A stretch of 64,000 bases of DNA, taken from the NCBI GenBank assembly GCA_963726745.1, contig CAVSDR010000003.1:128001-192000 (forward strand), given 5' to 3'. Positions 1 through 64,000 of the stretch are shown here, in pieces (the first letter of the stretch is position 1; every line of letters starts with the position of its first letter). This DNA comes from an uncultured Verrucomicrobiae bacterium. Its GTDB lineage: Bacteria; Verrucomicrobiota; Verrucomicrobiia; Chthoniobacterales; UBA10450. The notes beneath the pieces are model-generated. The model had not been told where the DNA came from. It saw only the letters and a list, made by a program, of their open reading frames with translations, and made no database searches. The position numbers were made by a program, and so were the translations under genes.

Positions 1-1
1 A

Positions 2-250
2 AAGAAGGGTGTCGCGCTCGATAAGAACGTGAAGGTCGAGAAGATCGACGAGAAGCGTTTCGACCACGAGTACATGGAATTGATGGTCAAGGATCACAAG
101 AAGGACGTGGCTTCGTTCGAGAAAGCCGCGAAGAACAGCAAGGACGCGGACGTGAAGGCGTTTGCCGGCAAGACGCTCCCGACCTTGAAGCAACACCTCG
201 AAATGGCCAAGCAGACCGAAGCCAAGGCCAAGGCCGAGAAGAAGAGCTAA
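2..250 (+). CDS. DUF4142-family protein, 3' part (gene begins before the window)
   Basis: FDHEYMELMVKDHKKDVASFEKAAKNSKDADVKAFAGKTLPTLKQHLEMAK matches the ferritin-like DUF4142 C-terminal pattern; frame is open to the window edge. Confidence 0.8.
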   Translation, partial: KKGVALDKNVKVEKIDEKRFDHEYMELMVKDHKKDVASFEKAAKNSKDADVKAFAGKTLPTLKQHLEMAKQTEAKAKAEKKS

Positions 251-277
251 CAACCTCTCGTTAGGCAGTATTCCTCA

Positions 278-313
278 ACGCGGCGGGCCCGATTGGCTCG
301 CCGCGTTTTTTTT
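278..313 (+). terminator. Rho-independent terminator between convergent genes
   Basis: AACGCGGCGGGCC-CGATT-GGCTCGCCGCGTT stem-loop followed by a T-run. Confidence 0.75.
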
Positions 314-1418
314 ATGGCTCGACCCGCAGCCGCAGCTCCACGACCAACCGCTCCCCGACCACGGTCGGCACTGGCGGCAGGTAGAGCTGGGGATCGATCC
401 CGGTCACCCGCAGTCGCAGAACTTCCGCCCCCGGCAGGCGCTCAGCGTCGCCCGCCACGACGATCGCCTCGAGCGGTCCCGCGAACCGACCCACGCGCAG
501 CCGCGCGATCTCGACCGTGGTGAAAGGGCTCACAAAATCGATCCGCAACGGCGCCAGCCCCGCGCGTGGCGGAAGCGCGAGCGCGACCTCCTTCCACTCT
601 CCGTGCCCGATGCGTGTCACCACCGAGTCCTCCTCGCGGTGGATCCCGTCGTGCGTGTGAAAAAGCTGAATGATCGTCTGCCGGCCGGCCGCGGTTTGGC
701 CGATCGTGCGGTCGCGCCAGTGCCGCGCGATGCGCTCCTGCAGGTCCAATGCGCAACGCCGATAATATTCCAGCAGCTCCGCGCCGCGACCGGCAAGGAG
801 CGCCTCCACTGGCTCGGGCAACGCCTTGGCCGGCGGCTTTTGCCAGACACCCAGGCCCGGGCCGTCGGGAAAGGTGAACGAGCGGCCGCGGGTCTGCATT
901 TCCTCCCAAACTTTCCACACGCCAAAATCGCGCACGCGCACACGGACATCGTGCATCAAAAGCAGGCCGCCCGGCGCGAGCTTCGGCAGCCAGCCAGCGA
1001 GATCAGCCCGCACCGCGGCCTCGGTGTGGAGCCCGTCGAGATGCAGCAGCTCGATGCTCCCGTCGGGAAACTGCGGCAGCGCCTCGGCAAAGCTCGAGCG
1101 CACCAGCGTCGCAAACTTCGCGTAGTGCTGCGCGTGCTCCGCCGAGACTTCCGCGAAGGTTGTCTCGTCGTAGGCGCCCGCCTGGTCGTCCCCGCGCCAG
1201 GTATCGACGGCGAAGCAGCGCGTCCCGGTCGCGTGTTCCGCCGTCGCCTGGCAAAAGGCGAAAAAGCTTTCCCCGCGATCCGTCCCCAGCTCCACGAAAA
1301 CGCGCGGCCGCAGGGTAGCCATGAGGTCGTAGGCAAAATGGAGGTTGTCGGTCCACGCACCCACGCCGTAGACCCGCGGCTCGAAGTTTCGCGAAGGCAG
1401 CTCGCTCGGTTTTTCCAT
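312..1418 (-). CDS. Class I SAM-dependent methyltransferase (Methyltransf_24-like) with C-terminal extension
   Basis: FVELGTDRGES, FAVDTWRGD, IELLHLDGLHT, LLMHD motifs; start taken at MEKPS (the ORF extends to 1460). Confidence 0.85.
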   Translation of the reverse strand: MEKPSELPSRNFEPRVYGVGAWTDNLHFAYDLMATLRPRVFVELGTDRGESFFAFCQATAEHATGTRCFAVDTWRGDDQAGAYDETTFAEVSAEHAQHYAKFATLVRSSFAEALPQFPDGSIELLHLDGLHTEAAVRADLAGWLPKLAPGGLLLMHDVRVRVRDFGVWKVWEEMQTRGRSFTFPDGPGLGVWQKPPAKALPEPVEALLAGRGAELLEYYRRCALDLQERIARHWRDRTIGQTAAGRQTIIQLFHTHDGIHREEDSVVTRIGHGEWKEVALALPPRAGLAPLRIDFVSPFTTVEIARLRVGRFAGPLEAIVVAGDAERLPGAEVLRLRVTGIDPQLYLPPVPTVVGERLVVELRLRVEP

Positions 1419-1458
1419 CTTCCCCGATAGTAAACGCGCCTGTGCTATCGTCATCTCC

Positions 1459-2491
1459 ATGCCGTCGCCGCGCCTGCTTTTCGTCGCGCACGAGATGACG
1501 CTCAGCGGCGCGCCGATCCAGCTCGCCTATCTCGTCCGCTGGCTCGCCGCGCGTGGCTGGGACCTCACTGTGCTCGCCCCGGAACCGGGCGCGCTCGCAA
1601 ACGAACTCGGCGACGCGCAGACGATTTTTGACAGCCACTTGTTAGCCGACCCGGCGCGCGCCCGCTTCCGCGAAGTCCTCCCGCAGTTCGACCTCGTCGC
1701 TCGCGAACACCGTCGCCGCCTGGCAGGCGATCTACACCGCGGATGAGCTCGGCGTGCGCTCGCTTTGGTATCTCCACGAAACCCGGGTCGGCCGCGAGCT
1801 TATGGACCTCATCCCGGTGATCCAGCCGACCCTGGCAAAAGCGCACGCGCTCATCGCGCCCACCCAAACTACCGCCGCAATCTACTCCCCGTTCACCCAG
1901 CGAAAAATCCATGTCGTGCCCTATGGCATCCCGGATTTAGCCGGCAAGATCGCGACGACGAATGCGCGGCTCACTGGCGCGGTTATTGGCACGCTCGAGC
2001 CGCGGAAAGGCCAGGACGTTTTGCTGGCTGCGCTTGCGCTTTTGCCTGCCGCAGAAGTGGCCGTCAAAATCGCCGGGCGCGCGCTCGACCCGGCATTCGT
2101 TAGGCAATTGCCGGCGGATCCGCGGGTGGAATTTCTCGGCGCCTTGGAGCATGCCGCCGCGGTCGGCCTGCTCCGCGCCGCCGACTTTCTCGTGCTGCCG
2201 TCGCGCGACGAGACCATGCCGTTGGTCCTGCTCGAAGCGATGAGCCTGGGAAAACCGATCGTGAGCACGGACGTGGGCGGGATCGCGGAATGGCTCCGTG
2301 ATGGCGAGAACGGCCTCCTCGTTCCGCCTGGCGATCCGGCCGCGCTCGCGGCGGCCCTGCGGCGTTTGCTCGGCGACTCTGCGCTGCGCGCACGTCTCGG
2401 CCGCGCAGCCCGCGCGACTTTCGAGGAGCACTTTGCACTCGAGCGTTACGGCGCACGCATGGCCGCCATCCTCCAGGAGACGCTCGCTTGA
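1459..2491 (+). CDS. GT4 glycosyltransferase, frameshifted near 1700
   Basis: N-terminal HEMTLSGAP continues as VANTVAAW..LWYLHE in another frame; C-terminal GTLEPRKGQD and ETMPLVLLEAMSLGKPIV GT-B motifs. Confidence 0.85.
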
Positions 2492-3931
2492 GACCGGGTT
2501 CCTACGAGGAATGGGTGCGGCGCTACGATACCCTCACGGAGGAGGACCGCGCCTGCTTCCGCGCGGAAGCAGCGCGCCTAACGAGTCCTCCGCGGATCTC
2601 CATCTTGCTGCCTGTTTTCAATCCAGAGCTGCCCTGGTTGCGGGCGGCGATCGATTCCGTAAAGGCGCAGACCTACGCGCACTGGCAACTTTGCCTGGCG
2701 GATGACGCCTCTACGCATGCCGGCGTGCGCGAGTTCCTCCGGGAGATGGCGGCGAGCGACCCGCGCATCCGGCTTGTGTTGCGCGAGCGCAATGGCCACA
2801 TCTCGGCCTGCTCGAATTCCGCGCTCGCGCTGGCCGAGGGCGACTGGTGCGGCTTCCTCGATCAGGACGACCTGCTCGCGGAGCACGCGCTTTCGATGGT
2901 CGCGCGCGAAATTGCCGCTTCTCCCGCCGCGGGCCTGATCTATTCCGACGAGGATTTTCTCGAAGCCAGCGGCGCGCGCACGAACCCCTTCTTCAAGCCC
3001 GACTGGAACCCGGAGCTCTTCCTCGGGCAAAATTACCTGAACCACTTTAGCGTCTACCGCACCGATCTGCTGCGCGCGGTCGGCGGACTGCGCGAAGGCT
3101 TCGAAGGCTCGCAGGATTACGACCTCGCGCTGCGCTGCGCCACCCGCCTGCGGGCGGAACAAATCCGCCACCTGCCGCGCATCCTTTATCACTGGCGCAT
3201 GGTGCCCGGGAGCCTGGCTGCGGCCCGCGACGCCAAGCCCTACGCCAAGGATGCGGCTCGCAAAGCGCTGGCTGATTTTGTCGCAACCCGCGGCTGGCCG
3301 GCGGTGGTCGAGCCTTGCCCGGAAAACGTGGAGTCGCATCGCGTCCGCTTCGCTCGACCCGCGGCGGAAGTAACGCTCCTGCGCCACTGCGGAGGATCCG
3401 CTTCCCGCGACCGGCGTGCTCCTGTTTCTCCGGCCCGACCTCACCCTTCGACCGGAAGAGATTGATGAATTGGCCGCACAGGCGTCGCGCCCGGAGGTTG
3501 GCGTAATCGGCGCGCGCATCTGGTCGGCTAACGACACGCTGGAGCATGGCGGGTATATCATCGGCGAGGGTGTGGCGCGCGATGCGCATCACGGCCTGCC
3601 GCGCGGCCATCCCGGCTTTTTCAATCGCACGTTTCTTCAGCGGAACTGCACCGCGGTCTCGAGCGCCTGCCTCGCGATCCGCGCGGAACTTTTCCATGAA
3701 CTGGGCCAGCCCGGGGGGATCGAACTTTGCCAGCGAGTTCGCGCGCGCGGGCTCGGCGTGGTTTGGACGCCCTATGCGAATCCGGTCGCCGCGGCGCCAG
3801 TGCCCGCCGAATTGCCCGCCACTGCAGGCGAGGAGGATCCCTTCTACAGCCCAAATCTTTCTCTCCAGCCTAACGATCAGTTCGAGCTCGCCTTTCCGCC
3901 GCGCTGGTGGCGCGGCCGCGTCTCGGCCTAA
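2488..3931 (+). CDS. GT2 glycosyltransferase, frameshifted near 3385
   Basis: ISILLPVFN, LADDAS, FLDQDD, IYSDED, FEGSQDYDL; second part VSSACLAIR..DPFYSPNLS lies in another frame (3416-3931). Confidence 0.85.
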
Positions 3932-6489
3932 CGACCCTGCTCGGCCAGGTGGAATTGCGCGAGCTTGCTCCGCTCGACTCCAAAGACGCTCGCCCGCGGC
4001 TCGAAGCGCTCGAGCAAGGCGCCGTAGCGCTCGAGGAAATGCCGCACGAGATCGAGCTCGAAAAGATTCGTGGTGTTAATCATCGAGGTCTCGTGGTGGC
4101 GGTAAAGGCAGAGCGTGTTCGCGACGAAGCCGACCGACTCCTCGCGCTGGGCCAGGCGCAACCACATGTCGTAATCCTCCCAACCGAACCACCCGATCTG
4201 GCTCAGCTCGCTGTCGTAGCCACCCACCTCCAGCAAAGTCGCGCGATGGAAGAGCGCCATCGCGTCGATGTAAGGATGCTGCACCAAAATCTGCGGGTCC
4301 CAATCGTAGTAAGAGAGCAGGCCCACGCGATTCTGCGGCGAACCGCGGAAGCGGCAGAGCAAACTATAGGCAGCGGCATGCGGCCCCGCGGTGATCGTCT
4401 CCATCAGCTGCCGGAAGGCCTGCGGGTAAACCAGGTTGTCCGCGTCCATCATGAAGACGTAGGGCGCGCGGGCATGGCGCAGGCCGACATTGCGCGCGTC
4501 CGCCAGGCCGGTGTTAAATTTTTTCTCGACCACGCGCACCGGCCGGCGGGCGCCCCGCAGGATCGCGAGCGCGCGGGCTAACGAGTGATCGGTCGAGCCG
4601 TCGTCGACGATTACGATCTCGGCTGACGCCGGGAGATGGGCGAGCGCGGCGGTGACGCTGCGGACACACTCGTCGATGTGCTGCGCGTAATTGTAGAGCG
4701 TGATGATGACGGCTAATTCCGGCGCCGGGGCGGTTTGATGGGGCGCGTTGTCGTGCACCACTGCGATCGGTTTTCCCTCTTCCTCGAGCGCGTGCTGCCG
4801 GGCCAGCCGGTCGCGGTAGCCCTGGCGGCGGGCGATCACTTGCGCGCGCGCGGATTGTTCCGCCTGCAGGTCTACCGTCACGCTTTCCGCCGGCGCGGGA
4901 GCAGGCGAGCTACGGAAGCCGAAGAGATCCTCGCGCAACGCCTCGCCCAGAAGCCGGCGGGTGTGGCGCGCGAGATGTTTACGAAGGCCTGGCGAGAGCG
5001 CGGCCGGTGCGGCATCGGCAGTCAGGCGGGGTGCTTTCTCGAGATCGTCCGCATCCGGCGCCTCGATCTCCTGGAGAAACAGGCGGCAAGTTTGGCCCTG
5101 GCGCAGTTCCCGTTCGACAAACTCCCGCCCGGCGCGCGCGATCGCAGCGCATTCCTCGGGATGTGCGAGGTAATACTCACAGGCCGGGATGAGATACTCC
5201 GGGTCGACCATGACGAAGTGCCGCCCGGGCACGAGCGCGCCGTGGCCCTGGCAGGTCTCGGTGATGATGCAGCAGCCATTCGCCAGACCCACGAGCATGC
5301 GGTGCCATTCGAAATATTTCTGCTCCGAGTAATGCACATTCAGCAGGATGCGGGTGTCGCTCAGGAGCTGGTTCCGCGCGGCCGCGTCGAGGTAGCTGCG
5401 GGTCTGTTTCGTCTTCGCGAAGCCCAGCGGCACCAGCCGCAGATGGCAGCGGTGTCGCGAGAAGAAGTCCGCATGTCGCGCGAGAAATTCATCGCGCCGC
5501 GCGGTCATCGCGCCGAGAAAAGTGAGATCGAAAGTGCGCGTGGAATGCGCCCGCGCCCCTTCCCCCTCGAGCATCGGGTGGTAGCCGAGTTGGAGTTGCT
5601 CCGCGGGCAGTTGGCGCTGGCGATAGGCCGCGACGCCCAGCGGATTGATATCGGCCACGCCGCGGGCGTAGTGCGCCCACTGGAGATTGCTGTGAAACCA
5701 GCCGGTCTCTGGTTGCTCAGTGCAGAGCAGGTAAACGCCGCCGGTGAGCCGCCGCGCCTCGGCCCGCGAGAGCTGCTCGCGCAGGAAAAGATTGTAGAAT
5801 TCGTGCGGCGTCAGAACGATCTGGAGCGTGTCCGCGGGTGGCTCCGCTTCCGGGAATTCATCGAGCCGCAGGCGCGCCGCACAGCCGAGCTCACGAAAGC
5901 CGGCTGCGACCAGCTCGCCGATCTCGAGGATGAAAAGATTCGACTTCTTCGTCCCGAAAATCTCCACCCGGCGCGTGCGCGGGGCGGCAGGATCGCGGGC
6001 GGCCGGCAGTGAAACGACCGGGCGCGCGCGCGCCTCGCGCCCGGCGACGAAGCGCTCGAGGTAGGCCACCAGAAAACCGCGCAGATGCGGCAGCCCCAGG
6101 CGTTCCACCAGGCTGAGCGGGTAGGATTGCACCGTCGCGCGCGCGAAAGTCTGCCAGTGCCGCGCCGCGTCCAGCACCTGGAACTCGAGCTCGTTTCGCC
6201 CAAAGCCGAGCTGCAGGTGAAACAGGAAACCGCTCTCCGCCGCCTGCGGCAGATCGGGGAATGCGGCCGCCACATCCGGCCGCTGGCGCTTGCGGCGCGC
6301 GCGCTGGACCACGCGTTTGCGCAACCGCCGGCGCAAGACCGCGCGCAAGCCATGGACCGGCGCGCCGGTGGTCTCGAAAAGCCAGCCGTGCAGCTCGATC
6401 GTTCCGCCGAGGAGGATCTCCGGCAGCGGGCTGTCGAAGCGGAAGCGAAAAGCCTTCGCTGCTTTGTTCTCCCGGGCCGCGACAATCAT
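3928..6489 (-). CDS. Multidomain glycosyltransferase: N-terminal beta module, CgeB/GT-B-like middle, C-terminal GT2
   Basis: ILLNVHYSEQKYFEWHR (CgeB-like); VIITLYNY, IVDDGSTD, MMDADN, GWEDYDMW (GT2). Confidence 0.8.
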   Translation of the reverse strand: MIVAARENKAAKAFRFRFDSPLPEILLGGTIELHGWLFETTGAPVHGLRAVLRRRLRKRVVQRARRKRQRPDVAAAFPDLPQAAESGFLFHLQLGFGRNELEFQVLDAARHWQTFARATVQSYPLSLVERLGLPHLRGFLVAYLERFVAGREARARPVVSLPAARDPAAPRTRRVEIFGTKKSNLFILEIGELVAAGFRELGCAARLRLDEFPEAEPPADTLQIVLTPHEFYNLFLREQLSRAEARRLTGGVYLLCTEQPETGWFHSNLQWAHYARGVADINPLGVAAYRQRQLPAEQLQLGYHPMLEGEGARAHSTRTFDLTFLGAMTARRDEFLARHADFFSRHRCHLRLVPLGFAKTKQTRSYLDAAARNQLLSDTRILLNVHYSEQKYFEWHRMLVGLANGCCIITETCQGHGALVPGRHFVMVDPEYLIPACEYYLAHPEECAAIARAGREFVERELRQGQTCRLFLQEIEAPDADDLEKAPRLTADAAPAALSPGLRKHLARHTRRLLGEALREDLFGFRSSPAPAPAESVTVDLQAEQSARAQVIARRQGYRDRLARQHALEEEGKPIAVVHDNAPHQTAPAPELAVIITLYNYAQHIDECVRSVTAALAHLPASAEIVIVDDGSTDHSLARALAILRGARRPVRVVEKKFNTGLADARNVGLRHARAPYVFMMDADNLVYPQAFRQLMETITAGPHAAAYSLLCRFRGSPQNRVGLLSYYDWDPQILVQHPYIDAMALFHRATLLEVGGYDSELSQIGWFGWEDYDMWLRLAQREESVGFVANTLCLYRHHETSMINTTNLFELDLVRHFLERYGALLERFEPRASVFGVERSKLAQFHLAEQGR

Positions 6490-6525
6490 CGGGCAGAGAA
6501 TCGCCGCACGCGGCGGCGGTTCAAA

Positions 6526-9416
6526 TCACGAATCGAGCTTTCCAAGGCGCGGCGGGAAGGCCAGCTTCCACTGCTCGTTAGGCTCGAGCGAAAGGTTGGG
6601 ATTGTAGTAAGGATCGCGCTCCAGCAGGTCGCCCCAGCGGCGGCGCATGGTCGCGATCTCGCGCAGGAAGCGCCGCTGCTTCTCCGCCGTGTCCTCGACC
6701 CCGCGGCTGGCCGATTCATGATGCCGCAGCTCGGCGTGCGGCGTCCAAACGATGCGCAACCCGGCGGCGCGCAGGCGCAGGCAGAAGTCGACATCGTTGA
6801 AAGCCACCGGCAATTCCGTTTCGTCGAGGCCACCAAAGCGCTGGTAAATTTCCTTCCGCAGGACCAGGCAGGCGCCGGTGACCGCGGAAAAATTCTGCGT
6901 GAGATGCGCGCGCCCGAAATAGCCGTGCTCGCGCCGCACGCCGGCATGCGCATGCGTGGCCACGCCGCCCACGCCCAGGAGCACGCCGCCGTGCTGCATC
7001 GTGCCGTCGGGATACCAGAGCCGCGCGCCGACTGCGCCAATCTCCGGCCGGAGCGCGTGGCTCACCATTTCGCGAAGCCAGCCGGCGTGCATCGCCTCGA
7101 GGTCGTTGTTCAGCAGGCCAATGACCTCGCCGCGCGCCTGCGCGACGCCGAGATTATTTAGCCGGCTAAAGTTGAACTCGCCGGCTACTGGAAGCACGCG
7201 CACGCGCGGGTGGCGCGTCAGCTCCTCGAGCAGCGCGCGCGTTTCCGCTTCGCGGCTTTCATTGTCCACGATCAAAATCTCGAAGGGCGCGTAATCAGTT
7301 TTAGCCAGCAAGCTCTCCACCGCTTGCTGCAACAAATCCGCCCGGTCGCGCGTGGGAATAATGAGCGTAACCAACGGCGGCGCCGCCGGCAGTGGGTGAA
7401 TCACGCGCAAGTAATGCGCGTAATGCGGTTCCACGCGCGCGTCCACGCCGCGGCGTTGCCAATGTTCCGCGACTGCGCGCACCGCCGCCTCTTGCGCATA
7501 CGGCTTCGCGCCGGCGACCGCGGCCGTGCTCTCGCCGGCGCTGCGCCAATGGTAGAGCACGCGCGGAATATGCTCGATCTGCGCAGGCTCGATCTGCTCG
7601 GCGCAGCGGAGGACAAGGTCGTGGTCCTGCGAGCCTTCAAAACCGAGCCGAAAGCCCCCCACCGCCGCACCAGTTCCGTCCGGTAGACGCCAAGATGGGA
7701 AACGTAATTTTGCGCGCAGAGCAGGTCGGGATTCCAATCGCTCTTGAAGTAGGGATCGGTCCGGCGGCCCTGCGCATCGAGCTTGTCCTCGTCGCTGTAG
7801 AGCAGCTGGAGCCCGGGCGTTTGCTGCAGCGCGAGCGCGTTGCAGTAGAGCGCGAGCGGCGCGAGTTCGTCGTCGTGATCCAGCAGAGCAATGAACTCGC
7901 CACGGGCCATCGCGAGGGCGTCATTCGAGGCCGCGGAGATGTGGCCATTGTGCTCGCGGCGATGGAAACGAATCCGCGGGTCGCCCCGGGCCGCGCGCAA
8001 GAGTTCGCGCGCCACGCGCGGATCGGTCGAGGCGTCGTCGACCACGCAGAGTTCCCAATGCGGGTAAAGCTGCGCGCGCACGGAAGCGAGTGCGCGCCGG
8101 AGCCAGCGCACCTCGGGATTGTAGACCGGCAGCAGGACCGAGAAGAGCGGAGGCGACGACCAGCCGGCAATTTGCGCGCGCATCTTCGTGCTTTCCGCAC
8201 TCGTTAGGCGGTCATACAGCGCGATCCACTCGGCGTAGTTGCCGACCGCTTCGGTCGCATCGCTTTGCCGGCGGGACACGAGTGCGCCGCGCATCGGCGT
8301 GGTGAAAAACGTCTCCCATTTCCCCGCTTCGCTCCGCGCCTCGAGCAGGAACTGGCGGCGACCCCACGGTATTGTTGCCTCCAACCGAAAACCACAGCGC
8401 AAGGCAGCTGCGCCGCGTTCGTTGGCCACGGCCACATCGGGCCGGAGAATGCCGTAGTGCGCCGGAAAAATCTTCCGGCCGAGGCGCCCGCGCAGTTCCG
8501 CGACGTCCGGTCCGCTCCTGGCGAAACACCAGCCAGCAACATGGAGGTGACGCTGCGGCGCGGACCAGTCCGTCGGCCGATCGATCCAAAAGTTAAAGCG
8601 CGAACCGGCGGCCGCATCCGGTGCAAACAGGAGCGCATCCTCGGCGCTCAGCGGCTCCGGCACTGCGCCCGTGCCTTCGACCTCGCCCAGGAAAAATGGG
8701 TGCCAGCCGCCGCGCACCAGCAACGCCTCCAACCGGAGCGCGTGCCGGCCGCGCGGCACCTCCACCGCGACGGCAAACCCGGCCGCGCCTGCGCCTTCCT
8801 TCCCGGGAAAAATAGCCGGCAAATCCTCTCGCGGCAGCCCGTGGCGCCCAGGGAAAACGCGCTCGTCCACCCGCGCGCGCACGCCGGCGATGGGCGATCC
8901 TTCGTGCGGCAAGCACCAGCCCGCCAGAAATTGCCGGCTCGCCGGCGCGGCCAGATTGGCCGGCCGATCGAGGTGAAAAGCGAAGCGCATACTGGCTTCG
9001 CGTTCCTCGAGCGCGCGCCAAAGTTTCCGCTCCGTCGCGCTCTCTCGCAGCGGCCCGCGCACGTCGCAGGCGAAGGCTTTTTGCCACGCGCCGTCGGCCC
9101 GCGCGACCTGCAGTTCCAGCCGCCCGCGGCCGAAGGGCACGACCACATCCACGGTGAAGCCGCACCAGCGCGGCGCGTCCGGCAGGGCCAAATAGGCAGC
9201 CACTTCGGGCCGCGCGCGATCGAAGACGCCGGGGAAAATTTCCCCACGCAAGCGCGCGCGGAGACGGACAAGCGGCGCCCCGTGTTTCGCCACGCACCAG
9301 CCGGAAAGCCGGAGCCGGCGGACGCGTTGCGACCAATCCCGCGGCTCGTCCAGCCAGAGATGAAACTTCCGCGAAACCTGCGCGCGCGCGTTTTCGGGAA
9401 GCGGGAAATTCTGCAC
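6526..9416 (-). CDS. Large double-GT2 glycosyltransferase with three N-terminal repeats, frameshifted near 7660
   Basis: FSVLLPVYN, VVDDAS, LLDHDD, YSDEDK in ORF 7401-9416; continues GGFRLGFEGSQDHDL, LIIPTRDR, LLNNDLE, AFNDVDFCL in ORF 6526-7737; the break lies next to a C-homopolymer. Confidence 0.85.
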
Positions 9417-9428
9417 GGAAGAGCGCGC

Positions 9429-10256
9429 CTAACGAGCCGGCTTGCGGGCGAGCAACTGGAAGCCCGCGGCGATCGCGCCCTGCAGCTCCGGCGCGAGATT
9501 TTGCAGCGCGGCAAAGCCCGGCGGCGGCTCGCCGCGGTGCCGCCAAAAATCGGCCCACTCCTGCAGGCTGCTGTCGCCGAGGAGGAATTGCTCGCGCGCG
9601 GAGAGGCCGGATTGCGCCGCGGTGTGGAGGACGTTTGAGAGGAGAAAGCTGAGCATCACCCCGGGCCCGAAGTTGCCGCTAACGGAACAGCTATCGATCT
9701 CGAAAGCGGCGAACCATTCGCGCACGCCAAACTCGGTCGCGTTGTAATAATGATGCGGCGCCTCGTGGAGCGACTGGAGGAAGGCGGTGTGAATCGCGAC
9801 GCTCCCGCCGGGCTTGAGCACGCGCCGAATTTCCGCGGCCGCGGTGCGTGGATCGCGCAGATGCTCGAAGACGTTGAAGGCAAAGACGCGGTCGAAGGTG
9901 TCGTCGCGAAACGGAAGCGCGTGCGCATCGCCGACCACGTCGGTGTGGCGAAAGATTTTGTATTCGAACTCAATGCAATTCGGCGAGCGGATGGCCGTCG
10001 CGCCGGCACCGATGTTCAGGACGAACTCGCGGCCCTCGCGCAATATCGCTTCGAACTCGGGGCCAATCGGATTGCTCGCGTGGTCCAAGGGTGCGACCAC
10101 CGGCGTTTCCGCGATGAAAACCGGCACGCCATCGTGATGCCGAAAATGATGCTCTCCGCCGGCGCAGACCAGCCGCTCAGCCTCGCGGCGCAGCGATTGC
10201 CGGCAGACCGGGCAGGCCAGAATTTCTGCGAGGCGCGCATTCGTTTCTCTCGCCAT
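9429..10256 (-). CDS. Methyltransferase type 11 with N-terminal Trm112-like Zn motif
   Basis: LACPVC..L..C N-terminus; VLNIGAG, GDAHALPF, FEHLRDP, VLKPGG. Confidence 0.85.
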   Translation of the reverse strand: MARETNARLAEILACPVCRQSLRREAERLVCAGGEHHFRHHDGVPVFIAETPVVAPLDHASNPIGPEFEAILREGREFVLNIGAGATAIRSPNCIEFEYKIFRHTDVVGDAHALPFRDDTFDRVFAFNVFEHLRDPRTAAAEIRRVLKPGGSVAIHTAFLQSLHEAPHHYYNATEFGVREWFAAFEIDSCSVSGNFGPGVMLSFLLSNVLHTAAQSGLSAREQFLLGDSSLQEWADFWRHRGEPPPGFAALQNLAPELQGAIAAGFQLLARKPAR

Positions 10257-10342
10257 GATCGTGGGGGGAGACTAAAAGACAGGCCTGCGGAAGCAAGGCG
10301 CAGCCCGCGTCCGCCGCGGCCGCAGAAGAACCTTCGAGCTTC

Positions 10343-11941
10343 ATGAAAACATCCCGCCTCCTCTGCACCTGCCTGCTCCTCGCGGTCGCACTCGCACCGC
10401 AGAAGTTGCTGGCTAATCCCTACGCCACCACCAAGACCTTCACCGTGACTTCCACCGGCAGCAGCCGTGCGCAGGCCGGCACGCTCAATTGGGCCATCTT
10501 CCAGGCGAACTACACCGGCGCGGACGTGAACTACATCCGCTTCAACATTCCCGGCTTGAGCGGGCCCGCGGAGATCGTCTTGAGCGAGCCGCTCTATCTC
10601 GCGCGCTTGATGATTCTCGATGCCACTTCGCAGCCGGGCTACAGCGGCACGCCGCTCATCCGGGTGAACGCGAACGGTTTTGACAGCGCTTTGTTGCTCG
10701 TGGGCAATGTCGCCGGCGTCCCGCCCTACAGCGACGGCTCGGTTGCGACCAGCGGCGGCAACCCCGGCGAACATTTGGTGCGCAACGCCAGCGCCGGGAG
10801 CACGATCCAAGGCCTGCAGATCGTGAATTTCAAAACCAACGGCATCACCATCCTGAAAGAGTCGGAGGGCAATTTCATCCAGAACAACTGGATCGGCTTC
10901 CAGGCAAACCCGAGCGGCGGCTACCTGGTCAACTCCACCGCTTACCCGGACAGCCACGGCATCGGCGTGCAGTCGAATTTCAACACCATCCGTTTCAACA
11001 CCATCTCCGGCGTCGGCAATGGGATCGACCTGGGCGAAGACGTGCTCGGCGCGTGGTCCGGGCGCAATTACTTCACGAACGATCTCGAGAGCAACAACAT
11101 CGGCACCGATCCGACGGGCACAGTCGTGATCGGGAACGAATCAGACGGCATCTTCCTCGGCGCGGGTGCCTCGGAGACTTTCATCGGGCCGTTCAACGTC
11201 CTCTCCGGGATGAAGTCGTCGGGCGTCGAGCTGCTGCATTCCTCGAACTACGGAAACATCATCATCGCCAACCTCATCGGCACGAATCGCGCGGGCACGG
11301 TGGCGCTCGGCAATGGCGAACTCGGGGTGCTGATCGCCGGCGGCGCGGATTACAACGACGTCGGCGGCCCCTCCGGCGGAAACATTATCTCGGGAAATCG
11401 ACTTGGCGGCGTGGCCATTGGCACCCCGGAATTTCCCGCGGCCTGCACACGCATTTACGTGGAGTCGAACCTCATCGGGACCAACGCCAGCGGGCTGCAG
11501 GCGCTCGGCCAGCAGGTCAGCGGCATCACCAGCCAGCAGGGCAGCGAGTCGATCATCCGGCGGAATGTCATCGGCGGGCACTCGGACCACGGGATCGTGC
11601 TGAACCGCGTCGGCGGCGCGGCCAATGGCAACAAGGCGAATGGACTTTTTGGCAATTGGATCGGCCAGGCGGCACGCGCCAGCGCGGTCGGCTTCAACGC
11701 CAACAAGGGGCTGACGCAGGGCGTGCAACTTCTGGGATCGAGCAGCACCACCGACGGCCCGGCGCTGCCGAACCGCGGCTTCGGCGTCTACGTGCTGAAC
11801 TCGTTCAGCAACTATCTCCAGGTGCCCGTGGGCACGGAGAATCCCGGGAGCTATTACCTCCGGAATATTTTTGGCAGCAACACGCTCGGCAACGCCGGCT
11901 TTAATGGCTGCACCGCGGCGGACAACGTCTACTTCCCCTAG
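10343..11941 (+). CDS. Secreted parallel beta-helix (pectin-lyase-fold) repeat protein
   Basis: Signal peptide; repeated N.IGT..G..A.GN..G and N.ISGN motifs; Gly/Asn/Ser-rich. Confidence 0.7.
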   Translation: MKTSRLLCTCLLLAVALAPQKLLANPYATTKTFTVTSTGSSRAQAGTLNWAIFQANYTGADVNYIRFNIPGLSGPAEIVLSEPLYLARLMILDATSQPGYSGTPLIRVNANGFDSALLLVGNVAGVPPYSDGSVATSGGNPGEHLVRNASAGSTIQGLQIVNFKTNGITILKESEGNFIQNNWIGFQANPSGGYLVNSTAYPDSHGIGVQSNFNTIRFNTISGVGNGIDLGEDVLGAWSGRNYFTNDLESNNIGTDPTGTVVIGNESDGIFLGAGASETFIGPFNVLSGMKSSGVELLHSSNYGNIIIANLIGTNRAGTVALGNGELGVLIAGGADYNDVGGPSGGNIISGNRLGGVAIGTPEFPAACTRIYVESNLIGTNASGLQALGQQVSGITSQQGSESIIRRNVIGGHSDHGIVLNRVGGAANGNKANGLFGNWIGQAARASAVGFNANKGLTQGVQLLGSSSTTDGPALPNRGFGVYVLNSFSNYLQVPVGTENPGSYYLRNIFGSNTLGNAGFNGCTAADNVYFP

Positions 11942-14350
11942 TCGTCGCGCGCGAGAATCCGGCAGTCGCGCACCGTTGCCACTTCGTGAAAGTGCGGGAT
12001 GCGCGCCGTCTCCTCCGCCGGGAGATCGACCGCCAGGATCTGCTGCACGCCCAGCCGCGCGAGCGTGTCGTCGGTACTCGTTAGGCCGATCTCGTAGCTC
12101 GCGGTCGAGGTGAGCTCGAACCGCGGCGGCCCGCTCGCCTGCGGCACAAACGAGATGTGCGCGTAGCGACTGTAAACGCCGCGGCTTTCGGCCGCAGGAT
12201 CGAGCTGCGCGAGCATCGCCGGACGGGGATTGATCTCCACCCCGCCGAGCACTTCCGCGCCGCTGGCCTTCAGGAATTGCGCGAGCACGTGGCTGCGATC
12301 CGAGCGGCCGAGAACGAGCCACGGCCCGGGGCGCCCGGCCGTGGCGCGCAGGAGTTCGCTGGCGCTAAAGCCGGGCAAGCCGCGCGCGAGCGGATTTACC
12401 AGCGCGTTCGTCGCGGCCAGCGGGAGACAAAGCAGGAGCATGCTGGTGAGGGATTGCCGCTGCCAGATTTGCAAGGCCAGGAGCGCAAAAAAGAGGCTCA
12501 CCACGAGCCCGCTGCCCGCGCTCACGAAGTTGGACAGGTGGATGTTCGCCGCGTGGAACCCGAGGAAAAGCAGCGCGCTCAAGCCGGCGAAGGCCGCCCA
12601 GCCTTCGCGCGCGCGCGGCGCGCCGCCTAACGAGAAGTAGCGGCAGAGCGCCATCGCCACGCCCACCCCCATGGCCACGTGCGCGCGCGAGCCGCTGACG
12701 TCGCCGAGGCCGTTCCAATGCGCCAGCCAGGGCGGCAGGCCGACGTTCATAAAAATAAACAGCAAGATGAGGAAAGCGGTGCTCGTGAGCAGCAGGCGAT
12801 CGTAGCGCCGCTGCCAGATTTCGCGCGCAACCAGCACGAGCAGGAGCGGCAGGAGAAAGAGAAAACCGGACGCCTCCGAGGCATTGCCGAGCGGCGGCGG
12901 GTAGTGATCCTCGGTCATGCCAAATTCGAGGAAGGAGGCGGCGAAATAGCGCAACGGATAACCGCCGCCGCCCAGAAAAACCTGCCCCGGGTAGACCAGC
13001 CCGCGGATTTGCCGGAGCAGCCCCGCGACATCGCCGAGCCAAAGAAACAACAGCCCGCCCGTCACCGTCAAAGTGCCGGCAAACAAGCGCGAGGCGCGCG
13101 AGCGACACCCGCCGCAGGGCCAGGAGCAGGAAGAGCCCGAGGTAGAGCAACGGGATTTGGAAGCGCGGATAGCAGCAGAAGACGAAATTGAGCGCGGCGA
13201 AGGGGAAGACCGCGGCTGCGAGGAGCGAGCCGCGCCGCAGGATGGCCGCGACCGCCCAGCCTCCGAGGAAGAACATCCCGAGCATTTCCGGGAGCGCCGT
13301 AGGGCTGCTGAACCACCATTGCGTGAAGCCGGAAAAGAAAACAAAGAGCGTGCCGCCTAACGAGAGCAAGAGCTTCCCGCGGGTGAGCTCGTGGAAGCAA
13401 AGGAGCCCGCCGGCGAGGAGCGCGAACCATTTGAAGTTCCAGTAGAAGGCGAAGGCGGTCTCCAGCGGGAGCGCGAAGAAGGCCCAGAACTGCGGGCGAA
13501 AGATCATCGACCAATGCCGCGCCGGGACCGAGGTGATGAGCGTCGCCGGGCCATCGCCAATGGTCGGGTTGACCAGCGGAAAATCGCGCCGTGCCTGCGA
13601 GAGAATCCAGGGCGTCTGCACGAGCCATTCATCGGAGCGAATGTATTTCGCGGTGCCCACGAGGACCTCCGCCTGCGGGTCGGCCCGATCCGCGTAAAAG
13701 CGCCAGACGGCGGACGCGCTGCCGTTCAATCCGGCCACGCTCGCGAGCAGGTAGAGCGCGAGCAGGCCGGTCAAAAGCGTTCGCAGGGAAAGCCCGCAGC
13801 CTAACGACTCCTCCGCCGGCCGCCGCAGAAGCGCGACTGCGGCCGCCGCAAGCAGCACCGCTGGGAGCCAGGCGAGGACCGCGCTCAGCGGCGTCTGCCG
13901 AATCTTCCCAGGAAGGACAATATTGAGGTCGGTGCGGTAGGCCGCGGCTTCGGGCTCGATGGTGAACTCGCTGCCTATTTCCTCGATCCGCGCGATCCCG
14001 GCGCGCGGCACGAGTTGCTGCCGCGCGAGCGGAACGCCGCGTCCGCCGAAGCGCTCGATCCGCAGATTCCGCAGCCGGAGCGGCGCCGCGCCCTGCTGTT
14101 GCACCAGCCGCAGATATTTGAGCTGCGGGCGATCGATCGGGAAGCGGACCGCTTTCCAGCCGCCCTGTGGATCGACCGTGCGGGAAACGCTTTCCTTGGT
14201 CTCTTCGCCGCCGCTTTTGTGGACCGCGACCAGGCGGACGGCAGGGTCGGCTTGCAGATCAAACGCGAGTGCGAGCGGGGCCGGACGCCATTGGAATTCC
14301 GCCAGAAAAAGCAAGATGCAGGCGGCGACGAGCAGCAGGCGGGCGGGCAT
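11938..14350 (-). CDS. Polytopic membrane protein (possible GT-C-like glycan transferase), frameshifted near 13080
   Basis: Many TM segments; IRSDEWLVQTPWILSQ, YPRFQIP, VYPGQ, YSRYAHI; two overlapping ORFs join into one hydrophobic protein. Confidence 0.65.
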
Positions 14351-14407
14351 GGGACAGGCTCAGAAAGCCCCTTGCATTTGCCGGCGCAACCGGAATTCTC
14401 AAGCGTC

Positions 14408-15872
14408 ATGCGCAGGACCAAAATCATCTGCACGCTCGGCCCGGCCACGGAGGACTCCGAGACGCTACGCCTCCTCATGCTCCAGGGCGCGGATGTCTTC
14501 CGCTTGAACATGAGCCACGCGACCCACGAGTGGGTGCGCGAGATCGTGCCCCGCATCCGTCAAATCGCGACTGAAGTCGGCCGCACCATCGCCATCCTGC
14601 TGGATACCCAGGGCCCGGCGATCCGCACGGGCGATGTGAAGACCGATCTCCAGCTCCAGCCCGGCGACATCCTTGAACTCACCGTGCGCGGCGCGAAGAG
14701 CGAGGAAACTTATTCCGTCGACGTGAACTACGACGGCCTGGTGAACGACATCGCCGCCGGCGACACCGTCTTAGTCGACAATGGCGTGATCGAGATGCTG
14801 GTGCTGGAGAAGCAGAACAATCGCATCCGCTGCAAGGTCCTCACTCCGGGCACGCTCGGCTCGCGCCGGCACATCAATCTCCCCGGCGTGCGGGTCAACC
14901 TCCCACCGCTCACGACCAAGGATATGAACGACGTGCGTGTGGGCGCGGAGGTCGGGGTGGACTTTGTGGCGCTCAGTTTCGCGCGGCAACGCAGCGACGT
15001 CGAAGAGCTCCGGCGGGTGATGGAAATGCTCGGGAGCCGTGCGCAGATCGTGGCCAAAATCGAGGATCAATCCGCGGTCGCGCAGATCGACGAGATGATC
15101 GAGGCGGCCGACGTCATTCTCGTGGCCCGGGGCGATCTCGGAATCGAGTGCCCGATGGAAGAGTTGCCGATCATCCAGCGGAAGATCGTCAAGCAATGCC
15201 TCCATTTTGGGAAGCCGGTGATCGTGGCCACGCACATGCTCGAGTCGATGATCGAGAACCCGGTGCCGACGCGCGCGGAAATTACCGATGTGGCCAACGC
15301 GGTCTTCGAGCAGGCGGATGCGATCATGCTGAGTGGGGAAACGACCGTGGGCCGCTACCCGGTGCGCTGCGTGGAAGTGTTCGACCGTGTGGCCCGGCGC
15401 ATCGAACGGAGCGGCGGCGCGGGCTACGCCGGCGAGGCGGAGCTGCGGGACTTCCGTCAGAAGACCGTCGCCTCCGCGGTGATGCTGGCCAACTCGCTGC
15501 CAAACGCGAAGATCATCGTCTTTACCCGGCACGGCACGATGGCGCGCTACGTCTCGAATCTTGCGACCGGAAGCAGCGGATATTTTTGCCTTCACCCCGA
15601 GCGAGCACGTCTGGCGGCAGCTCGCGCTTTCCTGGGGCGTCTACCCCGTTTTGTTGGAGTTCACCGGCGATCCAAACTCGACCATTGAAGCGGCGGAGAC
15701 GTTTCTCCGCGAATCCAGCCTAACGAATGCAGGCGACAACCTGGTCGTCATCACCGACCTCCGGGCCGGGAGCGCGCAGATCGATTCCATCCAGGTGCGG
15801 CAGGCGCGCGGGGACGGCGAGAATCACGACGCGGCGGCGCCTTTGAGCGACGCGGAGTCGATGATGGACTAG
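14408..15872 (+). CDS. pyk: Pyruvate kinase, frameshifted near 15560
   Basis: RRTKIICTLGPA, RLNMSH, LDTQGPAIRTG, VARGDLGIE, IMLSGET; C-terminal domain in ORF 15561-15872. Confidence 0.95.
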
Positions 15873-17290
15873 GCCGGCGGCGGCGTGCCGCGGTAGAAAG
15901 AATGCTGGCTGTGCTCGCGGTAGAAGCGGGCCTCGTCAGCCGGAAGTTGGTGGTCGCGGTACCATGGGAGATGGCGCGCGGTGAAGCGGCCCGCCACGCG
16001 CACCGCCTCGAGATAATTTTGCGGATCGAAGAAGCGCTTGTGGTAGAGCGCGAAGGTAGTGTCGATCCACGCGCGGTAAACCGGATCCGGCAGCCGCGAC
16101 GGCAGAAGTTGCTGCCAAAACTTCGCCTCCCACTCGGCGATGCGATAACGCTCCCCGCCGATCGCGAAAGTCTCGTCGAGCATCCGCTCGGGCTCGGAAA
16201 GATCGAGCGCGAAGCCGGCCTTGCCGACGCGCTGTTCCTCCGTCAGGTCGAGCAGGTTTTGCAGGAAAAGCGGCGGGAGCGCGGGGTTGAACTCGAGGTC
16301 AGGATCGGTCAGGCAAAAATGCTCCGGCCAGCCCGCGAATGTCTCGGCGTCCTCGAGCAGAAAGCGCGGCCCGCGATTCTCCCCACGGCGCACGGCCACG
16401 CACCCGCCTAACGAATCCAGATACGCCAGCATCGGCGGGAAGGCAGAGCCGTTGTCGACCACGACAATTTGCCGGAAGCGCAGGCGCTTGAGTTGCTCGA
16501 CCATCGCCCGCAGGTGCGTGGGATTGTTGAAAGCCGGCACGATTACCGGCACCTGCGCGCGCAATTCCTCCTCGAGCGCAAGGCGCGCGTCCTCCTCGAG
16601 GCGCTGCGGAACAAACAGCACATTGAATTGGTCGTCGCCGTATTCACGGTCGCGCGCCACCGGCACAAACCCCACCGCCGCGAGGAACGCGGCGACGTCG
16701 GCCGAGAGTTTTTGCTCCTGCCAAAAGGCGCGATTTTCGGTTTCGACGAAGAGCGCCACGGTCCGCCCGAGGAGGGCTTTGGCCCCGGCCAGCACTTCAA
16801 GAGCCGCACCCTCGACATCGATCCATAGCGCGAAAGAGACAGCGCTTTCGCCGGCGAAAAAATCATCCAGCGATTGCAGCGGCACGCGAAATTCGCGGTA
16901 GGTCGCCTCTTCGTCGCGGCGCAGGAGCGACGTCTTTCCGGTATCGCTCGGCTCCGTGATCACGGCGTCGTGCATCTCGCCGTCGACCCACATTTTGCTG
17001 AGGGTGCGCGGCGCAAAGACAGTCACCTCGCCGCGGCCCGCACCGATGGCGCAGGCGCGATGCTGGATGCCAGCCGCCGCCAGGCGCGCATGGTGCTGGG
17101 CAAAGATCTCGGGATTGGCCTCGAAGGCGAAGACGCGCGCCTCGGGAGCAGCGACCTGCGCGAGAAGCGCGGCCTGGCCATCGTTCGTGCCGACATCGCA
17201 ACAGACCGCCGGCTGCCATTGCCTAACGAGACCAAAATAGAGCCGCCGGAGGGCCTCGTGGCTGATGATCGTTCCGAGGTAGTCGGCCAA
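15869..17290 (-). CDS. FkbM-family methyltransferase fused to a GT2-like domain
   Basis: DVGTNDG, AFEANP, LWIDVEGAALEVL (FkbM); VIVPAFNN, VVDNGS, LTDPDL, IDTTFALY, ARHLPWY. Confidence 0.8.
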   Translation of the reverse strand: MADYLGTIISHEALRRLYFGLVRQWQPAVCCDVGTNDGQAALLAQVAAPEARVFAFEANPEIFAQHHARLAAAGIQHRACAIGAGRGEVTVFAPRTLSKMWVDGEMHDAVITEPSDTGKTSLLRRDEEATYREFRVPLQSLDDFFAGESAVSFALWIDVEGAALEVLAGAKALLGRTVALFVETENRAFWQEQKLSADVAAFLAAVGFVPVARDREYGDDQFNVLFVPQRLEEDARLALEEELRAQVPVIVPAFNNPTHLRAMVEQLKRLRFRQIVVVDNGSAFPPMLAYLDSLGGCVAVRRGENRGPRFLLEDAETFAGWPEHFCLTDPDLEFNPALPPLFLQNLLDLTEEQRVGKAGFALDLSEPERMLDETFAIGGERYRIAEWEAKFWQQLLPSRLPDPVYRAWIDTTFALYHKRFFDPQNYLEAVRVAGRFTARHLPWYRDHQLPADEARFYREHSQHSFYRGTPPPA

Positions 17291-17325
17291 AGCAGCGCAA
17301 GGTGGCGCGCCTGCTCGCCGGACGC

Positions 17326-17368
17326 AAAAACAGAAAGCGCGCGGAGGCTTACACCCCCGCGCGCTTCC
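17326..17368 (-). terminator. Probable Rho-independent terminator after the sigma factor gene
   Basis: AAGCGCGCGG/CCGCGCGCTT inverted repeat (17335-17366) with an A-tract on the left (U-tract on minus). Confidence 0.65.
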
Positions 17369-17387
17369 ACTGACTATGCCGGAAGTC

Positions 17388-18254
17388 TTAGGCTTCGACT
17401 GGGAGCTCCACGTCGACGGGGCGCTCTTTCTTGCTCAGCGCGCGGCGCAGTTTAGACAGCGCGATGTTCTGCAGCTGGCGAATGCGCTCGCGGGTGACGC
17501 CGAATTTCTTGCCCACTTCCTCGAGCGTCTTCGGCTTGCCGCCGTCGAGCCCGAAGCGCGAGAAAATAATCTTCCGTTCACGATCATCGAGCACGTCGAG
17601 CAGGCCGCCAACTTCGTTGCGCAGGTTCTTGTCGCGGAGCAATTCGAAAGGCGTCTGCGCCTCTTCGTCGCCCACGATTTCGCCGAATTCGGTGGAGTCG
17701 TCGTCGCTGATCGGCGCGTCGAGTGAAGCCGGGCGAATGGAGACGGTCTTCAGCTGCGAGACCTTGCCCGCGGCAATGCCGATTTCCTCGCCCAGTTCGT
17801 CGTCGGTCGGTTCGCGGCCGAGTTCCTCGCTCATCTGCAAGGAAACACGGCGCATCTTGGAAATTTTGTCGACCAGATGGACGGGCAAGCGGATCGTCTT
17901 CGACTGATTTGCGAGGGCGCGCTTGATCGACTGCTTGATCCACCAGGCGGCGTAAGTCGAGAGCTTGCCGCCCTTGGCGGGGTCAAAACGCTCAACCGCT
18001 TTCATCAAGCCAATGTTGCCCTCGGAGATGAGGTCGAGCAGCGGAAGGCCGAGGTTGGCGTAATCGTGCGCAATTTTGACCACCAAACGCAGGTTCGAGC
18101 GGATCATGAGGGCGCGTGCCTCGCGGTCGCCCTTTTTGATCTTCGCGGCCAGCTCGATCTCCTGCTCTGGGGTGAGCAGCGGGATTTGCCCGATCTCGCG
18201 CAGGTAAATCTTTATTCCAGTATCGCTATCTTCAGCAGCCATAAAACTCTTCAT
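17388..18254 (-). CDS. RNA polymerase sigma-70 factor, RpoD/SigA family, short form lacking region 1.1
   Basis: YLREIG, NLRLVVKIA, DLISEGNIGLMKAVERFD, YAAWWIKQSI, TRERIRQ. Confidence 0.95.
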   Translation of the reverse strand: MKSFMAAEDSDTGIKIYLREIGQIPLLTPEQEIELAAKIKKGDREARALMIRSNLRLVVKIAHDYANLGLPLLDLISEGNIGLMKAVERFDPAKGGKLSTYAAWWIKQSIKRALANQSKTIRLPVHLVDKISKMRRVSLQMSEELGREPTDDELGEEIGIAAGKVSQLKTVSIRPASLDAPISDDDSTEFGEIVGDEEAQTPFELLRDKNLRNEVGGLLDVLDDRERKIIFSRFGLDGGKPKTLEEVGKKFGVTRERIRQLQNIALSKLRRALSKKERPVDVELPVEA

Positions 18255-18657
18255 GTAAAGGGAGACACAGAGGCACAGTTTTCTTGAAAGGGGTTACGTG
18301 CGCGGGTGCCTTCTAGGTTGCCTGCCCGAACAAGTAAAGAGTATTTAACTAGGTTAACTATTCGATTTTCTGACAGGGGGCGGTTGCCTTTTGTTCAAAG
18401 ATTAATCAGCAAAATCTAAACGCCTGCGCCTGACGGTTTTCAGGTCTTCCAGCTCAGAGCGATACGCCTGGGCGTCCGACCTGGGTTGTCTCAAATTTGG
18501 GACACCCCTGCTGCTGTGTGTCGAGCGGCGATATCGGCGCCAAGCACCGGTGGCGACCTTCATTCGGGTGCGAAAATCTGATTGCCAGCGAGATGGAAGA
18601 TGTGTTGGAGATTCTGCGCGGACTGCCCGAAGGTGCCGCCGCAAGGATTTAACCAAG

Positions 18658-19833
18658 ATGAAAAAAATTCGCGTCGGGATTATCGGAGTGGGCAACTGCG
18701 CTTCCTCGCTGGTGCAGGGAATCGAGTTCTACCGGAACGCCAATGCCGATGACTTCGTGCCCGGCCTGATGCACGTCGATCTCGGCGGCTATCACGTGCG
18801 CGACATCGAATTTTCCGCCGCGTTCGACATCAACGCGACCAAGGTTGGACGCGACCTGGGCGAGGCCGTCTTCGCCGAGCCGAACAACACCATCAAGTTC
18901 GCCGATGTCCCCAAGCTCGGGGTGAAAGTCCACCGTGGCATGACGCACGACGGCCTGGGCAAATACCTCAAGAAAGTCGTTAAAAAATCGCCCGCCTCGA
19001 CCGACGACATCGTCGGCATTCTCAAGAAAACCAAGACCGACGTGGTCATCTCCTATCTCCCGGTCGGCTCCGAGATGGCGACCAAATGGTATGTCGAGCA
19101 GATCCTCGAGGCCGGCTGCGCCTTCATTAATTGCGTGCCCGTTTTCATCGCTTCGCAGCCGTATTGGCAGCGCCGGTTCGAGGAGCGCGGGCTGCCGATC
19201 ATTGGCGACGACATCAAGTCGCAGGTCGGCGCGACGATCGCGCATCGCGTGCTCACGAATCTCTTTCGCGAACGCGGCGTGCGCCTCGACCGCACCTACC
19301 AGCTCAACTTCGGCGGCAACACCGACTTCCTGAACATGCTCGAGCGCGAGCGCCTGGAATCGAAGAAAATCTCGAAGACGCAGGCGGTCACGAGCCAGCT
19401 CGGCCATGCCCTGCCGGCGAACGACGTCCACGTCGGCCCGAGCGATTACGTCCCGTGGCTGACCGATCGCAAATGGTGCTACATCCGCATGGAAGGGACC
19501 ACCTTCGGCAACGTCCCGATCAACTGCGAAATGAAGATGGAAGTCTGGGATTCGCCCAACTCCGCCGGCGTCGTGATTGATGCCATCCGCTGCGCGAAGC
19601 TCGCGCTCGACCGGAAAATTTCCGGATCGCTCGTGGGACCCTCGAGCTACTTCATGAAGTCGCCGCCGGTGCAGTTTACCGACGATGAAGCGCGGAAGAA
19701 GACCGAGGAATTTATCGAGGGCGGCGACGAGGCCGTGCTGCCCGGGCCGACGACCGCGGCGAAGCGCAACGGCAACGGTCAGCGCAAGCAGCCGGCGGCG
19801 AAAGCGCGCAACGGCGCCAAGCCGAAACGTTAG
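18658..19833 (+). CDS. ino1: Myo-inositol-1-phosphate synthase
   Basis: [49 protein letters not shown]. Confidence 0.95.
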
Positions 19834-19877
19834 CCGGCAGGATTTGCGTGACCGCGGAGCGGGCTACATTGGCGCCC

Positions 19878-20972
19878 ATGAAGCTTCTCCTCGGCGCGAT
19901 CTTGCTGTCTATTTTATCGACTACCGTGCGGGCCGCTGACGAGACCGCGCCGAAGTTTGACGCTGCGGCTGCAGAACGTTTTGCCCGGCTCGCGCTCGGC
20001 TGCGTCGCGAAAGAATACCCGAACAAGATCAGCCATGTGCTGAATAGCGACCGCGACGTCGCCCCGCCGCGCACGCTCACGCCCGCGTTCTACGGTTGCT
20101 TCGATTGGCATTCCTCGGTCCACGGCCATTGGCTGCTCGCGCGCCTCGTGCGGACCTTTCCGGACGCGCCGTGGGCGAAAGAAGCGCGCGCTGCCTTGGC
20201 CAAGAGCTTATCGGTGCAGAATCTCGAGCGCGAAGCCGAGTATATGAAAGGCGAGGGCCGCGCGAGCTTTGAGCGGCCGTACGGCCTCGCCTGGCTCCTG
20301 CAACTCGCCGCTGAGCTCCATCAATGGGACGACCCGCAAGCCGATGAAATGTCGGCCGCGCTGCAGCCGCTCGAAGAAGCAGCGCTCACGCGCCTGCAAA
20401 CCTGGTTGCCGAAACTTTCGCACCCGGTCCGCATCGGCGAGCACGCTCAGACCGCTTTCGCGCTTGGCCTGCTGCTGGATTACGCACGCACGGTGCATCA
20501 TGCTGAGTTCGAGAAACTGCTCACGGAGCGCGCCCGGAAGTTCTATCTGGAGGACAAAACTTGCCCGCTCAGCTACGAGCCCTCGGGCGAAGATTTTCTC
20601 TCCCCTTGCCTCGCGGAAGCGGACGTGATGCGCCGGATTCTCCCGCCGGAGGAATTTGCCAAGTGGCTGGCTAATTTCCTTCCTCAAATTCCCGCAAAGG
20701 CGGAAGCCTCGTGGCTGCCCGTAGCCGTCTCGCCCGATCCGAGCGATCCGAAGCTGGCGCATCTCGACGGCCTCAACCTTAGCCGCGCCTGGATGCTCGA
20801 GGGCATCATGGCCGGCTTGCCGGAGAACGATCCGCGCCGCCCGGCCCTCGCCGCGACCGCGCAAGCCCATCGGCGCGCCGGCCTGGCCGCGGTCACCGGC
20901 GAGCATTACGAGGGCGGCCACTGGCTGGGCAGTTTCGCGGTTTACCTCGCGACCGGGCGCGGCCTTCGTTAG
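19878..20972 (+). CDS. DUF2891-family secreted protein
   Basis: Signal peptide; EYPNK, FYGCFDWHSSVHGHW, FERPYGLAW, HLDGLNLSRAW, YEGGHWLGSF. Confidence 0.9.
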   Translation: MKLLLGAILLSILSTTVRAADETAPKFDAAAAERFARLALGCVAKEYPNKISHVLNSDRDVAPPRTLTPAFYGCFDWHSSVHGHWLLARLVRTFPDAPWAKEARAALAKSLSVQNLEREAEYMKGEGRASFERPYGLAWLLQLAAELHQWDDPQADEMSAALQPLEEAALTRLQTWLPKLSHPVRIGEHAQTAFALGLLLDYARTVHHAEFEKLLTERARKFYLEDKTCPLSYEPSGEDFLSPCLAEADVMRRILPPEEFAKWLANFLPQIPAKAEASWLPVAVSPDPSDPKLAHLDGLNLSRAWMLEGIMAGLPENDPRRPALAATAQAHRRAGLAAVTGEHYEGGHWLGSFAVYLATGRGLR

Positions 20973-21063
20973 CCGGCACGGCGGGTAGACAAAAGCCGCG
21001 CGCGGCGGCGTTTCTTTCTTGAATCCGGGACCGCCTCGGGGCGCATCCTAGCTCCAGCCCCTC

Positions 21064-23484
21064 ATGAACACCGATCTCCGCTTCGCCTTCCGGCAACTGC
21101 TCAAGTCGCCGGGCTTTACTTTCCTCGCGGTGGCCACGCTCGCCCTCGGCATCGGGCTGAACGCCGCCATCTTCAGCTTGATCAACGATCTCTTCCTGCG
21201 CGACCTCCCCTTCAAAGATCCAGGGCGCGTGGTTCATCTTTTCACGAAACCAAAGGGCGGCGACACCTTTGACTGGCCCTTCTCGGCGCCGCGTTTCTTC
21301 CACTACCGCGACAGCCAGCAGCTTTTCGATGGCTTTGCCGCGGAGACGAACACCGCGTATACCCTCACCGGCCTGGGCACGCCGGTGTTACTTCAGGGGT
21401 TTCGCACGACTGCAAATTACTTCGAGGTTCTCGGTGTGCGCCCGATCCTCGGCCGGACCTTTCTCCCCGAGGAGGAAGAAGGCGCGGACGTCGCCCTAAT
21501 CTCGGAAAAATTCTGGCGCGCGCGCCTCGGCGGCGACCCAAATGTTCTCGGACGCAGCCTCACGCTCGATGGCACGGCGCACACCATCGTCGGCGTGCTG
21601 CCAAACATGCCCGCGCGCTGGGTTGGCCCGAATGGCAATGAAGTCTGGACGACGAAGCCATTCGTCATCCCTGGCTTCTCCTACGAACGGATGATGCGCG
21701 GGACAGCCTTCCTGCGCGTGATCGGCCGGATGAAGCCGGGCCAGACCGTTGAGCAAGTGGACGCCGGCCTGCGGCTGCTCGCACAAAGTTACCGCAGCGA
21801 ACACCCGGAAAAGTTCGACCTCGATGTCGTCACTTTCTTCAAGACTTTGCCCGACGATGTCGCCGGCGATTTGCGACCAGCCTTCGGGACTTTGCTGGCC
21901 GCGGTCGCTTTCGTTCTGCTGATTGCTTGCAGCAACGTGGCCAATCTTCTCCTCGTTCGGTTCAGTGGACGCCGGCGCGAGATCGCGCTGCGCCTGGCTT
22001 TGGGTGCTTCGCGCACGAGCGTGCTGCGCCTTTTCGTGTTCGAGAGTTTGCTCGTTAGTCTCTTCGCCGGCCTGGCCGGGGCCGTGCTCGCCTGGCAATT
22101 GGTTCCGCTGGTGCCGAAGCTGGCTTCCGATTTCCTTCCGCTCACTCCCGGCAGCGGTGGCGGCCTCTCGTGGCCGGTGCTTGTGTTTGCTGTGCTCCTC
22201 TCGATCGCGACCGGTCTGGCGATGGGCCTTTATCCCGCCTGGCAAAGTTCACGCACCGATTTAGTCGACGGCTTGAAAGAAGGCGGGCGCGGCTCGAGCG
22301 GGAGCGTGAAACAACAACGCTTCCGCCGGATCCTGGTCGGCACGCAGGTCGCACTCTCCGTCACCCTGCTCGCCGGCGCGGCCTTGCTCATCACCAGTTT
22401 CCTCCGGCTGAGCCAGCAGGATCTCGGCTTCCGCACGCAAAACCTCTGGGTCGGCTTCCTCACTTTGCCCGCGGCGGCCTATCCCGATGGGCCCACGCGC
22501 GCGCGTTTCGCGGATCAATTCGAGCGCGCCTTGCGCGAGGTCCCGGGCTTTGCCGCCGCCAGCGTGAGCGGCAATGTCCCTTTCGTGGGCGGCAATCGCA
22601 CGCTTTACACCAAGCCCGAAAACGCCGGCACGCCGATCGCCGAGCGCGCCTCCGCGCCCGCGCATGACATCACTCCTGGCTACCTGAAAATCTGGGGTGT
22701 GCCGTTGCTCGCCGGCCGCGATTTCGACGAGCGGGACCTCGCCGACCGCCCGCAAGTCATGCTCATTAGCCAGGCCGGTGCGCGCAAAGTCTTCGGCAAC
22801 GAAAGCCCGCTCGGCAAAACCCTGCTCGTGACCAGCAGCGGCGTGCCCGCGGAGATCGTCGGCATCGTCGGCGATATCCGCTCCGAACGCCCGGCCCAGC
22901 AGAACGACATGGAATTTTACCGTCCGCTCGCGCAGGAAAACTTCCCGTTCTTCACGCTCACGGTAAGCAGCACCTTCCCGGCAAACGAGATCACGCGCCT
23001 GGCGGAGAAAGCGCTCGGGAGCATCGATTCCACCCTGGCCATCGCCCAGCCGCAAATGATGAACGCGGTTGTCGCGCAAGCGATGGGCGAGGCTCGCCTA
23101 ACGACCATTCTGCTCGGTGTGTTCGCGGCCGTTGCGCTGCTCCTCGCCACCGTCGGCATCTATGGCGCCGTAGCCTACAGCGTGGAGCAACGCACTGGCG
23201 AAATCGGCGTGCGCATGGCCCTGGGCGCGCAAACGCGCGACGTCCTGCGCCTCGTGGTCGGCCAGGGAATGAAGCCGGTGCTGCTCGGTCTTGTCGCCGG
23301 CCTCGCGGCCGCGCTCGCGCTTGGCCGCTTGATCGCGGCGCAGCTTTACCAGGTCTCGGCGCAGGACCCCATCCTGCTCAGCGGCACCGTGCTTCTCCTC
23401 GCGCTGGCCGCGCTGCTGGCCTGCCTTTTTCCCGCGCGCCGCGCCACTTTGGTGAACCCCGTGGAAGCGCTCCGCGCGGAGTAA
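21064..23484 (+). CDS. ADOP / MacB-FtsX-type duplicated ABC permease
   Basis: DLRFAFRQLLKSPGF, LLIACSNVANL, REIALRLALGA, EIGVRMALGA, PARRA..P.EALR. Confidence 0.9.
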   Translation: MNTDLRFAFRQLLKSPGFTFLAVATLALGIGLNAAIFSLINDLFLRDLPFKDPGRVVHLFTKPKGGDTFDWPFSAPRFFHYRDSQQLFDGFAAETNTAYTLTGLGTPVLLQGFRTTANYFEVLGVRPILGRTFLPEEEEGADVALISEKFWRARLGGDPNVLGRSLTLDGTAHTIVGVLPNMPARWVGPNGNEVWTTKPFVIPGFSYERMMRGTAFLRVIGRMKPGQTVEQVDAGLRLLAQSYRSEHPEKFDLDVVTFFKTLPDDVAGDLRPAFGTLLAAVAFVLLIACSNVANLLLVRFSGRRREIALRLALGASRTSVLRLFVFESLLVSLFAGLAGAVLAWQLVPLVPKLASDFLPLTPGSGGGLSWPVLVFAVLLSIATGLAMGLYPAWQSSRTDLVDGLKEGGRGSSGSVKQQRFRRILVGTQVALSVTLLAGAALLITSFLRLSQQDLGFRTQNLWVGFLTLPAAAYPDGPTRARFADQFERALREVPGFAAASVSGNVPFVGGNRTLYTKPENAGTPIAERASAPAHDITPGYLKIWGVPLLAGRDFDERDLADRPQVMLISQAGARKVFGNESPLGKTLLVTSSGVPAEIVGIVGDIRSERPAQQNDMEFYRPLAQENFPFFTLTVSSTFPANEITRLAEKALGSIDSTLAIAQPQMMNAVVAQAMGEARLTTILLGVFAAVALLLATVGIYGAVAYSVEQRTGEIGVRMALGAQTRDVLRLVVGQGMKPVLLGLVAGLAAALALGRLIAAQLYQVSAQDPILLSGTVLLLALAALLACLFPARRATLVNPVEALRAE

Positions 23485-23489
23485 CAACT

Positions 23490-24389
23490 TTAGACGACGA
23501 CTTCACCCTCGCTCGCCGTGCGCTGGGAATAGAGCGCGCTCAGGCGTTGCGTCAGCGGGCCGATTTCGCCTCCGCCGATCGGCTTTCGGTCCAGCGCGGT
23601 CACGCCCGCGAGCTCGCCCATGGTCCCGGTGCAGAACATCTCGTCGGCCGTGTAGAGATCGTTCACCGTCAGGTTCGTCTCGGCGCAGGGAATCTTCTCC
23701 GCGGCGCAAATCTCGAGCACAGTCGCGCGGGTGATCCCTTCCGGACAGGCGACGACATGGCTGGTCAAGACCGTCCCGTTGCGCACCACGAAGACGTGGG
23801 TCGCGTTCGTTTCCGCCACGAAATCGCGGGTGTCGAGCATGAGGGCGTCGTCTGCCCCGGCGGCGGTGGCCTCGATCTTTGCGAGGATGGAGTTGAGCAG
23901 GTTCGCGTGATGAATCCGCGGATCGAGAATTTCCTTCGGCGGCCGACGGAAGCTGCTGGTGACTAACGAGAGGCCGGTTTTCGCGTAGACCGGCGCTTTC
24001 CATTCCGCGAGGACGATCAGGGTCGGCCCGCTTTGGTTCAGCCGCGGGTCCATCCCGGACGTGACTTTAACCCCGCGTGTGAGCGTGAGCCGCAGGTGCA
24101 CCCCATCGCGCATTTGGTTGGCGGCGAGCGTGCGCCGGATTTCCTCGGTGATCGCCTCGTCGCTCGGAATCTCGGCAAAGCTGAGCGCGGTCGCGGAGCG
24201 GCGCAGGCGAGCGAGGTGTTCGCGCAGCTTGAAGATGCGCCCATCGTAAAGCCGCAGGCCTTCCCAGACGGCGTCGCCGCCCTGGACCGCGGAGTCAAAC
24301 GGGCTCACGCCGGCCTGGTCGCGGTGCTTCAGCGTGCCGTTGATGTTGACCTGGAGGTCGCGATTGCGCTCGTCGAATTTTTGCAGCAT
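23490..24389 (-). CDS. Class IV PLP aminotransferase (IlvE/PabC-like)
   Basis: GDAVWEGLR, LTLTRG, GADDALML, ETNATHVF, EGITRATV, ADEMFCTGT; start taken at MLQKF. Confidence 0.9.
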   Translation of the reverse strand: MLQKFDERNRDLQVNINGTLKHRDQAGVSPFDSAVQGGDAVWEGLRLYDGRIFKLREHLARLRRSATALSFAEIPSDEAITEEIRRTLAANQMRDGVHLRLTLTRGVKVTSGMDPRLNQSGPTLIVLAEWKAPVYAKTGLSLVTSSFRRPPKEILDPRIHHANLLNSILAKIEATAAGADDALMLDTRDFVAETNATHVFVVRNGTVLTSHVVACPEGITRATVLEICAAEKIPCAETNLTVNDLYTADEMFCTGTMGELAGVTALDRKPIGGGEIGPLTQRLSALYSQRTASEGEVVV

Positions 24390-24399
24390 GCGGCAGCGC

Positions 24400-25128
24400 C
24401 TAACGAATCCGGTATTCCCGCAGCTCTTCGTAAATGGCGAGCGCGTCCAGGTAAACGTGCCGCAAACGGTCGGGCACATCCGGCGATTGCGGGCGGTAAG
24501 GCTGGAAGCCGGTCGACTGCTCCACCTCGGCATACCAATGCTTCGCCCACGGGCCATCGGTCGCGCGCGGGCCGGCCGGCCAGGAAAGCATCGCGTCGTC
24601 AAACTCCACGCCAATGGCTTCGCACAGGAGCCCAAGGGTGCGCGCAGGATTTTTCAAGATCGTGCGTGCATCGACCACCGGCGGGATTTTGCCGGTCGCC
24701 TGGCGGACGAACTCGAAGAGCTCCCGCTGTTGTACGAAGCCGAGATCGTCCAGCGTCGGGTCGTGATTCTTCTTCACGTAGGAGCAGATGACCTCCGCGG
24801 GATCGCGCAGGAGAAAGCAATTCGTCACCTGCGCGAGCCAGCCGCGATCGACCTCCGGGAGGAGGTGATGCGTCATCTGCTTCTGGTAAAAGATCGGCTT
24901 TCCGCCGGTCGGCCCGGCGCTCAAGTGGTCGGCTATTTTCTCCGGATCGGTCTCGCTCTGCGCGATCACTTCCGCCGCGCCGGGATGCGGCGCCCCGGTG
25001 CGCGCGAGATAGAAGCCGTAGAACGGCTCATCGATCACGAGCGTGTCCGGCCGGTTTTCCCACGCGCGCAGCATCGCGGTGGAGATATTCCGCGGCCCGG
25101 ACCACATGGCGATGCGCACGACATTCAT
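24400..25128 (-). CDS. Sulfotransferase-like P-loop protein (Sulfotransfer_5-like)
   Basis: IAMWSGPRNISTAM, DEPFY, YQKQMTHH, LLRDP, WAKHWY. Confidence 0.85.
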   Translation of the reverse strand: MNVVRIAMWSGPRNISTAMLRAWENRPDTLVIDEPFYGFYLARTGAPHPGAAEVIAQSETDPEKIADHLSAGPTGGKPIFYQKQMTHHLLPEVDRGWLAQVTNCFLLRDPAEVICSYVKKNHDPTLDDLGFVQQRELFEFVRQATGKIPPVVDARTILKNPARTLGLLCEAIGVEFDDAMLSWPAGPRATDGPWAKHWYAEVEQSTGFQPYRPQSPDVPDRLRHVYLDALAIYEELREYRIR

Positions 25129-25301
25129 GGCGCAGGATGCTAAGCCGGAGTCGGCGCCAATTCCCAGCAGAACCAGCGGACGCGCAGCGGAATACGGCCG
25201 CCGAAAGATTTCCCGGTGGACGCGATTTCACTTCTCGCGGCCTCCCGGCTTCGGCTTATTGCAGTGCGCCCGCGCAACCTTTACGCTCCCGCCTTCACGC
25301 T

Positions 25302-27005
25302 TTGCATCCGAACGAAGATTACGTCCTGAGAATTCTGGAAGACGTCGGCCTGGCGACCGCGACGCAAATTGAAAAGGCGCGCGCCCGGGCGGATGGCGAG
25401 AGCGGCGTGGTCGAGGTGCTGACGCGCGACGGCGTGCTCACGGAGACCGATGTCTCGCGCGCGCTCGCGGCCCAGGCGCACATGGATTGGATCGATCTTT
25501 CCGCGAAGACCATCCCTTCGGAAATCATCGGGCGCATTCGCGCGGAAGACGCCCGCCGCTTCAAGGTCGTGCCGGTGGGCCAGGGCGAGAGCGGTTTGAT
25601 CGTGGCCGTGAGCGATCCGCTCGACATCGAGGTGATGGACAGCCTCAGCTTCATCCTGCAAAGCGAGGTCGAGCTGGTCTGCAGCAGCCCGGAGAAAATT
25701 CGCGAGGCGCTGGTTAAATATTACGGCACCGCCGATGAGGCGTCCGATCTCCTCCAGCAAGGTCTCGGCAGCGAAGTCGATCTCGGCCTCAACATTGGCG
25801 AAGGCGATCCGGGCGACTCAGGCGAAACCGGCGACGCGCCGATTATCCGCCTCGTCTCGATGCTCCTGGTCGAGGCCCATCGCCTGGGCGCGAGCGATAT
25901 TCACCTCGAGCCGCTCGAGAAACAATTCCGCGTCCGCTTCCGCATCGATGGCGTCCTCCAGGAGATGCAGGCGCCGCCGAAGCGGCTGCAATCCGCCATC
26001 GTCAGCCGGCTCAAGATCATGACCGGCTCGATGAGCATCGCGGAGAAGCGCCTCCCGCAGGACGGACGCATCCAGGTGAAGATCGCGAAGAAAGCAGTCG
26101 ACCTGCGCGTTTCCACCATCCCGACGAATCACGGCGAAAGCGTGGTCATGAGGTTGCTGGATAAATCGAGCCTGATGCTCGGCCTGCCCGAGCTCGGCTT
26201 CATGAGCGACGACCAGGAAACCTTCGAGCGGCTCCTGCGTTTGCCCGACGGCATTCTCCTGGTCACCGGCCCGACCGGTTCCGGGAAAACGAGCACGCTC
26301 TACGCGTGTCTCAATTACATGAACAAGCCCGACCGGAAGATCATCACGGTCGAGGAGCCGGTGGAATACCAGATGAACGGGATCAACCAGGTGCAGGTGA
26401 ATGCCGACATCGGCATGACCTTCCCGGCGGCGCTCCGTTCCATCCTGCGCCAGGCGCCGAACATCATCATGATCGGTGAGATTCGCGATCACGAGACGGC
26501 CTCGATCGCGACCAACGCCAGCCTCACGGGTCACTTGGTTTTCTCGACCCTGCACACGAACGACGCGCCTTCGGCGATCGCGCGTCTGGTCGATATCGGC
26601 ATGCAGCCGTTCCTCGTCGCCTCGTCGGTGCGCGCGATCATGGCCCAGCGGCTCGTCCGGCGCCTTTGCCCGCAATGCAAGCAGCCGGGGGAATTGAGCG
26701 AGGCCGAGATGCGCGCCCTGCGGGTGGAGCCGTCGCAGCTCACCGAGGCGCAGATCATGAAGCCGGTCGGCTGCGAACGTTGCCGCGGAAAAGGTTACAA
26801 GGGCCGCATGGGCATCTTTGAGATGTTCGTGATCGACGACGACGTGCGCCACATGATCAACAACAAGAAGTCGACCCTGCTCCTGCGCCAGCGCGCCCGC
26901 GAGCTCGGGATGCGCACCCTGCGCGAGGATGGCGTGCGCAAAGTCTTAGCCGGCATGACCTCGGCCGAGGAAGTGATCTCGATCACCCTGGGAGACGCGA
27001 ACTGA
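25302..27005 (+). CDS. Type IV pilus / T2SS assembly ATPase (PilB/GspE), copy 1
   Basis: ASDIHLEP, RLPQDGR, Walker A GPTGSGKT, LRQAPNIIMIGEIRD, STLHTND, tetracysteine motif; start estimated at a TTG. Confidence 0.92.
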   Translation: MHPNEDYVLRILEDVGLATATQIEKARARADGESGVVEVLTRDGVLTETDVSRALAAQAHMDWIDLSAKTIPSEIIGRIRAEDARRFKVVPVGQGESGLIVAVSDPLDIEVMDSLSFILQSEVELVCSSPEKIREALVKYYGTADEASDLLQQGLGSEVDLGLNIGEGDPGDSGETGDAPIIRLVSMLLVEAHRLGASDIHLEPLEKQFRVRFRIDGVLQEMQAPPKRLQSAIVSRLKIMTGSMSIAEKRLPQDGRIQVKIAKKAVDLRVSTIPTNHGESVVMRLLDKSSLMLGLPELGFMSDDQETFERLLRLPDGILLVTGPTGSGKTSTLYACLNYMNKPDRKIITVEEPVEYQMNGINQVQVNADIGMTFPAALRSILRQAPNIIMIGEIRDHETASIATNASLTGHLVFSTLHTNDAPSAIARLVDIGMQPFLVASSVRAIMAQRLVRRLCPQCKQPGELSEAEMRALRVEPSQLTEAQIMKPVGCERCRGKGYKGRMGIFEMFVIDDDVRHMINNKKSTLLLRQRARELGMRTLREDGVRKVLAGMTSAEEVISITLGDAN

Positions 27006-28690
27006 TGAACAACTCCCAGGTCGCCGAACTTTTCGTGGAGCAGCAGCTCTTCCAGCCGGGGCAATTAGACGACGTCCTGGAGGAGGCCAACCTCAACGGC
27101 AAGACGCTCGCGCAAACCATGATCGACAATGGCCTGCTCGACGAGCAGGGCTTTTACCAGACGATCGCGGACTCGTTAGGCACCGAGTTCGTCCCGCTGG
27201 ACGGTTACGAGATTCCGGCGGAAACGCTCCGGCTCATCCCGAGCGGTCTGGCGCGGCTGCATCGCGCGCTCCCGCTGGCGGCGAACGAGCACGGCATCAC
27301 CGTTGCGTTGGTCGATCCGCTCGACCCGCGCGCCTCCGAAGACCTGCGCTTCGCCCTTGGGAAAGACATCCATGTGGTCGTCTCCCCCACGGACGAAGTC
27401 GAGGAGCGGATCAAGAAGCACTACGGCAGCGACACCTCCAGCATGGAGGACATCCTCAAGCAGCTCGGCGACACCGGCGACCTGCTCGAGCTCGCGGGCG
27501 ACGAGGCCGCGATCAACGTCGAGGCGGAGGCGAACGCCACCCCGATCATTCGCTTCGTCGACTTGATCCTGTTCCAGGCGATCCAGGACCGCGCGAGCGA
27601 CATCCACTTCGAGCCCTTCGAGCACGAGTTCAAAATTCGCTATCGCGTCGACGGCGCGCTCTACGAAATGGCGCCGCCGCCGCGGCATCTCGCGCTCCCG
27701 GTGATTTCGCGCGTGAAAGTGATGGCTAATTTAAACATCGCGGAGCGCCGCCTGCCGCAGGATGGCCGCATCCAGCGGAACATCGCTGGCCGCACGGTCG
27801 ACATGCGTGTTTCGACTTTGCCGACGCAATTTGGCGAGAGCGTGGTGCTCCGCGTGCTCGATCGCTCGACCGTCAACCTCGACCTCGAGACCCTCGGGAT
27901 GCCGCAGGATATTTTTGATTACGTCGTCGACGTGATCAATCGCCCGAACGGCATCTTCATCGTCACCGGCCCGACCGGTTCCGGAAAAACGACCACGCTC
28001 TATAGCTGCCTGCGCAAGATCAACACCATCGACGCCAAGCTCCTGACCGCGGAGGACCCGGTGGAATACGACCTCGACGGCATCGTCCAGGTGCCGGTGA
28101 ACGAAGCGATCGGCCTCAGTTTTGCGCGCATCCTCCGCGCCTTCCTCCGCCAGGATCCAGACCGCATCATGGTGGGAGAAACGCGCGACCTCGAGACCGC
28201 GCAGATCGCCATCCAGGCCTCGCTCACGGGCCACCTCGTCTTCACCACCCTGCACACGAACGACGCCCCCGGCGCGGTCACGCGCTTGATCGACATGAAC
28301 GTGGAGCCGTTCCTCATCTCCTCGACGCTCGAGGCCGTCCTCGGCCAGCGCTTGCTCCGGAGCATTTGTCCCAGTTGCAAGACGACCTACATGCCTAACG
28401 AGGCCTTGCTCGACCAGCTCGGGATTTCCCGGCGCGATCTCGGCGAGAAGGAATTCTTCTACGGAAAAGGCTGCGAAGCCTGCAACCAGACCGGCTACAA
28501 GGGCCGCAAAGGCATTTACGAGCTGATGAAAATAACCGACCCGATCCGCGAACTGATCAACGAGCGCGCGCCCGCGGTCGTCTTGAAGCAAAAAGCCGTC
28601 GAGCTCGGGATGGTGACGCTGCGGCAGGATGGCATTCGAAGCATTTTCGAAGGCGCGACCACGGTCGAGGAAGTGCTCAAATACACCTGA
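27005..28690 (+). CDS. Type IV pilus / T2SS assembly ATPase (PilB/GspE), copy 2
   Basis: ASDIHFEP, RLPQDGR, GPTGSGKTTTLY, LRQDPDRIMVGETRD, GYKGR. Confidence 0.93.
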   Translation: MNNSQVAELFVEQQLFQPGQLDDVLEEANLNGKTLAQTMIDNGLLDEQGFYQTIADSLGTEFVPLDGYEIPAETLRLIPSGLARLHRALPLAANEHGITVALVDPLDPRASEDLRFALGKDIHVVVSPTDEVEERIKKHYGSDTSSMEDILKQLGDTGDLLELAGDEAAINVEAEANATPIIRFVDLILFQAIQDRASDIHFEPFEHEFKIRYRVDGALYEMAPPPRHLALPVISRVKVMANLNIAERRLPQDGRIQRNIAGRTVDMRVSTLPTQFGESVVLRVLDRSTVNLDLETLGMPQDIFDYVVDVINRPNGIFIVTGPTGSGKTTTLYSCLRKINTIDAKLLTAEDPVEYDLDGIVQVPVNEAIGLSFARILRAFLRQDPDRIMVGETRDLETAQIAIQASLTGHLVFTTLHTNDAPGAVTRLIDMNVEPFLISSTLEAVLGQRLLRSICPSCKTTYMPNEALLDQLGISRRDLGEKEFFYGKGCEACNQTGYKGRKGIYELMKITDPIRELINERAPAVVLKQKAVELGMVTLRQDGIRSIFEGATTVEEVLKYT

Positions 28691-28753
28691 TCTCGCTGGC
28701 TAAAATTTGAAACTTCCCATTCGCCCGCTGTCGGGTAATCAATAGCCCCGGCC

Positions 28754-30054
28754 ATGCCCCGTTACACTTACGTAGCCCTCGACGCGCGCGGTCAGGAATC
28801 CACCGGCCTGGTCGAGGCCACCTCGACCAACGAAGCGATTGGCCAGCTCCGGCAGGCCGGCTATTTCCCGACAAATGTCTTCGAGGAAGGCACCGGCGGA
28901 CGTGAGGCCAAGGCGGTCACGAAGAAAGCCAAGAAGGCCCAGCCGCTCAAGTCTGCGGGCAGCCCGGCGACCGGCGCGAAAAAAGGGATCGTGCTCTTCG
29001 AGCGCAAGACGGTGAAGACCAAGATCCTGATGATCTTCACCCGGCAACTTGCAACCTTGATCGATTCCGGCCTCCCGCTCCTGCGCGCGCTCACCGTGCT
29101 CGCGAAACAAGAGCGCGACAAAGTTTTGCAGGCGACCATCGGCAAGCTCTCCGATGCGGTCCAGGGAGGCAGCACTTTCTCGGAAGGCCTCGCGCAGCAC
29201 CCGAAAATCTTCAACGATCTCTACGTAAACATGGTCCGCGCCGGCGAAGTCGGCGGCGTGCTCGAGCTTGTGCTCACGCGGCTCGCGGAGTTCCAGGAAA
29301 AGGCGCAGAAAATCAAGAACAAGGTCGTGGCCGCGATGGTCTACCCGGTCATCGTCATGTTCCTCGCGATCGGCATCCTCGCCTTCCTGCTCGTCTTCAT
29401 TGTCCCGAAATTTGAGATGATCTTTAAGGACATGCTCGGCGACAAACCGCTGCCTGGGATCACGCTGTTTGTCATCGGCTTAAGCAACGCCATCCAAAGC
29501 CATTACCTGATCATTCTCGGGCTCATCGGCGTGATCGTCGTCGGGATGAAACTCCTCGGCCGGACGCCGAAGGGAAAGCTCCTGCTCGATCGCACCAAGC
29601 TGCGCGCGCCGCTCTTCGGCGACCTCATGCGCAAGACCGCGATCTCGCGTTTCTCGCGCACCCTCGGCACGCTCGTGACCAGCGGCGTGCCGATTCTCCA
29701 GGCGCTCAACATTACCCGCGAGACTGCTGGCAATACCGTGATCGCGTCGGCTATTTCCCAGGTGCACGATAGCGTCAAGGAAGGCGAATCGATCGTGCAA
29801 CCGCTCGAAGCCAGCGGCGCCTTCCCGCCGATGGTCATCAGCATGATCGACGTCGGCGAAGAAACCGGCCAGCTCCCCGAGATGCTCCTGAAGATTGCCG
29901 AGGTCTACGACGACGAGGTCGACAACTCCGTCGCCGGCCTCACCTCGATGCTCGAGCCAATCATGATCGTCTTCCTCGCGCTCGTCGTCGGCACGATCGT
30001 CATCGCCCTCTTCATGCCGCTGATCAGCATCATCAGTGGTCTCCAGCAACAAAC

Positions 30055-30058
<4 letters not shown>
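28754..30058 (+). CDS. PilC/GspF inner-membrane platform protein
   Basis: FTRQLATLIDSGLP, GEVGGVL, AMVYP, GEETGQL, LEPIMIV. Confidence 0.93.
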
Positions 30059-30639
<581 letters not shown>

Positions 30640-30643
30640 CGCG

Positions 30644-31705
30644 TTAGCTCTTCGTATCCACCACCACGACCACGCGGCGGTTCGGCTGCTGCCGCGCAAT
30701 CTCGGCTTGCTCCGCCGCTGGATCGCCCGGGTTGATCGCGCGCGGCGGGATGAGGAATTTGCTCGCGCCAAAGCCGCGCGTCTCGATCTGCGTGGGATTG
30801 ATCTGCAACGCCTCCACCAGGTAGCGCTTCACGCTGTCTGCGCGGCGCTGGCTCAGGTCCAGGTTGTAGTCAAACGAGCCTAACGAGTCGGTGTAGCCCT
30901 CGACTCGGAAGGTTGCCTTTGGGTTGCGCTTGATCAACATCGCCAGCTTTTGTAACTGGTCGACCGCGCCGCCGCCGAGGTCGGCGCTGTTGTAGCCGAA
31001 GAGCTGGTTCTCCGGCATGCGGATGGCCGTACCCGATCCGAGCGGACCTTTCTGCGAGAGCAATTGATCGAGATCGCTGAAGCCCGGCGTCCGTCCGCGA
31101 TCCGGCCCGGCGCTGTCACCCGGGAGGCGATTGATCACGTTCGGCTTTTGAATCGTGGTGCTGCGCGCGAGTTCCGTCCCGGTGAGCGCTGGTTGCGGCC
31201 GGCCGGAAACCGCGGTGTCGTTCAGGATCGATTGCTCCCGCGTCGCCGTCGGACTTCGGTCGAGCGTTTGCGCGGTGTTCCGCTCAATCTCCTTCAGGAT
31301 CGAGCTGGCGTTGTTCGGGTCGACCCGCGGATTATCCGGCAAGACGTCGGCCACATCGTCCGGGATCGCGGTCGAGGCGTGCACTTCCTCGAGCAGTTTA
31401 TCGAACGATTTCTTCTCGTCCGGGAGCTGCACGTCGGTCTTGTCCGGCTCCGGCTTCGCCGCCTGCTGGCTCGCGTCCATGCTCGCCTTGTCCAGCGGCT
31501 GCAGGTCGACCGTCTTCACATTGAAGGTGGCCGTCTTCTGCGGCGGCACCACCATCGAAGCGATCGACTGGAACTCCGTCCGGTAAAAGTAAACGCAGAG
31601 CAACGCGTGGAGCGCGAGCGAGACCAGCAAGCCCACCAGCAGCCAGTTCCGCTGCCGGCTGCCTGACCAGACCGAGTCGTCAAATTCGTGTGTCTCGCCT
31701 GCCAT
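30644..31705 (-). CDS. OmpA/MotB-domain protein with N-terminal TM anchor
   Basis: VEGYTDSLGS..YNLDLSQRRA..V, RGFG, NRRV; TM segment LLVGLLVSLALHALL. Confidence 0.85.
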   Translation of the reverse strand: MAGETHEFDDSVWSGSRQRNWLLVGLLVSLALHALLCVYFYRTEFQSIASMVVPPQKTATFNVKTVDLQPLDKASMDASQQAAKPEPDKTDVQLPDEKKSFDKLLEEVHASTAIPDDVADVLPDNPRVDPNNASSILKEIERNTAQTLDRSPTATREQSILNDTAVSGRPQPALTGTELARSTTIQKPNVINRLPGDSAGPDRGRTPGFSDLDQLLSQKGPLGSGTAIRMPENQLFGYNSADLGGGAVDQLQKLAMLIKRNPKATFRVEGYTDSLGSFDYNLDLSQRRADSVKRYLVEALQINPTQIETRGFGASKFLIPPRAINPGDPAAEQAEIARQQPNRRVVVVVDTKS

Positions 31706-31707
31706 GG

Positions 31708-32496
31708 TTAAACCTCCGCCGTTAGACGGCCCGCGGTGCGCGTTCGTTCGATATAGGCCCGCGCCGCGCGCCGGATTTCCTCCGCCACCTCCGCCTCCGG
31801 CCGGACGAATTTCGGGGTGAACCACGGAAACATCCCGATCAAGTCATGCGTCACCAGAATCTGCCCGTCGCATTGTTCGCCCGAACCGATCCCGATCGTC
31901 GGGATCTCCAGCGCTTCGGAAATTTGCCGTGCGGTCTGCGCGGCCACGATCTCGAGCACGACTGCGAAAGCCCCCGCCGCCTGCACCGCGCGCGCATCCT
32001 GCAGGAGCGCCGCCGCCTCGATCTCGGTGCGGCCTTTCAATTTGTAGCCGCCTTCCTCGCGCACGCTTTGCGGCAGCATCCCGATGTGCGCCATGAAGGG
32101 AATGCCCGCGCGCACGATTGCCTCGATCTGCGGGACGTGATTCGTCCCGCCCTCGAGCTTTACTCCCTGCGCACCCGCGGCCACCAAGGCTCGCGCCGTC
32201 GCCACCGCCTGCTCCGGCGTGTCATAGGTGTGGATCGGCAGGTCGGCCACGAGGAAGGCGCGCTTCACCGCCCGCGCGGCGGCGCGCGTGTGATGGAGCA
32301 TTTCCGCGAGGGTCACCTCGGTCGTGTCCTCGTAGCCGAGCACGACCATGCCTAACGAGTCGCCGACCAGGATGAGGTCGATCCCCGCTTCGTCGAGCAG
32401 CCGCGCGGTCGGGTAATCGTAGGCCGTCAGGGCCGTGATTCGCTCGCCGCGCAGCTTCTTCTGGCGAAAATCTTCCATCGCCCGGAAGGCTACCAC
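31708..32496 (-). CDS. panB: 3-methyl-2-oxobutanoate hydroxymethyltransferase
   Basis: LTAYDY, LVGDSLGMV, VKLEGG, HIGMLPQ, TIGIGSG..CDGQILV. Confidence 0.96.
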   Translation of the reverse strand: MVAFRAMEDFRQKKLRGERITALTAYDYPTARLLDEAGIDLILVGDSLGMVVLGYEDTTEVTLAEMLHHTRAAARAVKRAFLVADLPIHTYDTPEQAVATARALVAAGAQGVKLEGGTNHVPQIEAIVRAGIPFMAHIGMLPQSVREEGGYKLKGRTEIEAAALLQDARAVQAAGAFAVVLEIVAAQTARQISEALEIPTIGIGSGEQCDGQILVTHDLIGMFPWFTPKFVRPEAEVAEEIRRAARAYIERTRTAGRLTAEV

Positions 32497-32984
32497 CGGG
32501 AAGCGACCCGCACCAATCCCTCTGTCGCCGGCAATTGCGCGAGCAACTGCGCGACTGTGCGCGCCTGTCCCGGCAGGATCAGCTCCGGACGAATCTCCGC
32601 CAGCGGCGCGAGCACGAATCGGCGCGCGGTCATGCGCGGATGCGGCAACTCCAGCGTCTCCGTGTGGATGATCTCGCTGTCTAAATAAAGCAGGTCGAGA
32701 TCGAGCGTGCGCGGGGCGTTCTTCGGGTGCTCCGGCGCGCGTCCCGCCGCCGCCTCGAACTCGCGCAGTTTAGCCAGCAACTCGAGCGCCTCTCCGGCCC
32801 ACTCCAGCTCGACCACCGCGTTGAGGAATTTCGGGTCGTCCGGCGCGCACTCCACCGGCTCGGTCTCATAAATTGCGGAAGCCAGGACTGGCTCCCTAAC
32901 GAGTCGTGCCAGCGCCGCCTTCGCGGCCGACAGGTGCGCCCGGCGGTCTCCCAGGTTCGAGCCGAGGGCAATGCCCGCCCTCAT
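32490..32984 (-). CDS. folK: 2-amino-4-hydroxy-6-hydroxymethyldihydropteridine diphosphokinase
   Basis: IALGSNLGDR, FLNAVV, PRTLDLDLL, LPHPR, RRFVLAPL. Confidence 0.95.
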   Translation of the reverse strand: MRAGIALGSNLGDRRAHLSAAKAALARLVREPVLASAIYETEPVECAPDDPKFLNAVVELEWAGEALELLAKLREFEAAAGRAPEHPKNAPRTLDLDLLYLDSEIIHTETLELPHPRMTARRFVLAPLAEIRPELILPGQARTVAQLLAQLPATEGLVRVASRW

Positions 32985-33676
32985 GAGAGGCCGAGCACGT
33001 CCTCCATCGAGTAAAGCCCGGGCGGCTTCCCCATGAGCCATTGCGCGGCGCGCAGCGCCCCGGCGGCGAAAGTGTCGCGGCTCGCGGCCTGGTGCATGAG
33101 CTCCAGGCGTTCGCCGGCCCCGGCAAAAATCACCGTGTGCTCGCCCACCACATCGCCACCACGCAGCGCGTGCATCCCGATCTGCCGGGCGGGCCGTTCG
33201 CCGGTCATCCCTTCGCGCCCGTGGACCACGTCCCGCTCGTAATCGAGCCCGCGCGCTTCACACAAAATTTCCGCCAACCGCCGGGCCGTGCCGCTGGGCG
33301 CATCCTTCTTCAGCCGATGGTGCATCTCCACCACCTCGAGCTCGAATTCGCTGCCTAACAACTCCGCCGCGCGCCGCGTGAGCGCGAAGAGCGCGTTCAC
33401 CCCGATGCTGAAATTAGCCGACAAGATCACCGGCAGACGCTCGGCCGCAGCCGCGATCTTATCCCGCTCCGCCTGCGCCTGCCCAGTGGTGCCGATGACC
33501 ACCGGCTTCCCGTGCGCCAGGGTGCTGGCGGTCGCGTTCGCGTGGCTGAAATCGATGATCACGTCACAGCGCTCGAGATCGGCAATCTCCACTTCCGGCA
33601 TCGTCCCGGCGAGGTGCACGATCGCCTGCCCCATCCGGCCGCCCGCGCCGACCAAGCCGATCTGCAGCGCGCTCAT
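32981..33676 (-). CDS. dapB: 4-hydroxy-tetrahydrodipicolinate reductase
   Basis: GAGGRMG, VIIDFS, VIGTTG, EMHHRLKKDAPSGTA, RGGDVVGEH. Confidence 0.95.
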   Translation of the reverse strand: MSALQIGLVGAGGRMGQAIVHLAGTMPEVEIADLERCDVIIDFSHANATASTLAHGKPVVIGTTGQAQAERDKIAAAAERLPVILSANFSIGVNALFALTRRAAELLGSEFELEVVEMHHRLKKDAPSGTARRLAEILCEARGLDYERDVVHGREGMTGERPARQIGMHALRGGDVVGEHTVIFAGAGERLELMHQAASRDTFAAGALRAAQWLMGKPPGLYSMEDVLGLS

Positions 33677-34554
33677 GGCTCGCTGGCGTCGAAGGCGGCG
33701 AGCGTTTTCCGCAGGCGCACTTCGGTTTCCGGCGCCATCTCGCAGAGCGGCAGCCGCACTTCCGCCGACATCATCCCGCGCCAGGCGAGCGCGGTTTTCA
33801 CCGGCACCGGGTTGGGTTCCATGAAGAGATCCTTGAAGAGCGGGAGCAAGCGCTGATGCCGCCGCCGCGCTTCCACGATCTCGCCGCGCTCGAAGGCGCG
33901 CACCAGCGCGACCACTTCCGCTGGAACAAGATTCGAAGCCACGCTGACCACGCCGACCGCACCCGCAGCCATGAAGGGCAGCGTCAGGCCGTCGTCTCCG
34001 CTCAGGACGGTGAAGCTTTCCGGGAGGAGCGCGCGCAACTCGCTCACGCGATCGACGCTGCCGCTGGCCTCCTTGATCGAGACGATGTTGCCGCAGGCTT
34101 CCGCCAGACGCCGAACAGTCGCCGGCTGGATGTCGACGCCGCAGCGCCCGGGAATGTTGTAGAGCATGATCGGCAGTTTGGTCGCCTGCGCGATCGCCTG
34201 GAAATGCCGGAACAAACCTTCCTGGCTCGGCTTGTTGTAATACGGCGCGACCACCAGCGCGCCCTGCACCCCGAGCTTCTCCGCGGCCACAGTGGCGGCG
34301 ATCGCTTCGCTCGTGGCATACGACCCCGTGCCGGCCATGACCGTGCAACGCCCCTGCGCGATCTCCACCGCGAGCCGGATCGCCTGCTCGCGCTCGTCGT
34401 GCGACAGCGTGGGCGTTTCGCCGGTGGTGCCGATGGCGATGATCCCGGTGATGCCGGCCGCGACCTGGCTCTCGATCAATTTCTCGAACGCCGGGACGTC
34501 GATCGCGCCGTCGCGGAAAGGCGTGACCAGCGCGGTGTAGGTGCCCTTGAACAT
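33673..34554 (-). CDS. dapA: 4-hydroxy-tetrahydrodipicolinate synthase
   Basis: ALVTPF, GTTGE, PYYNKP, LYNIPGR, IKEASG, LSGDD, PNPVPVK. Confidence 0.96.
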   Translation of the reverse strand: MFKGTYTALVTPFRDGAIDVPAFEKLIESQVAAGITGIIAIGTTGETPTLSHDEREQAIRLAVEIAQGRCTVMAGTGSYATSEAIAATVAAEKLGVQGALVVAPYYNKPSQEGLFRHFQAIAQATKLPIMLYNIPGRCGVDIQPATVRRLAEACGNIVSIKEASGSVDRVSELRALLPESFTVLSGDDGLTLPFMAAGAVGVVSVASNLVPAEVVALVRAFERGEIVEARRRHQRLLPLFKDLFMEPNPVPVKTALAWRGMMSAEVRLPLCEMAPETEVRLRKTLAAFDASEP

Positions 34555-34558
34555 CTCG

Positions 34559-35368
34559 TTAGACCTCGACCGTGCCTTCGAAGACGAAGTCGGCCGGGCC
34601 GCTCAAGGTCACGCCGGTGAAAGTGCTGTCTGTTTTGGTGAAGCCGACCTCGAGCGCGTCGCCGCCTTTGACGTGCACGCGGATCGGGGAGGCCGCACCT
34701 TCCGTGGCCGCGAAGAGAATTGCGCTCGCGACCACGCCCGTGCCACAGGCCAGGGTCTCGTCCTCCACCCCGCGCTCGTAAGTGCGAATGGCAATCTCCT
34801 GCGGCCCGCGCCGTTCCAGGAAATCAACGTTGGTCCCGCGCGGGGCGAATTCCGCGTGGTGCCGCAACGCGGAGCCGAGCGGGCGGATATCGACCTCGGA
34901 AATAGCCGGCACGATCACAACCGCATGCGGCACGCCGCTGTCGACGTAATGGCAGGTGTAGGTATCACCCAGCGCTTCGACCTGGAGGCCGAGGCGCATG
35001 TCCTTCGGGTCGCTCATCTGCAAGGTCACCGCTTCGCCCTGAAGCTGCGCCGCGATCACGCCCGCGGGCGTTTCGAAGGAGAGGTTCTCGCCGGTCCCGG
35101 CGACGCGGTGCGCGAAGCGGGCAAAGCAGCGCGCGCCGTTGCCGCACATCTCCGCCTCGCCGCCGTCGGCATTGTAATAGCGCATCCGGAAATCGGCGCC
35201 GTTCGCCGCCGGCTCGATCAAAAGCACGCCGTCGGCCCCGATCCCGCGATGGCGATCGCACAGGCGCTCGATCTGTTTGGCGGAGAGCTGCAAGGCGCCC
35301 GCGCGGTTGTCGAGCATGACGAAGTCATTGCCCGCGCCGTTCATTTTGATGAAGTCCAACTTCGGCAT
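34559..35368 (-). CDS. dapF: Diaminopimelate epimerase
   Basis: KMNGAGNDF, GIGADG, EMCGNGARC, ERGVEDETLACGTG. Confidence 0.96.
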   Translation of the reverse strand: MPKLDFIKMNGAGNDFVMLDNRAGALQLSAKQIERLCDRHRGIGADGVLLIEPAANGADFRMRYYNADGGEAEMCGNGARCFARFAHRVAGTGENLSFETPAGVIAAQLQGEAVTLQMSDPKDMRLGLQVEALGDTYTCHYVDSGVPHAVVIVPAISEVDIRPLGSALRHHAEFAPRGTNVDFLERRGPQEIAIRTYERGVEDETLACGTGVVASAILFAATEGAASPIRVHVKGGDALEVGFTKTDSTFTGVTLSGPADFVFEGTVEV

Positions 35369-35431
35369 GGTGGTCCTCCTCTAGCATGCGGAGCGCGCCC
35401 CGTCATCCGGAGGGCGCTTAAGACACCGCGC

Positions 35432-36222
35432 TTAGCGCCGCGTGGCGCGCGTGAGCGGTTCGACGAAGGCGCGAATTTTGCCGGCGAGATCGGGATCGCC
35501 TCCGTGTTTGGCGATCTGGTCGACAATCGCGCTGCCGACGACCACGCCATCGGCGTGCGCGGCCACGGTTTTAACTTGGTCGGGATTGGAGACGCCGAAA
35601 CCAACGGCAATCGGCAAGTCGGTGCAGCGCGCGAATCTCGGCCACGCGTTCGCCGAGCGAGGCGGCGACGCTGGTTTGCGCGCCGGTCACGCCTTCGCGC
35701 GAGACGTAATAGATGAAGCCCTCGCCGCGCCGGCAGATTTCCTTGAGCCGCGACGCCGGAAGTGGTCGGCGCGACTAGGCGAATGTGCGCGATCGCCGGG
35801 CGGTGCAGCTCCACATCTTCATCGGGCGGAAGATCGAGGATGAGCAAGCCATCGACGCCGGCGGCCTCGGCTTCGCGATAAAAGGCGTCGAGCCCAAACT
35901 GCACCATCGGGTTCAGGTAGGTGTAGAGCACGATCGGGATTTCCGATTGAGCACGCACGGCGCGCACGCACTCGAGCACTCCGCGCACCGTCGCGCCGGC
36001 CTCGAGCGCACGCTGCGCCGCCATTTGGTTCACGATCCCGTCGGCCAGCGGATCGGAGAAAGGGACGCCTAATTCCAGGAGATCGACGCCCGCAGCCTCA
36101 AGCGCGCCGGCGATCTCCAGGGTGCGCGGAAAATCCGGATCGCCCGCGCAGACGTAGGCAATGAAAGCCGCGCGGTTTTCTTTGCGGCATTGAGCGAAGA
36201 GGCGTGCGATACGGTCTGGCAT
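35432..36222 (-). CDS. trpA: Tryptophan synthase alpha chain, two frameshifts (near 35760 and 35630)
   Basis: [27 protein letters not shown]; then [13 protein letters not shown] in a second frame; then [15 protein letters not shown] in a third. Confidence 0.93.
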
Positions 36223-36261
36223 TCCGCGCACCTTTCTCCGAAAACCGCCCGCTGCAAAACG

Positions 36262-36909
36262 ATGACTCCCGCGACCTTGCTCAATGGCTTCGTGCTCGGT
36301 TGGTCGGTGGCCTGGCCGCCGGGACCGATCAACGCCGAGATGATCCGACGCGGGTTGGTCCCGAAAGCGCGCGGCGGCGGCTTCTGGGCCGCGTGGCCGA
36401 TCGCGCTTGGCGCCTGCACCGGCGATTTCCTCTGGGCGTTTTGCGTCTCGTTAGGCGCAGGCGCGATTCTGAACTCGCTGGCTATTCGCCGCACCCTCGC
36501 GGTCGTGAGCTTGTCGCTTCTTCTCTTCCTGGCGACCAAGTTTGCCCTGGCTGCGTGGCAGATTTACCAGACCCATCGCGCGGCCGAACCGGGCGTTTTC
36601 GGCGAGGAAAAGCGGACGCGCGGCGGCTATTTCCTGGGGCTGCTGGTGGTCCTGACCAGTCCGTGGAACGTCGGCTTCTGGCTCGCGGTCATCGGTTCGC
36701 AGACGAACCTGGCGCACGGCGTGCGGGAGTCGCTCGCGCTCGCCGCGTCGGTGGTCTTGGGCGCGTTTGTTTGGGGCGTGGTGCTTTGCACCGCGGTGCA
36801 ACTCGGCGCGCGCATCTTCGCCCGGCCCGCCTGGCAGATCGGCACCCAGGCGCTGACCGCGGTGGTCATGCTTTGGTTTGCCGCGCGGTTGCTCCTGAAC
36901 TTTCCGTAA
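36262..36909 (+). CDS. LysE-family translocator
   Basis: PPGPIN, G..TGD, LTSPWNVGFW; about six TM segments. Confidence 0.8.
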   Translation: MTPATLLNGFVLGWSVAWPPGPINAEMIRRGLVPKARGGGFWAAWPIALGACTGDFLWAFCVSLGAGAILNSLAIRRTLAVVSLSLLLFLATKFALAAWQIYQTHRAAEPGVFGEEKRTRGGYFLGLLVVLTSPWNVGFWLAVIGSQTNLAHGVRESLALAASVVLGAFVWGVVLCTAVQLGARIFARPAWQIGTQALTAVVMLWFAARLLLNFP

Positions 36910-36919
36910 ACGCCCGGCG

Positions 36920-37801
36920 CTAGTGTTTCGGCGCGCGGACAGTGCCGGTCTCGATCGCGCTTCGGCGCTGGGCCACGATGCGGTTGGCGGTTTCCTCGAC
37001 CATCTGCTCGAGGAGCATGCGCAAGTGCGTCCCGCGGCGATAATCTGCCGGCGCCATGTGGCGCACGCGATCCGCATGAGTCGCGAGCTGGAAACATTTC
37101 TTGAAGCCGGCCCGCGCCGGGTCGTCCGGATTATAGACCGCGATCGCTTCGCCGCCGTTCTTCCGCATGACCGTGAAGCACGGGACGTCGGTCGGGCCGT
37201 CGCCCAGGTAAATCATGTTCGGGAACGGAATCGGCCGAATGTCCGGGTCCATGTGATCGTTTACATCCTCGCTCATTTCGAGCAGGCCCTTGTTGATCCG
37301 GAAAAGATACTGCGTCTTCTGCGTGTGACTGATCACGCGCTTCGGGAAGGTGATCCGGCCCTCCCGGTCCTCGGCAAATTCGCAGCCGAAAATCGCGCGC
37401 ACATACGGCGCCAGGCGGCTGCCCTCGATCAAAATCTTCATCCCGGAGGAGATGATGTAATGCTCCACGTTGATCCCGTGGCTGCGGTGTTCCTCGGTCA
37501 GGAGCGTGCTGGCAAAATCATCGAACATCTCCGGCAACCCTTGGTAGAAATTCAATTTGCCGCCTAACGACTTGAGCTCGGCGTTGGTCGGCCGGTCCAT
37601 CCCGAGCGTGTCCAGCAGCACCTTCATGTAGGCCAGCTCGCTATCGTAGCCTTCCTCGCGCACGAATTCGCTGCAGCGCCGCCAGAAGCTGTCCTTGTTG
37701 ATCCCGAAGGCGGGGAAGACCACCTCGTCCTGCATGTAGCTCGGGCTGAGCGTTTGGTCGTAGTCGTAGACGATCGCGATCGTGTTTTGCGGAGTGGCCA
37801 T
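36920..37801 (-). CDS. HAD-like hydrolase
   Basis: YDYDQTL, YIISSG, KTQYLFRINKG, YLGDGPTDVP. Confidence 0.85.
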   Translation of the reverse strand: MATPQNTIAIVYDYDQTLSPSYMQDEVVFPAFGINKDSFWRRCSEFVREEGYDSELAYMKVLLDTLGMDRPTNAELKSLGGKLNFYQGLPEMFDDFASTLLTEEHRSHGINVEHYIISSGMKILIEGSRLAPYVRAIFGCEFAEDREGRITFPKRVISHTQKTQYLFRINKGLLEMSEDVNDHMDPDIRPIPFPNMIYLGDGPTDVPCFTVMRKNGGEAIAVYNPDDPARAGFKKCFQLATHADRVRHMAPADYRRGTHLRMLLEQMVEETANRIVAQRRSAIETGTVRAPKH

Positions 37802-37807
37802 GGCTGG

Positions 37808-38437
37808 TTAACGAGTCTGCAGCTGCGCCACGAAATCGGCAAAAAGCGTCTCGTAGCCGGGACTGCGCTCGGGATGATACTGCACCCCGACGACAAAAGG
37901 ATGACTCGTTAGGCGAACCTGCTCGATGATGTCGTCGTCTGCGCTCCAGGCCTCGACCACCAGCCCGTCGCCCAGGCGATCGATCGCCTGGTGATGCGCG
38001 CTGTTCACTTTTTCAAAGCGATGCCGCGCGGCGCGTTCCGTGCGCAGCGGCTGCACGTTCTCGTCGCGCTGCTCCGGCGCGTTGTGGCCGGGAATGTCGA
38101 GGCGCAGGGTGCCGTCGAGAGCGACGTTCAAAAGCTGGTGGCCTTTGCAAATGGCCAGGATCGGCAGGTCGTGCTCGAGCGCATATTTCGCGGCCGCAAA
38201 TTCCCAGGCATCGCGCACCGGATCGACATCCGTGTCGAGCACCGAAGGATCGGGGATCTCCTGGCGCAGGAATTCCGCCGAGACATCCGGGCCGCCGGTG
38301 AGGAGCAGGCCGTCCATCTCTTCCAACGGCACCGCGCGCTCCGCGGCGTTCCAAAATTCCACCTCCGGATGCGCGGCAAAGGCGCGTTGGAACGGCGGGA
38401 CATCCTTCGGCCGAATCCAGGAAGCCACTTTCAACAT
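37808..38437 (-). CDS. Peptidase C26 / gamma-glutamyl-GABA hydrolase-like glutamine amidotransferase
   Basis: GLLLTGGPD, AICKGHQ, VNSAHHQ, GVQYHPE. Confidence 0.88.
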   Translation of the reverse strand: MLKVASWIRPKDVPPFQRAFAAHPEVEFWNAAERAVPLEEMDGLLLTGGPDVSAEFLRQEIPDPSVLDTDVDPVRDAWEFAAAKYALEHDLPILAICKGHQLLNVALDGTLRLDIPGHNAPEQRDENVQPLRTERAARHRFEKVNSAHHQAIDRLGDGLVVEAWSADDDIIEQVRLTSHPFVVGVQYHPERSPGYETLFADFVAQLQTR

Positions 38438-38530
38438 CGCGAAGTGTGGGGTCCTTCCGGAGAGTTGTAAACTCGACCGCGAGCGCTCAGCGCAAGGCCG
38501 GCAAGCGAGAGCCAGCCGTTTCTAAGGACG

Positions 38531-40225
38531 ATGAAACGTTTGCTTCTGCTCGGCCTGGCAGCGGTTTCTTTGCAGCTGAACGCGGCGGCGAAAACGGAGA
38601 AGCCAGCGCCACGCGTCGAGATGACCGTGCCGGAGATCCGCGATGCCTTGCAGCAACACCAGTTCTCGATCGAGCGCCTCACGCGTTTCTACCTCGACCG
38701 CATCGCGGCCTATGACGATGCCGGGCCAAAAATCAACGCCGTGCTTGCGCTCAACCCTGCGGCGCTCGATCAAGCGCGCGCGCTTGACCGGCAGCGCGCT
38801 CAAAAAACGCGGCCGCCGCTTTTTGGCGTGCCGATCTTGCTCAAAGACAACATCGACACCGCCGACCTGCCGACCACTGCGGGCAGCGTCGCCCTGCGCG
38901 ATTCCCGGCCACCAGACGACGCTTTCATCGTGCAACGCCTCCGCGCGGCGGGCGCGATCGTCCTCGGAAAAGCGACGCTGACCGAGTGGGCCAACTTCCT
39001 CGCGCCAAACACCCCCGCGGGCTACAGCTCGCTGGCTGGTTTCAGCTTCAATCCCTACGACCCGCGGCCGGACTCGCGCAGCGAGGCGCCGTTCAACGAC
39101 GGGCGCCCGGTGCTCCCGACCGGCGGCTCCAGTTCCGGCCCGGCGCTGGCGGTGAACGCGAACTTGGCCGCGGTTGCGATCGGCACAGAGACCGATGGCT
39201 CGATCCTGAGCCCGGCGAACGCCAACGGCGTGGTCGGAATCAAACCAACGCTTGGCCTGGTGAGCCGGGACGGCATCATCCCGATCACCGCCGATCAGGA
39301 TACTGCCGGCCCGATCACGCGCACGGTGACCGACGCGGCGATCGTCCTCGGTGTGATCGCGGGCCACGACCCGAAAGACCCGGCGACAGATGTTTGCCTA
39401 ACGAAAGGTCGCTGCCTGACGGATTACACCCGCTTCCTCGATCGGAAAGCACTGCGCGGCGCGCGGCTGGCGGTTTACACTCCGCGCACGCCGCTGCCGG
39501 CGAATCGCCAGGGACTCCTCGACGCCGCCGTGGCCGATCTTGAAAAGCAGGGCGCCACCGTGCGGCGCCTGGCCGCGGAAGACATTCCGGTTCAGGCCGA
39601 CTCTTGCACCACCTACCCCCTGCCCGCGGTGCCGGAGCCACCGGCGATCCCGTGCTCCTCGGTCCTCCTTTACGGTTTCCGGCGTGATCTTGATACCTAC
39701 TTGGCGAACACGCCCGGCGCACCGCGGCGGAACTTGCAGGAAGTGGTCGCCTTCAATGCAGAGCAAGTCCCGCCTTTGAAATACGGACAAGGCATCGCGG
39801 AAGCGGCGAGCCAGCTGGACCTCGCGCCGGAAAGCGCCGACACGCGGCGTTACCAGCAGGATCGCGCGCGCGATCTCGCGCGTTCGCGCGACGCGCTCAA
39901 CGCGATTTACTACGGGCCGGACGGCCAGCCAGGGACCGAGGACGACACGGATGCAATCATCGCCGTGGGCAACACCTTCAGCACCGCGCCCGCCAAGGCC
40001 GGCTTCCCGAGCGTGACCGTGCCCGGTGGCTTCATCACCGCCGGCCCGAAAGATCCGCCGATTGCGGGGCCCTACCCGCAGACGATCACCTTTTCCGGTC
40101 CGGCCTTCTCGGAACCGAAGCTGATCGCGCTCGCCTACGCTTACGAGCAGGCGACGCAACACCGACGGCCGCCCGCGAGCACGCCGGCTCTCACTGCGGA
40201 CGGCGCGAAGACTAAAGCCCCATGA
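38531..40225 (+). CDS. Secreted amidase-signature-family protein
   Basis: Signal peptide; KDNIDT, GGSSSG, GTETDGSI. Confidence 0.9.
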   Translation: MKRLLLLGLAAVSLQLNAAAKTEKPAPRVEMTVPEIRDALQQHQFSIERLTRFYLDRIAAYDDAGPKINAVLALNPAALDQARALDRQRAQKTRPPLFGVPILLKDNIDTADLPTTAGSVALRDSRPPDDAFIVQRLRAAGAIVLGKATLTEWANFLAPNTPAGYSSLAGFSFNPYDPRPDSRSEAPFNDGRPVLPTGGSSSGPALAVNANLAAVAIGTETDGSILSPANANGVVGIKPTLGLVSRDGIIPITADQDTAGPITRTVTDAAIVLGVIAGHDPKDPATDVCLTKGRCLTDYTRFLDRKALRGARLAVYTPRTPLPANRQGLLDAAVADLEKQGATVRRLAAEDIPVQADSCTTYPLPAVPEPPAIPCSSVLLYGFRRDLDTYLANTPGAPRRNLQEVVAFNAEQVPPLKYGQGIAEAASQLDLAPESADTRRYQQDRARDLARSRDALNAIYYGPDGQPGTEDDTDAIIAVGNTFSTAPAKAGFPSVTVPGGFITAGPKDPPIAGPYPQTITFSGPAFSEPKLIALAYAYEQATQHRRPPASTPALTADGAKTKAP

Positions 40226-41939
40226 GCTCGCGGACGTATTTCGCCGGCGGGCTGCCGAAGCTCAGGACTTCGTCGTTGTATTTCTTCAGGTCGAATTTTT
40301 CGCCCCGCTTCTTCTGCGCCGCGTTTCGCAGGTCAAGGTGCTCGGTGACGCCGACGAAGTAGGTTGAGAGCTGGGTCGAGGAGAGGCGGGCGCGTTTCCA
40401 TTTGGCCACGGCTTCGCCTTCCTGCTGAAAACCCTCCTTCATCATCAAGTCGAGCGCTTCCTGCTCGCTCATGTTCGCGGTGTGGATCCCCTGGTCGAGG
40501 ATGGCGTTGCAGATCACCCGCAGCCGCATTTTCAGCTGCTGCATCTTCACTTCCGGCCCGCCGTAGCCGGCCTCGGCCATGAATTGTTCCGAGTAAACCG
40601 CCCAGCCCTCGATGAAGCTCCCGCTTTGGAAAATCGCGCGCACCATCGTGGGCGCGCGGAACTTGTTCGAGTGCGCCAACTGCAGGAAATGCCCGGGCAT
40701 GGCCTCGTGCACCGTCAGGTCGCGCATCATGTAGTTGTTATACTCGCGAAAGAACGAGTCCTTCCGCTCCTGCGACCAGCCTGGCGGCGTCGGCTCGATC
40801 GCGAAGAAGGTGGCGCCGTTTTTCTCCAGCGGCCCGGGCGAATCGCAATAGGCGATCCCCTGCCCGCGTTTGAACTCCGGCATGACGATGATCTCGAGCG
40901 GCTCGTCGTAGACCGTGACCAGGTCCTTCTTTTTGGTGAACTCCGTCGCCTCGCGCAGGACCTTCTGCGCGTAGCCGACGATGGTCTCGTCGTTCGGGTG
41001 TTCCTCCGCGAGCTTGTCCAGCACCGCGGTCGTGACCTTGCGCTTGTCGCCTAACGACTCCTTGTCCGCCTGCGGGAAATACTTCCGGTAAAGCGGGAGC
41101 GCGGTCTGGTAGATCGCCGTCTGCGTGGCCGCGAGATCGGCCCGGGCTCGCTTCATGATCTCCTCCATCGACAAATCGGAGGCGAGCGCGAAGTGCAGCT
41201 TTTGCCGGAACTTCTCCGCGCCCAGGCGGAAGTCGCCATCGCTCCGCGGGAGCAGATCGGTCTCGAGCCACTTCTTGTATTCTTCCAAAGCGCTGGCTGT
41301 TTTCTCCTGCAACGGGGCCAGCTCCGCCTTCATCTCCGGCGCCTGGCTGAGCACCGGCTCCAGCCCTTCGCGCACGAAACTGATCGCGCCCTGCATCTGC
41401 TCGATCGCGGTCTCGGTGTAGATCTTCGGCGAATGCTGCAGATTCGCTTTCGCCTGCGCGATCACCGCGGGAATTCCTTCCATGCGCGCGCGCAAATTTG
41501 GGATGCGCTCCTTCGCCGGCGCGAAGTCGCGCGCGATCAATAGATAGAGGCTGTTGACCAGGCTCTGGTTGTAAACCAGCGGGTTCCACTCGGCCTCGCG
41601 CAGGACCTCGAGGCTGAAGATTTCGCCCTCGACGTTCTCTTTCAGGATGCGGAAGTCGACGTTGTTCGCACCCGTGAGCGCCTTCGGATTTTCGAAGCCG
41701 TTTAATTTAGCCAGCACTTCCTTCTGACGCGCAAGCTCGGCCGCGCGGGCATCATCCGAATAGTCGCTCAGTTTGCTGTCAAAACGGTGGTCGCCGAGGC
41801 CGGTCGCTTCCTCGGGGTGCGCGCGCAAGCGCTCCTCGAGGTAATTCGCGGCCAGTTTCTGGAATTGTTCATCCGCCGGAGCGGCCTGGGCGACCAGCGG
41901 CGCGGCCAGACTAACGAGGGCAAGCAGGGCGAGCTTCAT
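40212..41939 (-). CDS. DUF885-family secreted protein
   Basis: Signal peptide; HEAMPGHFLQ, EGWAVYSE, YFVG. Confidence 0.9.
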   Translation of the reverse strand: MKLALLALVSLAAPLVAQAAPADEQFQKLAANYLEERLRAHPEEATGLGDHRFDSKLSDYSDDARAAELARQKEVLAKLNGFENPKALTGANNVDFRILKENVEGEIFSLEVLREAEWNPLVYNQSLVNSLYLLIARDFAPAKERIPNLRARMEGIPAVIAQAKANLQHSPKIYTETAIEQMQGAISFVREGLEPVLSQAPEMKAELAPLQEKTASALEEYKKWLETDLLPRSDGDFRLGAEKFRQKLHFALASDLSMEEIMKRARADLAATQTAIYQTALPLYRKYFPQADKESLGDKRKVTTAVLDKLAEEHPNDETIVGYAQKVLREATEFTKKKDLVTVYDEPLEIIVMPEFKRGQGIAYCDSPGPLEKNGATFFAIEPTPPGWSQERKDSFFREYNNYMMRDLTVHEAMPGHFLQLAHSNKFRAPTMVRAIFQSGSFIEGWAVYSEQFMAEAGYGGPEVKMQQLKMRLRVICNAILDQGIHTANMSEQEALDLMMKEGFQQEGEAVAKWKRARLSSTQLSTYFVGVTEHLDLRNAAQKKRGEKFDLKKYNDEVLSFGSPPAKYVRELMGL

Positions 41940-42029
41940 GGGCCCACGCTACGCAGGGGCGCGCGCTTGGACAACCCGCACCCGCGTGATCCTCCCTTGC
42001 GGCGAAAAATCGTCGCCGCATACTCACGG

Positions 42030-42248
42030 GTGCCCTCAAACGAGAAAACCGCGCGCCCTCCGAGCTCGCCCGCGCCGCGCCGCGGCCTGTGGCTCATGGG
42101 GCTGATCCTCGTGGTCATGGCCGCGCTCGCGATCTACTCCAACCGCCAGCGCGCGCATCGCCACCGCATCGAGAAAGTCACCATCGCCCCGCCGCCGGCG
42201 GCTTCCTTTACGCCCACCCCAGAGCCAACACGAATCGAGTCCGATTGA
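42030..42248 (+). CDS. Small single-TM hypothetical protein
   Basis: GTG start; TM segment LWLMGLILVVMAALAIY and Pro-rich tail; fills the gap before the lipoprotein. Confidence 0.5.
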   Translation: MPSNEKTARPPSSPAPRRGLWLMGLILVVMAALAIYSNRQRAHRHRIEKVTIAPPPAASFTPTPEPTRIESD

Positions 42249-42265
42249 ATAATCGCCGTTACCAG

Positions 42266-44323
42266 ATGTCCAAAAAGCACATGAAAATTTCTGCCCTGCT
42301 CGCCTTGGCCGCAGCCACGACCTTGCTCCTTTCCTGCGAAAAACCGGCGGTGACCGAAGCCGAGCGCAATGCCCAGGTCGAACGTGAAGTGCAAGCCCGC
42401 CTCGCGGCCGAACGTCAGACCGCCGATCAGCAACGCCTGGCGCAACAGGCCGCAGAGCTCGACGCCCGGGAACGCGCCCTGGCCGATAAGGAAGCGGACG
42501 CCAGCCGCCCGCGCGCGACCGTTCCCGCCGCGACTGCTGCCCCGCGCGAGCGCACGGTTACGACCACGCGAAGCACACGCACCGAGCGCGAAGACCGCGC
42601 AGCGCCCCGTTCCTACGACACCTTTTATCGCAAGCTCGAGCCCTATGGTGCCTGGCGGCAATCGGAGACCTACGGCTACGTCTTCCAGCCGCGCGAGGCC
42701 CGCGCGCGCAATTGGCGGCCCTATACCAACGGGCGCTGGACCTACACCGATGCGGGCTGGACCTGGATCTCGGACGAGCCGTTTGGCTGGGCCACTTATC
42801 ACTACGGGCGCTGGACGCGGATGAACGACATCGGCTGGGTTTGGGTGCCAGGTGAGGAATGGGCCCCGGCCTGGGTTTCGTGGCGCACGGGCGGCGATCA
42901 CGTTGGCTGGGCGCCGCTTCCGCCGGAAGCGCGTTTCGAGAAGCGCACCGGGATCAAGAAGTGGGCCGACAGCTATTATGACATCGACGCCGACGAGTAT
43001 GTCTTCATTCCCGATGAAGATATCGGCGCGGAAAACATCCAGCGTTATGTCGTCCCGCAGGAGCGCAACGTCACCATCGTCAACCAAACGACCAACGTGA
43101 CCAACATCACTTACAACAACACCACGGTGGTGAACGAAGGTCCGAACTACGATGAACTCCGCGGCCGTTCCCGCCGCCCGCTCGAGCGTATGCGGCTCCA
43201 GCGGGAATACGACGTGCAGCAGGAGCAATCGCCCGGCGCTTCCGTCACCGCGGGCGTGGTTGCGATGATGACGCCTCTTTTCACCGCGCGCTCCGCGGAA
43301 CGTCCGCGCACCGAGGGCGCGATGCTGCGCGGCGGACGCGCCGAACGCGTTCAGCCTAACGAGCGGAACAATCCTGCCGCCGAGCAGGCCCGCATGAAAA
43401 TGCGCGCCGAGGCGACGCCTCCGCCGGACGCGCCTTCGAAGCGCTACGAGAAGCCGGAAATCCCGGAAAATGCGCCCACAGTAGCTCCGCAGCCTGCAGC
43501 CGCTGCGACGGCCGCGCCGACCGCCACTCCCGCAGCCAGCGCCGCGCCGGCGATCACGCCGACGCCGGCCTCCACTCCCTTGGCAACGCCGACGCCGACG
43601 CCACGGCTACACCGACGCCATCAGCCACGGCGACTCCGCGCGTCCGGCCAACCGCGACTCCGACGGCAACGGCGACCGCAACCCCAGTGGCCACCGCCAC
43701 TCCGGAAGCAACCGCCACGCCCGTCGCCACCATTGCGCCGACCGCGACCCCGGTTGCAACCGTGACCCCCGAGCCCACCCGCCCGCGGCAGCGCCCCACG
43801 GCCACGCCCGCGGAGGAGCCCACCCCGGTGAAAGTGCCGGCTATTCCCCAGGCTGAACCGGTCGCAAGCGCCCCCAGCGCCGAGGAACTGCGCCAGCAGC
43901 GCGCCCTTGAGCGTTCCGATCGGATGCGCCAGCAACTGGAAGCCGGCCAGGCCCGCCGCGACGAAAACCAGCGTCGCCAACCAGACGGCCGCCGCACTCC
44001 GCCCGTGGCCGCTACGCCCGCACCGGTGAGCACGCCTGCGCCAACGGCGACGCCGGACAGCAACCGCTGCCGAGGCCGCCACTCCGCCGCGTTCCGGCCG
44101 GCCCCGCCCGGACTCGACCATGCCGCCGCCTCCGCGCGGGCCCAATGAGCCTGCGGCCGAAGCCCCCGCGGCCGCGGCCGACCCGGAAGGTGTGCAGAAT
44201 GGCCGGCGCGATCCGCGGAATTCCCGCGGGCATCCGCGCGGCGGCGTGCGCGCACTTCCCGCGGAAGCTCCCGAGGCGACGCCGACTGCCAGCGCGACCC
44301 CGGACGGGGCTAACGAGCCGTAG
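42266..44323 (+). CDS. DUF6600-like lipoprotein with Trp-rich repeats and a long Pro/Thr/Ala tail (frameshifts near 43600 and 44060)
   Basis: Lipobox LLLSC; FYRKLEPYGAW, WRPYTNGRW, GWATYHYGRW, WAPAWVSW; the TP/ATP-rich tail continues in ORFs 43687-44148 and 44120-44323. Confidence 0.75.
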
Positions 44324-46985
44324 CCGGCAACATCTGGCCGGCGAGCTGCCGCGCGTAGGAGAGCGTATCGATCTGCTCCGGCGTCTTGTCGCGGCGGATC
44401 GCCTTGATCCGCGGGAAGCGCAGCGAGAGCCCGCTCGCGTGCCGCGTGCTTGGCTGCACGGAGTCGAACGCGACCTCGAGGACAATGTCCGGCTTCACCT
44501 GCCGGCGCCGGCCCCGCTCCACCAGTGTGTTCTTTTTGAAGTGCTCGGTCAGCTCGGCGATCTCCACGTCGGTCAATCCGCTATAAGCCTTGCCGATCGG
44601 CAGAAGCTCGCTGGTTAAATCATCGCGCACCGCAAAAGTGTAATCGCTCAGGACATGATTGCGCTTCCCGTGACCGAGCTCAGCCGCGACCACGACCACG
44701 TCCAGAGTCGCGAGCTCTTTCTTGAGCTTGAACCAAAACATCCCGCGCCGTCCGGGCGAGTAGATGCTTTCGGGATCCTTGATCATCAGGCCTTCGTTCA
44801 TCCGCCGGCGGGCGCGCTGGAAGATCTCCTCGATCTCGTCGGCAGAATGCGCCGCGGTGATCTCCGAAAGCTGAAACTGCTCCGGCAAAACCAGGCCGCG
44901 CAGGAGCTCACGCCGTTCGCGCAACGGCGCCTTCAAGAGCGAGCGCCCATCGAGCCAAAGGAGGTCGAAGGCGACAAAAACAACCGGCACATTGGCCGCG
45001 GCGGAGAAGAGATCCGCGCCTTCGCTTTTCCGCCCCAGCCGCTTTTGCAGATCGAAGAAGGTGAGCTTGCGCCCTTCCTCGAAGGCCATGATCTCGCCGT
45101 CTAAAATCAGCTCGGGCGCAAACCCGGCCGCGCGCTCCACGATCTCGTGAAATTGCCCGGTGATCCGTCGCAGGTCGCGCGAGAAAATTTCCACCCGTTC
45201 GCGGCCGCGATGGAGCTGCGCGCGGATGCCATCGAACTTGTCCTCCACGTAAATTTCCGGGTGCTCCGCAAAGCGCGCCCAGATCGCTTCCGCGGTCGGC
45301 TCGGGGCTGGCGAGCATGCTTTTGATCGGGCGAAAGAGCGCCAGCTCCGCTTCCGCGAGCGCGCCGCGCGCAGCCAGGGTGGCGCTTTGCCCGATGTCGC
45401 CTAACAACATGTTCGCTTCCTTGACGTCATCCACCGGCGCGTGGAAAGCGCTGGCAATTGCCTCCTCGACCAGGCCTTCGCGCAGGCCCAGGCGGAGGTC
45501 GCCGGTGAGAATTTTGACCACATAAGCGCCCTCGCGCGCACTCAACTTCGCCAGGCGCGCCTGCAGTTGCTCGGCCTTCGCGATCGGGCCGCGCGCCTTT
45601 TGCAGCGCGGTGAAAAAGTCGGCTGATTCCACGAGCGCAAAAGGTGCCGGCGCGGTCCGGCCTTCGAGCGCCTCGAGCGCGCTTTTGCCGGCATCGCCGT
45701 GCTTGCTCGAGATGGCGTAGAGCTCGGCCTCGCTCAGGCGCGTGGCGGAGACAAGCGCGCGGAAGATGACCGACCAACCGACCTGCAAAGTGCGCGGGTC
45801 GCTTTGCGCGAAGGCCTTTCCAGTAAGGTAGCGCGCAGCGATCGGAAGCTCCGCCTCGCCTAACGAGCGCAAATACTCCGCGAGCAGGCGCGTTTTCTCG
45901 AGCTTGGCCGCAGTCGCGGCGATCGCTTCGCCGATCTCGGCGAAGGTGCCGAATTCACTCGCAACCGCGGGCGCGGCAATTTTAGCCGGCACATTCACGC
46001 GCACGGCCGAGGGCAGGCTAAGCTCGAGCTGATTCTCCTGGTTGATCGCCCAGGCTTCGATCCCGCGGTCGCGCAGGTCGCGCGCAAACTCCGCGGCAAA
46101 CCCGTGCAAGGTGAGCACGCGCTTCGGTTGCACCAGCTCGACGTAGCGCAAGAGATCGGGGTAATCAGCGTGATCGGAGAGCGGGAAGGCGGCATCGGTC
46201 TGGTAGCGAAAGCGCGCGTTCGGGTCGACCGCCCAGCCGCTGATCATGGCCACGCGCTTGTTCGGGATCTTTTCGAGCATGCGCGAGCGGTTCGCGCTCG
46301 GCGGGCAGATGAGAACTTTGCCAGCAACTTGATCGACGTTGTAGCGGTCGTAGTCGCAAAACTTTTGCCCAAACTGCTCGTAAATCCGGGTCATGCGAAA
46401 GACCGAGCCATGGAGCATCGGATGGAGCCCGGCCTCGGCCAGGGCGCAGAGAATTTCCTGCGCCTTGCCTAACGAGTAACCGAGCAAAACCGGCACGGCG
46501 TTTTCCTCCAGGGCCTCGCGGGCGAAAGCGACGATCTGCGCGACCACCTGCTCGGTCGGCGGAAAAGCGTAACGCGGGAGACCGAAGGTGGTCTCCATGA
46601 TGAGCGTGTCGGCTGTCCTCCACTCGGTGGCCTCGGCGGACTTCCCCGGACGGAGTTTAAAGTCTCCGGTGTAAAGGAGCGACCCGGCCTCGCTTTCGAG
46701 GAAGCACTGCGCGGAGCCGAAGATGTGCCCCGCCGGCAGAAGAGTCACGCGCGCGCCGCGGATCTCACTCGTTAGGCCAAACGGCAGGACGTGCTCGTGC
46801 CGCTCGCCCGGGAGACGGGCCTGCATCAACCGCGAAGTGCGCTCGGAGACGATGATCTCCTGGTGGGCCGCGATATGGTCGCTGTGCGCATGGGAGACGA
46901 AAGCGAAAGGCTTCGCGTCCCACGGATCGAGCCAGAGATTTTGCGCCGGCAGAAAGACGCCGCGCTCGTATTGCACCGGGACCAC
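44310..46985 (-). CDS. MBL-fold (beta-CASP-like) nuclease fused to ATP-dependent DNA ligase
   Basis: SHAHSDH, AGHIFGS, YTGDFK, METTFG, YSLGKAQ, LSDHAD; ligase motifs EDKFDG, LDGEI, FDLL, EGLMIK, WFKLKK, SLRFPRI. Confidence 0.92.
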   Translation of the reverse strand: MVPVQYERGVFLPAQNLWLDPWDAKPFAFVSHAHSDHIAAHQEIIVSERTSRLMQARLPGERHEHVLPFGLTSEIRGARVTLLPAGHIFGSAQCFLESEAGSLLYTGDFKLRPGKSAEATEWRTADTLIMETTFGLPRYAFPPTEQVVAQIVAFAREALEENAVPVLLGYSLGKAQEILCALAEAGLHPMLHGSVFRMTRIYEQFGQKFCDYDRYNVDQVAGKVLICPPSANRSRMLEKIPNKRVAMISGWAVDPNARFRYQTDAAFPLSDHADYPDLLRYVELVQPKRVLTLHGFAAEFARDLRDRGIEAWAINQENQLELSLPSAVRVNVPAKIAAPAVASEFGTFAEIGEAIAATAAKLEKTRLLAEYLRSLGEAELPIAARYLTGKAFAQSDPRTLQVGWSVIFRALVSATRLSEAELYAISSKHGDAGKSALEALEGRTAPAPFALVESADFFTALQKARGPIAKAEQLQARLAKLSAREGAYVVKILTGDLRLGLREGLVEEAIASAFHAPVDDVKEANMLLGDIGQSATLAARGALAEAELALFRPIKSMLASPEPTAEAIWARFAEHPEIYVEDKFDGIRAQLHRGRERVEIFSRDLRRITGQFHEIVERAAGFAPELILDGEIMAFEEGRKLTFFDLQKRLGRKSEGADLFSAAANVPVVFVAFDLLWLDGRSLLKAPLRERRELLRGLVLPEQFQLSEITAAHSADEIEEIFQRARRRMNEGLMIKDPESIYSPGRRGMFWFKLKKELATLDVVVVAAELGHGKRNHVLSDYTFAVRDDLTSELLPIGKAYSGLTDVEIAELTEHFKKNTLVERGRRRQVKPDIVLEVAFDSVQPSTRHASGLSLRFPRIKAIRRDKTPEQIDTLSYARQLAGQMLPATAR

Positions 46986-47069
46986 GGAAGAGATTACGCG
47001 CGGAAGATGCGCCGCGAAACCCGGAGGCGCGGATTGACTTCGCCACCCGGAGCCCGTTCTCTACGGGCG

Positions 47070-47624
47070 ATGAAATTCTGGGCCGGACTGGCCGCCATTT
47101 CGCTGCTGACTTCGTGCGCCTCGCCCGGCTTTCAGGCGACGCGGGCGAACGAATTCCGGCAGCTGCCGGAAGCGAATGCGCTCCCGACGGCGCTGGATCC
47201 GGCCTTCGAATTTCGCAAGACGAAGCTCTTCTTCCTGGGCGACGTGCCGGGGACGAAAGTGAAGTCTAATTTCTACCGCGGCGGCGCGCGCGATCCGGCG
47301 GTCGGTTTCGAGAATTCCTACCGGCTTTACGGCGCGGTCACCGCGCTCGACCAGCGCCGGCGTTACGGCAATTACTTCGACTTTTTCTGGCGCGCGGCGC
47401 GCCCGGCGGAGATTACCGTGCGGCTGGAGTATCGGCAGGAAAAGCTTCGCGGTTTCACCCAGGCGCGTGAGGTCACCTACACCGCGGCGCGCGGGAGCCA
47501 CAAGACAGCCTTCGCGGTGACCGGCGACGATTTCTGGAGCGACGGACGGGTGCTCGCGTGGCGTTGTCTCCTGATCGAAAAGGGCCGGATCGTGGCTGAG
47601 ACTCGATCTTATCTATGGCGATAA
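47070..47624 (+). CDS. Hypothetical lipoprotein
   Basis: Lipobox LLTSC after a hydrophobic signal; aromatic-rich C-terminus ending SYLWR. Confidence 0.7.
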   Translation: MKFWAGLAAISLLTSCASPGFQATRANEFRQLPEANALPTALDPAFEFRKTKLFFLGDVPGTKVKSNFYRGGARDPAVGFENSYRLYGAVTALDQRRRYGNYFDFFWRAARPAEITVRLEYRQEKLRGFTQAREVTYTAARGSHKTAFAVTGDDFWSDGRVLAWRCLLIEKGRIVAETRSYLWR

Positions 47625-47697
47625 ATAGAGGCGCAAAACGGAGTGGAAACCGGCCGTGCAGGCCGGTGATCTCGAGGGGCAGGCTCGGCGCCGAGGT

Positions 47698-47725
47698 TTG
47701 ACACCCCTACCCGTGACCTTATACT
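47698..47725 (+). promoter_or_regulatory. Sigma-70-type promoter upstream of the STAS gene
   Basis: TTGACA (47698-47703), 16-bp spacer, TATACT (47720-47725), 14 bp before the GTG start. Confidence 0.7.
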
Positions 47726-47739
47726 TTTCATAGCTAGCT

Positions 47740-48255
47740 GTGCAGTCATCGATTCAAGTCGGCGTGAACGGGCAGACCGTTTGGGTGAAAGTTCAAGGGA
47801 AGGGGAACTTTCTTAACAGTGGGAATTTCAAGGACTTCGCCCGGGTGATGGTGGGCCGCGGCTACCGCGAATTTGTCATCGACTTGGAAGAGTGCGCGAT
47901 GATGGACTCGACCTTCATGGGGACGATGGCGAGCGTGGCTTTGCGGCTCAAGGAAATCGGCCAGGGACACCTGCATGTGGTCCATTGCGGGGAGCGCAGC
48001 CGCGATCTTCTGACTGGCTTGGGCTTGGATCAGATTTTCGAGATTCACGCCAACGGCACCTCGGCGCCGACCTGTGAGACTTTGACCGGCGAAGCAAAAC
48101 CCCCAGCCGGCGAAGCGCAGAAGCAGGAACAAGCGCGCCAGATGCTCGATGCGCATGAAGCGCTCTGCGAAGTCGCCCCGGAAAATTTCTCCCGTTTCAA
48201 GGACGTCCTCGAATATCTAAAACAAGACCTGCACAGCGAGCCGAACAAGAAGTAA
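47740..48255 (+). CDS. STAS-domain anti-sigma factor antagonist
   Basis: VIDLEECAMMDSTFMG (phosphorylatable Ser motif), LGLDQIF. Confidence 0.88.
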   Translation: MQSSIQVGVNGQTVWVKVQGKGNFLNSGNFKDFARVMVGRGYREFVIDLEECAMMDSTFMGTMASVALRLKEIGQGHLHVVHCGERSRDLLTGLGLDQIFEIHANGTSAPTCETLTGEAKPPAGEAQKQEQARQMLDAHEALCEVAPENFSRFKDVLEYLKQDLHSEPNKK

Positions 48256-48270
48256 TCTGGCCCTCCCTGT

Positions 48271-49708
48271 ATGTGGCCAACACTTCTTCTCGGGCTGCTG
48301 GTGGCTTGTCTCGCAGCCTGGTTCGCCCATTGGCGCGCGCTTGGCCGGCGCATTCGCCAACTCGAGCGCTCGAACGAGGAAATCCAAGTCGAGGAAACGC
48401 TGGTTTTCGACTTTCTCCACGGGCTGGGAGCGGCTTTCACGGAGACGATTCGCGCGGCCGACCTGCACCGACTGATCGTAGAGGGCGCCGCCCGGATTCT
48501 CGATGCCCATGGCGGCGCGCTCTACATCCTCGACCGCAGCGGGAACAAGTTGCTGCCTGTTTTCGTTTCCAAAGGCTGCCCGCCGATGGTGGAAGTGCCA
48601 GAGCACATCCTCCAGCAGGCTGCGACCACGCCGATGGCGCTGGAGAGTTACCTGCGCATGCGCACGGTCGACGTGGGCGAGGGCGTAATTGGCCGCGCCT
48701 GGGCCCAGGAGCTCCCGCTCTTCCTGGCCGATCTCGCGGAGGCCCCGGAGCTGGCGAAGCTCCAGCAAACTCCCCTCGGCACCACCTCGATGATGGTCAC
48801 GCCGCTCCTTTACGGGAAACAAAACATGGGCGTGCTCGCAGTGGGGAACGGGCCCATGAGCGCGCCGTTTACGCAGAGCGATTTCGTGGTCTTCAAGTCG
48901 ATCGCGGAGCAATCGGCCTTTGCGCTCTACAACGCGATCATTTACTCCGAGGCGAACGAGAAGAAGCGGCTGGACCACGACCTCCAGATCGCGCGTGAGA
49001 TCCAGCGCATCCTTCTTCCGGATGAATCGCCGAGCGTTCCGGGGTTCGAGATCAGCGGGTTGAACATCCCCGCGAGCCAGGTCAGCGGCGATTACTTTGA
49101 CTACATTCAGGTGGACCAGGACCGTCTGGGCGTGGCGATTGCCGACGTCTCGGGGAAAGGCGTGCCGGCCTCGCTCATCATGGCCATTTGTCGAAGCGTG
49201 CTCCGGAGCCAGGCGCCGGATAATCCCTCTCCTTCCGATGTCCTGAAGAAGGTCAATCGCCAGCTCTACCCGGACATCCGCGAGGACATGTTTATCAGCA
49301 TGGCCTACCTGATTCTCGACCATGTGCGCGCCACCGTGACCCTCTCGCGCGCCGGGCCACGACGCCCCATTGCTTTACCGCCGCGCGACCGGCGAATTGA
49401 CCCAATTGAAGCCGCCCGGACTGGTCCTCGGAATTGACAGTGGAAGCGTGTTCGATAGGATCACCGGGGACTTCGCGGTCCCGCTCGAGCGCGACGATTG
49501 CCTGATCCTTTACACGGACGGCGTGACCGAGGCGCTCGACGCCAACGGGGACGAGTTCGGGTTCGAGCGCATGCTGCATTCGGTGCGCGCGACGGCCATG
49601 ACTGGCCCGGCGGCCGTGATCAAACGACTGATCGACGACCTCCGGAATTTCGTCGGGTCGACCCCGCAAAGCGACGACATCACTTTAATTGTAATCCGCA
49701 AGACATGA
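48271..49708 (+). CDS. GAF + SpoIIE/RsbU PP2C phosphatase, frameshifted near 49355
   Basis: AREIQ, VSGDYFD, IADVSGKGVPA, RAG(H); LYTDGVTEA and DDITLI in ORF 49370-49708. Confidence 0.9.
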
Positions 49709-50259
49709 GCCAGAGCCAGCAAACCGAGACGCCTGCCGAAGGCGAAGAAATCCCTGTCAACGTGCGCGACGCCGGTGCCGAAAACGAAGAGAACAGCGAC
49801 GATCCGGTCGCGACTTTGCAGGGCGACCTCGACCGTTTCCGCGACCTCGCGCTCCGCAGCCAGGCCGACTTCGAGAATTACAAAAAGCGCGCGGCCCGCG
49901 AGAAGGAAGACGCGATCAAATACGCCAATAGCTCCCTGCTCGAGCGCTTGATCGCGATCATCGACAACTTCGAGCTCGGCCTCTCCGCCGCCCGCGGCGA
50001 AGGCGAGAAGTCGCCCATCTTTGCCGGGATGAACATGGTCCTGAAGCAGCTGACTGATTTCCTGGCCGAGAACGGCCTCCAGCCGATTGATGCCGAGGGC
50101 CAGCCCTTTGACCCGAACCTGCACGAAGCGATCGCGCACGAATCGAGCAAGAGCGTGCCCGAGGGCAAAGTCATTCGCCAAACGCGCCGCGGCTACAAGC
50201 TCCGGGACCGGCTCCTCCGGCCCTCCAGCGTGGTCGTCTCCAGCGGCTCGTCGAAGTAG
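49705..50259 (+). CDS. grpE: Nucleotide exchange factor GrpE
   Basis: ADFENYKKR, IDNFE, FDPNLHEA, GYKLRDRLLRP. Confidence 0.95.
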   Translation: MSQSQQTETPAEGEEIPVNVRDAGAENEENSDDPVATLQGDLDRFRDLALRSQADFENYKKRAAREKEDAIKYANSSLLERLIAIIDNFELGLSAARGEGEKSPIFAGMNMVLKQLTDFLAENGLQPIDAEGQPFDPNLHEAIAHESSKSVPEGKVIRQTRRGYKLRDRLLRPSSVVVSSGSSK

Positions 50260-50280
50260 CTCTCGGTCGTTCGTCCTCTC

Positions 50281-51435
50281 ATGCCTGCGACCAAGCGCGA
50301 TTATTATGAAGTCTTGAGCGTGACCCGCTCGGCTACAGCCGACGAGATCAAGCGCTCCTACCGCAAGCTCGCGGTCAAATTTCACCCCGATAAAAATCCG
50401 GGCGATCCGCTGGCCGAGGAGCAGTTCAAGGAACTCGGCGAAGCCTACGACGTCCTGATGGACGAGGAAAAGCGAGCCGCCTATGACCGCTACGGACACG
50501 CGGCTTTTGCCCAGGGAAATGCCGGCCGCGGCGCGGGCGGCTTTCACGATCCGTTCGATATCTTCCGCGAAGTCTTCGGCGCCGCTGGTGGCGGTGGTGG
50601 CGGTGGAATTTTCGAGACTTTCTTCGGCGGTGGTGCCGCAGGGATGGATCGCGACGGCCGGCAGCGCGGTTCCGACCTGCGCTACGACATGCAGATCACG
50701 CTCGAGGAAGCGGCTTTCGGCGTGGAAAAAGAGATCGAGGTGCGCAAGCTTGATACCTGCGACGAATGCGATGGCAAAGGGTCCGAGGCCGGTTCGCGCA
50801 CAGTCAATTGCCCTACTTGCGGCGGCCGCGGCCAGGTGATCAGCTCCCGCGGTTTTTTCCAAGTCTCGCAAACCTGCCCGCGCTGCCGCGGCGCGGGCCA
50901 GATCATCGAGAAGCCATGCCGCGTTTGTGAAGGCGAAGGCCGGGTCGAGAAGCTTTCGCGGATCAAGCTTAAGATTCCCGCCGGCATCGCCGAGGGGTCG
51001 CGTTTGCGCTCGTCGCAGAATGGCGAGGCCGGCATCCGCGGCGGCCCGCCCGGCGACCTTTATGTCGTCCTGCATGTGAAGGAGCACCCGGTCTTCCAGC
51101 GCGAAGACGACAACCTTTACTGCGAAGTCCCCGTGCCTTTCACCCTGGCAGCTTTAGGCGGCGAGATCGCCATCCCGACTCTCGAAGGCAAGGCGAACGT
51201 CAAGGTCCCGGCCGGCACGCAGAGCGGCCAGGTCTTTAAGCTCCGCGACAAGGGCATTAAAAACGTCAACGGCCGCGAACGCGGCGACCTTTTTGCCAGC
51301 CTGATCGTCGAGGTTCCCAGCGCGCTCAACGCCGAGCAACGCCGCAAGCTCGAGGAATTCGCCGAGCTCTGCGGCGAGGAGAACACCCCGCTGCATCGCG
51401 GCTTCTTCGAGCGCGCGAAAGAATTTTTCCGCTAG
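50281..51435 (+). CDS. dnaJ: Chaperone DnaJ
   Basis: J-domain HPD, G/F-rich region, four CxxCxGxG repeats. Confidence 0.97.
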
Positions 51436-51486
51436 CGGACAATTTAGACGGCCGGTTCACGCCGAAAATTCCTCGGCGTTTCGCAG

Positions 51487-51514
51487 AAAAAGCGTCGCTT
51501 TCCGCGGCGCTTTT
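51487..51514 (+). terminator. Possible terminator after dnaJ
   Basis: AAAAGCGTCGC-TTTCC-GCGGCGCTTTT hairpin. Confidence 0.45.
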
Positions 51515-51543
51515 CCCTAGCCTCTCCCGCCATCCTCCCCCGG

Positions 51544-54500
51544 GTCAAAGCGCTGGTCCTGCTTGCGAGCTGCCTTCTCGCGAGCGCGCCGTTTTCCCTC
51601 CGGGCCGATCCGCCGCCCGGCTATTACGACAGCGCGCAAGGCCTCTCCGGCGGCGCGCTCAAAGCCGCGCTGCACGAGCGAATCAAGGGCCAGACCGTCA
51701 TCCCTTACGTGAGCATTCTCGATCCGTTGCGCGTGCTCTACGAGGACCCGGCCGATCCGCACAACATCCTCCTCGTCTATTCGCAGACGAGCGTGAGCAA
51801 AAGCTCCTCCTCTTGGAATCGCGAGCATCTTTGGCCGCGCGCGCGCGGTGATTCCGACCAGGCCGGACCCGACGATAGCGACCTTTTCCACGTCGTCCCG
51901 GCCGACACCTCGGTGAACAACGTTCGCGGCAATCTCTACTTCGACGAGAGCAATCCGAACGATCCCGGCTACGTCATCCCAGCCGCGCCGCTCGCGCCGC
52001 AGACCAGCCGCGACAGCGATTCCTGGCAGCCCGCGCCGAGCGAGCGCGGCGACATCGCGCGCGCGCTTTTCTACATGGAAGTGCGCTACGACGGGACCGA
52101 GCCGAACACGACCGACATGGAGCTGGTCTCGTATCCACCGAGCGGCTCGCAGATGGCGAACCTGAACACGCTCCTCCTTTGGAATGAACAAGACCCGCCA
52201 GACGACGCCGAGCGTCGGCGGAACGACCTCATCTTTTCCGACTACCAGCACAATCGCAATCCGTTCATCGATCACCCGGAATGGGTCCAGGCCATCTGGG
52301 GCGTAGGCACGCCGAACGGCACCGGCACCCAGCCGATCGCGCAGGTGACCGCGCTCTCCGCTTCGGCCACGGAATTGCCGACGACTTCAGCGAACGTGCA
52401 GATCTCGCTCAATCAATTTGCCGGCAGCAGCGGCGTGACCGTTTTCTTCACCGTCAGCGGCACCGCGACCGCGGGCGCGGATTACAACCTCACCGGCCAG
52501 AACGTGAACTTCGATCCCGCGTCCGGCAGCGGGAGCTGTTTCATCCCGGCGAATTACAACAGCGCCGTGCTCACGCTCGTGCCCGTGGCTGACGGCATCG
52601 CGGAACCGGCGGAAAGCGCCACCATCACGCTCGCCTCGGGGATGAATTACACGATTGTCCCTGGCGCCGCGGCCACGGTTACGATCACCGACACGCCAGC
52701 GCTTCCGGCCTCGTGGAACTTCGACGCTGTGCCATACCCGAATCCCTTGCCGGCCACTTCCGGCTTTGGCTCGATCTCGTTCAGCGGCTGGGGCGGCACG
52801 GTGACGAACTTCTCCGGCACCTCGGGCAATGCGCTCGCGCTCGTCGGCCCTGGCGGGAACAACACCTTCATTGATTTCCGCTTTTCCATGCAGGGCTTCA
52901 TAAGCCTGCACATTGCCTTCGCCACCCGCGGGACCGCCAGCGGTTACGACACCGGCCGCTGGTCCTTCAGCGTCGACGGCGCGAATTTCACCACCCTGGC
53001 AAACATCAACACCGCCAGCCGCAGCGCCACTTTCGTGCAGCGCGCGGTCGACTTCTCCGCCTACAGCGAGCTGGATAATGCACCCAATGTCACCCTGCGT
53101 TACACCCTCAGCGGCGCCACCGGGAGCGCGGGCAACAATCGCATCGACGACTTCAGCATCACTGCCACCTCCGCCGCTACCGGCGATCAATTGCGCACCG
53201 TGCAAATCGCCGCCTCCGACGCCAGCGCCTCGGAAACCGGCGACCCTGGCGTCTTTGCCATCCGGATCAATGGCGTGGCCAATCCCGGCGGCCTCGCCGT
53301 TGGCTTTACCCTTTCCGGCAGCGCGACCGCACCCGGCCTCGCGAATGCCGATTACGAATTAGACGGCGCCTTCACCTACGACCCGGCGACGCGCAAAGGC
53401 ACGATCGTGATTCCGGAAGGCGCGGGCACGGCGCTTCTCCGCATTCTCCCGATTGCCGACACTTTCGTCGAGGGCACGGAGACGATTGTCTGCACGATCG
53501 ACCCGCGGCCGGGCGATTACCTCGTGGGCGCGGTCTCGAGCGCACTCATCAACCTGTTCGAGCCCCCGCCTAACGACCAGTTTGCCAGCGCGCTCACCGT
53601 GCCCGCCGGCGGCGGCGGCCTGAGCGGAAACAATCTCGAGGCCAGCGCGGAAGCGGGCGAGCCTCTCCACGCCGGTTACGCCGGCGGCCGCTCGGTCTGG
53701 TGGAATTGGACCGCGCCGAGCAGCGGCAGCGTGACCATTTCCACCGCCGGGAGCAGCTTCGACACGCTCCTCGCGGTCTACACCGGCGACGCGGTCAACG
53801 CGCTCACCGTCGTCGCGAGCGATACCAACAGCGGTGGCCAGCTCACCAGCGCGGTCCGTTTCGCAACCGTCGCCGGGACCACTTACCGGATCGCGGTCGA
53901 CGGCTACGGCGGCGCCACGGGCAACATCAACCTCACCGTGACCCCAAGCGCCAACGCGCCGATTCGCCCAGCGAACGACAATTTTGCCAGCAACATCGTG
54001 CTCACCGGCAACACCCCCTCCACCAGCGCGAGCAACGACTACGCGACCAAGGAAGCGAGCGAGCCGAACCACGCCGCCATCGCCGGCGGCAAATCCGTTT
54101 GGTGGCGCTGGACCGCGCTCTATTCCGGCAGCACCGTCGTCTCCACTTCCGGGAGCAACTTCGACACGCTCCTTGCGGTCTACACCGGCCCGGGCCTTGG
54201 CAGTCTCGCGCTCGTCGCGAGCAATAACGATTACAGCGGCACCACCAGTCGCGTGACCTTCAACGCCGTCGCCGGCACCACTTACTTCCTCGCGGTCGAT
54301 GGGAATTACGCCTCTTCCGGCACGGTCGCGCTCAGCGTCACCGGGTTCGCGCCGCCGCCGCCTAACGACAACTTCGTCAACGGCCTCGTCCTCACCGGGA
54401 CCAATCCCTCCGCCAGCGGCACCAACGCCGGCGCGACCAAGGAAACCGGCGAGCCGAACCACGCGAACAACAGCGGCGGTAAATCCGTTTGGTGGCGCTG

Positions 54501-55941
54501 GACCGCGCCCGCCAGCGGCACCTTCTCCATCACCACCGCGGGGAGTAACTTCGACACCACGCTCGGCGTTTACACCGGCAGCGCGGTCAACGCCCTCACC
54601 CTCATCGGCGGCGACGACGACAGCGGCCCCGGCGTCACCAGTCTGGTCACTTTCAACGCCACCGCCGGGGTCACTTACCAGATCGCGGTCGATGGCTACA
54701 GCGGCGCGTCCGGCAGCATCTCGCTGGCTCTTTCGCCGCCGGTCGCACCGCCCGCGAACGACAACTTTGCCAGCGCCTTCACCCTCACCGGCGACGCTCC
54801 GAGCACCAGCGGCACGAATTTGAGCGCCACCCGGGAACCCGGCGAGCCGAACCACGCGGGCGACCCCGGCGGGCACTCCGTCTGGTGGCGCTGGACCTCC
54901 ACGCGGACCGGCTACGTCTCCGTCTCCACCGCCGGGAGTAACTTCGACACGCTCCTCGCGGTCTACACCGGAAGCGCAGTCAACGCCCTCACCCTCGTGG
55001 CCGCGAACGACCAGGCAAACGACACCGACCAAAGCCAGCTCGTCTTCGCCGCTACCGCCGGGGTGGAGTATTTCCTCGCGGTCGATGGCTGGGCCGGCGG
55101 CCAGGGGAACGTCGCCCTTGCGCTCAATGGTCCGCTGCCGCCGCCGCAGGTCACCCTCTTCACCCTCGACGATTCCGCGGCCGAGCGCCCGCTCGATTCC
55201 GCCCGCTTCTACCTCTCGTTAGCCGACGCCCAGCCGCAGCCGGTCACGGTCGGCTTCACCGTCGGCGGCAGCGCTACCCCCGGGGTCGATTACACTCTCG
55301 ACGCGCCGCTGAGCGGCAATACCGGGAGCGTGACTTTCGCCCCTAACGAGACCATCAAGATGGTCACGCTCACCCCGTTGCCGGATGGCGACTTCACCGA
55401 GTTCGACGAAACCATCGTGCCCGCGCTCGTCGGCGGGAGCGGTTACGTCGTCGGCAATCCCGCCACCGGCGCGGTCATCACCCTGCACGACGACACCCCT
55501 TACAACGCCGCCTGGGCCCAGCTCTTCGCCCCCGCTTTCACCGGCCTCGCGACCCATCCGCTGGCTGATTTCTCCGGCAACGGCGTGGCCAACCTCCTCG
55601 TCTTCGCCTTCAACGGCGACCCGCGTTCCGCCAGCTTGCTCGACCTTAGCGGCCAGCCGCTTCTCCCTGTTGCCGGCACCGCCCTCCTGCCCGATCCCGC
55701 CGATGGCAATCTGCTCAAGCCCTACGCCACCCTCACTTTCAACCGCCGCACCGACGCCCCGCAGCTCTCTTACCTGGTGGAAACAGCCGACAACCTCACC
55801 GGCCCGTGGAGCACCGACGCCGTCCTGGCGAGCGTCACCACCACCGGTCTCCCGCCCGGCATCGAGCGCGTCACCTACCGCGCCGCGCAGCCCTTGCCCG
55901 CGCCCCGCAAATTCCTGCGCGTCCGCCTCACCGCGCCGTAG
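51544..55941 (+). CDS. Large secreted endonuclease I (Bsn-type) protein with Calx-beta-like, jelly-roll and four PPC-like repeat domains
   Basis: WNREHLWP, DLFH, RGNL.F, RGDIARALFYM, NRNPFIDHP; in-frame signal peptide upstream of the called start; four PxND.F..SVWW.WT..DT.L.VYTG..AVDG repeats. Confidence 0.85.
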   Translation, partial: VKALVLLASCLLASAPFSLRADPPPGYYDSAQGLSGGALKAALHERIKGQTVIPYVSILDPLRVLYEDPADPHNILLVYSQTSVSKSSSSWNREHLWPRARGDSDQAGPDDSDLFHVVPADTSVNNVRGNLYFDESNPNDPGYVIPAAPLAPQTSRDSDSWQPAPSERGDIARALFYMEVRYDGTEPNTTDMELVSYPPSGSQMANLNTLLLWNEQDPPDDAERRRNDLIFSDYQHNRNPFIDHPEWVQAIWGVGTPNGTGTQPIAQVTALSASATELPTTSANVQISLNQFAGSSGVTVFFTVSGTATAGADYNLTGQNVNFDPASGSGSCFIPANYNSAVLTLVPVADGIAEPAESATITLASGMNYTIVPGAAATVTITDTPALPASWNFDAVPYPNPLPATSGFGSISFSGWGGTVTNFSGTSGNALALVGPGGNNTFIDFRFSMQGFISLHIAFATRGTASGYDTGRWSFSVDGANFTTLANINTASRSATFVQRAVDFSAYSELDNAPNVTLRYTLSGATGSAGNNRIDDFSITATSAATGDQLRTVQIAASDASASETGDPGVFAIRINGVANPGGLAVGFTLSGSATAPGLANADYELDGAFTYDPATRKGTIVIPEGAGTALLRILPIADTFVEGTETIVCTIDPRPGDYLVGAVSSALINLFEPPPNDQFASALTVPAGGGGLSGNNLEASAEAGEPLHAGYAGGRSVWWNWTAPSSGSVTISTAGSSFDTLLAVYTGDAVNALTVVASDTNSGGQLTSAVRFATVAGTTYRIAVDGYGGATGNINLTVTPSANAPIRPANDNFASNIVLTGNTPSTSASNDYATKEASEPNHAAIAGGKSVWWRWTALYSGSTVVSTSGSNFDTLLAVYTGPGLGSLALVASNNDYSGTTSRVTFNAVAGTTYFLAVDGNYASSGTVALSVTGFAPPPPNDNFVNGLVLTGTNPSASGTNAGATKETGEPNHANNSGGKSVWWRWTAPASGTFSITTAGSNFDTTLGVYTGSAVNALTLIGGDDDSGPGVTSLVTFNATAGVTYQIAVDGYSGASGSISLALSPPVAPPANDNFASAFTLTGDAPSTSGTNLSATREPGEPNHAGDPGGHSVWWRWTSTRTGYVSVSTAGSNFDTLLAVYTGSAVNALTLVAANDQANDTDQSQLVFAATAGVEYFLAVDGWAGGQGNVALALNGPLPPPQVTLFTLDDSAAERPLDSARFYLSLADAQPQPVTVGFTVGGSATPGVDYTLDAPLSGNTGSVTFAPNETIKMVTLTPLPDGDFTEFDETIVPALVGGSGYVVGNPATGAVITLHDDTPYNAAWAQLFAPAFTGLATHPLADFSGNGVANLLVFAFNGDPRSASLLDLSGQPLLPVAGTALLPDPADGNLLKPYATLTFNRRTDAPQLSYLVETADNLTGPWSTDAVLASVTTTGLPPGIERVTYRAAQPLPAPRKFLRVRLTAP

Positions 55942-56076
55942 CGTTCGACGTTCGACGTCGCCTCCTCCCCTCGTTGATCCATTGAACGTTGGAAGTTGAA
56001 CGTTGAACGTTCTGCCCCTCTCTTCCGATCGCTCTCCCGAGCGCTCACGAGCACGATCAGGAGCAAGAGCACGAGT
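55942..56076. repeat. Intergenic short-period repeat element (7-bp CGTTCGA/TTGAACG blocks plus 6-bp GAGCAC-type block)
   Basis: CGTTCGACGTTCGACG ... TTGAACGTTGGAAGTTGAACGTTGAACGTT, then GAGCACGATCAGGAGCAAGAGCACGAG. Confidence 0.7.
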
Positions 56077-56083
56077 AAACCAG

Positions 56084-56815
56084 ATGCACCGCTTCCACCT
56101 TCCGCCTAACGACTGGTCCGCCACCCCGCTCCGTCTCCGCGGCCCCGAGGCGCGCCACGCCCGCACCGTCCTCCGCCTCGAGCCCGGCGCGAAGCTGGTC
56201 CTCTTCGACGGCCACGGCCGCGAAGCCACCGCCGAGATCACCGCCACGGAAAACCGCGAAATTAGCCTGCGCCTTCTGCACGAGACCCGCACCCCGCCGC
56301 TCCGCTGCCGCATCACCCTCGGCCAGGCCATTCCCAAGGGGAAAAACATGGACTTGATCGTGCAGAAAGCGGTCGAGCTCGGCGCGGCCGCGATCGTTCC
56401 GCTGCTCTCCGATCGCACCATCGTCCGGCTCGACCCGGCCGACGCCGCGGCCAAGCAGGCGAAGTGGCAGCAGATCGCGGTCGAGGCGGCCAAGCAATGC
56501 GGCCAGAATTGGCTCCCGGAAGTGCAGACCCCGCGCAGCCTCGCCGATTTCTTCGGCGCGCGCCCGCGCTTCGACCTCATGCTCATCGGCTCGCTGCAAA
56601 GCGACGCCCGCCACCTCCGGCAAATCCTCGCCGAGACCGCCACCCCGCCCGCCAGCGTCCTCATGCTCGTCGGCCCCGAGGGCGACTTCACCCCCGCCGA
56701 GCTCGGCCTCGCCAAGACCCACGGCTGCCGCCCGATCACCCTCGGCCCCATCATCCTCCGCGTGGAGACCGCCGCGCTCTATTGCCTGAGCGTCCTTTCC
56801 TACGAGCTGCTTTAG
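56084..56815 (+). CDS. rsmE: 16S rRNA m3U1498 methyltransferase
   Basis: H..TVLRL, KAVELG, EAAKQCG, VGPEGDF, LGPIILRVETA. Confidence 0.95.
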   Translation: MHRFHLPPNDWSATPLRLRGPEARHARTVLRLEPGAKLVLFDGHGREATAEITATENREISLRLLHETRTPPLRCRITLGQAIPKGKNMDLIVQKAVELGAAAIVPLLSDRTIVRLDPADAAAKQAKWQQIAVEAAKQCGQNWLPEVQTPRSLADFFGARPRFDLMLIGSLQSDARHLRQILAETATPPASVLMLVGPEGDFTPAELGLAKTHGCRPITLGPIILRVETAALYCLSVLSYELL

Positions 56816-56972
56816 GGGAACCGCCCCGCGGTCCGGCGATGGAAAACGCGTAAGCCGCTGGCGCCCCGCCCCCTCGGTCAGAAAAAAAGTTTCGAATTCT
56901 TCCAAAAAAGGATTGTCAGCCCGCCGACTGCCTGAGAATCTCGCCAGCACCCAGACAAACCTCGGAGAACAA

Positions 56973-57737
56973 ATGATTAAAACTCTATACGCCTCACTCA
57001 CTGCAGCCTTCGCACTTGTCTCGATTGGGACTGCGAGTGCCGTTACCTACACGGAAAATTTTGATAATCTTGCGAGCGGGCTGCCAGCGGGTTGGACCGT
57101 TTCCTCGAACGCCACCGCAACAACCATAGGCAACCAAAATGCGACGTATAACCCGGCGCAGATTCTCTGGAGTTCGACCACGGGCCAGTTCGGGAATTAT
57201 GCATCCGCGACCGGTTTAACTGCTGCTGCGACCGCCGCTGAGCAGAATGCTTCTACAAATCGCGCGCTTGCTGAGCGGCAAACGGGAGCGTTTGGCGATC
57301 CTGGGGTCGCCTTCAACTTCAACTTCAGCACCACGGGTGCAACGGTTTCAGCCCTTTCCATTGACCTGCAGATGTTGAGCGTTCAAACGCGTTCGACCGC
57401 TTTCACGCTGCAGTATGGTGTTGGCCCATCGCCTTCGACTTTTACCACGCTCGGCACCTATAACGACCCGGGAGTGTTCGGGTCGACGAGCTTCGCCTTC
57501 ACAAACGCCGATTTCGGGACGGCCTTGGACAACCAAGCTAATGTCACCTTCCGCATAGTTGCATTAACCGCCTCGGCGGGAAGTGGCAGCCGGGACACGG
57601 TTGGGATCGATAATTTCTCCCTGACCTCCTCCGCTCCGATTACTCCTGTCCAGATTCCCGAGCCTGCGACCTACATGCTTCTGGGCATGGGCGCGCTCGT
57701 TTGTGGGCAGCGCTTCCTCCGCCGCAAGCAGAGCTAA
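56973..57737 (+). CDS. PEP-CTERM sorting-domain protein
   Basis: Signal peptide; C-terminal IPEPATYMLLGMGALVCG followed by basic RFLRRK. Confidence 0.92.
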   Translation: MIKTLYASLTAAFALVSIGTASAVTYTENFDNLASGLPAGWTVSSNATATTIGNQNATYNPAQILWSSTTGQFGNYASATGLTAAATAAEQNASTNRALAERQTGAFGDPGVAFNFNFSTTGATVSALSIDLQMLSVQTRSTAFTLQYGVGPSPSTFTTLGTYNDPGVFGSTSFAFTNADFGTALDNQANVTFRIVALTASAGSGSRDTVGIDNFSLTSSAPITPVQIPEPATYMLLGMGALVCGQRFLRRKQS

Positions 57738-57760
57738 GAAAACGTCGGCTGTTTCTCCGC

Positions 57761-57799
57761 AACGCCTCTCCGGTTCGCCCGGAGAGGCGTTTTGCTTTT
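57761..57799 (+). terminator. Rho-independent terminator
   Basis: AACGCCTCTCCGG-TTCGC-CCGGAGAGGCGTT followed by TTGCTTTT. Confidence 0.85.
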
Positions 57800-57889
57800 C
57801 GGGGCGACCTTGAGGGGGCGGCGTTCCGTCTCCTCCAAGGTCGCCGGGCTCTCCGCGGGTAGAGCGCCGTTGCGGGACAAACGGGTGCC

Positions 57890-58505
57890 CCCTTGGCTAA
57901 TTTGCCTGCCATTATGGCCAACTCGTCTGCCGCTTTGGCCAACTGATCTGCCGTCTGGGCCAACTGATCTGCCGTCTGGGCCAACTGATCTGCCGTCTGG
58001 GCCAACTGATCTGCCGTCTGGGCCAACTGATCTGCCGTCTGGGCCAACTGATCTGCCGTCTGGGCCAACTGATCTGCCGTCTGGGCCAACTGATCTGCCG
58101 TCTGGGCCAACTGATCTGCCGTCTGGGCCAACTGATCTGCCGTCTGGGCCAACTGATCTGCCGTCTGGGCCAATGATTGCCGTCTGGCCAATGATCTGCC
58201 GTCTGGGCCAAGATGAGTTGCCGTCTGGGCCAAGATGAGTTGCCGTCTGGCGAAGATGAGTTGCCGTCTGGCGAAGATGAGTTGCCGTCTGGCGAAGATG
58301 AGTTGCCGTCTGGGCCAGATGAGTTGCCGTTTGGGCCAGCTGATCTGCCATCTTGGCCAACTCGCTGGCTGTTTTGCCCAGATCGATTCTCAGTCCGGCC
58401 AGTCCGCCGCCTGATTTGGCCAAAGCGCCCGCAGCCTGGCCAACTCGTTGGCTAATTTGGGCAACCTGAGCGATCCCTCGGGCAAAGGAGCCGACGCTTT
58501 GGCAA
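57890..58505. repeat. 21-bp tandem repeat array (unit GGCCAACTGATCTGCCGTCTG) with degenerate flanks
   Basis: About 11 perfect units at 57937-58167, then variant units (AGATGAGTTGCCGTCTGGCGA) to about 58335, with decayed 21-bp periodicity on both sides. Confidence 0.95.
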
Positions 58506-58577
58506 GGCGATCCCCCTCAATGCGGGGGCAAGCATGCGCGGATTTCGGCGCAGGATAGGCTTGGGTTTGGTTCTGTC

Positions 58578-58722
58578 GCTCTGCGTCCTCCGCGCCTCTG
58601 CGGTGAATTGGCCCGGTGGCCGTTCGCGGGCGGCCAGGGAGCCTTCCGCGTTGAGGCGTTGGAGGTTGAACGTTGGACGTTTCCCACTGCGGAGACATCG
58701 AGGACGAGGACGACGACGAGAG
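58578..58722. repeat. Intergenic short-period repeat element (CTCTGCG 9-mer-type, 7-bp and 6-bp blocks)
   Basis: CTCTGCGTCCTCCGCGCCTCTGCGG; CGTTGGAGGTTGAACGTTGGACGTT; GAGGACGAGGACGACGACGAG. Confidence 0.65.
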
Positions 58723-58727
58723 GCCCG

Positions 58728-60017
58728 CTACTTCGCCGCGCTCACCCGCCAGATGGTGTTGTTCCCATCCTCGCTAAAAAGGAGCGCGCCGTCCTTCGCC
58801 ACCGTGATCCCAACCGGGCGGCCCCAGACGTTCCCCTCGGGCGTGACGAAACCGGTCACGAAATCCTCGTAGTCGCCGCGCGCTTTCCCGTCTTTCCCGA
58901 AGGGCACACGCACGATCTTGTAGCCGGTGCGGCGCTTTTTATTCCAGGAGCCGTGGAAGGCGGCGAAGAGGTCGCCCCGGTATTCCGCGGGGAATTGCTC
59001 GCCGGTGTAGAAGGTGAGGTTGAGCGACGCGGAATGGCTCTGCACGAGGACGTCGGGGACGATCGTCTTGCTCGCTAATTCCGGCTTCTTCCCTTGGTGC
59101 CGCGGGTCCTGGTGCGCCCCGAGGTAATACCAGGGCCAGCCGTAGAAGCCGCCGGGCTGGACCGAGCTGAGGTAATCCGGCACCAGGCCGTCGCCAAGCT
59201 CATCGCGTTCGTTCACGCTCATCCAGAGCTCGTCGGTGCCGGGGCGGAACTTGATCCCGACCGCATTGCGCACGCCCCAGGCGTAGACTTTTTGCCCGGT
59301 GCCGTCGGGGTTGAACTCGAAGATGCGGGCGCGATCGGCCTCGGCCGCATCGTCGGAGACATTCGAGCGCGAGCCGATGGAGACATACATCTTCTGCCCG
59401 TCGGGCGAGAAGGTCACGTCGCGCGTCCAATGCCCGCCGCCATGAAGCAGGCCACCGGGCGAGAGATGGGCTCCGAGCGTTTCCGCCGGGCCGCGCGCCT
59501 GGAGATCGCCTTTGCGGTAGGGAAAACGGATCACGCCATCGGTATTGGCCACATAGAGCCACTGCGGGTCGGGACCGGGCGGGTAAAAGGCGAGCCCGAA
59601 AGGCTGGTTCAGGCCTTTCTCGACGAAGACTTCGTTCGTCTCCGGTTTGCCATCGCCATCGGCATCGCGGAGGACGCGGATCTGGTTGGCTTTGCTCTCG
59701 GTCACGAAGAGGTCGCCATTCGGCGCGGCCAGGAGATAGCGCGGATTCCGGAAGCCGCTGGCAAAAAGCTCGACCCGGAAACCGGGCGGCACGCGCAGTT
59801 GCGCCCCCTCCGGCCGCGAGACCACGCGGGCGTCATTCGAGACCGACTCCGTCGCATAGGGCGCCGGCAAATCCGCCACCGTCAGCCGATGGCGCACGCC
59901 CGGCGCATCCTGCGTCCAATCCGCCGCGACCGCCGCCTTGCCGGAGATCAGCGGCCCGTCCGCCGCCCCAGCCGAAGACGCGAACGCGAAGACCAAAAGC
60001 AGCGAGAAGCAGCGCAT
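58728..60017 (-). CDS. PQQ-dependent glucose/sorbosone dehydrogenase family protein
   Basis: Signal peptide; GGHWTR, SIGSRSN, GVRNAVG, NERDELGD, FYGWP, FHGSWN, WGRPVG. Confidence 0.9.
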   Translation of the reverse strand: MRCFSLLLVFAFASSAGAADGPLISGKAAVAADWTQDAPGVRHRLTVADLPAPYATESVSNDARVVSRPEGAQLRVPPGFRVELFASGFRNPRYLLAAPNGDLFVTESKANQIRVLRDADGDGKPETNEVFVEKGLNQPFGLAFYPPGPDPQWLYVANTDGVIRFPYRKGDLQARGPAETLGAHLSPGGLLHGGGHWTRDVTFSPDGQKMYVSIGSRSNVSDDAAEADRARIFEFNPDGTGQKVYAWGVRNAVGIKFRPGTDELWMSVNERDELGDGLVPDYLSSVQPGGFYGWPWYYLGAHQDPRHQGKKPELASKTIVPDVLVQSHSASLNLTFYTGEQFPAEYRGDLFAAFHGSWNKKRRTGYKIVRVPFGKDGKARGDYEDFVTGFVTPEGNVWGRPVGITVAKDGALLFSEDGNNTIWRVSAAK

Positions 60018-60054
60018 CCCAAAAAATAGACAGCAGGCTCCGGAAGAGAAATTC

Positions 60055-60244
60055 AATTTGGAAACCAGGAAGGAGAAGGAATCAGGAATTGAGGAAAGCA
60101 GGAAAGAGAAGACGGAGAAATTTGAAAATTAGAAAACCAGAAAAAGGGACGAGATCGGGAAGTGAGGAGGCAGAAAAATCCATTCCGCTGCCTCCTCCTT
60201 TGTGGCTTCCTGGTTTCCAAATTCCCTTCCTTCCCGCTTTCTCA
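60055..60244. repeat. Purine/pyrimidine-skewed inverted-repeat element (MITE/REP-like)
   Basis: Perfect 18-bp IR AATTTGGAAACCAGGAAG (60055-60072) / CTTCCTGGTTTCCAAATT (60206-60223); inner IR GAGGAGGCAG / CTGCCTCCTC. Confidence 0.7.
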
Positions 60245-60351
60245 CCGGTAATTTCCTGTCACCATCTGGCTCCGGTTCCGAATTCTTTCGCCAGGAAAAC
60301 GGTCGGCGCTCGCCCGGCCGTTCTCAGAGATGCTTTGCTGTCCGCCGCCCG

Positions 60352-60568
60352 CGTGGCTCGCCGCTGGGGTTAAAGATCTTCTTCGGCCTGCTGCTGGTGC
60401 TTGTCCTCTTTGCCGGGCGTTTACATCGTGCGGAATCGCGCGCGTTTTTTCCACCACCGCGCGGACGCAGGCGACAGCTACGCCTCAGCCAATTTGCGCA
60501 TGTGGATGATCATCCTCGTCTGGATCCACGCAGTCGTGATCCTGACCCTGATGATCTTCGAAACCTGA
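60352..60568 (+). CDS. Small two-TM membrane protein, frameshifted near 60415 (start uncertain)
   Basis: [18 protein letters not shown], then in another frame [37 protein letters not shown]. Confidence 0.55.
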
Positions 60569-60666
60569 GCCGCCACGCCCGGGCCGGCGGCCGCCAGCTT
60601 GCGTTTGCAATTTTGCCGGAGCCGCAGGAAGGTGTGCGCCCCGCAGCCCGAGATAACTTTCATCCC

Positions 60667-61008
60667 ATGAGCACGATCATCGACACCATCGAAAAAGAGC
60701 AGGAGAAGAGCGAAGTCACCAACTTCAAGGTGGGCGACGGCGTGAAGGTGCACACGAAGGTGAAGGAAGGCGACAAAGAGCGCATCCAGATTTTCGCCGG
60801 GATCGTGATTGGTCGGAAAGGCCGCGGGATCAACGAAACCTTCACCGTCCGCCGCATCTCCTACGGCGAAGGCGTCGAGCGCGTGTTTCCCTTGCACTCG
60901 CCGCGCATCTCGAAGGTGGAAGTGGAAAAAGCCGGCAAAGCGCGCCGCGCAAAGCTGAATTACCTGCGCGACCGCAAGGGCAAGGAAGCGACCGCGGTTC
61001 GGGAGTAA
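60667..61008 (+). CDS. rplS: 50S ribosomal protein L19
   Basis: [49 protein letters not shown]. Confidence 0.97.
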
Positions 61009-61112
61009 GCGCACGCTTCCTCGATCGAGCACTGCACCCGTAAGGCGGGTGTTTTGAGGCTTGTCGACACCTTTGCCCTGCCGCTAGACTGCCGCTCAGC
61101 AGGAGAGGGCAA

Positions 61113-63410
61113 ATGGTAGCAAAGTGCTGGACCGGCGAAGAAGGCCGCGGCGTGCAAGCGCAGCGCGCGGAAACAACTTTGCATGGCCCGCGCCGGTTGC
61201 GATCGCGCGGACAGAAGCCCGTCGGCCTTTGCGCGGCGCTCGGGGCCTTGCTTGCGCTCGCGCCGATCACCGCCCGCGCAGTCCTGGAAGAGTGGACCGG
61301 CTTGTCCGGAACCGGCTCGAATTTTTCGGACGACGCCAACTGGAGTGATGGCAGCGCCCCGGCGAGCAATCTTTCCTTCACCGACGTGAGATTCGGACAG
61401 GTGACCTCAGCGTTCGCCTGGCGAAACCCGAATGTGGATGGGCCCTACATGGTCCACAGTGTCGGCTTTTACTCGAACGCGCCGGAGTATGTCTTTTACG
61501 GCACGACGTTGAAGGTCGGCACCGGCGGCATCAGTAATCAATCTTCCGCTCTCAACCAGGAGTTCGTCTGCCCGGTCGACTTTAGCGGAGTCGCTAATAG
61601 CAGCGTGAGCGTGGGCAACTCGAATGGCTTCCTTCGATTCACCGGCGCGACCACGCGGCCCACGGGCACACTGACGGTCGATACCATCGGATCGGTCCGG
61701 TTCAACAGCCTGGGCGGCTCGAGTTCCAGCGGCCTGACGAAGCAGGGCATCGGCACGCTTTACTGCACGTTCTCCGGCAGTGTGGGAGGCACTTTGGCGG
61801 TGAGCGGCGGCCGGCTTGAGACTGGCACGGCTTCGGGCACGGATGTCTTTACCAGCACAGGCGCGATCTCCGTTTCCGCATCGGGCGAGTTGGTCCTGAA
61901 TCGCAACCTGACCCTGGACGGAGCCACGCTCACCGTTATCACCATTGGCAACCTGCAGATTGCTTCCGGCAAAACGCTCCGGGTGCAGAACGGCGGAAGC
62001 GTTTCGCTCACCGGCACGAACGATCGCGTATTCAGCAGTGCAAACGTCGTCGTGACCGGCCCGGGATCCTCCTTTGTCAGTTCGGGAAACACCACCTCCT
62101 TTCCCGGCAGCACGGTCAGTGTCCAGGCAGGCGCCAGTTTCTCCGGTAATCTCATCACGTTCGCAGGGACGAATCTCTCGAGCCTGACGGTGTCCGGCGC
62201 CGGCTCCACCGCCACGGCCTCGCTCTTGAGACTGAACGGGGGGAACGGCACCGCCACCTTCAACCTTGGAAGCAGCGGAAGTTTCACCGCGGTCGAGATC
62301 GGGATGGCGGCGCCGAGCGCCAATGGCTCGCTGCAGGTGCAGGGCGGAGCGTCGGTGGTTGCAGACTCGTTAGGCGTGGCGGCGACGGATGCTTCCGGCA
62401 CAGGCAGCGTGACTGTTTCCGCCACTGGCTCGCAGCTGGCCGCGACCGGCGCGATCACGATCGGCAGCGCGAACAACAGCAGCGCCATGCTGACGGTGCA
62501 GAATGGCGCGTTCCTCACCACGGGCACTTCCACGCAGATCAATGCCACCGGGACGTTGAACATTCAGGCCGGCGGCACGCTCCGCGGCGCCTCCAGCTAC
62601 ACCGGCGTGGGATCCGTCATGCTGGCGGGTAATTTGCAGCCAGGGATGCCGTCGGGGCCGGATCGGACCAGGAGCATCAGCTTTGCGCAGAGCATCGCTT
62701 TCCAATCCACCAGTCACACGACCATGGAGCTGGCCGGGACGACGGCTGGGACGGATTACGACCAGATCACCTTCAACGGCGGCGGCCTCGCGCAGGTGAC
62801 CTGGGACGGCACGCTCAACGTCGTGCCCATCCTCGGATTCATTCCGCAGAACGGCGACGTCTTCGACCTCTTCAACTTCGACCCGGCGAAGGCGTTCGGC
62901 GCGTTTGCCACGATCAATCTTCCCGCGCTCCCGTCCGGCCGCTTTTGGCGCAACAATCTCTACAGCGATGGCACTCTGCGCGTCAGCTCCGTCCCGGACA
63001 GTTACGCCGAGTGGCAGATCGCCTACGGCACCGGCGCCTTCGAGCTCGATGACGACAACGATGGCATTCCCAACGGCGTCGAGTTTCTGCTTGGGACAAA
63101 TCCGAAGTTTTCCAGTGCCTCGCCCTTGCGCGAACTTGCTCCCGTTGTCGTCGGGTTCAATCTCCAGGTCGGCATGACCTTCCAGATGCCGCAGACGCCT
63201 GCGGCCGACGCGCGCTATCGCATCGAAGGCAGCGACGACATGCGCACGTGGCGCGAGATCGCGAGCAAGGACGGCGCGGGGCCGTGGAGCGGCACGGCCA
63301 GCGTTGCCACGGCCGCGCCCGTCGCGGGCTATGTGCAGGTCACGGTCACGGAGATGCGCACCTTCTCGACCGTGCGGCGTTTCCATCGGCTGGTCGCGGC
63401 GCTCCCGTAG
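61113..63410 (+). CDS. Secreted autotransporter-passenger-like beta-helix protein with Verrucomicrobia-type C-terminal domain
   Basis: Signal-like LCAALGALLALAPITARA; WTG..NFSD..NW, LTKQG.GTL and G/S/T-rich repeats; C-terminal DDDNDGIPNGVEFLLGTNP..RRFHRLV; start uncertain. Confidence 0.7.
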   Translation: MVAKCWTGEEGRGVQAQRAETTLHGPRRLRSRGQKPVGLCAALGALLALAPITARAVLEEWTGLSGTGSNFSDDANWSDGSAPASNLSFTDVRFGQVTSAFAWRNPNVDGPYMVHSVGFYSNAPEYVFYGTTLKVGTGGISNQSSALNQEFVCPVDFSGVANSSVSVGNSNGFLRFTGATTRPTGTLTVDTIGSVRFNSLGGSSSSGLTKQGIGTLYCTFSGSVGGTLAVSGGRLETGTASGTDVFTSTGAISVSASGELVLNRNLTLDGATLTVITIGNLQIASGKTLRVQNGGSVSLTGTNDRVFSSANVVVTGPGSSFVSSGNTTSFPGSTVSVQAGASFSGNLITFAGTNLSSLTVSGAGSTATASLLRLNGGNGTATFNLGSSGSFTAVEIGMAAPSANGSLQVQGGASVVADSLGVAATDASGTGSVTVSATGSQLAATGAITIGSANNSSAMLTVQNGAFLTTGTSTQINATGTLNIQAGGTLRGASSYTGVGSVMLAGNLQPGMPSGPDRTRSISFAQSIAFQSTSHTTMELAGTTAGTDYDQITFNGGGLAQVTWDGTLNVVPILGFIPQNGDVFDLFNFDPAKAFGAFATINLPALPSGRFWRNNLYSDGTLRVSSVPDSYAEWQIAYGTGAFELDDDNDGIPNGVEFLLGTNPKFSSASPLRELAPVVVGFNLQVGMTFQMPQTPAADARYRIEGSDDMRTWREIASKDGAGPWSGTASVATAAPVAGYVQVTVTEMRTFSTVRRFHRLVAALP

Positions 63411-63461
63411 GCGCGCGGTAATTTCTTCGAGCGCGTCCGCTTTTCCCGCTACACTTCCGCG

Positions 63462-64000
63462 ATGCGCCGCTGCGGGTTTCGCTATGAGAAAAAAACACGC
63501 GCGCTCGGTTTCACGGTCATCGCGGGACTCGATGAAGCGGGCCGGGGCGCGCTCGCCGGCCCGGTCGTGGCGGCGGCGGTCATTCTGCCCGAGAAATTCA
63601 AACACAAGCGGCTGAAGGATTCGAAACAACTCCTGCCGGAGCGGCGCGAGCAGATTTACCACGAGCTCGTGGGGCAGAGCGACATCGCCTGGGCGGTGGG
63701 GATGGTCGATTCGGTGGAAATCGATCGCATCAATATCCTGCGCGCGACTCATTCCGCCATGCGCGCCGCCGTGGCCGCGCTCGCCGCAACGCCCGACCAT
63801 GTCCTGATCGATGGCCTGCCCGTTTATCCTTTTCCGCTGCCGCAAACCGCGATCATCGACGGCGATTGCTACAGCCTGAGCATCGCGGCCGCGAGCGTGA
63901 TCGCGAAGGTCACGCGCGACCGGATCATGCGGGAATTTTGCGCGCGTTATCCGGAGTATTGCTTCAGCCAGCACAAGGGCTACGCAACCGAGCTGCACGT
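63462..64000 (+). CDS. rnhB: Ribonuclease HII (runs off the window; absent from the ORF track)
   Basis: IAGLDEAGRGALAGPVVAAAVIL, LKDSK, IDRINIL, LIDG, SIAAASVIAKVTRD, HKGY. Confidence 0.96.
   Translation, partial: MRRCGFRYEKKTRALGFTVIAGLDEAGRGALAGPVVAAAVILPEKFKHKRLKDSKQLLPERREQIYHELVGQSDIAWAVGMVDSVEIDRINILRATHSAMRAAVAALAATPDHVLIDGLPVYPFPLPQTAIIDGDCYSLSIAAASVIAKVTRDRIMREFCARYPEYCFSQHKGYATELH

Follow-up and report, generated by a model that had tools for sequence, protein, structure and literature searches.

The word in the window and its sites

The window, i.e. the whole stretch of 64 kb of DNA that was analysed, carries a PilB/PilB/PilC/pseudopilin cluster and, dispersed over its genes and spacers, the 9-mer GCCTAACGA (in the following the word). 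The exact 9-mer occurs 34 times, 24 times on the plus and 10 times on the minus strand, while 100 dinucleotide-preserving shuffles of the window averaged 0.22 copies and never exceeded 2. Its CTAACGA core is present 45 times (31 plus, 14 minus; shuffle mean 2.73, maximum 9). A preliminary description of this DNA had reported 34 exact 9-mers and 11 further cores, all of which were recovered; its coordinates are correct, the minus-strand ones being shifted by one base only, its orientation tally of 31:14 is exact, and its GC content of about 66% has to be corrected to a measured 64.6%. The over-representation of GCCTAACGA is confirmed. All sites are given below; G013, G024 and G078 are word-rich relatives and G019 is a word-poor one.

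258..266, minus: word copy GCCTAACGAGA, intergenic
2097..2105, minus: word copy, antisense in ORF 1754-2491, GTT AGG (Val-Arg)
2576..2584, plus: word copy, sense, CTA ACG (Leu-Thr)
3526..3534, plus: core variant GGCTAACGA, sense, Ala-Asn-Asp
3868..3876, plus: word copy, sense, CCT AAC GAT (Pro-Asn-Asp)
3926..3934, plus: word copy, its TAA the stop codon of ORF 3416-3931
4576..4584, plus: core variant GGCTAACGA, antisense, TCG TTA GCC
6575..6583, minus: word copy, sense in ORF 6526-7662(-), Pro-Asn-Glu
8201..8209, minus: word copy, overlaps TAG stop of ORF 7695-8207
9427..9435, plus: word copy, overlaps TAG stop of ORF 9429-10256(-)
12078..12086, minus: word copy, sense, Leu-Thr frame
12625..12633, plus: word copy, antisense, TCG TTA GGC (Ser-Leu-Gly)
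13355..13363, plus: word copy, intergenic
13799..13807, plus: word copy, intergenic
15718..15726, plus: word copy, intergenic
16406..16414, plus: word copy, antisense, Ser-Leu-Gly
17221..17229, plus: word copy, antisense, GTT AGG (Val-Arg)
20966..20974, minus: core variant GGCTAACGA, overlaps TAG stop of ORF 19848-20972
22052..22060, minus: core variant GACTAACGA, antisense
23096..23104, plus: word copy, sense, Leu-Thr frame
23961..23969, plus: core variant GACTAACGA, antisense
24398..24406, plus: word copy, overlaps TAG stop of ORF 24400-25128(-)
27173..27181, minus: word copy in PilB-like gene, Ser-Leu-Gly; base-identical in G013, G024, G078; synonymous non-word codons in G019
28393..28401, plus: word copy, sense, Pro-Asn-Glu; kept in G013 only
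30878..30886, plus: word copy, antisense, Ser-Leu-Gly; core kept in G013, G024, G078
32350..32358, plus: word copy, antisense, Ser-Leu-Gly; kept in G013, G024, G078
32894..32902, plus: core variant CCCTAACGA, antisense
34556..34564, minus: core variant GTCTAACGA, its TAA the stop of ORF 34559-35368(-)
36448..36456, minus: word copy, antisense, Ser-Leu-Gly
37562..37570, plus: word copy, antisense, Ser-Leu-Gly; kept in G013, G024
37906..37914, minus: word copy, sense, Leu-Thr; kept in G013, G024
39396..39404, plus: word copy, sense, Leu-Thr
41049..41057, plus: word copy, antisense, Ser-Leu-Gly; kept in G024, G078
41909..41917, plus: core variant GACTAACGA, antisense; same variant in G013
43354..43362, plus: word copy, sense, Pro-Asn-Glu
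44308..44316, plus: core variant GGCTAACGA, overlaps TAG stop of ligase ORF 44310-46985(-)
45858..45866, plus: word copy, antisense, Ser-Leu-Gly
46467..46475, plus: word copy, antisense, Ser-Leu-Gly
46769..46777, minus: word copy, sense, Leu-Thr
53568..53576, plus: word copy, sense, Pro-Asn-Asp
54360..54368, plus: word copy, sense, Pro-Asn-Asp
55216..55224, minus: core variant GGCTAACGA, antisense
55341..55349, plus: core variant CCCTAACGA, sense, Pro-Asn-Glu
56104..56112, plus: word copy, sense, Pro-Asn-Asp
62367..62375, minus: word copy, antisense, Ser-Leu-Gly

Abundance and placement in the genome and its relatives

The studied genome (G000), that of a soil bacterium, contains in total 1312 copies of the word against 19.7 expected from an order-3 Markov background (67-fold), and for each k between 7 and 12 the highest-ranking words are all contained in this single motif. 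In coding sequence 984 copies face a mean of 23.5 in 20 synonymous-codon shuffles, which preserve each protein and the codon usage of each gene. The enrichment claimed from the window therefore holds under both controls, and it is not confined to one contig: the word is found on all seven contigs of the assembly and is enriched in 24 of 24 genomes of the same genus (138-2412 copies; reversed-word controls 30-118). Our literature searches found no description of GCCTAACGA as a motif.

The fuller consensus reads [G/c][C/g/a]CTAAC[G/a]A[G]t. Among its tolerated variants are GGCTAAC and GACTAAC; the two bases 3' of AAC are nearly fixed, and every core position is constrained, not the C/T positions alone. 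Forms with one mismatch at a core position number 332 in the genome where 479 are expected; GCCTAATGA is missing (9 expected), but with 121 copies the CpG-transition form GCCTAACAA is frequent. Neither conservation nor AT-rich helical phasing was seen in the flanks of the word in G000.

All four stop-free frames are used: among the 1514 copies of CCTAACGA, 628 lie in sense and 685 in antisense orientation within genes, some of them conserved housekeeping genes, and 201 are intergenic. Word copies often force rare codons: 493 of the 3001 TTA and 284 of the 1502 CTA codons of the genome lie inside the word. It also spells 64% of the Ser-Leu-Gly (493/774) and 63% of the Pro-Asn-Asp/Glu tripeptides (242/385), and its TAA or TAG serves as the stop codon in 223 of the 2969 called genes. 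The word is written as DNA and not as protein, and selection acts at the DNA level. Its density per kb is 0.51 in divergent spacers, 0.48 in tandem spacers and 0.37 in coding sequence, a comparison which reveals no promoter link.

At distances under about 300 bp the copies exclude each other, and they are spaced more evenly than by chance. Gaps of up to 100 bp number 22 (66 expected) and gaps of up to 300 bp 104 (190 expected), and the density of word pairs below 200 bp is 0.42 of expectation. This exclusion concerns copies of one word only; different words do not exclude each other. Inverted terminator pairs are absent: three of the ten pairs within 60 bp are inverted, and pairs at 30-200 bp split into ++24, +-22, -+21 and --20. 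The word is missing over at most 35 kb (GC 0.593), and this gap is occupied by a surface-polysaccharide gene island. A word pair at 400-430 bp occurs in 12 of 2.9 million viral contigs, not one of which is word-dense among these 12.

The strand excess of the window is a local fluctuation, as the whole genome splits 681:631. Over megabase contigs with steady GC skew we found neither replichore skew (473+/444- where the plus strand is C-rich, 102+/101- where it is G-rich) nor transcription polarity, a result on the DUS-like side of the skew comparison put forward in the preliminary description.

Within the order the word is clade-restricted: most of this Chthoniobacterales family is enriched in it, with 13 to 4336 copies in 120 further genomes of 36 genera (a 300-fold range of density), while 16 genomes of 15 other families contain 1-19 copies each. 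The family holds at least two further words, unrelated to GCCTAACGA. One of them, AGATCGACA, reaches 800-4900 copies in other genera, and one genome (G066) combines 4941 copies of it with 1803 of GCCTAACGA; a third word of 18 nt, nearly species-specific, accompanies GCCTAACGA in the studied genome. Some Gemmatimonadaceae, members of another phylum, are rich in the same word as well (3882 copies in G155, 1252 in G156).

At alignable orthologous sites, with a DNA identity of only 70-83%, the core is kept at 7/9 sites in G013, 6/9 in G024 and 5/9 in G078, but at 0/10 and 1/7 in the word-poor relatives G019 and G002. The latter two often depart from the word at third-position bases only; at site 27173 G019 retains the leucine and spells it CTC instead of TTA.

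Possible origins of the word

We regard GCCTAACGA, tentatively and at somewhat less than an even chance, as a DUS/USS-like word that has accumulated through biased DNA transfer, which is our best reading. It would be a double-strand DNA word recognised by a putative sequence-specific protein. Word-bearing fragments would pass between cells of the clade more often than word-less ones (molecular drive), so that recombination would fix new copies arising by point mutation at any place where the encoded protein permits them. Such a bias is best known from sequence-selective uptake by type IV pili in natural transformation. By analogy with the DUS of Neisseriaceae and the USS of Pasteurellaceae the bias may be placed at DNA uptake, and these uncultured bacteria would then be transformable. 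To our knowledge DNA-uptake tags are known from only two proteobacterial families, and we know of no transformable member of this Chthoniobacterales family.

The DUS-like signal suggested in the preliminary description agrees with all computed genome statistics: the word is asymmetric, unpolarised, used in all frames, evenly spaced, missing from low-GC islands and restricted to a clade, and sister genera have alternative words, a turnover which may be likened to dialect switching. The extreme enrichment, the DNA-level selection, the core kept at orthologous sites, the viral contigs and the uptake genes speak for this reading as well. A ComP-type receptor was not found, and terminator pairs and enriched one-mismatch forms, two habits of DUS, are absent. 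According to Bakkali 2007 (PMC1939737), uptake sequences are without polarity, as is GCCTAACGA, and one-mismatch forms are enriched for both DUS and USS. The unenriched one-mismatch forms of GCCTAACGA therefore count against this reading. So do the coexisting unrelated words, because two or three high-density words per genome need several readers, and the occurrence in a second phylum weakens the idea of a private self-tag.

Uptake genes are present. ComEC, DprA and a ComEA-like HHH_3 protein are encoded in the genome together with six PilT-family matches above the cut-off and the PilB/PilB/PilC/pseudopilin cluster of the window, and secretins are present in relatives. The best ComP_DUS match reached 21.9 bits (cut-off 27.3), thus no ComP-type receptor was found. 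Because ComEC occurs in 20/20 word-rich and 19/20 word-poor genomes, and secretins split alike, the machinery does not track the word.

A possible although less probable explanation, close to the nucleoid-protein site suggested in the preliminary description, is that the word is bound by an abundant intracellular protein, for instance one that organises the nucleoid or one through which a DNA-surveillance system recognises self, with selection keeping one site per 1-2 kb of resident DNA and with mobile, replaceable reader genes. The strict core with its depleted one-mismatch forms, the short-range exclusion between copies of the same word but not of different words, and the several unrelated words turning over between genera and species all speak for it. 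The patchy spread in two phyla would fit horizontally moving reader genes, and the word is missing from the polysaccharide island and the viral contigs. However, no candidate protein was identified, a promoter link is lacking, and the 300-fold density range within the family fits an essential architectural role poorly. Moreover, a new reader needing thousands of ready-made sites has no gradual route, whereas drive has one.

It is rather improbable that the word is a by-product of sequence-specific repair or modification turning near-matches into matches. Models are methyltransferase-coupled very-short-patch (VSP) repair and the methyltransferase-linked HIP1 octamer of cyanobacteria. The depleted one-mismatch forms, with GCCTAATGA absent and GCCTAACAA common, would agree with it, and G000 carries C5 methyltransferase, N6/N4 methyltransferase and HsdM-type genes. 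Vsr (7/21 versus 1/20) and C5 methyltransferase (8/21 versus 3/20) are commoner in word-rich than in word-poor family genomes, but this contrast follows genera and is therefore not independent evidence. Vsr-type repair is not supported, as 14 of the 21 word-rich genomes, including G000, and all four word-rich Gemmatimonadales tested gave no Vsr match. Usual methyltransferase sites are also shorter than a contiguous asymmetric word of 9-11 bp, and known VSP shifts of word frequency stay below two-fold; here the enrichment is 40-67-fold and the constraint extends beyond the C/T positions.

An integron-related word, with copies as integrase R-box or secondary recombination sites, is very improbable. 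The first seven letters, GCCTAAC, equal the canonical attC inverse core site, given as RYYYAAC paired with GTTRRRY in the core-site definitions taken from PMC3053210. A word-pair collection scan gave local one-strand arrays in Holophagaceae, Planctomycetota, other MAGs and the sister family f5, and many word arrays are found in Gemmatimonadales genomes. In two (L265, L266) of the four arrays fetched, most examined units are imperfect palindromes of 93-124 nt running from GCCTAACGA to GGTTAGGC or GGTTAGAC, which is the attC layout. Nevertheless, this mechanism is largely refuted. In G000 the integron integrase profile (TIGR02249) stays below the cut-off, as in G089, G156 and G079 (above it in G155 alone), and word/inverted-word pairs show no excess at attC distances. 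Unconserved flanks, a tolerance profile departing from RYYYAAC and copies inside conserved housekeeping genes argue against it too.

Hardly any weight is left for a signal of the Chi or KOPS type, which FtsK or a recombination helicase-nuclease would read directionally. With one copy per 2.6 kb the asymmetric 8-9-mer resembles Chi in density, and the strand excess of the window also speaks for it, but the Chi-like alternative of the preliminary description is not supported in view of the missing replichore polarity, the 300-fold density range and the gene content: in the genome (94.7% complete) RecC has no match, and the sole PD-(D/E)XK_1 match (31.8 bits, 470-aa frame) is too short for AddA or AddB. 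An artefact of composition, codon usage or assembly/base-calling, for which no support was found, is practically dismissed, since the enrichment outlives all three controls (dinucleotide, Markov, synonymous codons), more than 100 independent assemblies of 1 to 380 contigs carry the word, and word-poor relatives keep leucine at orthologous places with a common codon, so that the word letters are real coding choices.

Comparison with known systems

Chi and KOPS are likewise short, asymmetric, over-represented words, but they are replichore-polarised and read by RecBCD/AddAB or FtsK, while GCCTAACGA is unpolarised. True attC arrays of other genomes begin with the identical 9-mer; G000 differs in having no palindromic partner, cassette array or integron integrase, in fixed word positions 8-9 and in tolerating non-RYYY variants. 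HIP1 of cyanobacteria, the highly iterated palindrome GCGATCGC, is similar as a hyper-abundant octamer in all gene frames, with several variants and a density varying widely between related genomes. It is palindromic and tied to methyltransferases, whereas GCCTAACGA is asymmetric and a methyltransferase link was not found.

From the DUS of Neisseriaceae, which is read by the minor pilin ComP, GCCTAACGA differs by the lack of a ComP_DUS homologue above the cut-off and of inverted terminator pairs, by lying mostly inside genes, by occurring in a second phylum and by alternative words in the family that are unrelated sequences and not one- or two-base dialects. Alike are, as far as genome sequence tells, a non-palindromic word (10-12 nt in DUS) in thousands of copies at about one per kb (0.7-2.6 kb per copy for the asymmetric GCCTAACGA), the use of both strands without chromosome polarity, the restriction to a clade whose related genera have alternative forms, and foreign islands without the word. 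The USS of Pasteurellaceae belongs to another phylum and has AT-rich helically phased flanks and enriched one-mismatch forms, which GCCTAACGA has not. Judged by sequence statistics, both share a strict 9-nt core with weaker flanks, even spacing, copies mostly in coding sequence in several frames, and an effect on the proteome, in which the encoded tripeptides are over-used.

Abundance and sequence profile of the word

All 34 sites of the 9-mer GCCTAACGA (W1) reported in the preliminary description could be recovered in the window, while shuffled versions of the sequence contain 0.22 copies on average and never more than two. Its core CTAACGA was likewise found 45 times as described, 31 times on the plus and 14 times on the minus strand, against a shuffle mean of 2.73. 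The excess is not limited to one contig. In the assembly of the genome under study (G000, 3.41 Mb, 64% GC, completeness 94.7%), of which the window is C3:128001-192000, copies are present on all seven contigs, in total 1312 (681 plus, 631 minus), where an order-3 Markov model predicts 19.7. This represents a 67-fold excess, and under the same model the 11-mer GCCTAACGAGT reaches 500-fold (321 copies, 0.6 expected). Whatever the word length between k = 7 and k = 12, the highest-ranked words are all sub-words of the W1 motif.

As a codon control, synonymous codons were permuted within each of about 2970 called genes in 20 rounds, which preserves the proteins and the codon usage per gene. The coding sequences contain 984 copies of W1, compared to a mean of 23.5 after shuffling (sense 449 against 15.7, antisense 535 against 7.8). 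Because the excess persists under the Markov and the synonymous-codon controls, the concern that codon and dinucleotide bias might explain it away is clearly not borne out. Only three soil-metagenome runs were listed, all from one study, the best of which contains 0.14 of the words, and the contigs obtained from them are short fragments of relatives. A 271-base read-derived contig spans the W1 site 30878-30886 and shows no difference among the rows listed, which is too thin as support.

The consensus derived from substitution counts is [G/c][C/g/a]CTAAC[G/a]A, with G (0.62) and T (0.43) as the next two bases. Almost no variation is seen at positions 3-7 and 9, and change is tolerated only at positions 1, 2 and 8. 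One-mismatch forms at the near-invariant positions are not in excess in G000 (332 observed, 479 expected), and GCCTAATGA has no copy there where nine are expected; the CpG-transition form GCCTAACAA is common with 121 copies. By direct inspection GCCTAACGA differs from its own reverse complement, i.e. W1 is non-palindromic.

Placement in genes and along the contigs

The 1514 copies of CCTAACGA in G000 comprise 201 intergenic, 628 sense and 685 antisense ones. Their intergenic share of 13% compares with a non-coding share of the genome of about 12%, and the lack of a link to gene direction noted before is seen genome-wide, transcription polarity being absent. W1 itself is evenly distributed along the gene length, with a density between genes (0.48-0.65 per kb) slightly above that within genes (0.37 per kb). 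According to crude ORF calls, five of the 45 sites in the window are intergenic and seven overlap a stop codon; the others lie within ORFs in four contexts, namely TCG TTA GGC (Ser-Leu-Gly), CCT AAC GAN (Pro-Asn-Asp/Glu), CTA ACG (Leu-Thr) and GTT AGG (Val-Arg). The host genes are ordinary and include glycosyltransferases, pyruvate kinase, a sigma-70 factor, dap genes, GrpE/DnaJ, DNA ligase and a type IV pilus-like cluster.

W1 contains 493 of the 3001 TTA and 284 of the 1502 CTA codons of G000, both of which are rare in this genome. It is carried by 493 out of 774 Ser-Leu-Gly and 242 out of 385 Pro-Asn-Asp/Glu tripeptides, host sites which are thus close to saturation; in the Leu-Thr and Val-Arg frames 18% and 7.5% of the hostable sites are occupied. 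Selection retains the DNA word rather than the protein. As rare codons are forced into about two thirds of the hostable tripeptides, the pressure for W1 rivals codon selection. In addition, 223 of 2969 called genes terminate on the TAA or TAG of W1 (TAA 125, TAG 98). The stop codons of G000 are near-even by crude gene calls (TAA 895, TAG 1028, TGA 1046), which is unusual at 64% GC, and W1 may inflate the usage of TAA and TAG.

In 100-kb windows the copies of W1 split into 473 plus and 444 minus where the plus strand is C-rich, and into 102 plus and 101 minus where it is G-rich. Contigs C3 and C6 hold one GC-skew sign over about 1 Mb, yet W1 shows no replichore polarity. Therefore a Chi- or KOPS-type signal, the former proposed as an alternative in the preliminary description, was rejected: there is neither strand skew nor leading-strand excess, RecC (PF04257) has no match in the 94.7% complete genome, and AddAB is likewise lacking, the single match to PF12705 (PD-(D/E)XK_1) being weak (31.8 bits, 470-aa frame).

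At short range W1 avoids itself. Gaps of up to 100 bp occur 22 times (66 expected) and gaps of up to 300 bp 104 times (190 expected), and the density of pairs amounts to 0.42 of that expected at distances below 200 bp and to 0.85 of it at 200-400 bp. Inverted pairs are scarce in G000 (three of the ten pairs within 60 bp), and the orientations of pairs at 30-200 bp (++ 24, +- 22, -+ 21, -- 20) reveal no +- excess.

The longest stretch free of W1 (C7:60030-95400, GC 0.593) corresponds to a cluster for surface polysaccharide that comprises DegT aminotransferases, glycosyltransferases, Wzy and Wzz, and the second-longest contains an exosortase and unknown genes. The sole C5 DNA methyltransferase of G000 (C5:212477-213604) is located in a 15-kb W1-free stretch at a contig end, C5:204152-219285, which suggests an island of recent acquisition.

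Distribution among relatives, further words and a second phylum

Whether relatives share the word had been left to a survey by the preliminary description. In the 24 same-genus genomes drawn, W1 is always above its control (138-2412 copies, reversed-word controls 30-118), and in 16 genomes representing 15 further families within the order the number is 1-19. Among 120 further genomes of the family (36 genera) the number ranges from 13 (G063) and 22 (G079) up to 4336 in G089 (3.2 Mb), the core of which is identical to the W1 9-mer (457 copies within 391 kb). These tallies take in the unpublished genomes G001 and G008 (genus draw) and G042, G046 and G053 (family draw), and no conclusion hangs on them. 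Enrichment is weak within 254 kb of G002, a word-poor member of the genus, and neither there nor in 215 kb of G079 could a replacement word be found. Words of the CTACTTCCTAC type occur 12-17 times in these 254 kb of G002 (L001-L013) and GACATATACAA 13 times in 329 kb of the family genome G073 (L055-L074); both are probably repeat elements or arrays.

For orthologous sites we compared a syntenic 20 kb (window 25001-45000, 14 sites in G000) with five same-genus genomes of 70-83% DNA identity.

Conservation of the CTAACGA core at alignable G000 sites in same-genus genomes
G013, word-rich: 9 alignable sites, core kept at 7
G024, word-rich: 9 alignable sites, core kept at 6
G078, word-rich: 9 alignable sites, core kept at 5
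G019, word-poor: 10 alignable sites, core kept at 0
G002, word-poor: 7 alignable sites, core kept at 1

At several aligned sites the two word-poor genomes depart from W1 at third-position bases only; at site 27173, leucine is encoded by TTA in G000 and by CTC in G019. With about 63% of the hostable sites occupied, a site held in common may have arisen by convergence and not by inheritance, but in either case an active force maintains it.

After masking of W1, a motif of about 18 nt was found in G000, roughly S-A-W-N-K-Y-G-C-Y-G-G-CTAA-W-T-T and also written SAWNKYGCYGGCTAAWTT. Its core G[GTA]CTAA[AT]T has 880 copies in the genome and 16 in the window, for example:

20669-20676, plus strand, core of the 18-nt motif
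27724-27731, plus strand, core of the 18-nt motif
33412-33419, minus strand, core of the 18-nt motif
41705-41712, minus strand, core of the 18-nt motif

This motif is self-avoiding at short range, unpolarised and independent of W1, with no fixed distance between the two in G000. Its sub-word GCTGGCTAA (479 copies in G000, 127 in the same-genus G015, no more than 28 in any of the remaining 22 members of the genus) is nearly restricted to one species. G073, which is devoid of W1, carries AAGATCGACA (77 copies per 329 kb, two expected). Finally, many genera of the family draw harbour 800-4900 copies of W2, (A)AGATCGACA(A), as in G066 (4941), G090 (4450) and G045 (2807), with G073 as a further example, and W1-rich genera show a baseline of about 60-100. 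W2 is unrelated in sequence to W1 and no point-mutation dialect of it. Genus g42 holds both words (1803 copies of W1 in G066 beside its W2), and in genus g22 neither is abundant. One Chthoniobacterales family possesses at least three unrelated words, which coexist and replace each other, and one of them is shared with Gemmatimonadaceae.

The latter emerged when each prokaryote species, represented by one genome, was scanned for pairs of W1 copies 400-430 bp apart, which yielded at least 124 loci. Among the matches listed, most are MAGs of Chthoniobacterales/Verrucomicrobiae, and at least five genomes are titled Gemmatimonadaceae. Whole-genome counts for two of the latter are 3882 (G155, control 80) and 1252 (G156, control 89). 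G155 is not a mis-binned relative, as the proteins of G000 reach a median identity of 33% to 80 kb of it, compared to 60% for the same-family G089. The 8-mer GCCTAACG has 7821 copies in G155 and is followed by A in only about half of them, which indicates a slightly different form. In 60 other genomes of the order of G155, W1 is patchy (G221 835, G188 561, most below control). The 2.9 million viral contigs contain 12 loci with a W1 pair at 400-430 bp, none of them word-dense, a weak result given the uncertain share of phages of this family in the collection.

The remaining matches listed in the pair scan are local one-strand arrays in Holophagaceae, Planctomycetota, a mixed MAG and others, and G028, a genome of the sister family f5, likewise has a local one-strand array; genome-wide counts of W1 are low in these genomes. 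A description of integron cassettes gives the attC layout as RYYYAAC ... GTTRRRY (PMC3053210), and the first seven letters of W1 equal a canonical attC inverse core. Four integron-like arrays were fetched:

L264, G159:C8:1-16000
L265, G164:C149
L266, G028:C7:93000-97732
L267, G164:C311

In L265 and L266 most units examined are imperfect palindromes of 93-124 nt, from GCCTAACGA to GGTTAGGC or GGTTAGAC, 6-23 of which follow each other on one strand every 300-750 bp; the repeat unit of L264 differs. Several Gemmatimonadales genomes contain similar arrays, among them those at G169:C95 and G166:C3. The integron integrase profile TIGR02249 scores above cut-off only in G155, and below it in G000, G089, G156 and G079. 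An integron mechanism for G000 was rejected, since it has no integrase above cut-off, no excess of W1/inverted-W1 pairs and no attC-type one-strand array, and the tolerance profile of W1 is unlike RYYYAAC.

Possible readers and comparison with known systems

G000 encodes ComEC, DprA and a weak ComEA-like HHH_3 protein, and six of its matches to the PilT family pass the cut-off. In the family draw, ComEC and secretin each occur in all 20 word-rich genomes compared and in 19 of the 20 word-poor ones (at least 90% complete, the unpublished G046 left out). Being near-universal in both classes, they make the correlation with W1 uninformative: the uptake machinery is permissive and does not account for which genomes carry W1. 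For ComP_DUS (PF16732) the best match in G000 scores 21.9 bits (cut-off 27.3) and covers a pilin N-terminus only; the frame adjoining it is an ordinary N-methyl pilin, and no candidate reader of W1 emerged. Three features of the window may be mentioned here:

25302-30636, plus strand, type IV pilus/type II secretion-like cluster in which two PilB-like ATPases with MshEN domains stand in tandem, alongside a PilC-like platform protein and a single pseudopilin
35435-35617, minus strand, called frame of 61 aa, its match to tryptophan synthase alpha limited to positions 199-240, which reflects a wrongly called start or else the remnant of a gene
51709-55938, plus strand, protein of 1410 aa with an N-terminal Endonuclease_1 domain (EndA/Dns-type), then Calx-beta and PPC domains

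The last is a giant nuclease, probably secreted or surface-located, which could target extracellular DNA.

The strict asymmetric core, the equal strands, the occurrence in all frames, the near-saturated hostable sites, the short-range self-avoidance, the absence from an island and the clade restriction with turnover all point to a protein which would read W1 on double-stranded DNA in either orientation, and to a directional force writing W1 where coding allows. To our knowledge, uptake-biased transformation, as described for Neisseriaceae (DUS) and Pasteurellaceae (USS), is the only established process with such a signature. For this reason we tentatively rank first that W1 is a DUS/USS-like transfer-biased word, a reading which on these statistics has an appreciable chance of being right. 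Such a drive would account for the gradual origin of new, unrelated words. The DUS-like signal proposed in the preliminary description is upheld with respect to copy number, lack of polarity, even spacing and uptake genes, but not to ComP, one-mismatch excess and terminator pairs; the several words per genome and the sharing of W1 with another phylum also speak against it. A serious rival, possible although we consider it doubtful, is that W1 acts inside the cell, as a site for protein binding or a mark of self, and is read by mobile readers. Less probable, and in our opinion unlikely, is a drive coupled to repair or modification. Vsr (matches in 7 of 21 word-rich genomes and in 1 of 20 word-poor ones) and C5 methyltransferases (8 of 21 and 3 of 20) are somewhat commoner in word-rich genera, but this contrast tracks genera, and G000 as well as most word-rich genomes lack Vsr.

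More speculatively, dominant uncultured soil bacteria might possess modular, exchangeable self-DNA words, with horizontally mobile DNA receptors biasing natural transformation or another kind of transfer, e.g. packaging into transfer particles. A 2025 survey preprint (10.1101/2025.10.24.684340) still restricts the known uptake sequences to two families of Proteobacteria, Neisseriaceae (DUS) and Pasteurellaceae (USS). If the words act in this way, sequence-selective gene exchange would be a common, evolvable trait far beyond these two families, and two phyla might even form one exchange community. The same signature in a highly abundant soil lineage would imply that self-preferring natural transformation shapes uncultured soil genomes, and the Gemmatimonadaceae genomes with W1 prompt the question whether readers have moved between phyla. 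With word-rich, word-poor, two-word and alternative-word genera, the family is a natural experiment usable for phyletic profiling of the reader gene. In practice, the words could serve as lineage markers for binning and as flags for foreign islands.

Full-text articles containing W1 or its reverse complement are, among those listed and judged by title, primer or oligonucleotide contexts (supplements lie outside this search), and the combination of uptake sequence with Verrucomicrobia returned nothing relevant. New in this work are a map of two alternative words across the family and a third word at the species level, together with the figures on saturation, the coincidence with attC, which was rejected as a mechanism, and the negative gene-correlation tests.

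Compared with known systems, W1 differs from HIP1-type words, which are palindromic, by its asymmetry. From DUS and USS it differs in that their one-mismatch forms are over-represented, from the DUS of Neisseriaceae in that these frequently form inverted pairs acting as terminators, for which W1 shows no excess, and in that DUS have a dedicated receptor, ComP, with no ComP_DUS match above cut-off in G000. As regards clade restriction, W1 spans the family and is missing from 15 sister families, and other genera have W2 as an alternative, yet W2 is unrelated and W1 also fills Gemmatimonadaceae. DUS and USS are described as non-palindromic, evenly spaced and without orientation bias (Bakkali 2007, PMC1939737), and W1 resembles them as a short non-palindromic word with copies far above expectation, unpolarised and evenly spaced.

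What the first reader, a model, noticed from the sequence alone, without database searches (positions are those of the whole stretch)
2096..62375. The motif is spelled by rare codons inside conserved protein motifs, in several reading frames
Seen in sequence: the sites read as S-L-G via TCG TTA GGC in panB GDSLGM (32350), OmpA TDSLGS (30878), nuclease-ligase GYSLGKAQ (46467) and PilB ADSLGT (27172). They read as P-N-D/E via CCT AAC GAN (28393, 43354, 53568, 54360, 56104), as L-T via CTA ACG (2576, 15718, 23096, 39396), and as V-R via GTT AGG (2096, 17221). TTA, CTA and AGG are otherwise rare in these GC-rich genes. The two paralogous GT2 genes both carry it at the homologous NLSL.PN[DE]Q position (3868 and 6574). 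Not every SLG or PND uses it (e.g. PND near 51955 is CCG AAC GAT). Inference: the signal acts at DNA level and is accommodated by synonymous choice, the molecular-drive signature known for DUS/USS.
Basis: partly seen in the sequence, partly recalled or inferred. Interest (0 to 1): 0.75.

Follow-up and report, generated by a model that had tools for sequence, protein, structure and literature searches.

The report
Hyper-abundant DNA word overriding codon choice
An uncultured soil bacterium and almost its whole family have written one ten-letter DNA word about a thousand times through their genes, stop codons and spacers against their own codon habits, a pattern otherwise known from the "self" tags that Neisseria and Haemophilus use to recognise their own DNA.

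Summary
All 17 cited sites carry the word BTCGTTAGGC in the stated frames.

- **Abundance:** the 9-mer occurs 1312 times in the 3.4-Mb genome against about 24 expected.
- **Symmetry:** it is strand-symmetric and shows no replication polarity.
- **Frames:** 978 sites lie in the four stop-free frames. Another 175 supply a gene's TAG or TAA stop, and 156 are fully intergenic.
- **Codons and peptides:** 58% of S-L-G tripeptides are spelled TCG-TTA-GGC against 0.5% expected. The peptides themselves are 1.6-2.45x in excess, so the accommodation is not only synonymous.
- **Conservation:** sites are kept in word-rich relatives (13 of 19, baseline 10-15%). They decay to baseline in equally diverged word-poor ones (2 of 21).
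- **Distribution:** the word is enriched in most sampled genera of one Chthoniobacterales family and in no sampled genome outside it.
- **Other words:** two further unrelated words occur in the family, TTAGCCRRC (here) and AAGATCGACA.

Best reading is an uptake-sequence-like self-recognition word. Function is untested and terminator pairs are absent.

This scan has already noted the same core, CGTTAGGC, in Gemmatimonadaceae genomes. I could not verify that here.

The parts
258..266 (+). Word TCGTTAGGC in the spacer between convergent genes
2097..2105 (+). Word in GT1 gene 1754-2491(+), read F-V-R (GTT AGG)
2576..2584 (-). Word antisense in GT2 gene 2488-3465(+), read R-L-T-S (CTA ACG)
3868..3876 (-). 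Word antisense in ORF 3416-3931(+), the GT2 C-terminal half, read Q-P-N-D
3926..3934 (-). Word supplying both the TAA stop of ORF 3416-3931(+) and the TAG stop of gene 3928-6489(-)
6575..6583 (+). Word antisense in GT2 gene 6526-7662(-), read E-P-N-E. Homologous to the site at 3868.
8201..8209 (+). Word in a stretch without a called gene. Its TAG closes a 278-codon open frame.
9427..9435 (-). Word supplying the TAG stop of methyltransferase gene 9429-10127(-)
12078..12086 (+). Word antisense in gene 11938-13086(-), read G-L-T-S
12625..12633 (-). Word in gene 11938-13086(-), read S-L-G
13355..13363 (-). Word in a spacer by my final gene calls
13799..13807 (-). Word in the spacer upstream of the pyruvate kinase gene
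15718..15726 (-). Word antisense in small ORF 15651-15872(+), read S-L-T-N
16406..16414 (-). Word in gene 15869-17290(-), read S-L-G
17221..17229 (-). Word in gene 15869-17290(-), read L-V-R
23096..23104 (-). Word antisense in MacB/FtsX gene 21064-23484(+), read R-L-T-T
24398..24406 (-). Word supplying the TAG stop of sulfotransferase gene 24400-25128(-)
27173..27181 (+). Word in PilB-like ATPase gene 27005-28690(+), read D-S-L-G-T. Shared with 7 close relatives.
28393..28401 (-). Word antisense in the PilB-like gene, read M-P-N-E. Most relatives read PNQ or PSE here.
30878..30886 (-). Word in OmpA-family gene 30644-31705(-), read T-D-S-L-G-S. Word-poor relatives read DSFGS or DSIGS.
32350..32358 (-). 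Word in panB 31708-32496(-), in the conserved G-D-S-L-G-M
32894..32902 (-). Variant TCGTTAGGG in HPPK gene 32490-32984(-), read L-V-R
36448..36456 (+). Word in LysE gene 36190-36909(+), read S-L-G
37562..37570 (-). Word in gene 36920-37801(-), read S-L-G
37906..37914 (+). Word antisense in gene 37808-38437(-), read R-L-T-S
39396..39404 (-). Word antisense in amidase gene 38531-40225(+), read C-L-T-K
41049..41057 (-). Word in DUF885 gene 40212-41939(-), read S-L-G
43354..43362 (-). Word antisense in DUF6600 gene 42245-43765(+), read Q-P-N-E
45858..45866 (-). Word in nuclease-ligase gene 44310-46985(-), read S-L-G
46467..46475 (-). Word in the nuclease-ligase gene, read G-Y-S-L-G-K
46769..46777 (+). 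Word antisense in the nuclease-ligase gene, read G-L-T-S
53568..53576 (-). Word antisense in the 1410-aa Endonuclease_1 gene 51709-55941(+), read P-N-D
54360..54368 (-). Word antisense in the same gene, read P-N-D
55341..55349 (-). Variant (TCGTTAGGG) antisense in the same gene, read P-N-E
56104..56112 (-). Word antisense in RNA methyltransferase gene 56084-56815(+), read P-N-D
62367..62375 (+). Word in gene 61113-63410(+), read D-S-L-G-V

Best explanation
BTCGTTAGGC is a genome-wide DNA word read as double-stranded DNA by a sequence-specific factor that has not been identified. It most probably works like the DNA uptake-enhancing sequences (DUES) of Neisseriaceae and Pasteurellaceae.

**Proposed mechanism (inferred, not shown).**
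1. A surface or periplasmic receptor of the type IV pilus / Com machinery binds fragments carrying the word.
2. DNA from the cell's own kind is therefore taken up preferentially through secretin, ComEA and ComEC.
3. The DNA is recombined through DprA and RecA.
4. Any mutation that creates a word is over-transmitted, a molecular drive.
5. The word accumulates wherever the coding sequence tolerates it.

**Where the word ends up (shown).**
- In the four stop-free frames, as S-L-G, x-L-T, P-N-D/E and x-V-R.
- At gene ends, where its TAG or TAA becomes the stop codon.
- In spacers.

**Consequences (shown).** The word recruits otherwise rare codons (TTA, CTA, AGG, CCT). It also shifts amino acids at weakly constrained positions.

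**Shown:** the anatomy, the statistics, the conservation pattern and the taxonomic range. **Inferred:** uptake and the receptor.
For: - **Abundance.** TCGTTAGGC occurs 1312 times against 24 expected from base composition. CTCGTTAGGC is the commonest 10-mer in the genome, 820 against 7.7.
- **Not a mobile-element copy.** Only positions -2 to +7 around the core are conserved.
- **No polarity.** 631 sites on + and 681 on -. There is no link to GC skew, and cumulative orientation matches permutations on the two megabase contigs (P 0.57, 0.20).
- **Frames and codons.** All six frames are used as coding allows: 978 in CDS, 175 as stop codons, 156 intergenic. 455 of 784 S-L-G use TCG-TTA-GGC (0.55% expected). 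254 of 401 P-N-D/E use CCT-AAC (4.9% expected). Encoded peptides are raised 1.6-2.45x, matching the approximate doubling reported for true uptake sequences (PMC2817400, abstract).
- **Maintenance.** At about 72% protein identity, G000's sites are identical in word-rich G013 and G024 in 13 of 19 cases (baseline 10-15%). Where the peptide is the same, it is 11 of 11 (baseline 21-29%). In word-poor G019 and G002 it is 2 of 21.
- **Spacing.** Sites avoid each other below 200 bp (observed/expected 0.2-0.46).
- **Absent from flexible DNA.** The four largest word-free stretches (21-35 kb, three of them at lower GC) hold O-antigen-type glycosyltransferase clusters, exosortase loci and secreted proteases.
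- **Family range.** Enrichment is seen in most of the 34 sampled genera of the family, up to 4336 copies in 3.2 Mb. Among the 300 other Verrucomicrobiota genomes sampled, it is enriched in none outside the family. DUS and USS are also family-wide (bioRxiv 10.1101/2025.10.24.684340, Introduction).
- **Uptake genes.** ComEC, DprA, a small HHH (ComEA-like) protein, three secretins and PilB/PilC/pseudopilin genes are present.
Against: - No member of this family is known to me to be transformable, and nothing here tests uptake.
- About half of true DUES lie in terminators, mostly as inverted pairs (10.1101/2025.10.24.684340, abstract). Here only 2 inverted pairs lie within 60 bp, and close pairs of any kind are depleted.
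- No ComP_DUS-family protein was found. The best hit is 21.9 bits against a cut-off of 27.3, and the hits are ordinary prepilin-like proteins.
- ComEC is intact in word-poor genus-mates too, so word density does not track the uptake channel.
- Unrelated words share genomes: TTAGCCRRC with the main word in G000, and AAGATCGACA with it in genus g18. Known DUS dialects instead differ by a few letters.
- Earlier notes of this scan report the same core in another phylum, which is odd for a private self tag. I could not verify this.
- The uptake genes found are widespread in non-competent bacteria (controls).
Confidence: 0.45

Rival explanations
1. A HIP1-like word. An intracellular reader, such as an orphan DNA methyltransferase coupled to repair or a chromosome-organising protein, creates or selects the word without sequence-specific uptake.
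For: - HIP1 of cyanobacteria is similarly 15- to 300-fold over-represented and conserved within and between ORFs (PMC5861425, abstract).
- Alternative words replace HIP1 in some lineages, together with their methyltransferases (PMC4390886, abstract start in the listing).
- That resembles the several words seen in this family.
- Conservation in word-rich lineages only fits any lineage-specific reader.
- The lack of terminator pairs fits this reading at least as well as uptake.
Against: - The words here are non-palindromic and 9-11 nt long, unlike HIP1.
- No Vsr-type repair nuclease was found in a 94.7% complete genome.
- By my own reasoning, not a computation, a repair bias acting at a single position cannot give a roughly 50-fold excess.
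- HIP1 itself is now proposed to be an uptake-recognition sequence (PMC13756078, abstract), so this rival may merge with the main reading.
Confidence: 0.25
2. A self tag for an intracellular nuclease, recombination or defence system. It would be a non-polar analogue of Chi that marks resident DNA as own and spares it.
For: - The word is absent from lower-GC flexible islands.
- It is spread through the core genome at about one per 2.6 kb.
- It is maintained in some lineages and lost in others.
Against: - Known Chi and KOPS-type signals are polar with replication (recalled). This word is not.
- I know of no non-polar system of this kind.
- Self-avoidance below 200 bp is not predicted.
Confidence: 0.12
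3. Integron-related. The word contains GTTAGGC, which fits the integron core-site consensus GTTRRRY, so the sites could be relics of, or targets for, cassette recombination.
For: - GTTAGGC fits GTTRRRY by inspection. The consensus appears in 25 papers (listing only).
Against: - G000 has no integron integrase. The best TIGR02249 hit is 80 bits against a cut-off of 265.
- attC-like inverted pairs at 40-160 bp number 7, against 8-9 for the other orientations and about 20 expected.
- Three quarters of sites lie inside conserved core genes such as panB.
Confidence: 0.03
4. No DNA-level signal. The excess is a by-product of amino-acid motifs, codon bias or base composition.
For: Some sites lie in peptides conserved far beyond the family, such as panB GDSLGM and PilB DSLGT.
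Against: - 0 of 100 dinucleotide shuffles reach the observed window count.
- The same word appears in four frames on both strands, in spacers and as stop codons.
- Outside the family the same peptides use other codons.
- In the sampled Verrucomicrobiota genomes outside this family, the word is rarer than its reversed control in nearly all.
Confidence: 0.01

Closest known systems
DNA uptake-enhancing sequences: DUS of Neisseriaceae and USS of Pasteurellaceae
   Same: - A 9-10-nt non-palindromic word present in hundreds to thousands of copies.
- Both strands are used equally.
- It sits inside genes in permissive frames.
- Encoded tripeptides are roughly doubled.
- It is missing from flexible or acquired DNA.
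- The distribution is family-wide.
- Sites are conserved.

Sources; PMC2817400 abstract; 10.1101/2025.10.24.684340 abstract and Introduction.
   Different: - A different phylum (Verrucomicrobiota, Chthoniobacterales by the titles), and uncultured.
- No terminator-type inverted pairs.
- 13% of sites serve as stop codons.
- No ComP-family receptor.
- Unrelated additional words occur in the same genomes.
- Uptake is untested.
HIP1 (GCGATCGC) of cyanobacteria
   Same: - Strongly over-represented.
- Written through genes.
- Conserved between genomes.
- Replaced by other words in some lineages.
- Function long unknown and now linked to transformation.

Sources: PMC5861425 and PMC13756078 abstracts.
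   Different: - HIP1 is a palindromic octamer recognised by known methyltransferases.
- The word here is non-palindromic and longer, and nothing is known about its methylation.
- I did not test 10-90 kb periodicity.
Chi and KOPS-type polar chromosomal motifs
   Same: A short, over-represented chromosomal word with a possible 'self' meaning.
   Different: - Those motifs are oriented with replication (recalled). This word shows no polarity.
- Its enrichment, about 54-fold for a 9-mer, is far higher.
The CGTTAGGC word noted by this scan in Gemmatimonadaceae (earlier notes, unverified)
   Same: - The same eight-letter core.
- Also written into genes, stop codons and spacers against codon habits, according to notes e1-7736590 and e1-8062223.
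   Different: - A different phylum.
- Here the word is one to two letters longer at its 5' end: T in 97% of sites, preceded by C, G or T.
- My one attempt to find word-dense contigs from distant lineages found none.

Membership tests
DUES (DUS/USS) | Short (9-12 nt) non-palindromic word in hundreds to thousands of copies, far above chance | tested here: met
   1312 copies against 24 expected. CTCGTTAGGC is the commonest 10-mer.
DUES (DUS/USS) | Both orientations equally frequent, no replication polarity | tested here: met
   631 on + and 681 on -. Permutation tests give P 0.57, 0.20, 0.86 and 0.03 on four contigs.
DUES (DUS/USS) | Intragenic copies confined to permissive frames, with encoded tripeptides raised about two-fold | tested here: met
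   Four stop-free frames are used. SLG 1.61x, PND 1.79x, PNE 2.45x. Benchmark from PMC2817400 abstract.
DUES (DUS/USS) | Depleted in recently acquired or flexible DNA | tested here: met
   4 gaps of at least 20 kb against 0.6 expected. Three of the four have lower GC, and they hold polysaccharide, exosortase and secreted-protease loci. Recent acquisition itself was not shown.
DUES (DUS/USS) | Family-wide distribution with related dialects | tested here: inconclusive
   The family-wide distribution is met. The alternative words (TTAGCCRRC, AAGATCGACA) are unrelated in sequence and co-occur with the main word, unlike dialects.
DUES (DUS/USS) | A large share of copies lie in transcription terminators as inverted repeats | tested here: not met
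   Only 2 inverted pairs within 60 bp. Pairs are depleted in all orientations at 40-160 bp.
DUES (DUS/USS) | A cognate receptor (ComP in Neisseria, ComN predicted in Pasteurellaceae) | tested here: not met
   ComP_DUS (PF16732) best hit is 21.9 bits against a cut-off of 27.3. The hits are generic prepilin-like proteins. ComN was not searched.
DUES (DUS/USS) | The word enhances DNA uptake or transformation | not testable with these tools
   The lineage is uncultured. Only the general machinery (ComEC, DprA, secretins, pilus ATPases) is shown to be encoded.
HIP1-type words | Palindromic octamer | tested here: not met
   TCGTTAGGC is not its own reverse complement (inspection).
HIP1-type words | Recognised by cognate DNA methyltransferases | not testable with these tools
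   No methylome data. Only one public run held part of the window, and only as contigs.
HIP1-type words | Sites conserved between genomes beyond the neutral expectation | tested here: met
   13 of 19 against a baseline of 10-15% in word-rich relatives.
Chi / KOPS polar motifs | Orientation bias along replichores | tested here: not met
Integron core site (GTTRRRY) | Integron integrase present and sites paired with an inverse core as attC | tested here: not met
   TIGR02249 best hit is 80 bits against 265. There are 7 attC-like pairs against 8-9 in the other orientations.
REP / MITE-type dispersed repeats | Conserved sequence or structure extending beyond the short core | tested here: not met
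   Flanks beyond 10 nt are at background composition over 1567 sites.

The most novel reading that the evidence does not exclude
This soil family carries a changeable set of independent word-and-reader systems. There are at least three unrelated hyper-abundant words with different, overlapping distributions. One word is very young: TTAGCCRRC is enriched in only 3 of 25 genus members. One reader specificity (core CGTTAGGC) may be shared with Gemmatimonadaceae, as earlier notes of this scan report. That would make DNA self-recognition a modular trait that can move horizontally between soil phyla, rather than a fixed peculiarity of two pathogen-rich families.
Probability: 0.15. Interest if true: 0.9.

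Novelty: new variant of a known kind. Interest (0 to 1): 0.7.

Why it matters
**Why the lineage matters.** Sequence-specific self-DNA recognition by hyper-abundant words is established for only two bacterial families (10.1101/2025.10.24.684340, Introduction). It has recently been proposed for cyanobacterial HIP1 (PMC13756078, abstract). A third or fourth case in an uncultured soil family of Verrucomicrobiota would suggest that such systems are widespread in soil. It spans 34 sampled genera, reaches 4336 copies per genome, and has further words arising and spreading.

**Testable handles it gives.**
- The very narrow distribution of the second word is an ideal contrast for finding its reader by gene-presence correlation.
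- Adding the word to donor DNA is an obvious thing to try when genetic tools for these bacteria are developed.

**Practical consequences.**
- 28% of all TTA codons are dictated by the two words, and about 6% of all stop codons by the main word, rather than by translation. This matters for codon-usage models and gene calling.
- Word-free stretches flag flexible islands.

I found no paper that links uptake sequences to this phylum. One search found 3 papers holding both terms, none on this topic by title. One search found the word itself only in unrelated primer and oligo contexts among the 20 titles listed of 130.

Tried and rejected
- **Chi/KOPS-like polarity.** Rejected.
- **Integron link.** No integrase and no attC-like pairs.
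- **ComP-type receptor.** Only sub-threshold hits to generic prepilin-like proteins.
- **Vsr-type repair nuclease.** None found in a 94.7% complete genome.
- **Loss of competence in word-poor relatives.** ComEC is intact in 32 of 34 genus members. It was not found in G451 (86% complete) and is split in G005. The idea is not supported.
- **A 'dialect' in word-poor G019.** The enriched octamers proved to be local tandem arrays, not dispersed words. I withdrew that idea. Word-poor G002 showed no strong replacement word in 89 kb.
- **Prophage test.** No HK97 capsid or Terminase_6N hit in G000, so I could not ask whether resident phage DNA carries the word.
- **Population variation.** One soil run held 14% of the sampled words, as contigs only. 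I did not lay it.
- **Cross-phylum check.** Of the 80 loci, 54 have a PanB 69-82% identical to G000's. The 16 with a distant PanB (39-61%) hold at most one other copy of the 8-mer. Ten gave no PanB hit. This neither confirms nor excludes the earlier notes on Gemmatimonadaceae.
- **Same-gene peptide counts** go in the expected direction but are too small to weigh. SLG plus PN[D/E] total 23 in G000 against 10 in word-poor relatives, and 21 against 24 in word-rich ones.
- **Gene caller.** My first two versions missed panB. The figures given come from the third version.

Full report
**What the motif is.** The finding does not spell the motif, but its codons imply CGTTAGG / CCTAACG.
- That 7-mer occurs 36 times in the window. 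Dinucleotide-preserving shuffles give 3.24 (maximum 9), and 0 of 100 reach 36.
- The window is G000:C3:128001-192000 of a 3.41-Mb, 7-contig, 64% G+C assembly that is 94.7% complete.
- Aligning all 1567 genomic core sites gives the word B-T-C-G-T-T-A-G-G-C. T precedes the core in 97% of sites and C follows it in 86%. The letter before the T is C, G or T in 98%.
- Flanks beyond that are at background composition. These are therefore not copies of a longer repeat.
- TCGTTAGGC occurs 1312 times against about 24 expected from base composition. CTCGTTAGGC (820 against 7.7) is the commonest 10-mer of the genome.

All 17 cited sites are present in the stated reading frames.
- ORF 3416-3931 aligns with the C-terminal half of GT2 gene 6526-7662 at 38% identity, E 5e-32. 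The word sits at the homologous PNLSL[Q/E]PN[D/E]Q position in both.
- The quoted exception, PND at 51955 spelled CCG AAC GAT, is correct.
- By my gene calls the 36 window sites divide as follows:

| Reading | Sites |
|---|---|
| S-L-G | 11 |
| P-N-D/E | 8 |
| L-T | 7 |
| V-R | 3 |
| Stop codon | 3 |
| Spacer | 4 |

**Genome-wide codon accounting.** No annotator was on hand, so I wrote a codon-usage gene caller. The third version gives 3126 genes and 89% coding. The figures depend on it.
- 988 of the 1312 sites lie in genes: 454 as S-L-G, 232 as x-L-T, 226 as P-N-D/E and 76 as x-V-R. None lies in the two frames that would read TAG or TAA.
- TTA is 2.8% of Leu codons overall but 64% within S-L-G.
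- 455 of 784 S-L-G tripeptides (58%) are TCG-TTA-GGC, against 0.55% expected from codon usage. 254 of 401 P-N-D/E (63%) begin CCT-AAC, against 4.9%.
- The 9-mer holds 14.9% of all TTA codons, 15.6% of CTA, 8.1% of AGG and 5.6% of CCT.

**Beyond synonymous choice.**
- The encoded peptides are in excess over amino-acid composition: SLG 1.61x, PND 1.79x, PNE 2.45x. Their reversals give GLS 0.90, DNP 0.94 and ENP 1.33.
- Orthologs show both routes. PilB DSLGT and panB GDSLGM are conserved far outside the family with CTN Leu codons, so the word there is a silent change. OmpA reads DSFGS or DSIGS and PilB reads PNQ or PSE in relatives without the word, so there the protein differs.
- The two 'forbidden' frames are used at gene ends. 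175 of 1312 sites supply a stop codon, and 21 of these end two convergent genes at once (TAA on one strand, TAG on the other).
- That is 62.7 per 1000 gene ends against 0.96 per 1000 internal codons. Window examples are 3927 (both genes), 9428 and 24399.
- Only 156 sites (12%) are fully intergenic, at a density (0.42 per kb) close to that in genes (0.32 per kb).

**Orientation and spacing.**
- The word is on + 631 times and on - 681 times. It is unrelated to local GC skew.
- The cumulative orientation excursion is within permutations on four contigs: P = 0.57, 0.20, 0.86 and 0.03. This excludes a Chi- or KOPS-like polar signal.
- Sites avoid each other at short range. Observed over expected is 0.24, 0.20 and 0.46 for gaps of 0-50, 50-100 and 100-200 bp. 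There is an excess at 0.4-1.6 kb.
- Only 8 pairs lie within 60 bp (about 30 expected), and only 2 of them are inverted. The terminator-type inverted repeats that hold about half of true DUES (10.1101/2025.10.24.684340, abstract) are therefore missing.
- Four gaps exceed 20 kb, where 0.6 is expected. The two largest have 59-60% G+C; the other two are at about 63%, near the genome average. They hold O-antigen-type glycosyltransferase, DegT, Wzy and Wzz clusters, exosortase loci, secreted subtilases and hypothetical proteins.

**Conservation.** I fetched regions syntenic with the window from four genus-mates that are equally diverged from G000, with mean protein identity 71-73% over 21-28 genes.

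| Relative | Word status | G000 sites kept as identical 9-mers | Baseline for other 9-mers | Kept where the peptide is the same |
|---|---|---|---|---|
| G013 | rich | 6 of 8 | 14.8% | 5 of 5 (baseline 29%) |
| G024 | rich | 7 of 11 | 10.1% | 6 of 6 (baseline 21%) |
| G019 | poor | 0 of 10 | 12.7% | 0 of 2 |
| G002 | poor | 2 of 11 | 12.3% | 1 of 4 |

- Conversely, 6 of 15 and 7 of 19 of the relatives' own sites are shared with G000, so there is also turnover.
- The word is thus actively maintained at silent positions in some lineages and decays to neutrality in others.

**Taxonomic range.** The nearest named records are uncultured Chthoniobacterales / Verrucomicrobiae MAGs (titles).
- In a draw of 40 relatives, all 24 genus-mates are enriched. 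They carry 138 to 2412 copies against reversed-word controls of about 30 to 120. The 16 genomes of other families of the order have 1-19 copies, below the control in nearly all.
- That tally includes two unpublished genomes (G001, G008). Without them it is 22 of 22.
- In an even draw of 300 other Verrucomicrobiota genomes at least 80% complete, CGTTAGGC is enriched in only one (G335, same family, 2140 against 332). Nearly everywhere else it is rarer than its control.
- In a draw of 120 genomes from 34 genera of the family, most genera are enriched, up to 4336 copies in 3.2 Mb (G380). Genera g17 and g181 and most of g165 are at control level. That draw includes the unpublished G337 and G341, on which no claim rests.

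**Further words.**
- Under an order-3 Markov expectation, G000 has a second family of enriched words, WWTTAGCCRRC. TTAGCCRRC has 1139 sites, 575 on + and 564 on -, mostly in genes and in several frames.
- With it, 28% of all TTA codons are explained.
- It is enriched in only 3 of the 25 genus members sampled: G000 1139 against control 190, G011 485 against 170, G015 354 against 211.
- It is derived. Of 14 G000 sites in aligned orthologs (31 comparisons), none is shared, 7 differ silently and 24 coincide with amino-acid differences.
- A third word, AAGATCGACA(W), is dispersed and strand-symmetric in G087. It reaches 4653 copies in G335.
- It is abundant in genera g18, g164, g168, g172, g180, g17 and g190. 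It is near background in G000's genus and in g162, g183 and g176.
- Genus g18 carries both the first and the third word, and g17 carries only the third.
- An apparent fourth word in G019 proved to be tandem arrays, and I withdrew it.

**Machinery.**
- G000 encodes ComEC (193 bits), DprA (253 bits), a 103-aa HHH_3 protein (29.3 bits against a cut-off of 27) and three secretins.
- In the window it encodes two PilB-like ATPases, PilC and a pseudopilin.
- These genes are common in non-competent bacteria, as the control genomes in the same calls show.
- ComEC is intact in 32 of 34 genus members, including word-poor ones (the tally includes the unpublished G001, G008 and G449).
- No ComP_DUS-family protein, no Vsr and no integron integrase was found.

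**Interpretation.** Coding, composition, mobile-element copies, polar chromosomal signals and integron sites are excluded or very unlikely. What remains is a double-strand DNA word that is created and kept by a lineage-specific process.
- The only mechanism established to produce this whole syndrome is biased uptake plus recombination, as in DUS and USS. The syndrome is a 50-fold excess, strand symmetry, permissive-frame use, doubled tripeptides, absence from flexible DNA and a family-wide range. I put that at 0.45.
- The points against are the missing terminator pairs, the co-existence of unrelated words and the lack of any functional test.
- A HIP1-like intracellular reader is the main rival (0.25). 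HIP1 itself is now argued to be an uptake signal (PMC13756078, abstract).

**Earlier notes of this scan.** Several notes report the same core, CGTTAGGC, hyper-abundant in Gemmatimonadaceae. One equates it with the integron core site.
- I tested the integron idea in this genome and found no support.
It found no word-dense distant contig. The cross-phylum identity remains a lead that I did not verify.

**Papers.**
- PMC2817400, PMC5861425 and PMC13756078: abstracts and outlines only.
- 10.1101/2025.10.24.684340: abstract and Introduction.
- PMC4390886, PMC3630211 and the GTTRRRY papers: search listings only.
- That Chi and KOPS are polar, and that ComP is the DUS receptor beyond what the cited Introduction says, is recalled knowledge.

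Noticed in passing
whole genome G000; window examples at 25137-27005 (PilB-like) and elsewhere: A second hyper-abundant dispersed word, WWTTAGCCRRC, has 1139 sites and is strand-symmetric. It is written as L-A-x and in other frames. It is enriched in only 3 of the 25 genus members sampled and is derived in G000.
   Followed up: yes
L016:1-13683; L103-L108 (G087:C1:1-120000); family table: A third unrelated word, AAGATCGACA(W), reaches 4653 copies per genome in other genera of the family. It co-occurs with the main word in genus g18 and stands alone in g17.
   Followed up: partly
window 2488-3931: GT2 ORF 2488-3465 and ORF 3416-3931 together look like one two-part glycosyltransferase split by a frame change near 3416-3465. 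Reading them in one frame gives 5 stops. Both parts match the single gene 6526-7662. This could be a real frameshift or an assembly error.
   Followed up: partly
window 51709-55941: A 1410-aa protein with an N-terminal Endonuclease_1 domain plus Calx-beta and PPC domains. It is a candidate extracellular nuclease (inferred from the domains), in a genome whose DNA looks tagged for recognition. It carries three copies of the word.
   Followed up: no
window 44310-46985: An 891-aa fusion of a beta-CASP/RMMBL-type nuclease region with a complete ATP-dependent DNA ligase (N, M and C domains). It carries three copies of the word.
   Followed up: no
whole genome G000: Stop-codon usage by my gene calls is unusually even for a 64% G+C genome: TGA 1097, TAG 1097, TAA 931. 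The 7-mer core of the word supplies 105 TAG and 138 TAA stops.
   Followed up: partly
L095-L097 (G019:C31:10001-59553): Local tandem arrays built from units like GGATTNAC(A/G)GGATT, and a recurring ACGGGATTC(C/T)TCGACT element, occur in a word-poor genus-mate. Their nature is unknown.
   Followed up: partly
L119-L198 (metagenome contigs): The panB G-D-S-L-G-M copy of the word persists on many contigs of this family that otherwise carry almost none, for example one site in 20 kb on L174. It may be an old relic or a specially protected site.
   Followed up: no
window 7663-9428: My gene caller finds no gene in this stretch. The word at 8202 supplies a TAG that closes a 278-codon open frame, so a gene may have been missed.
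   Followed up: no
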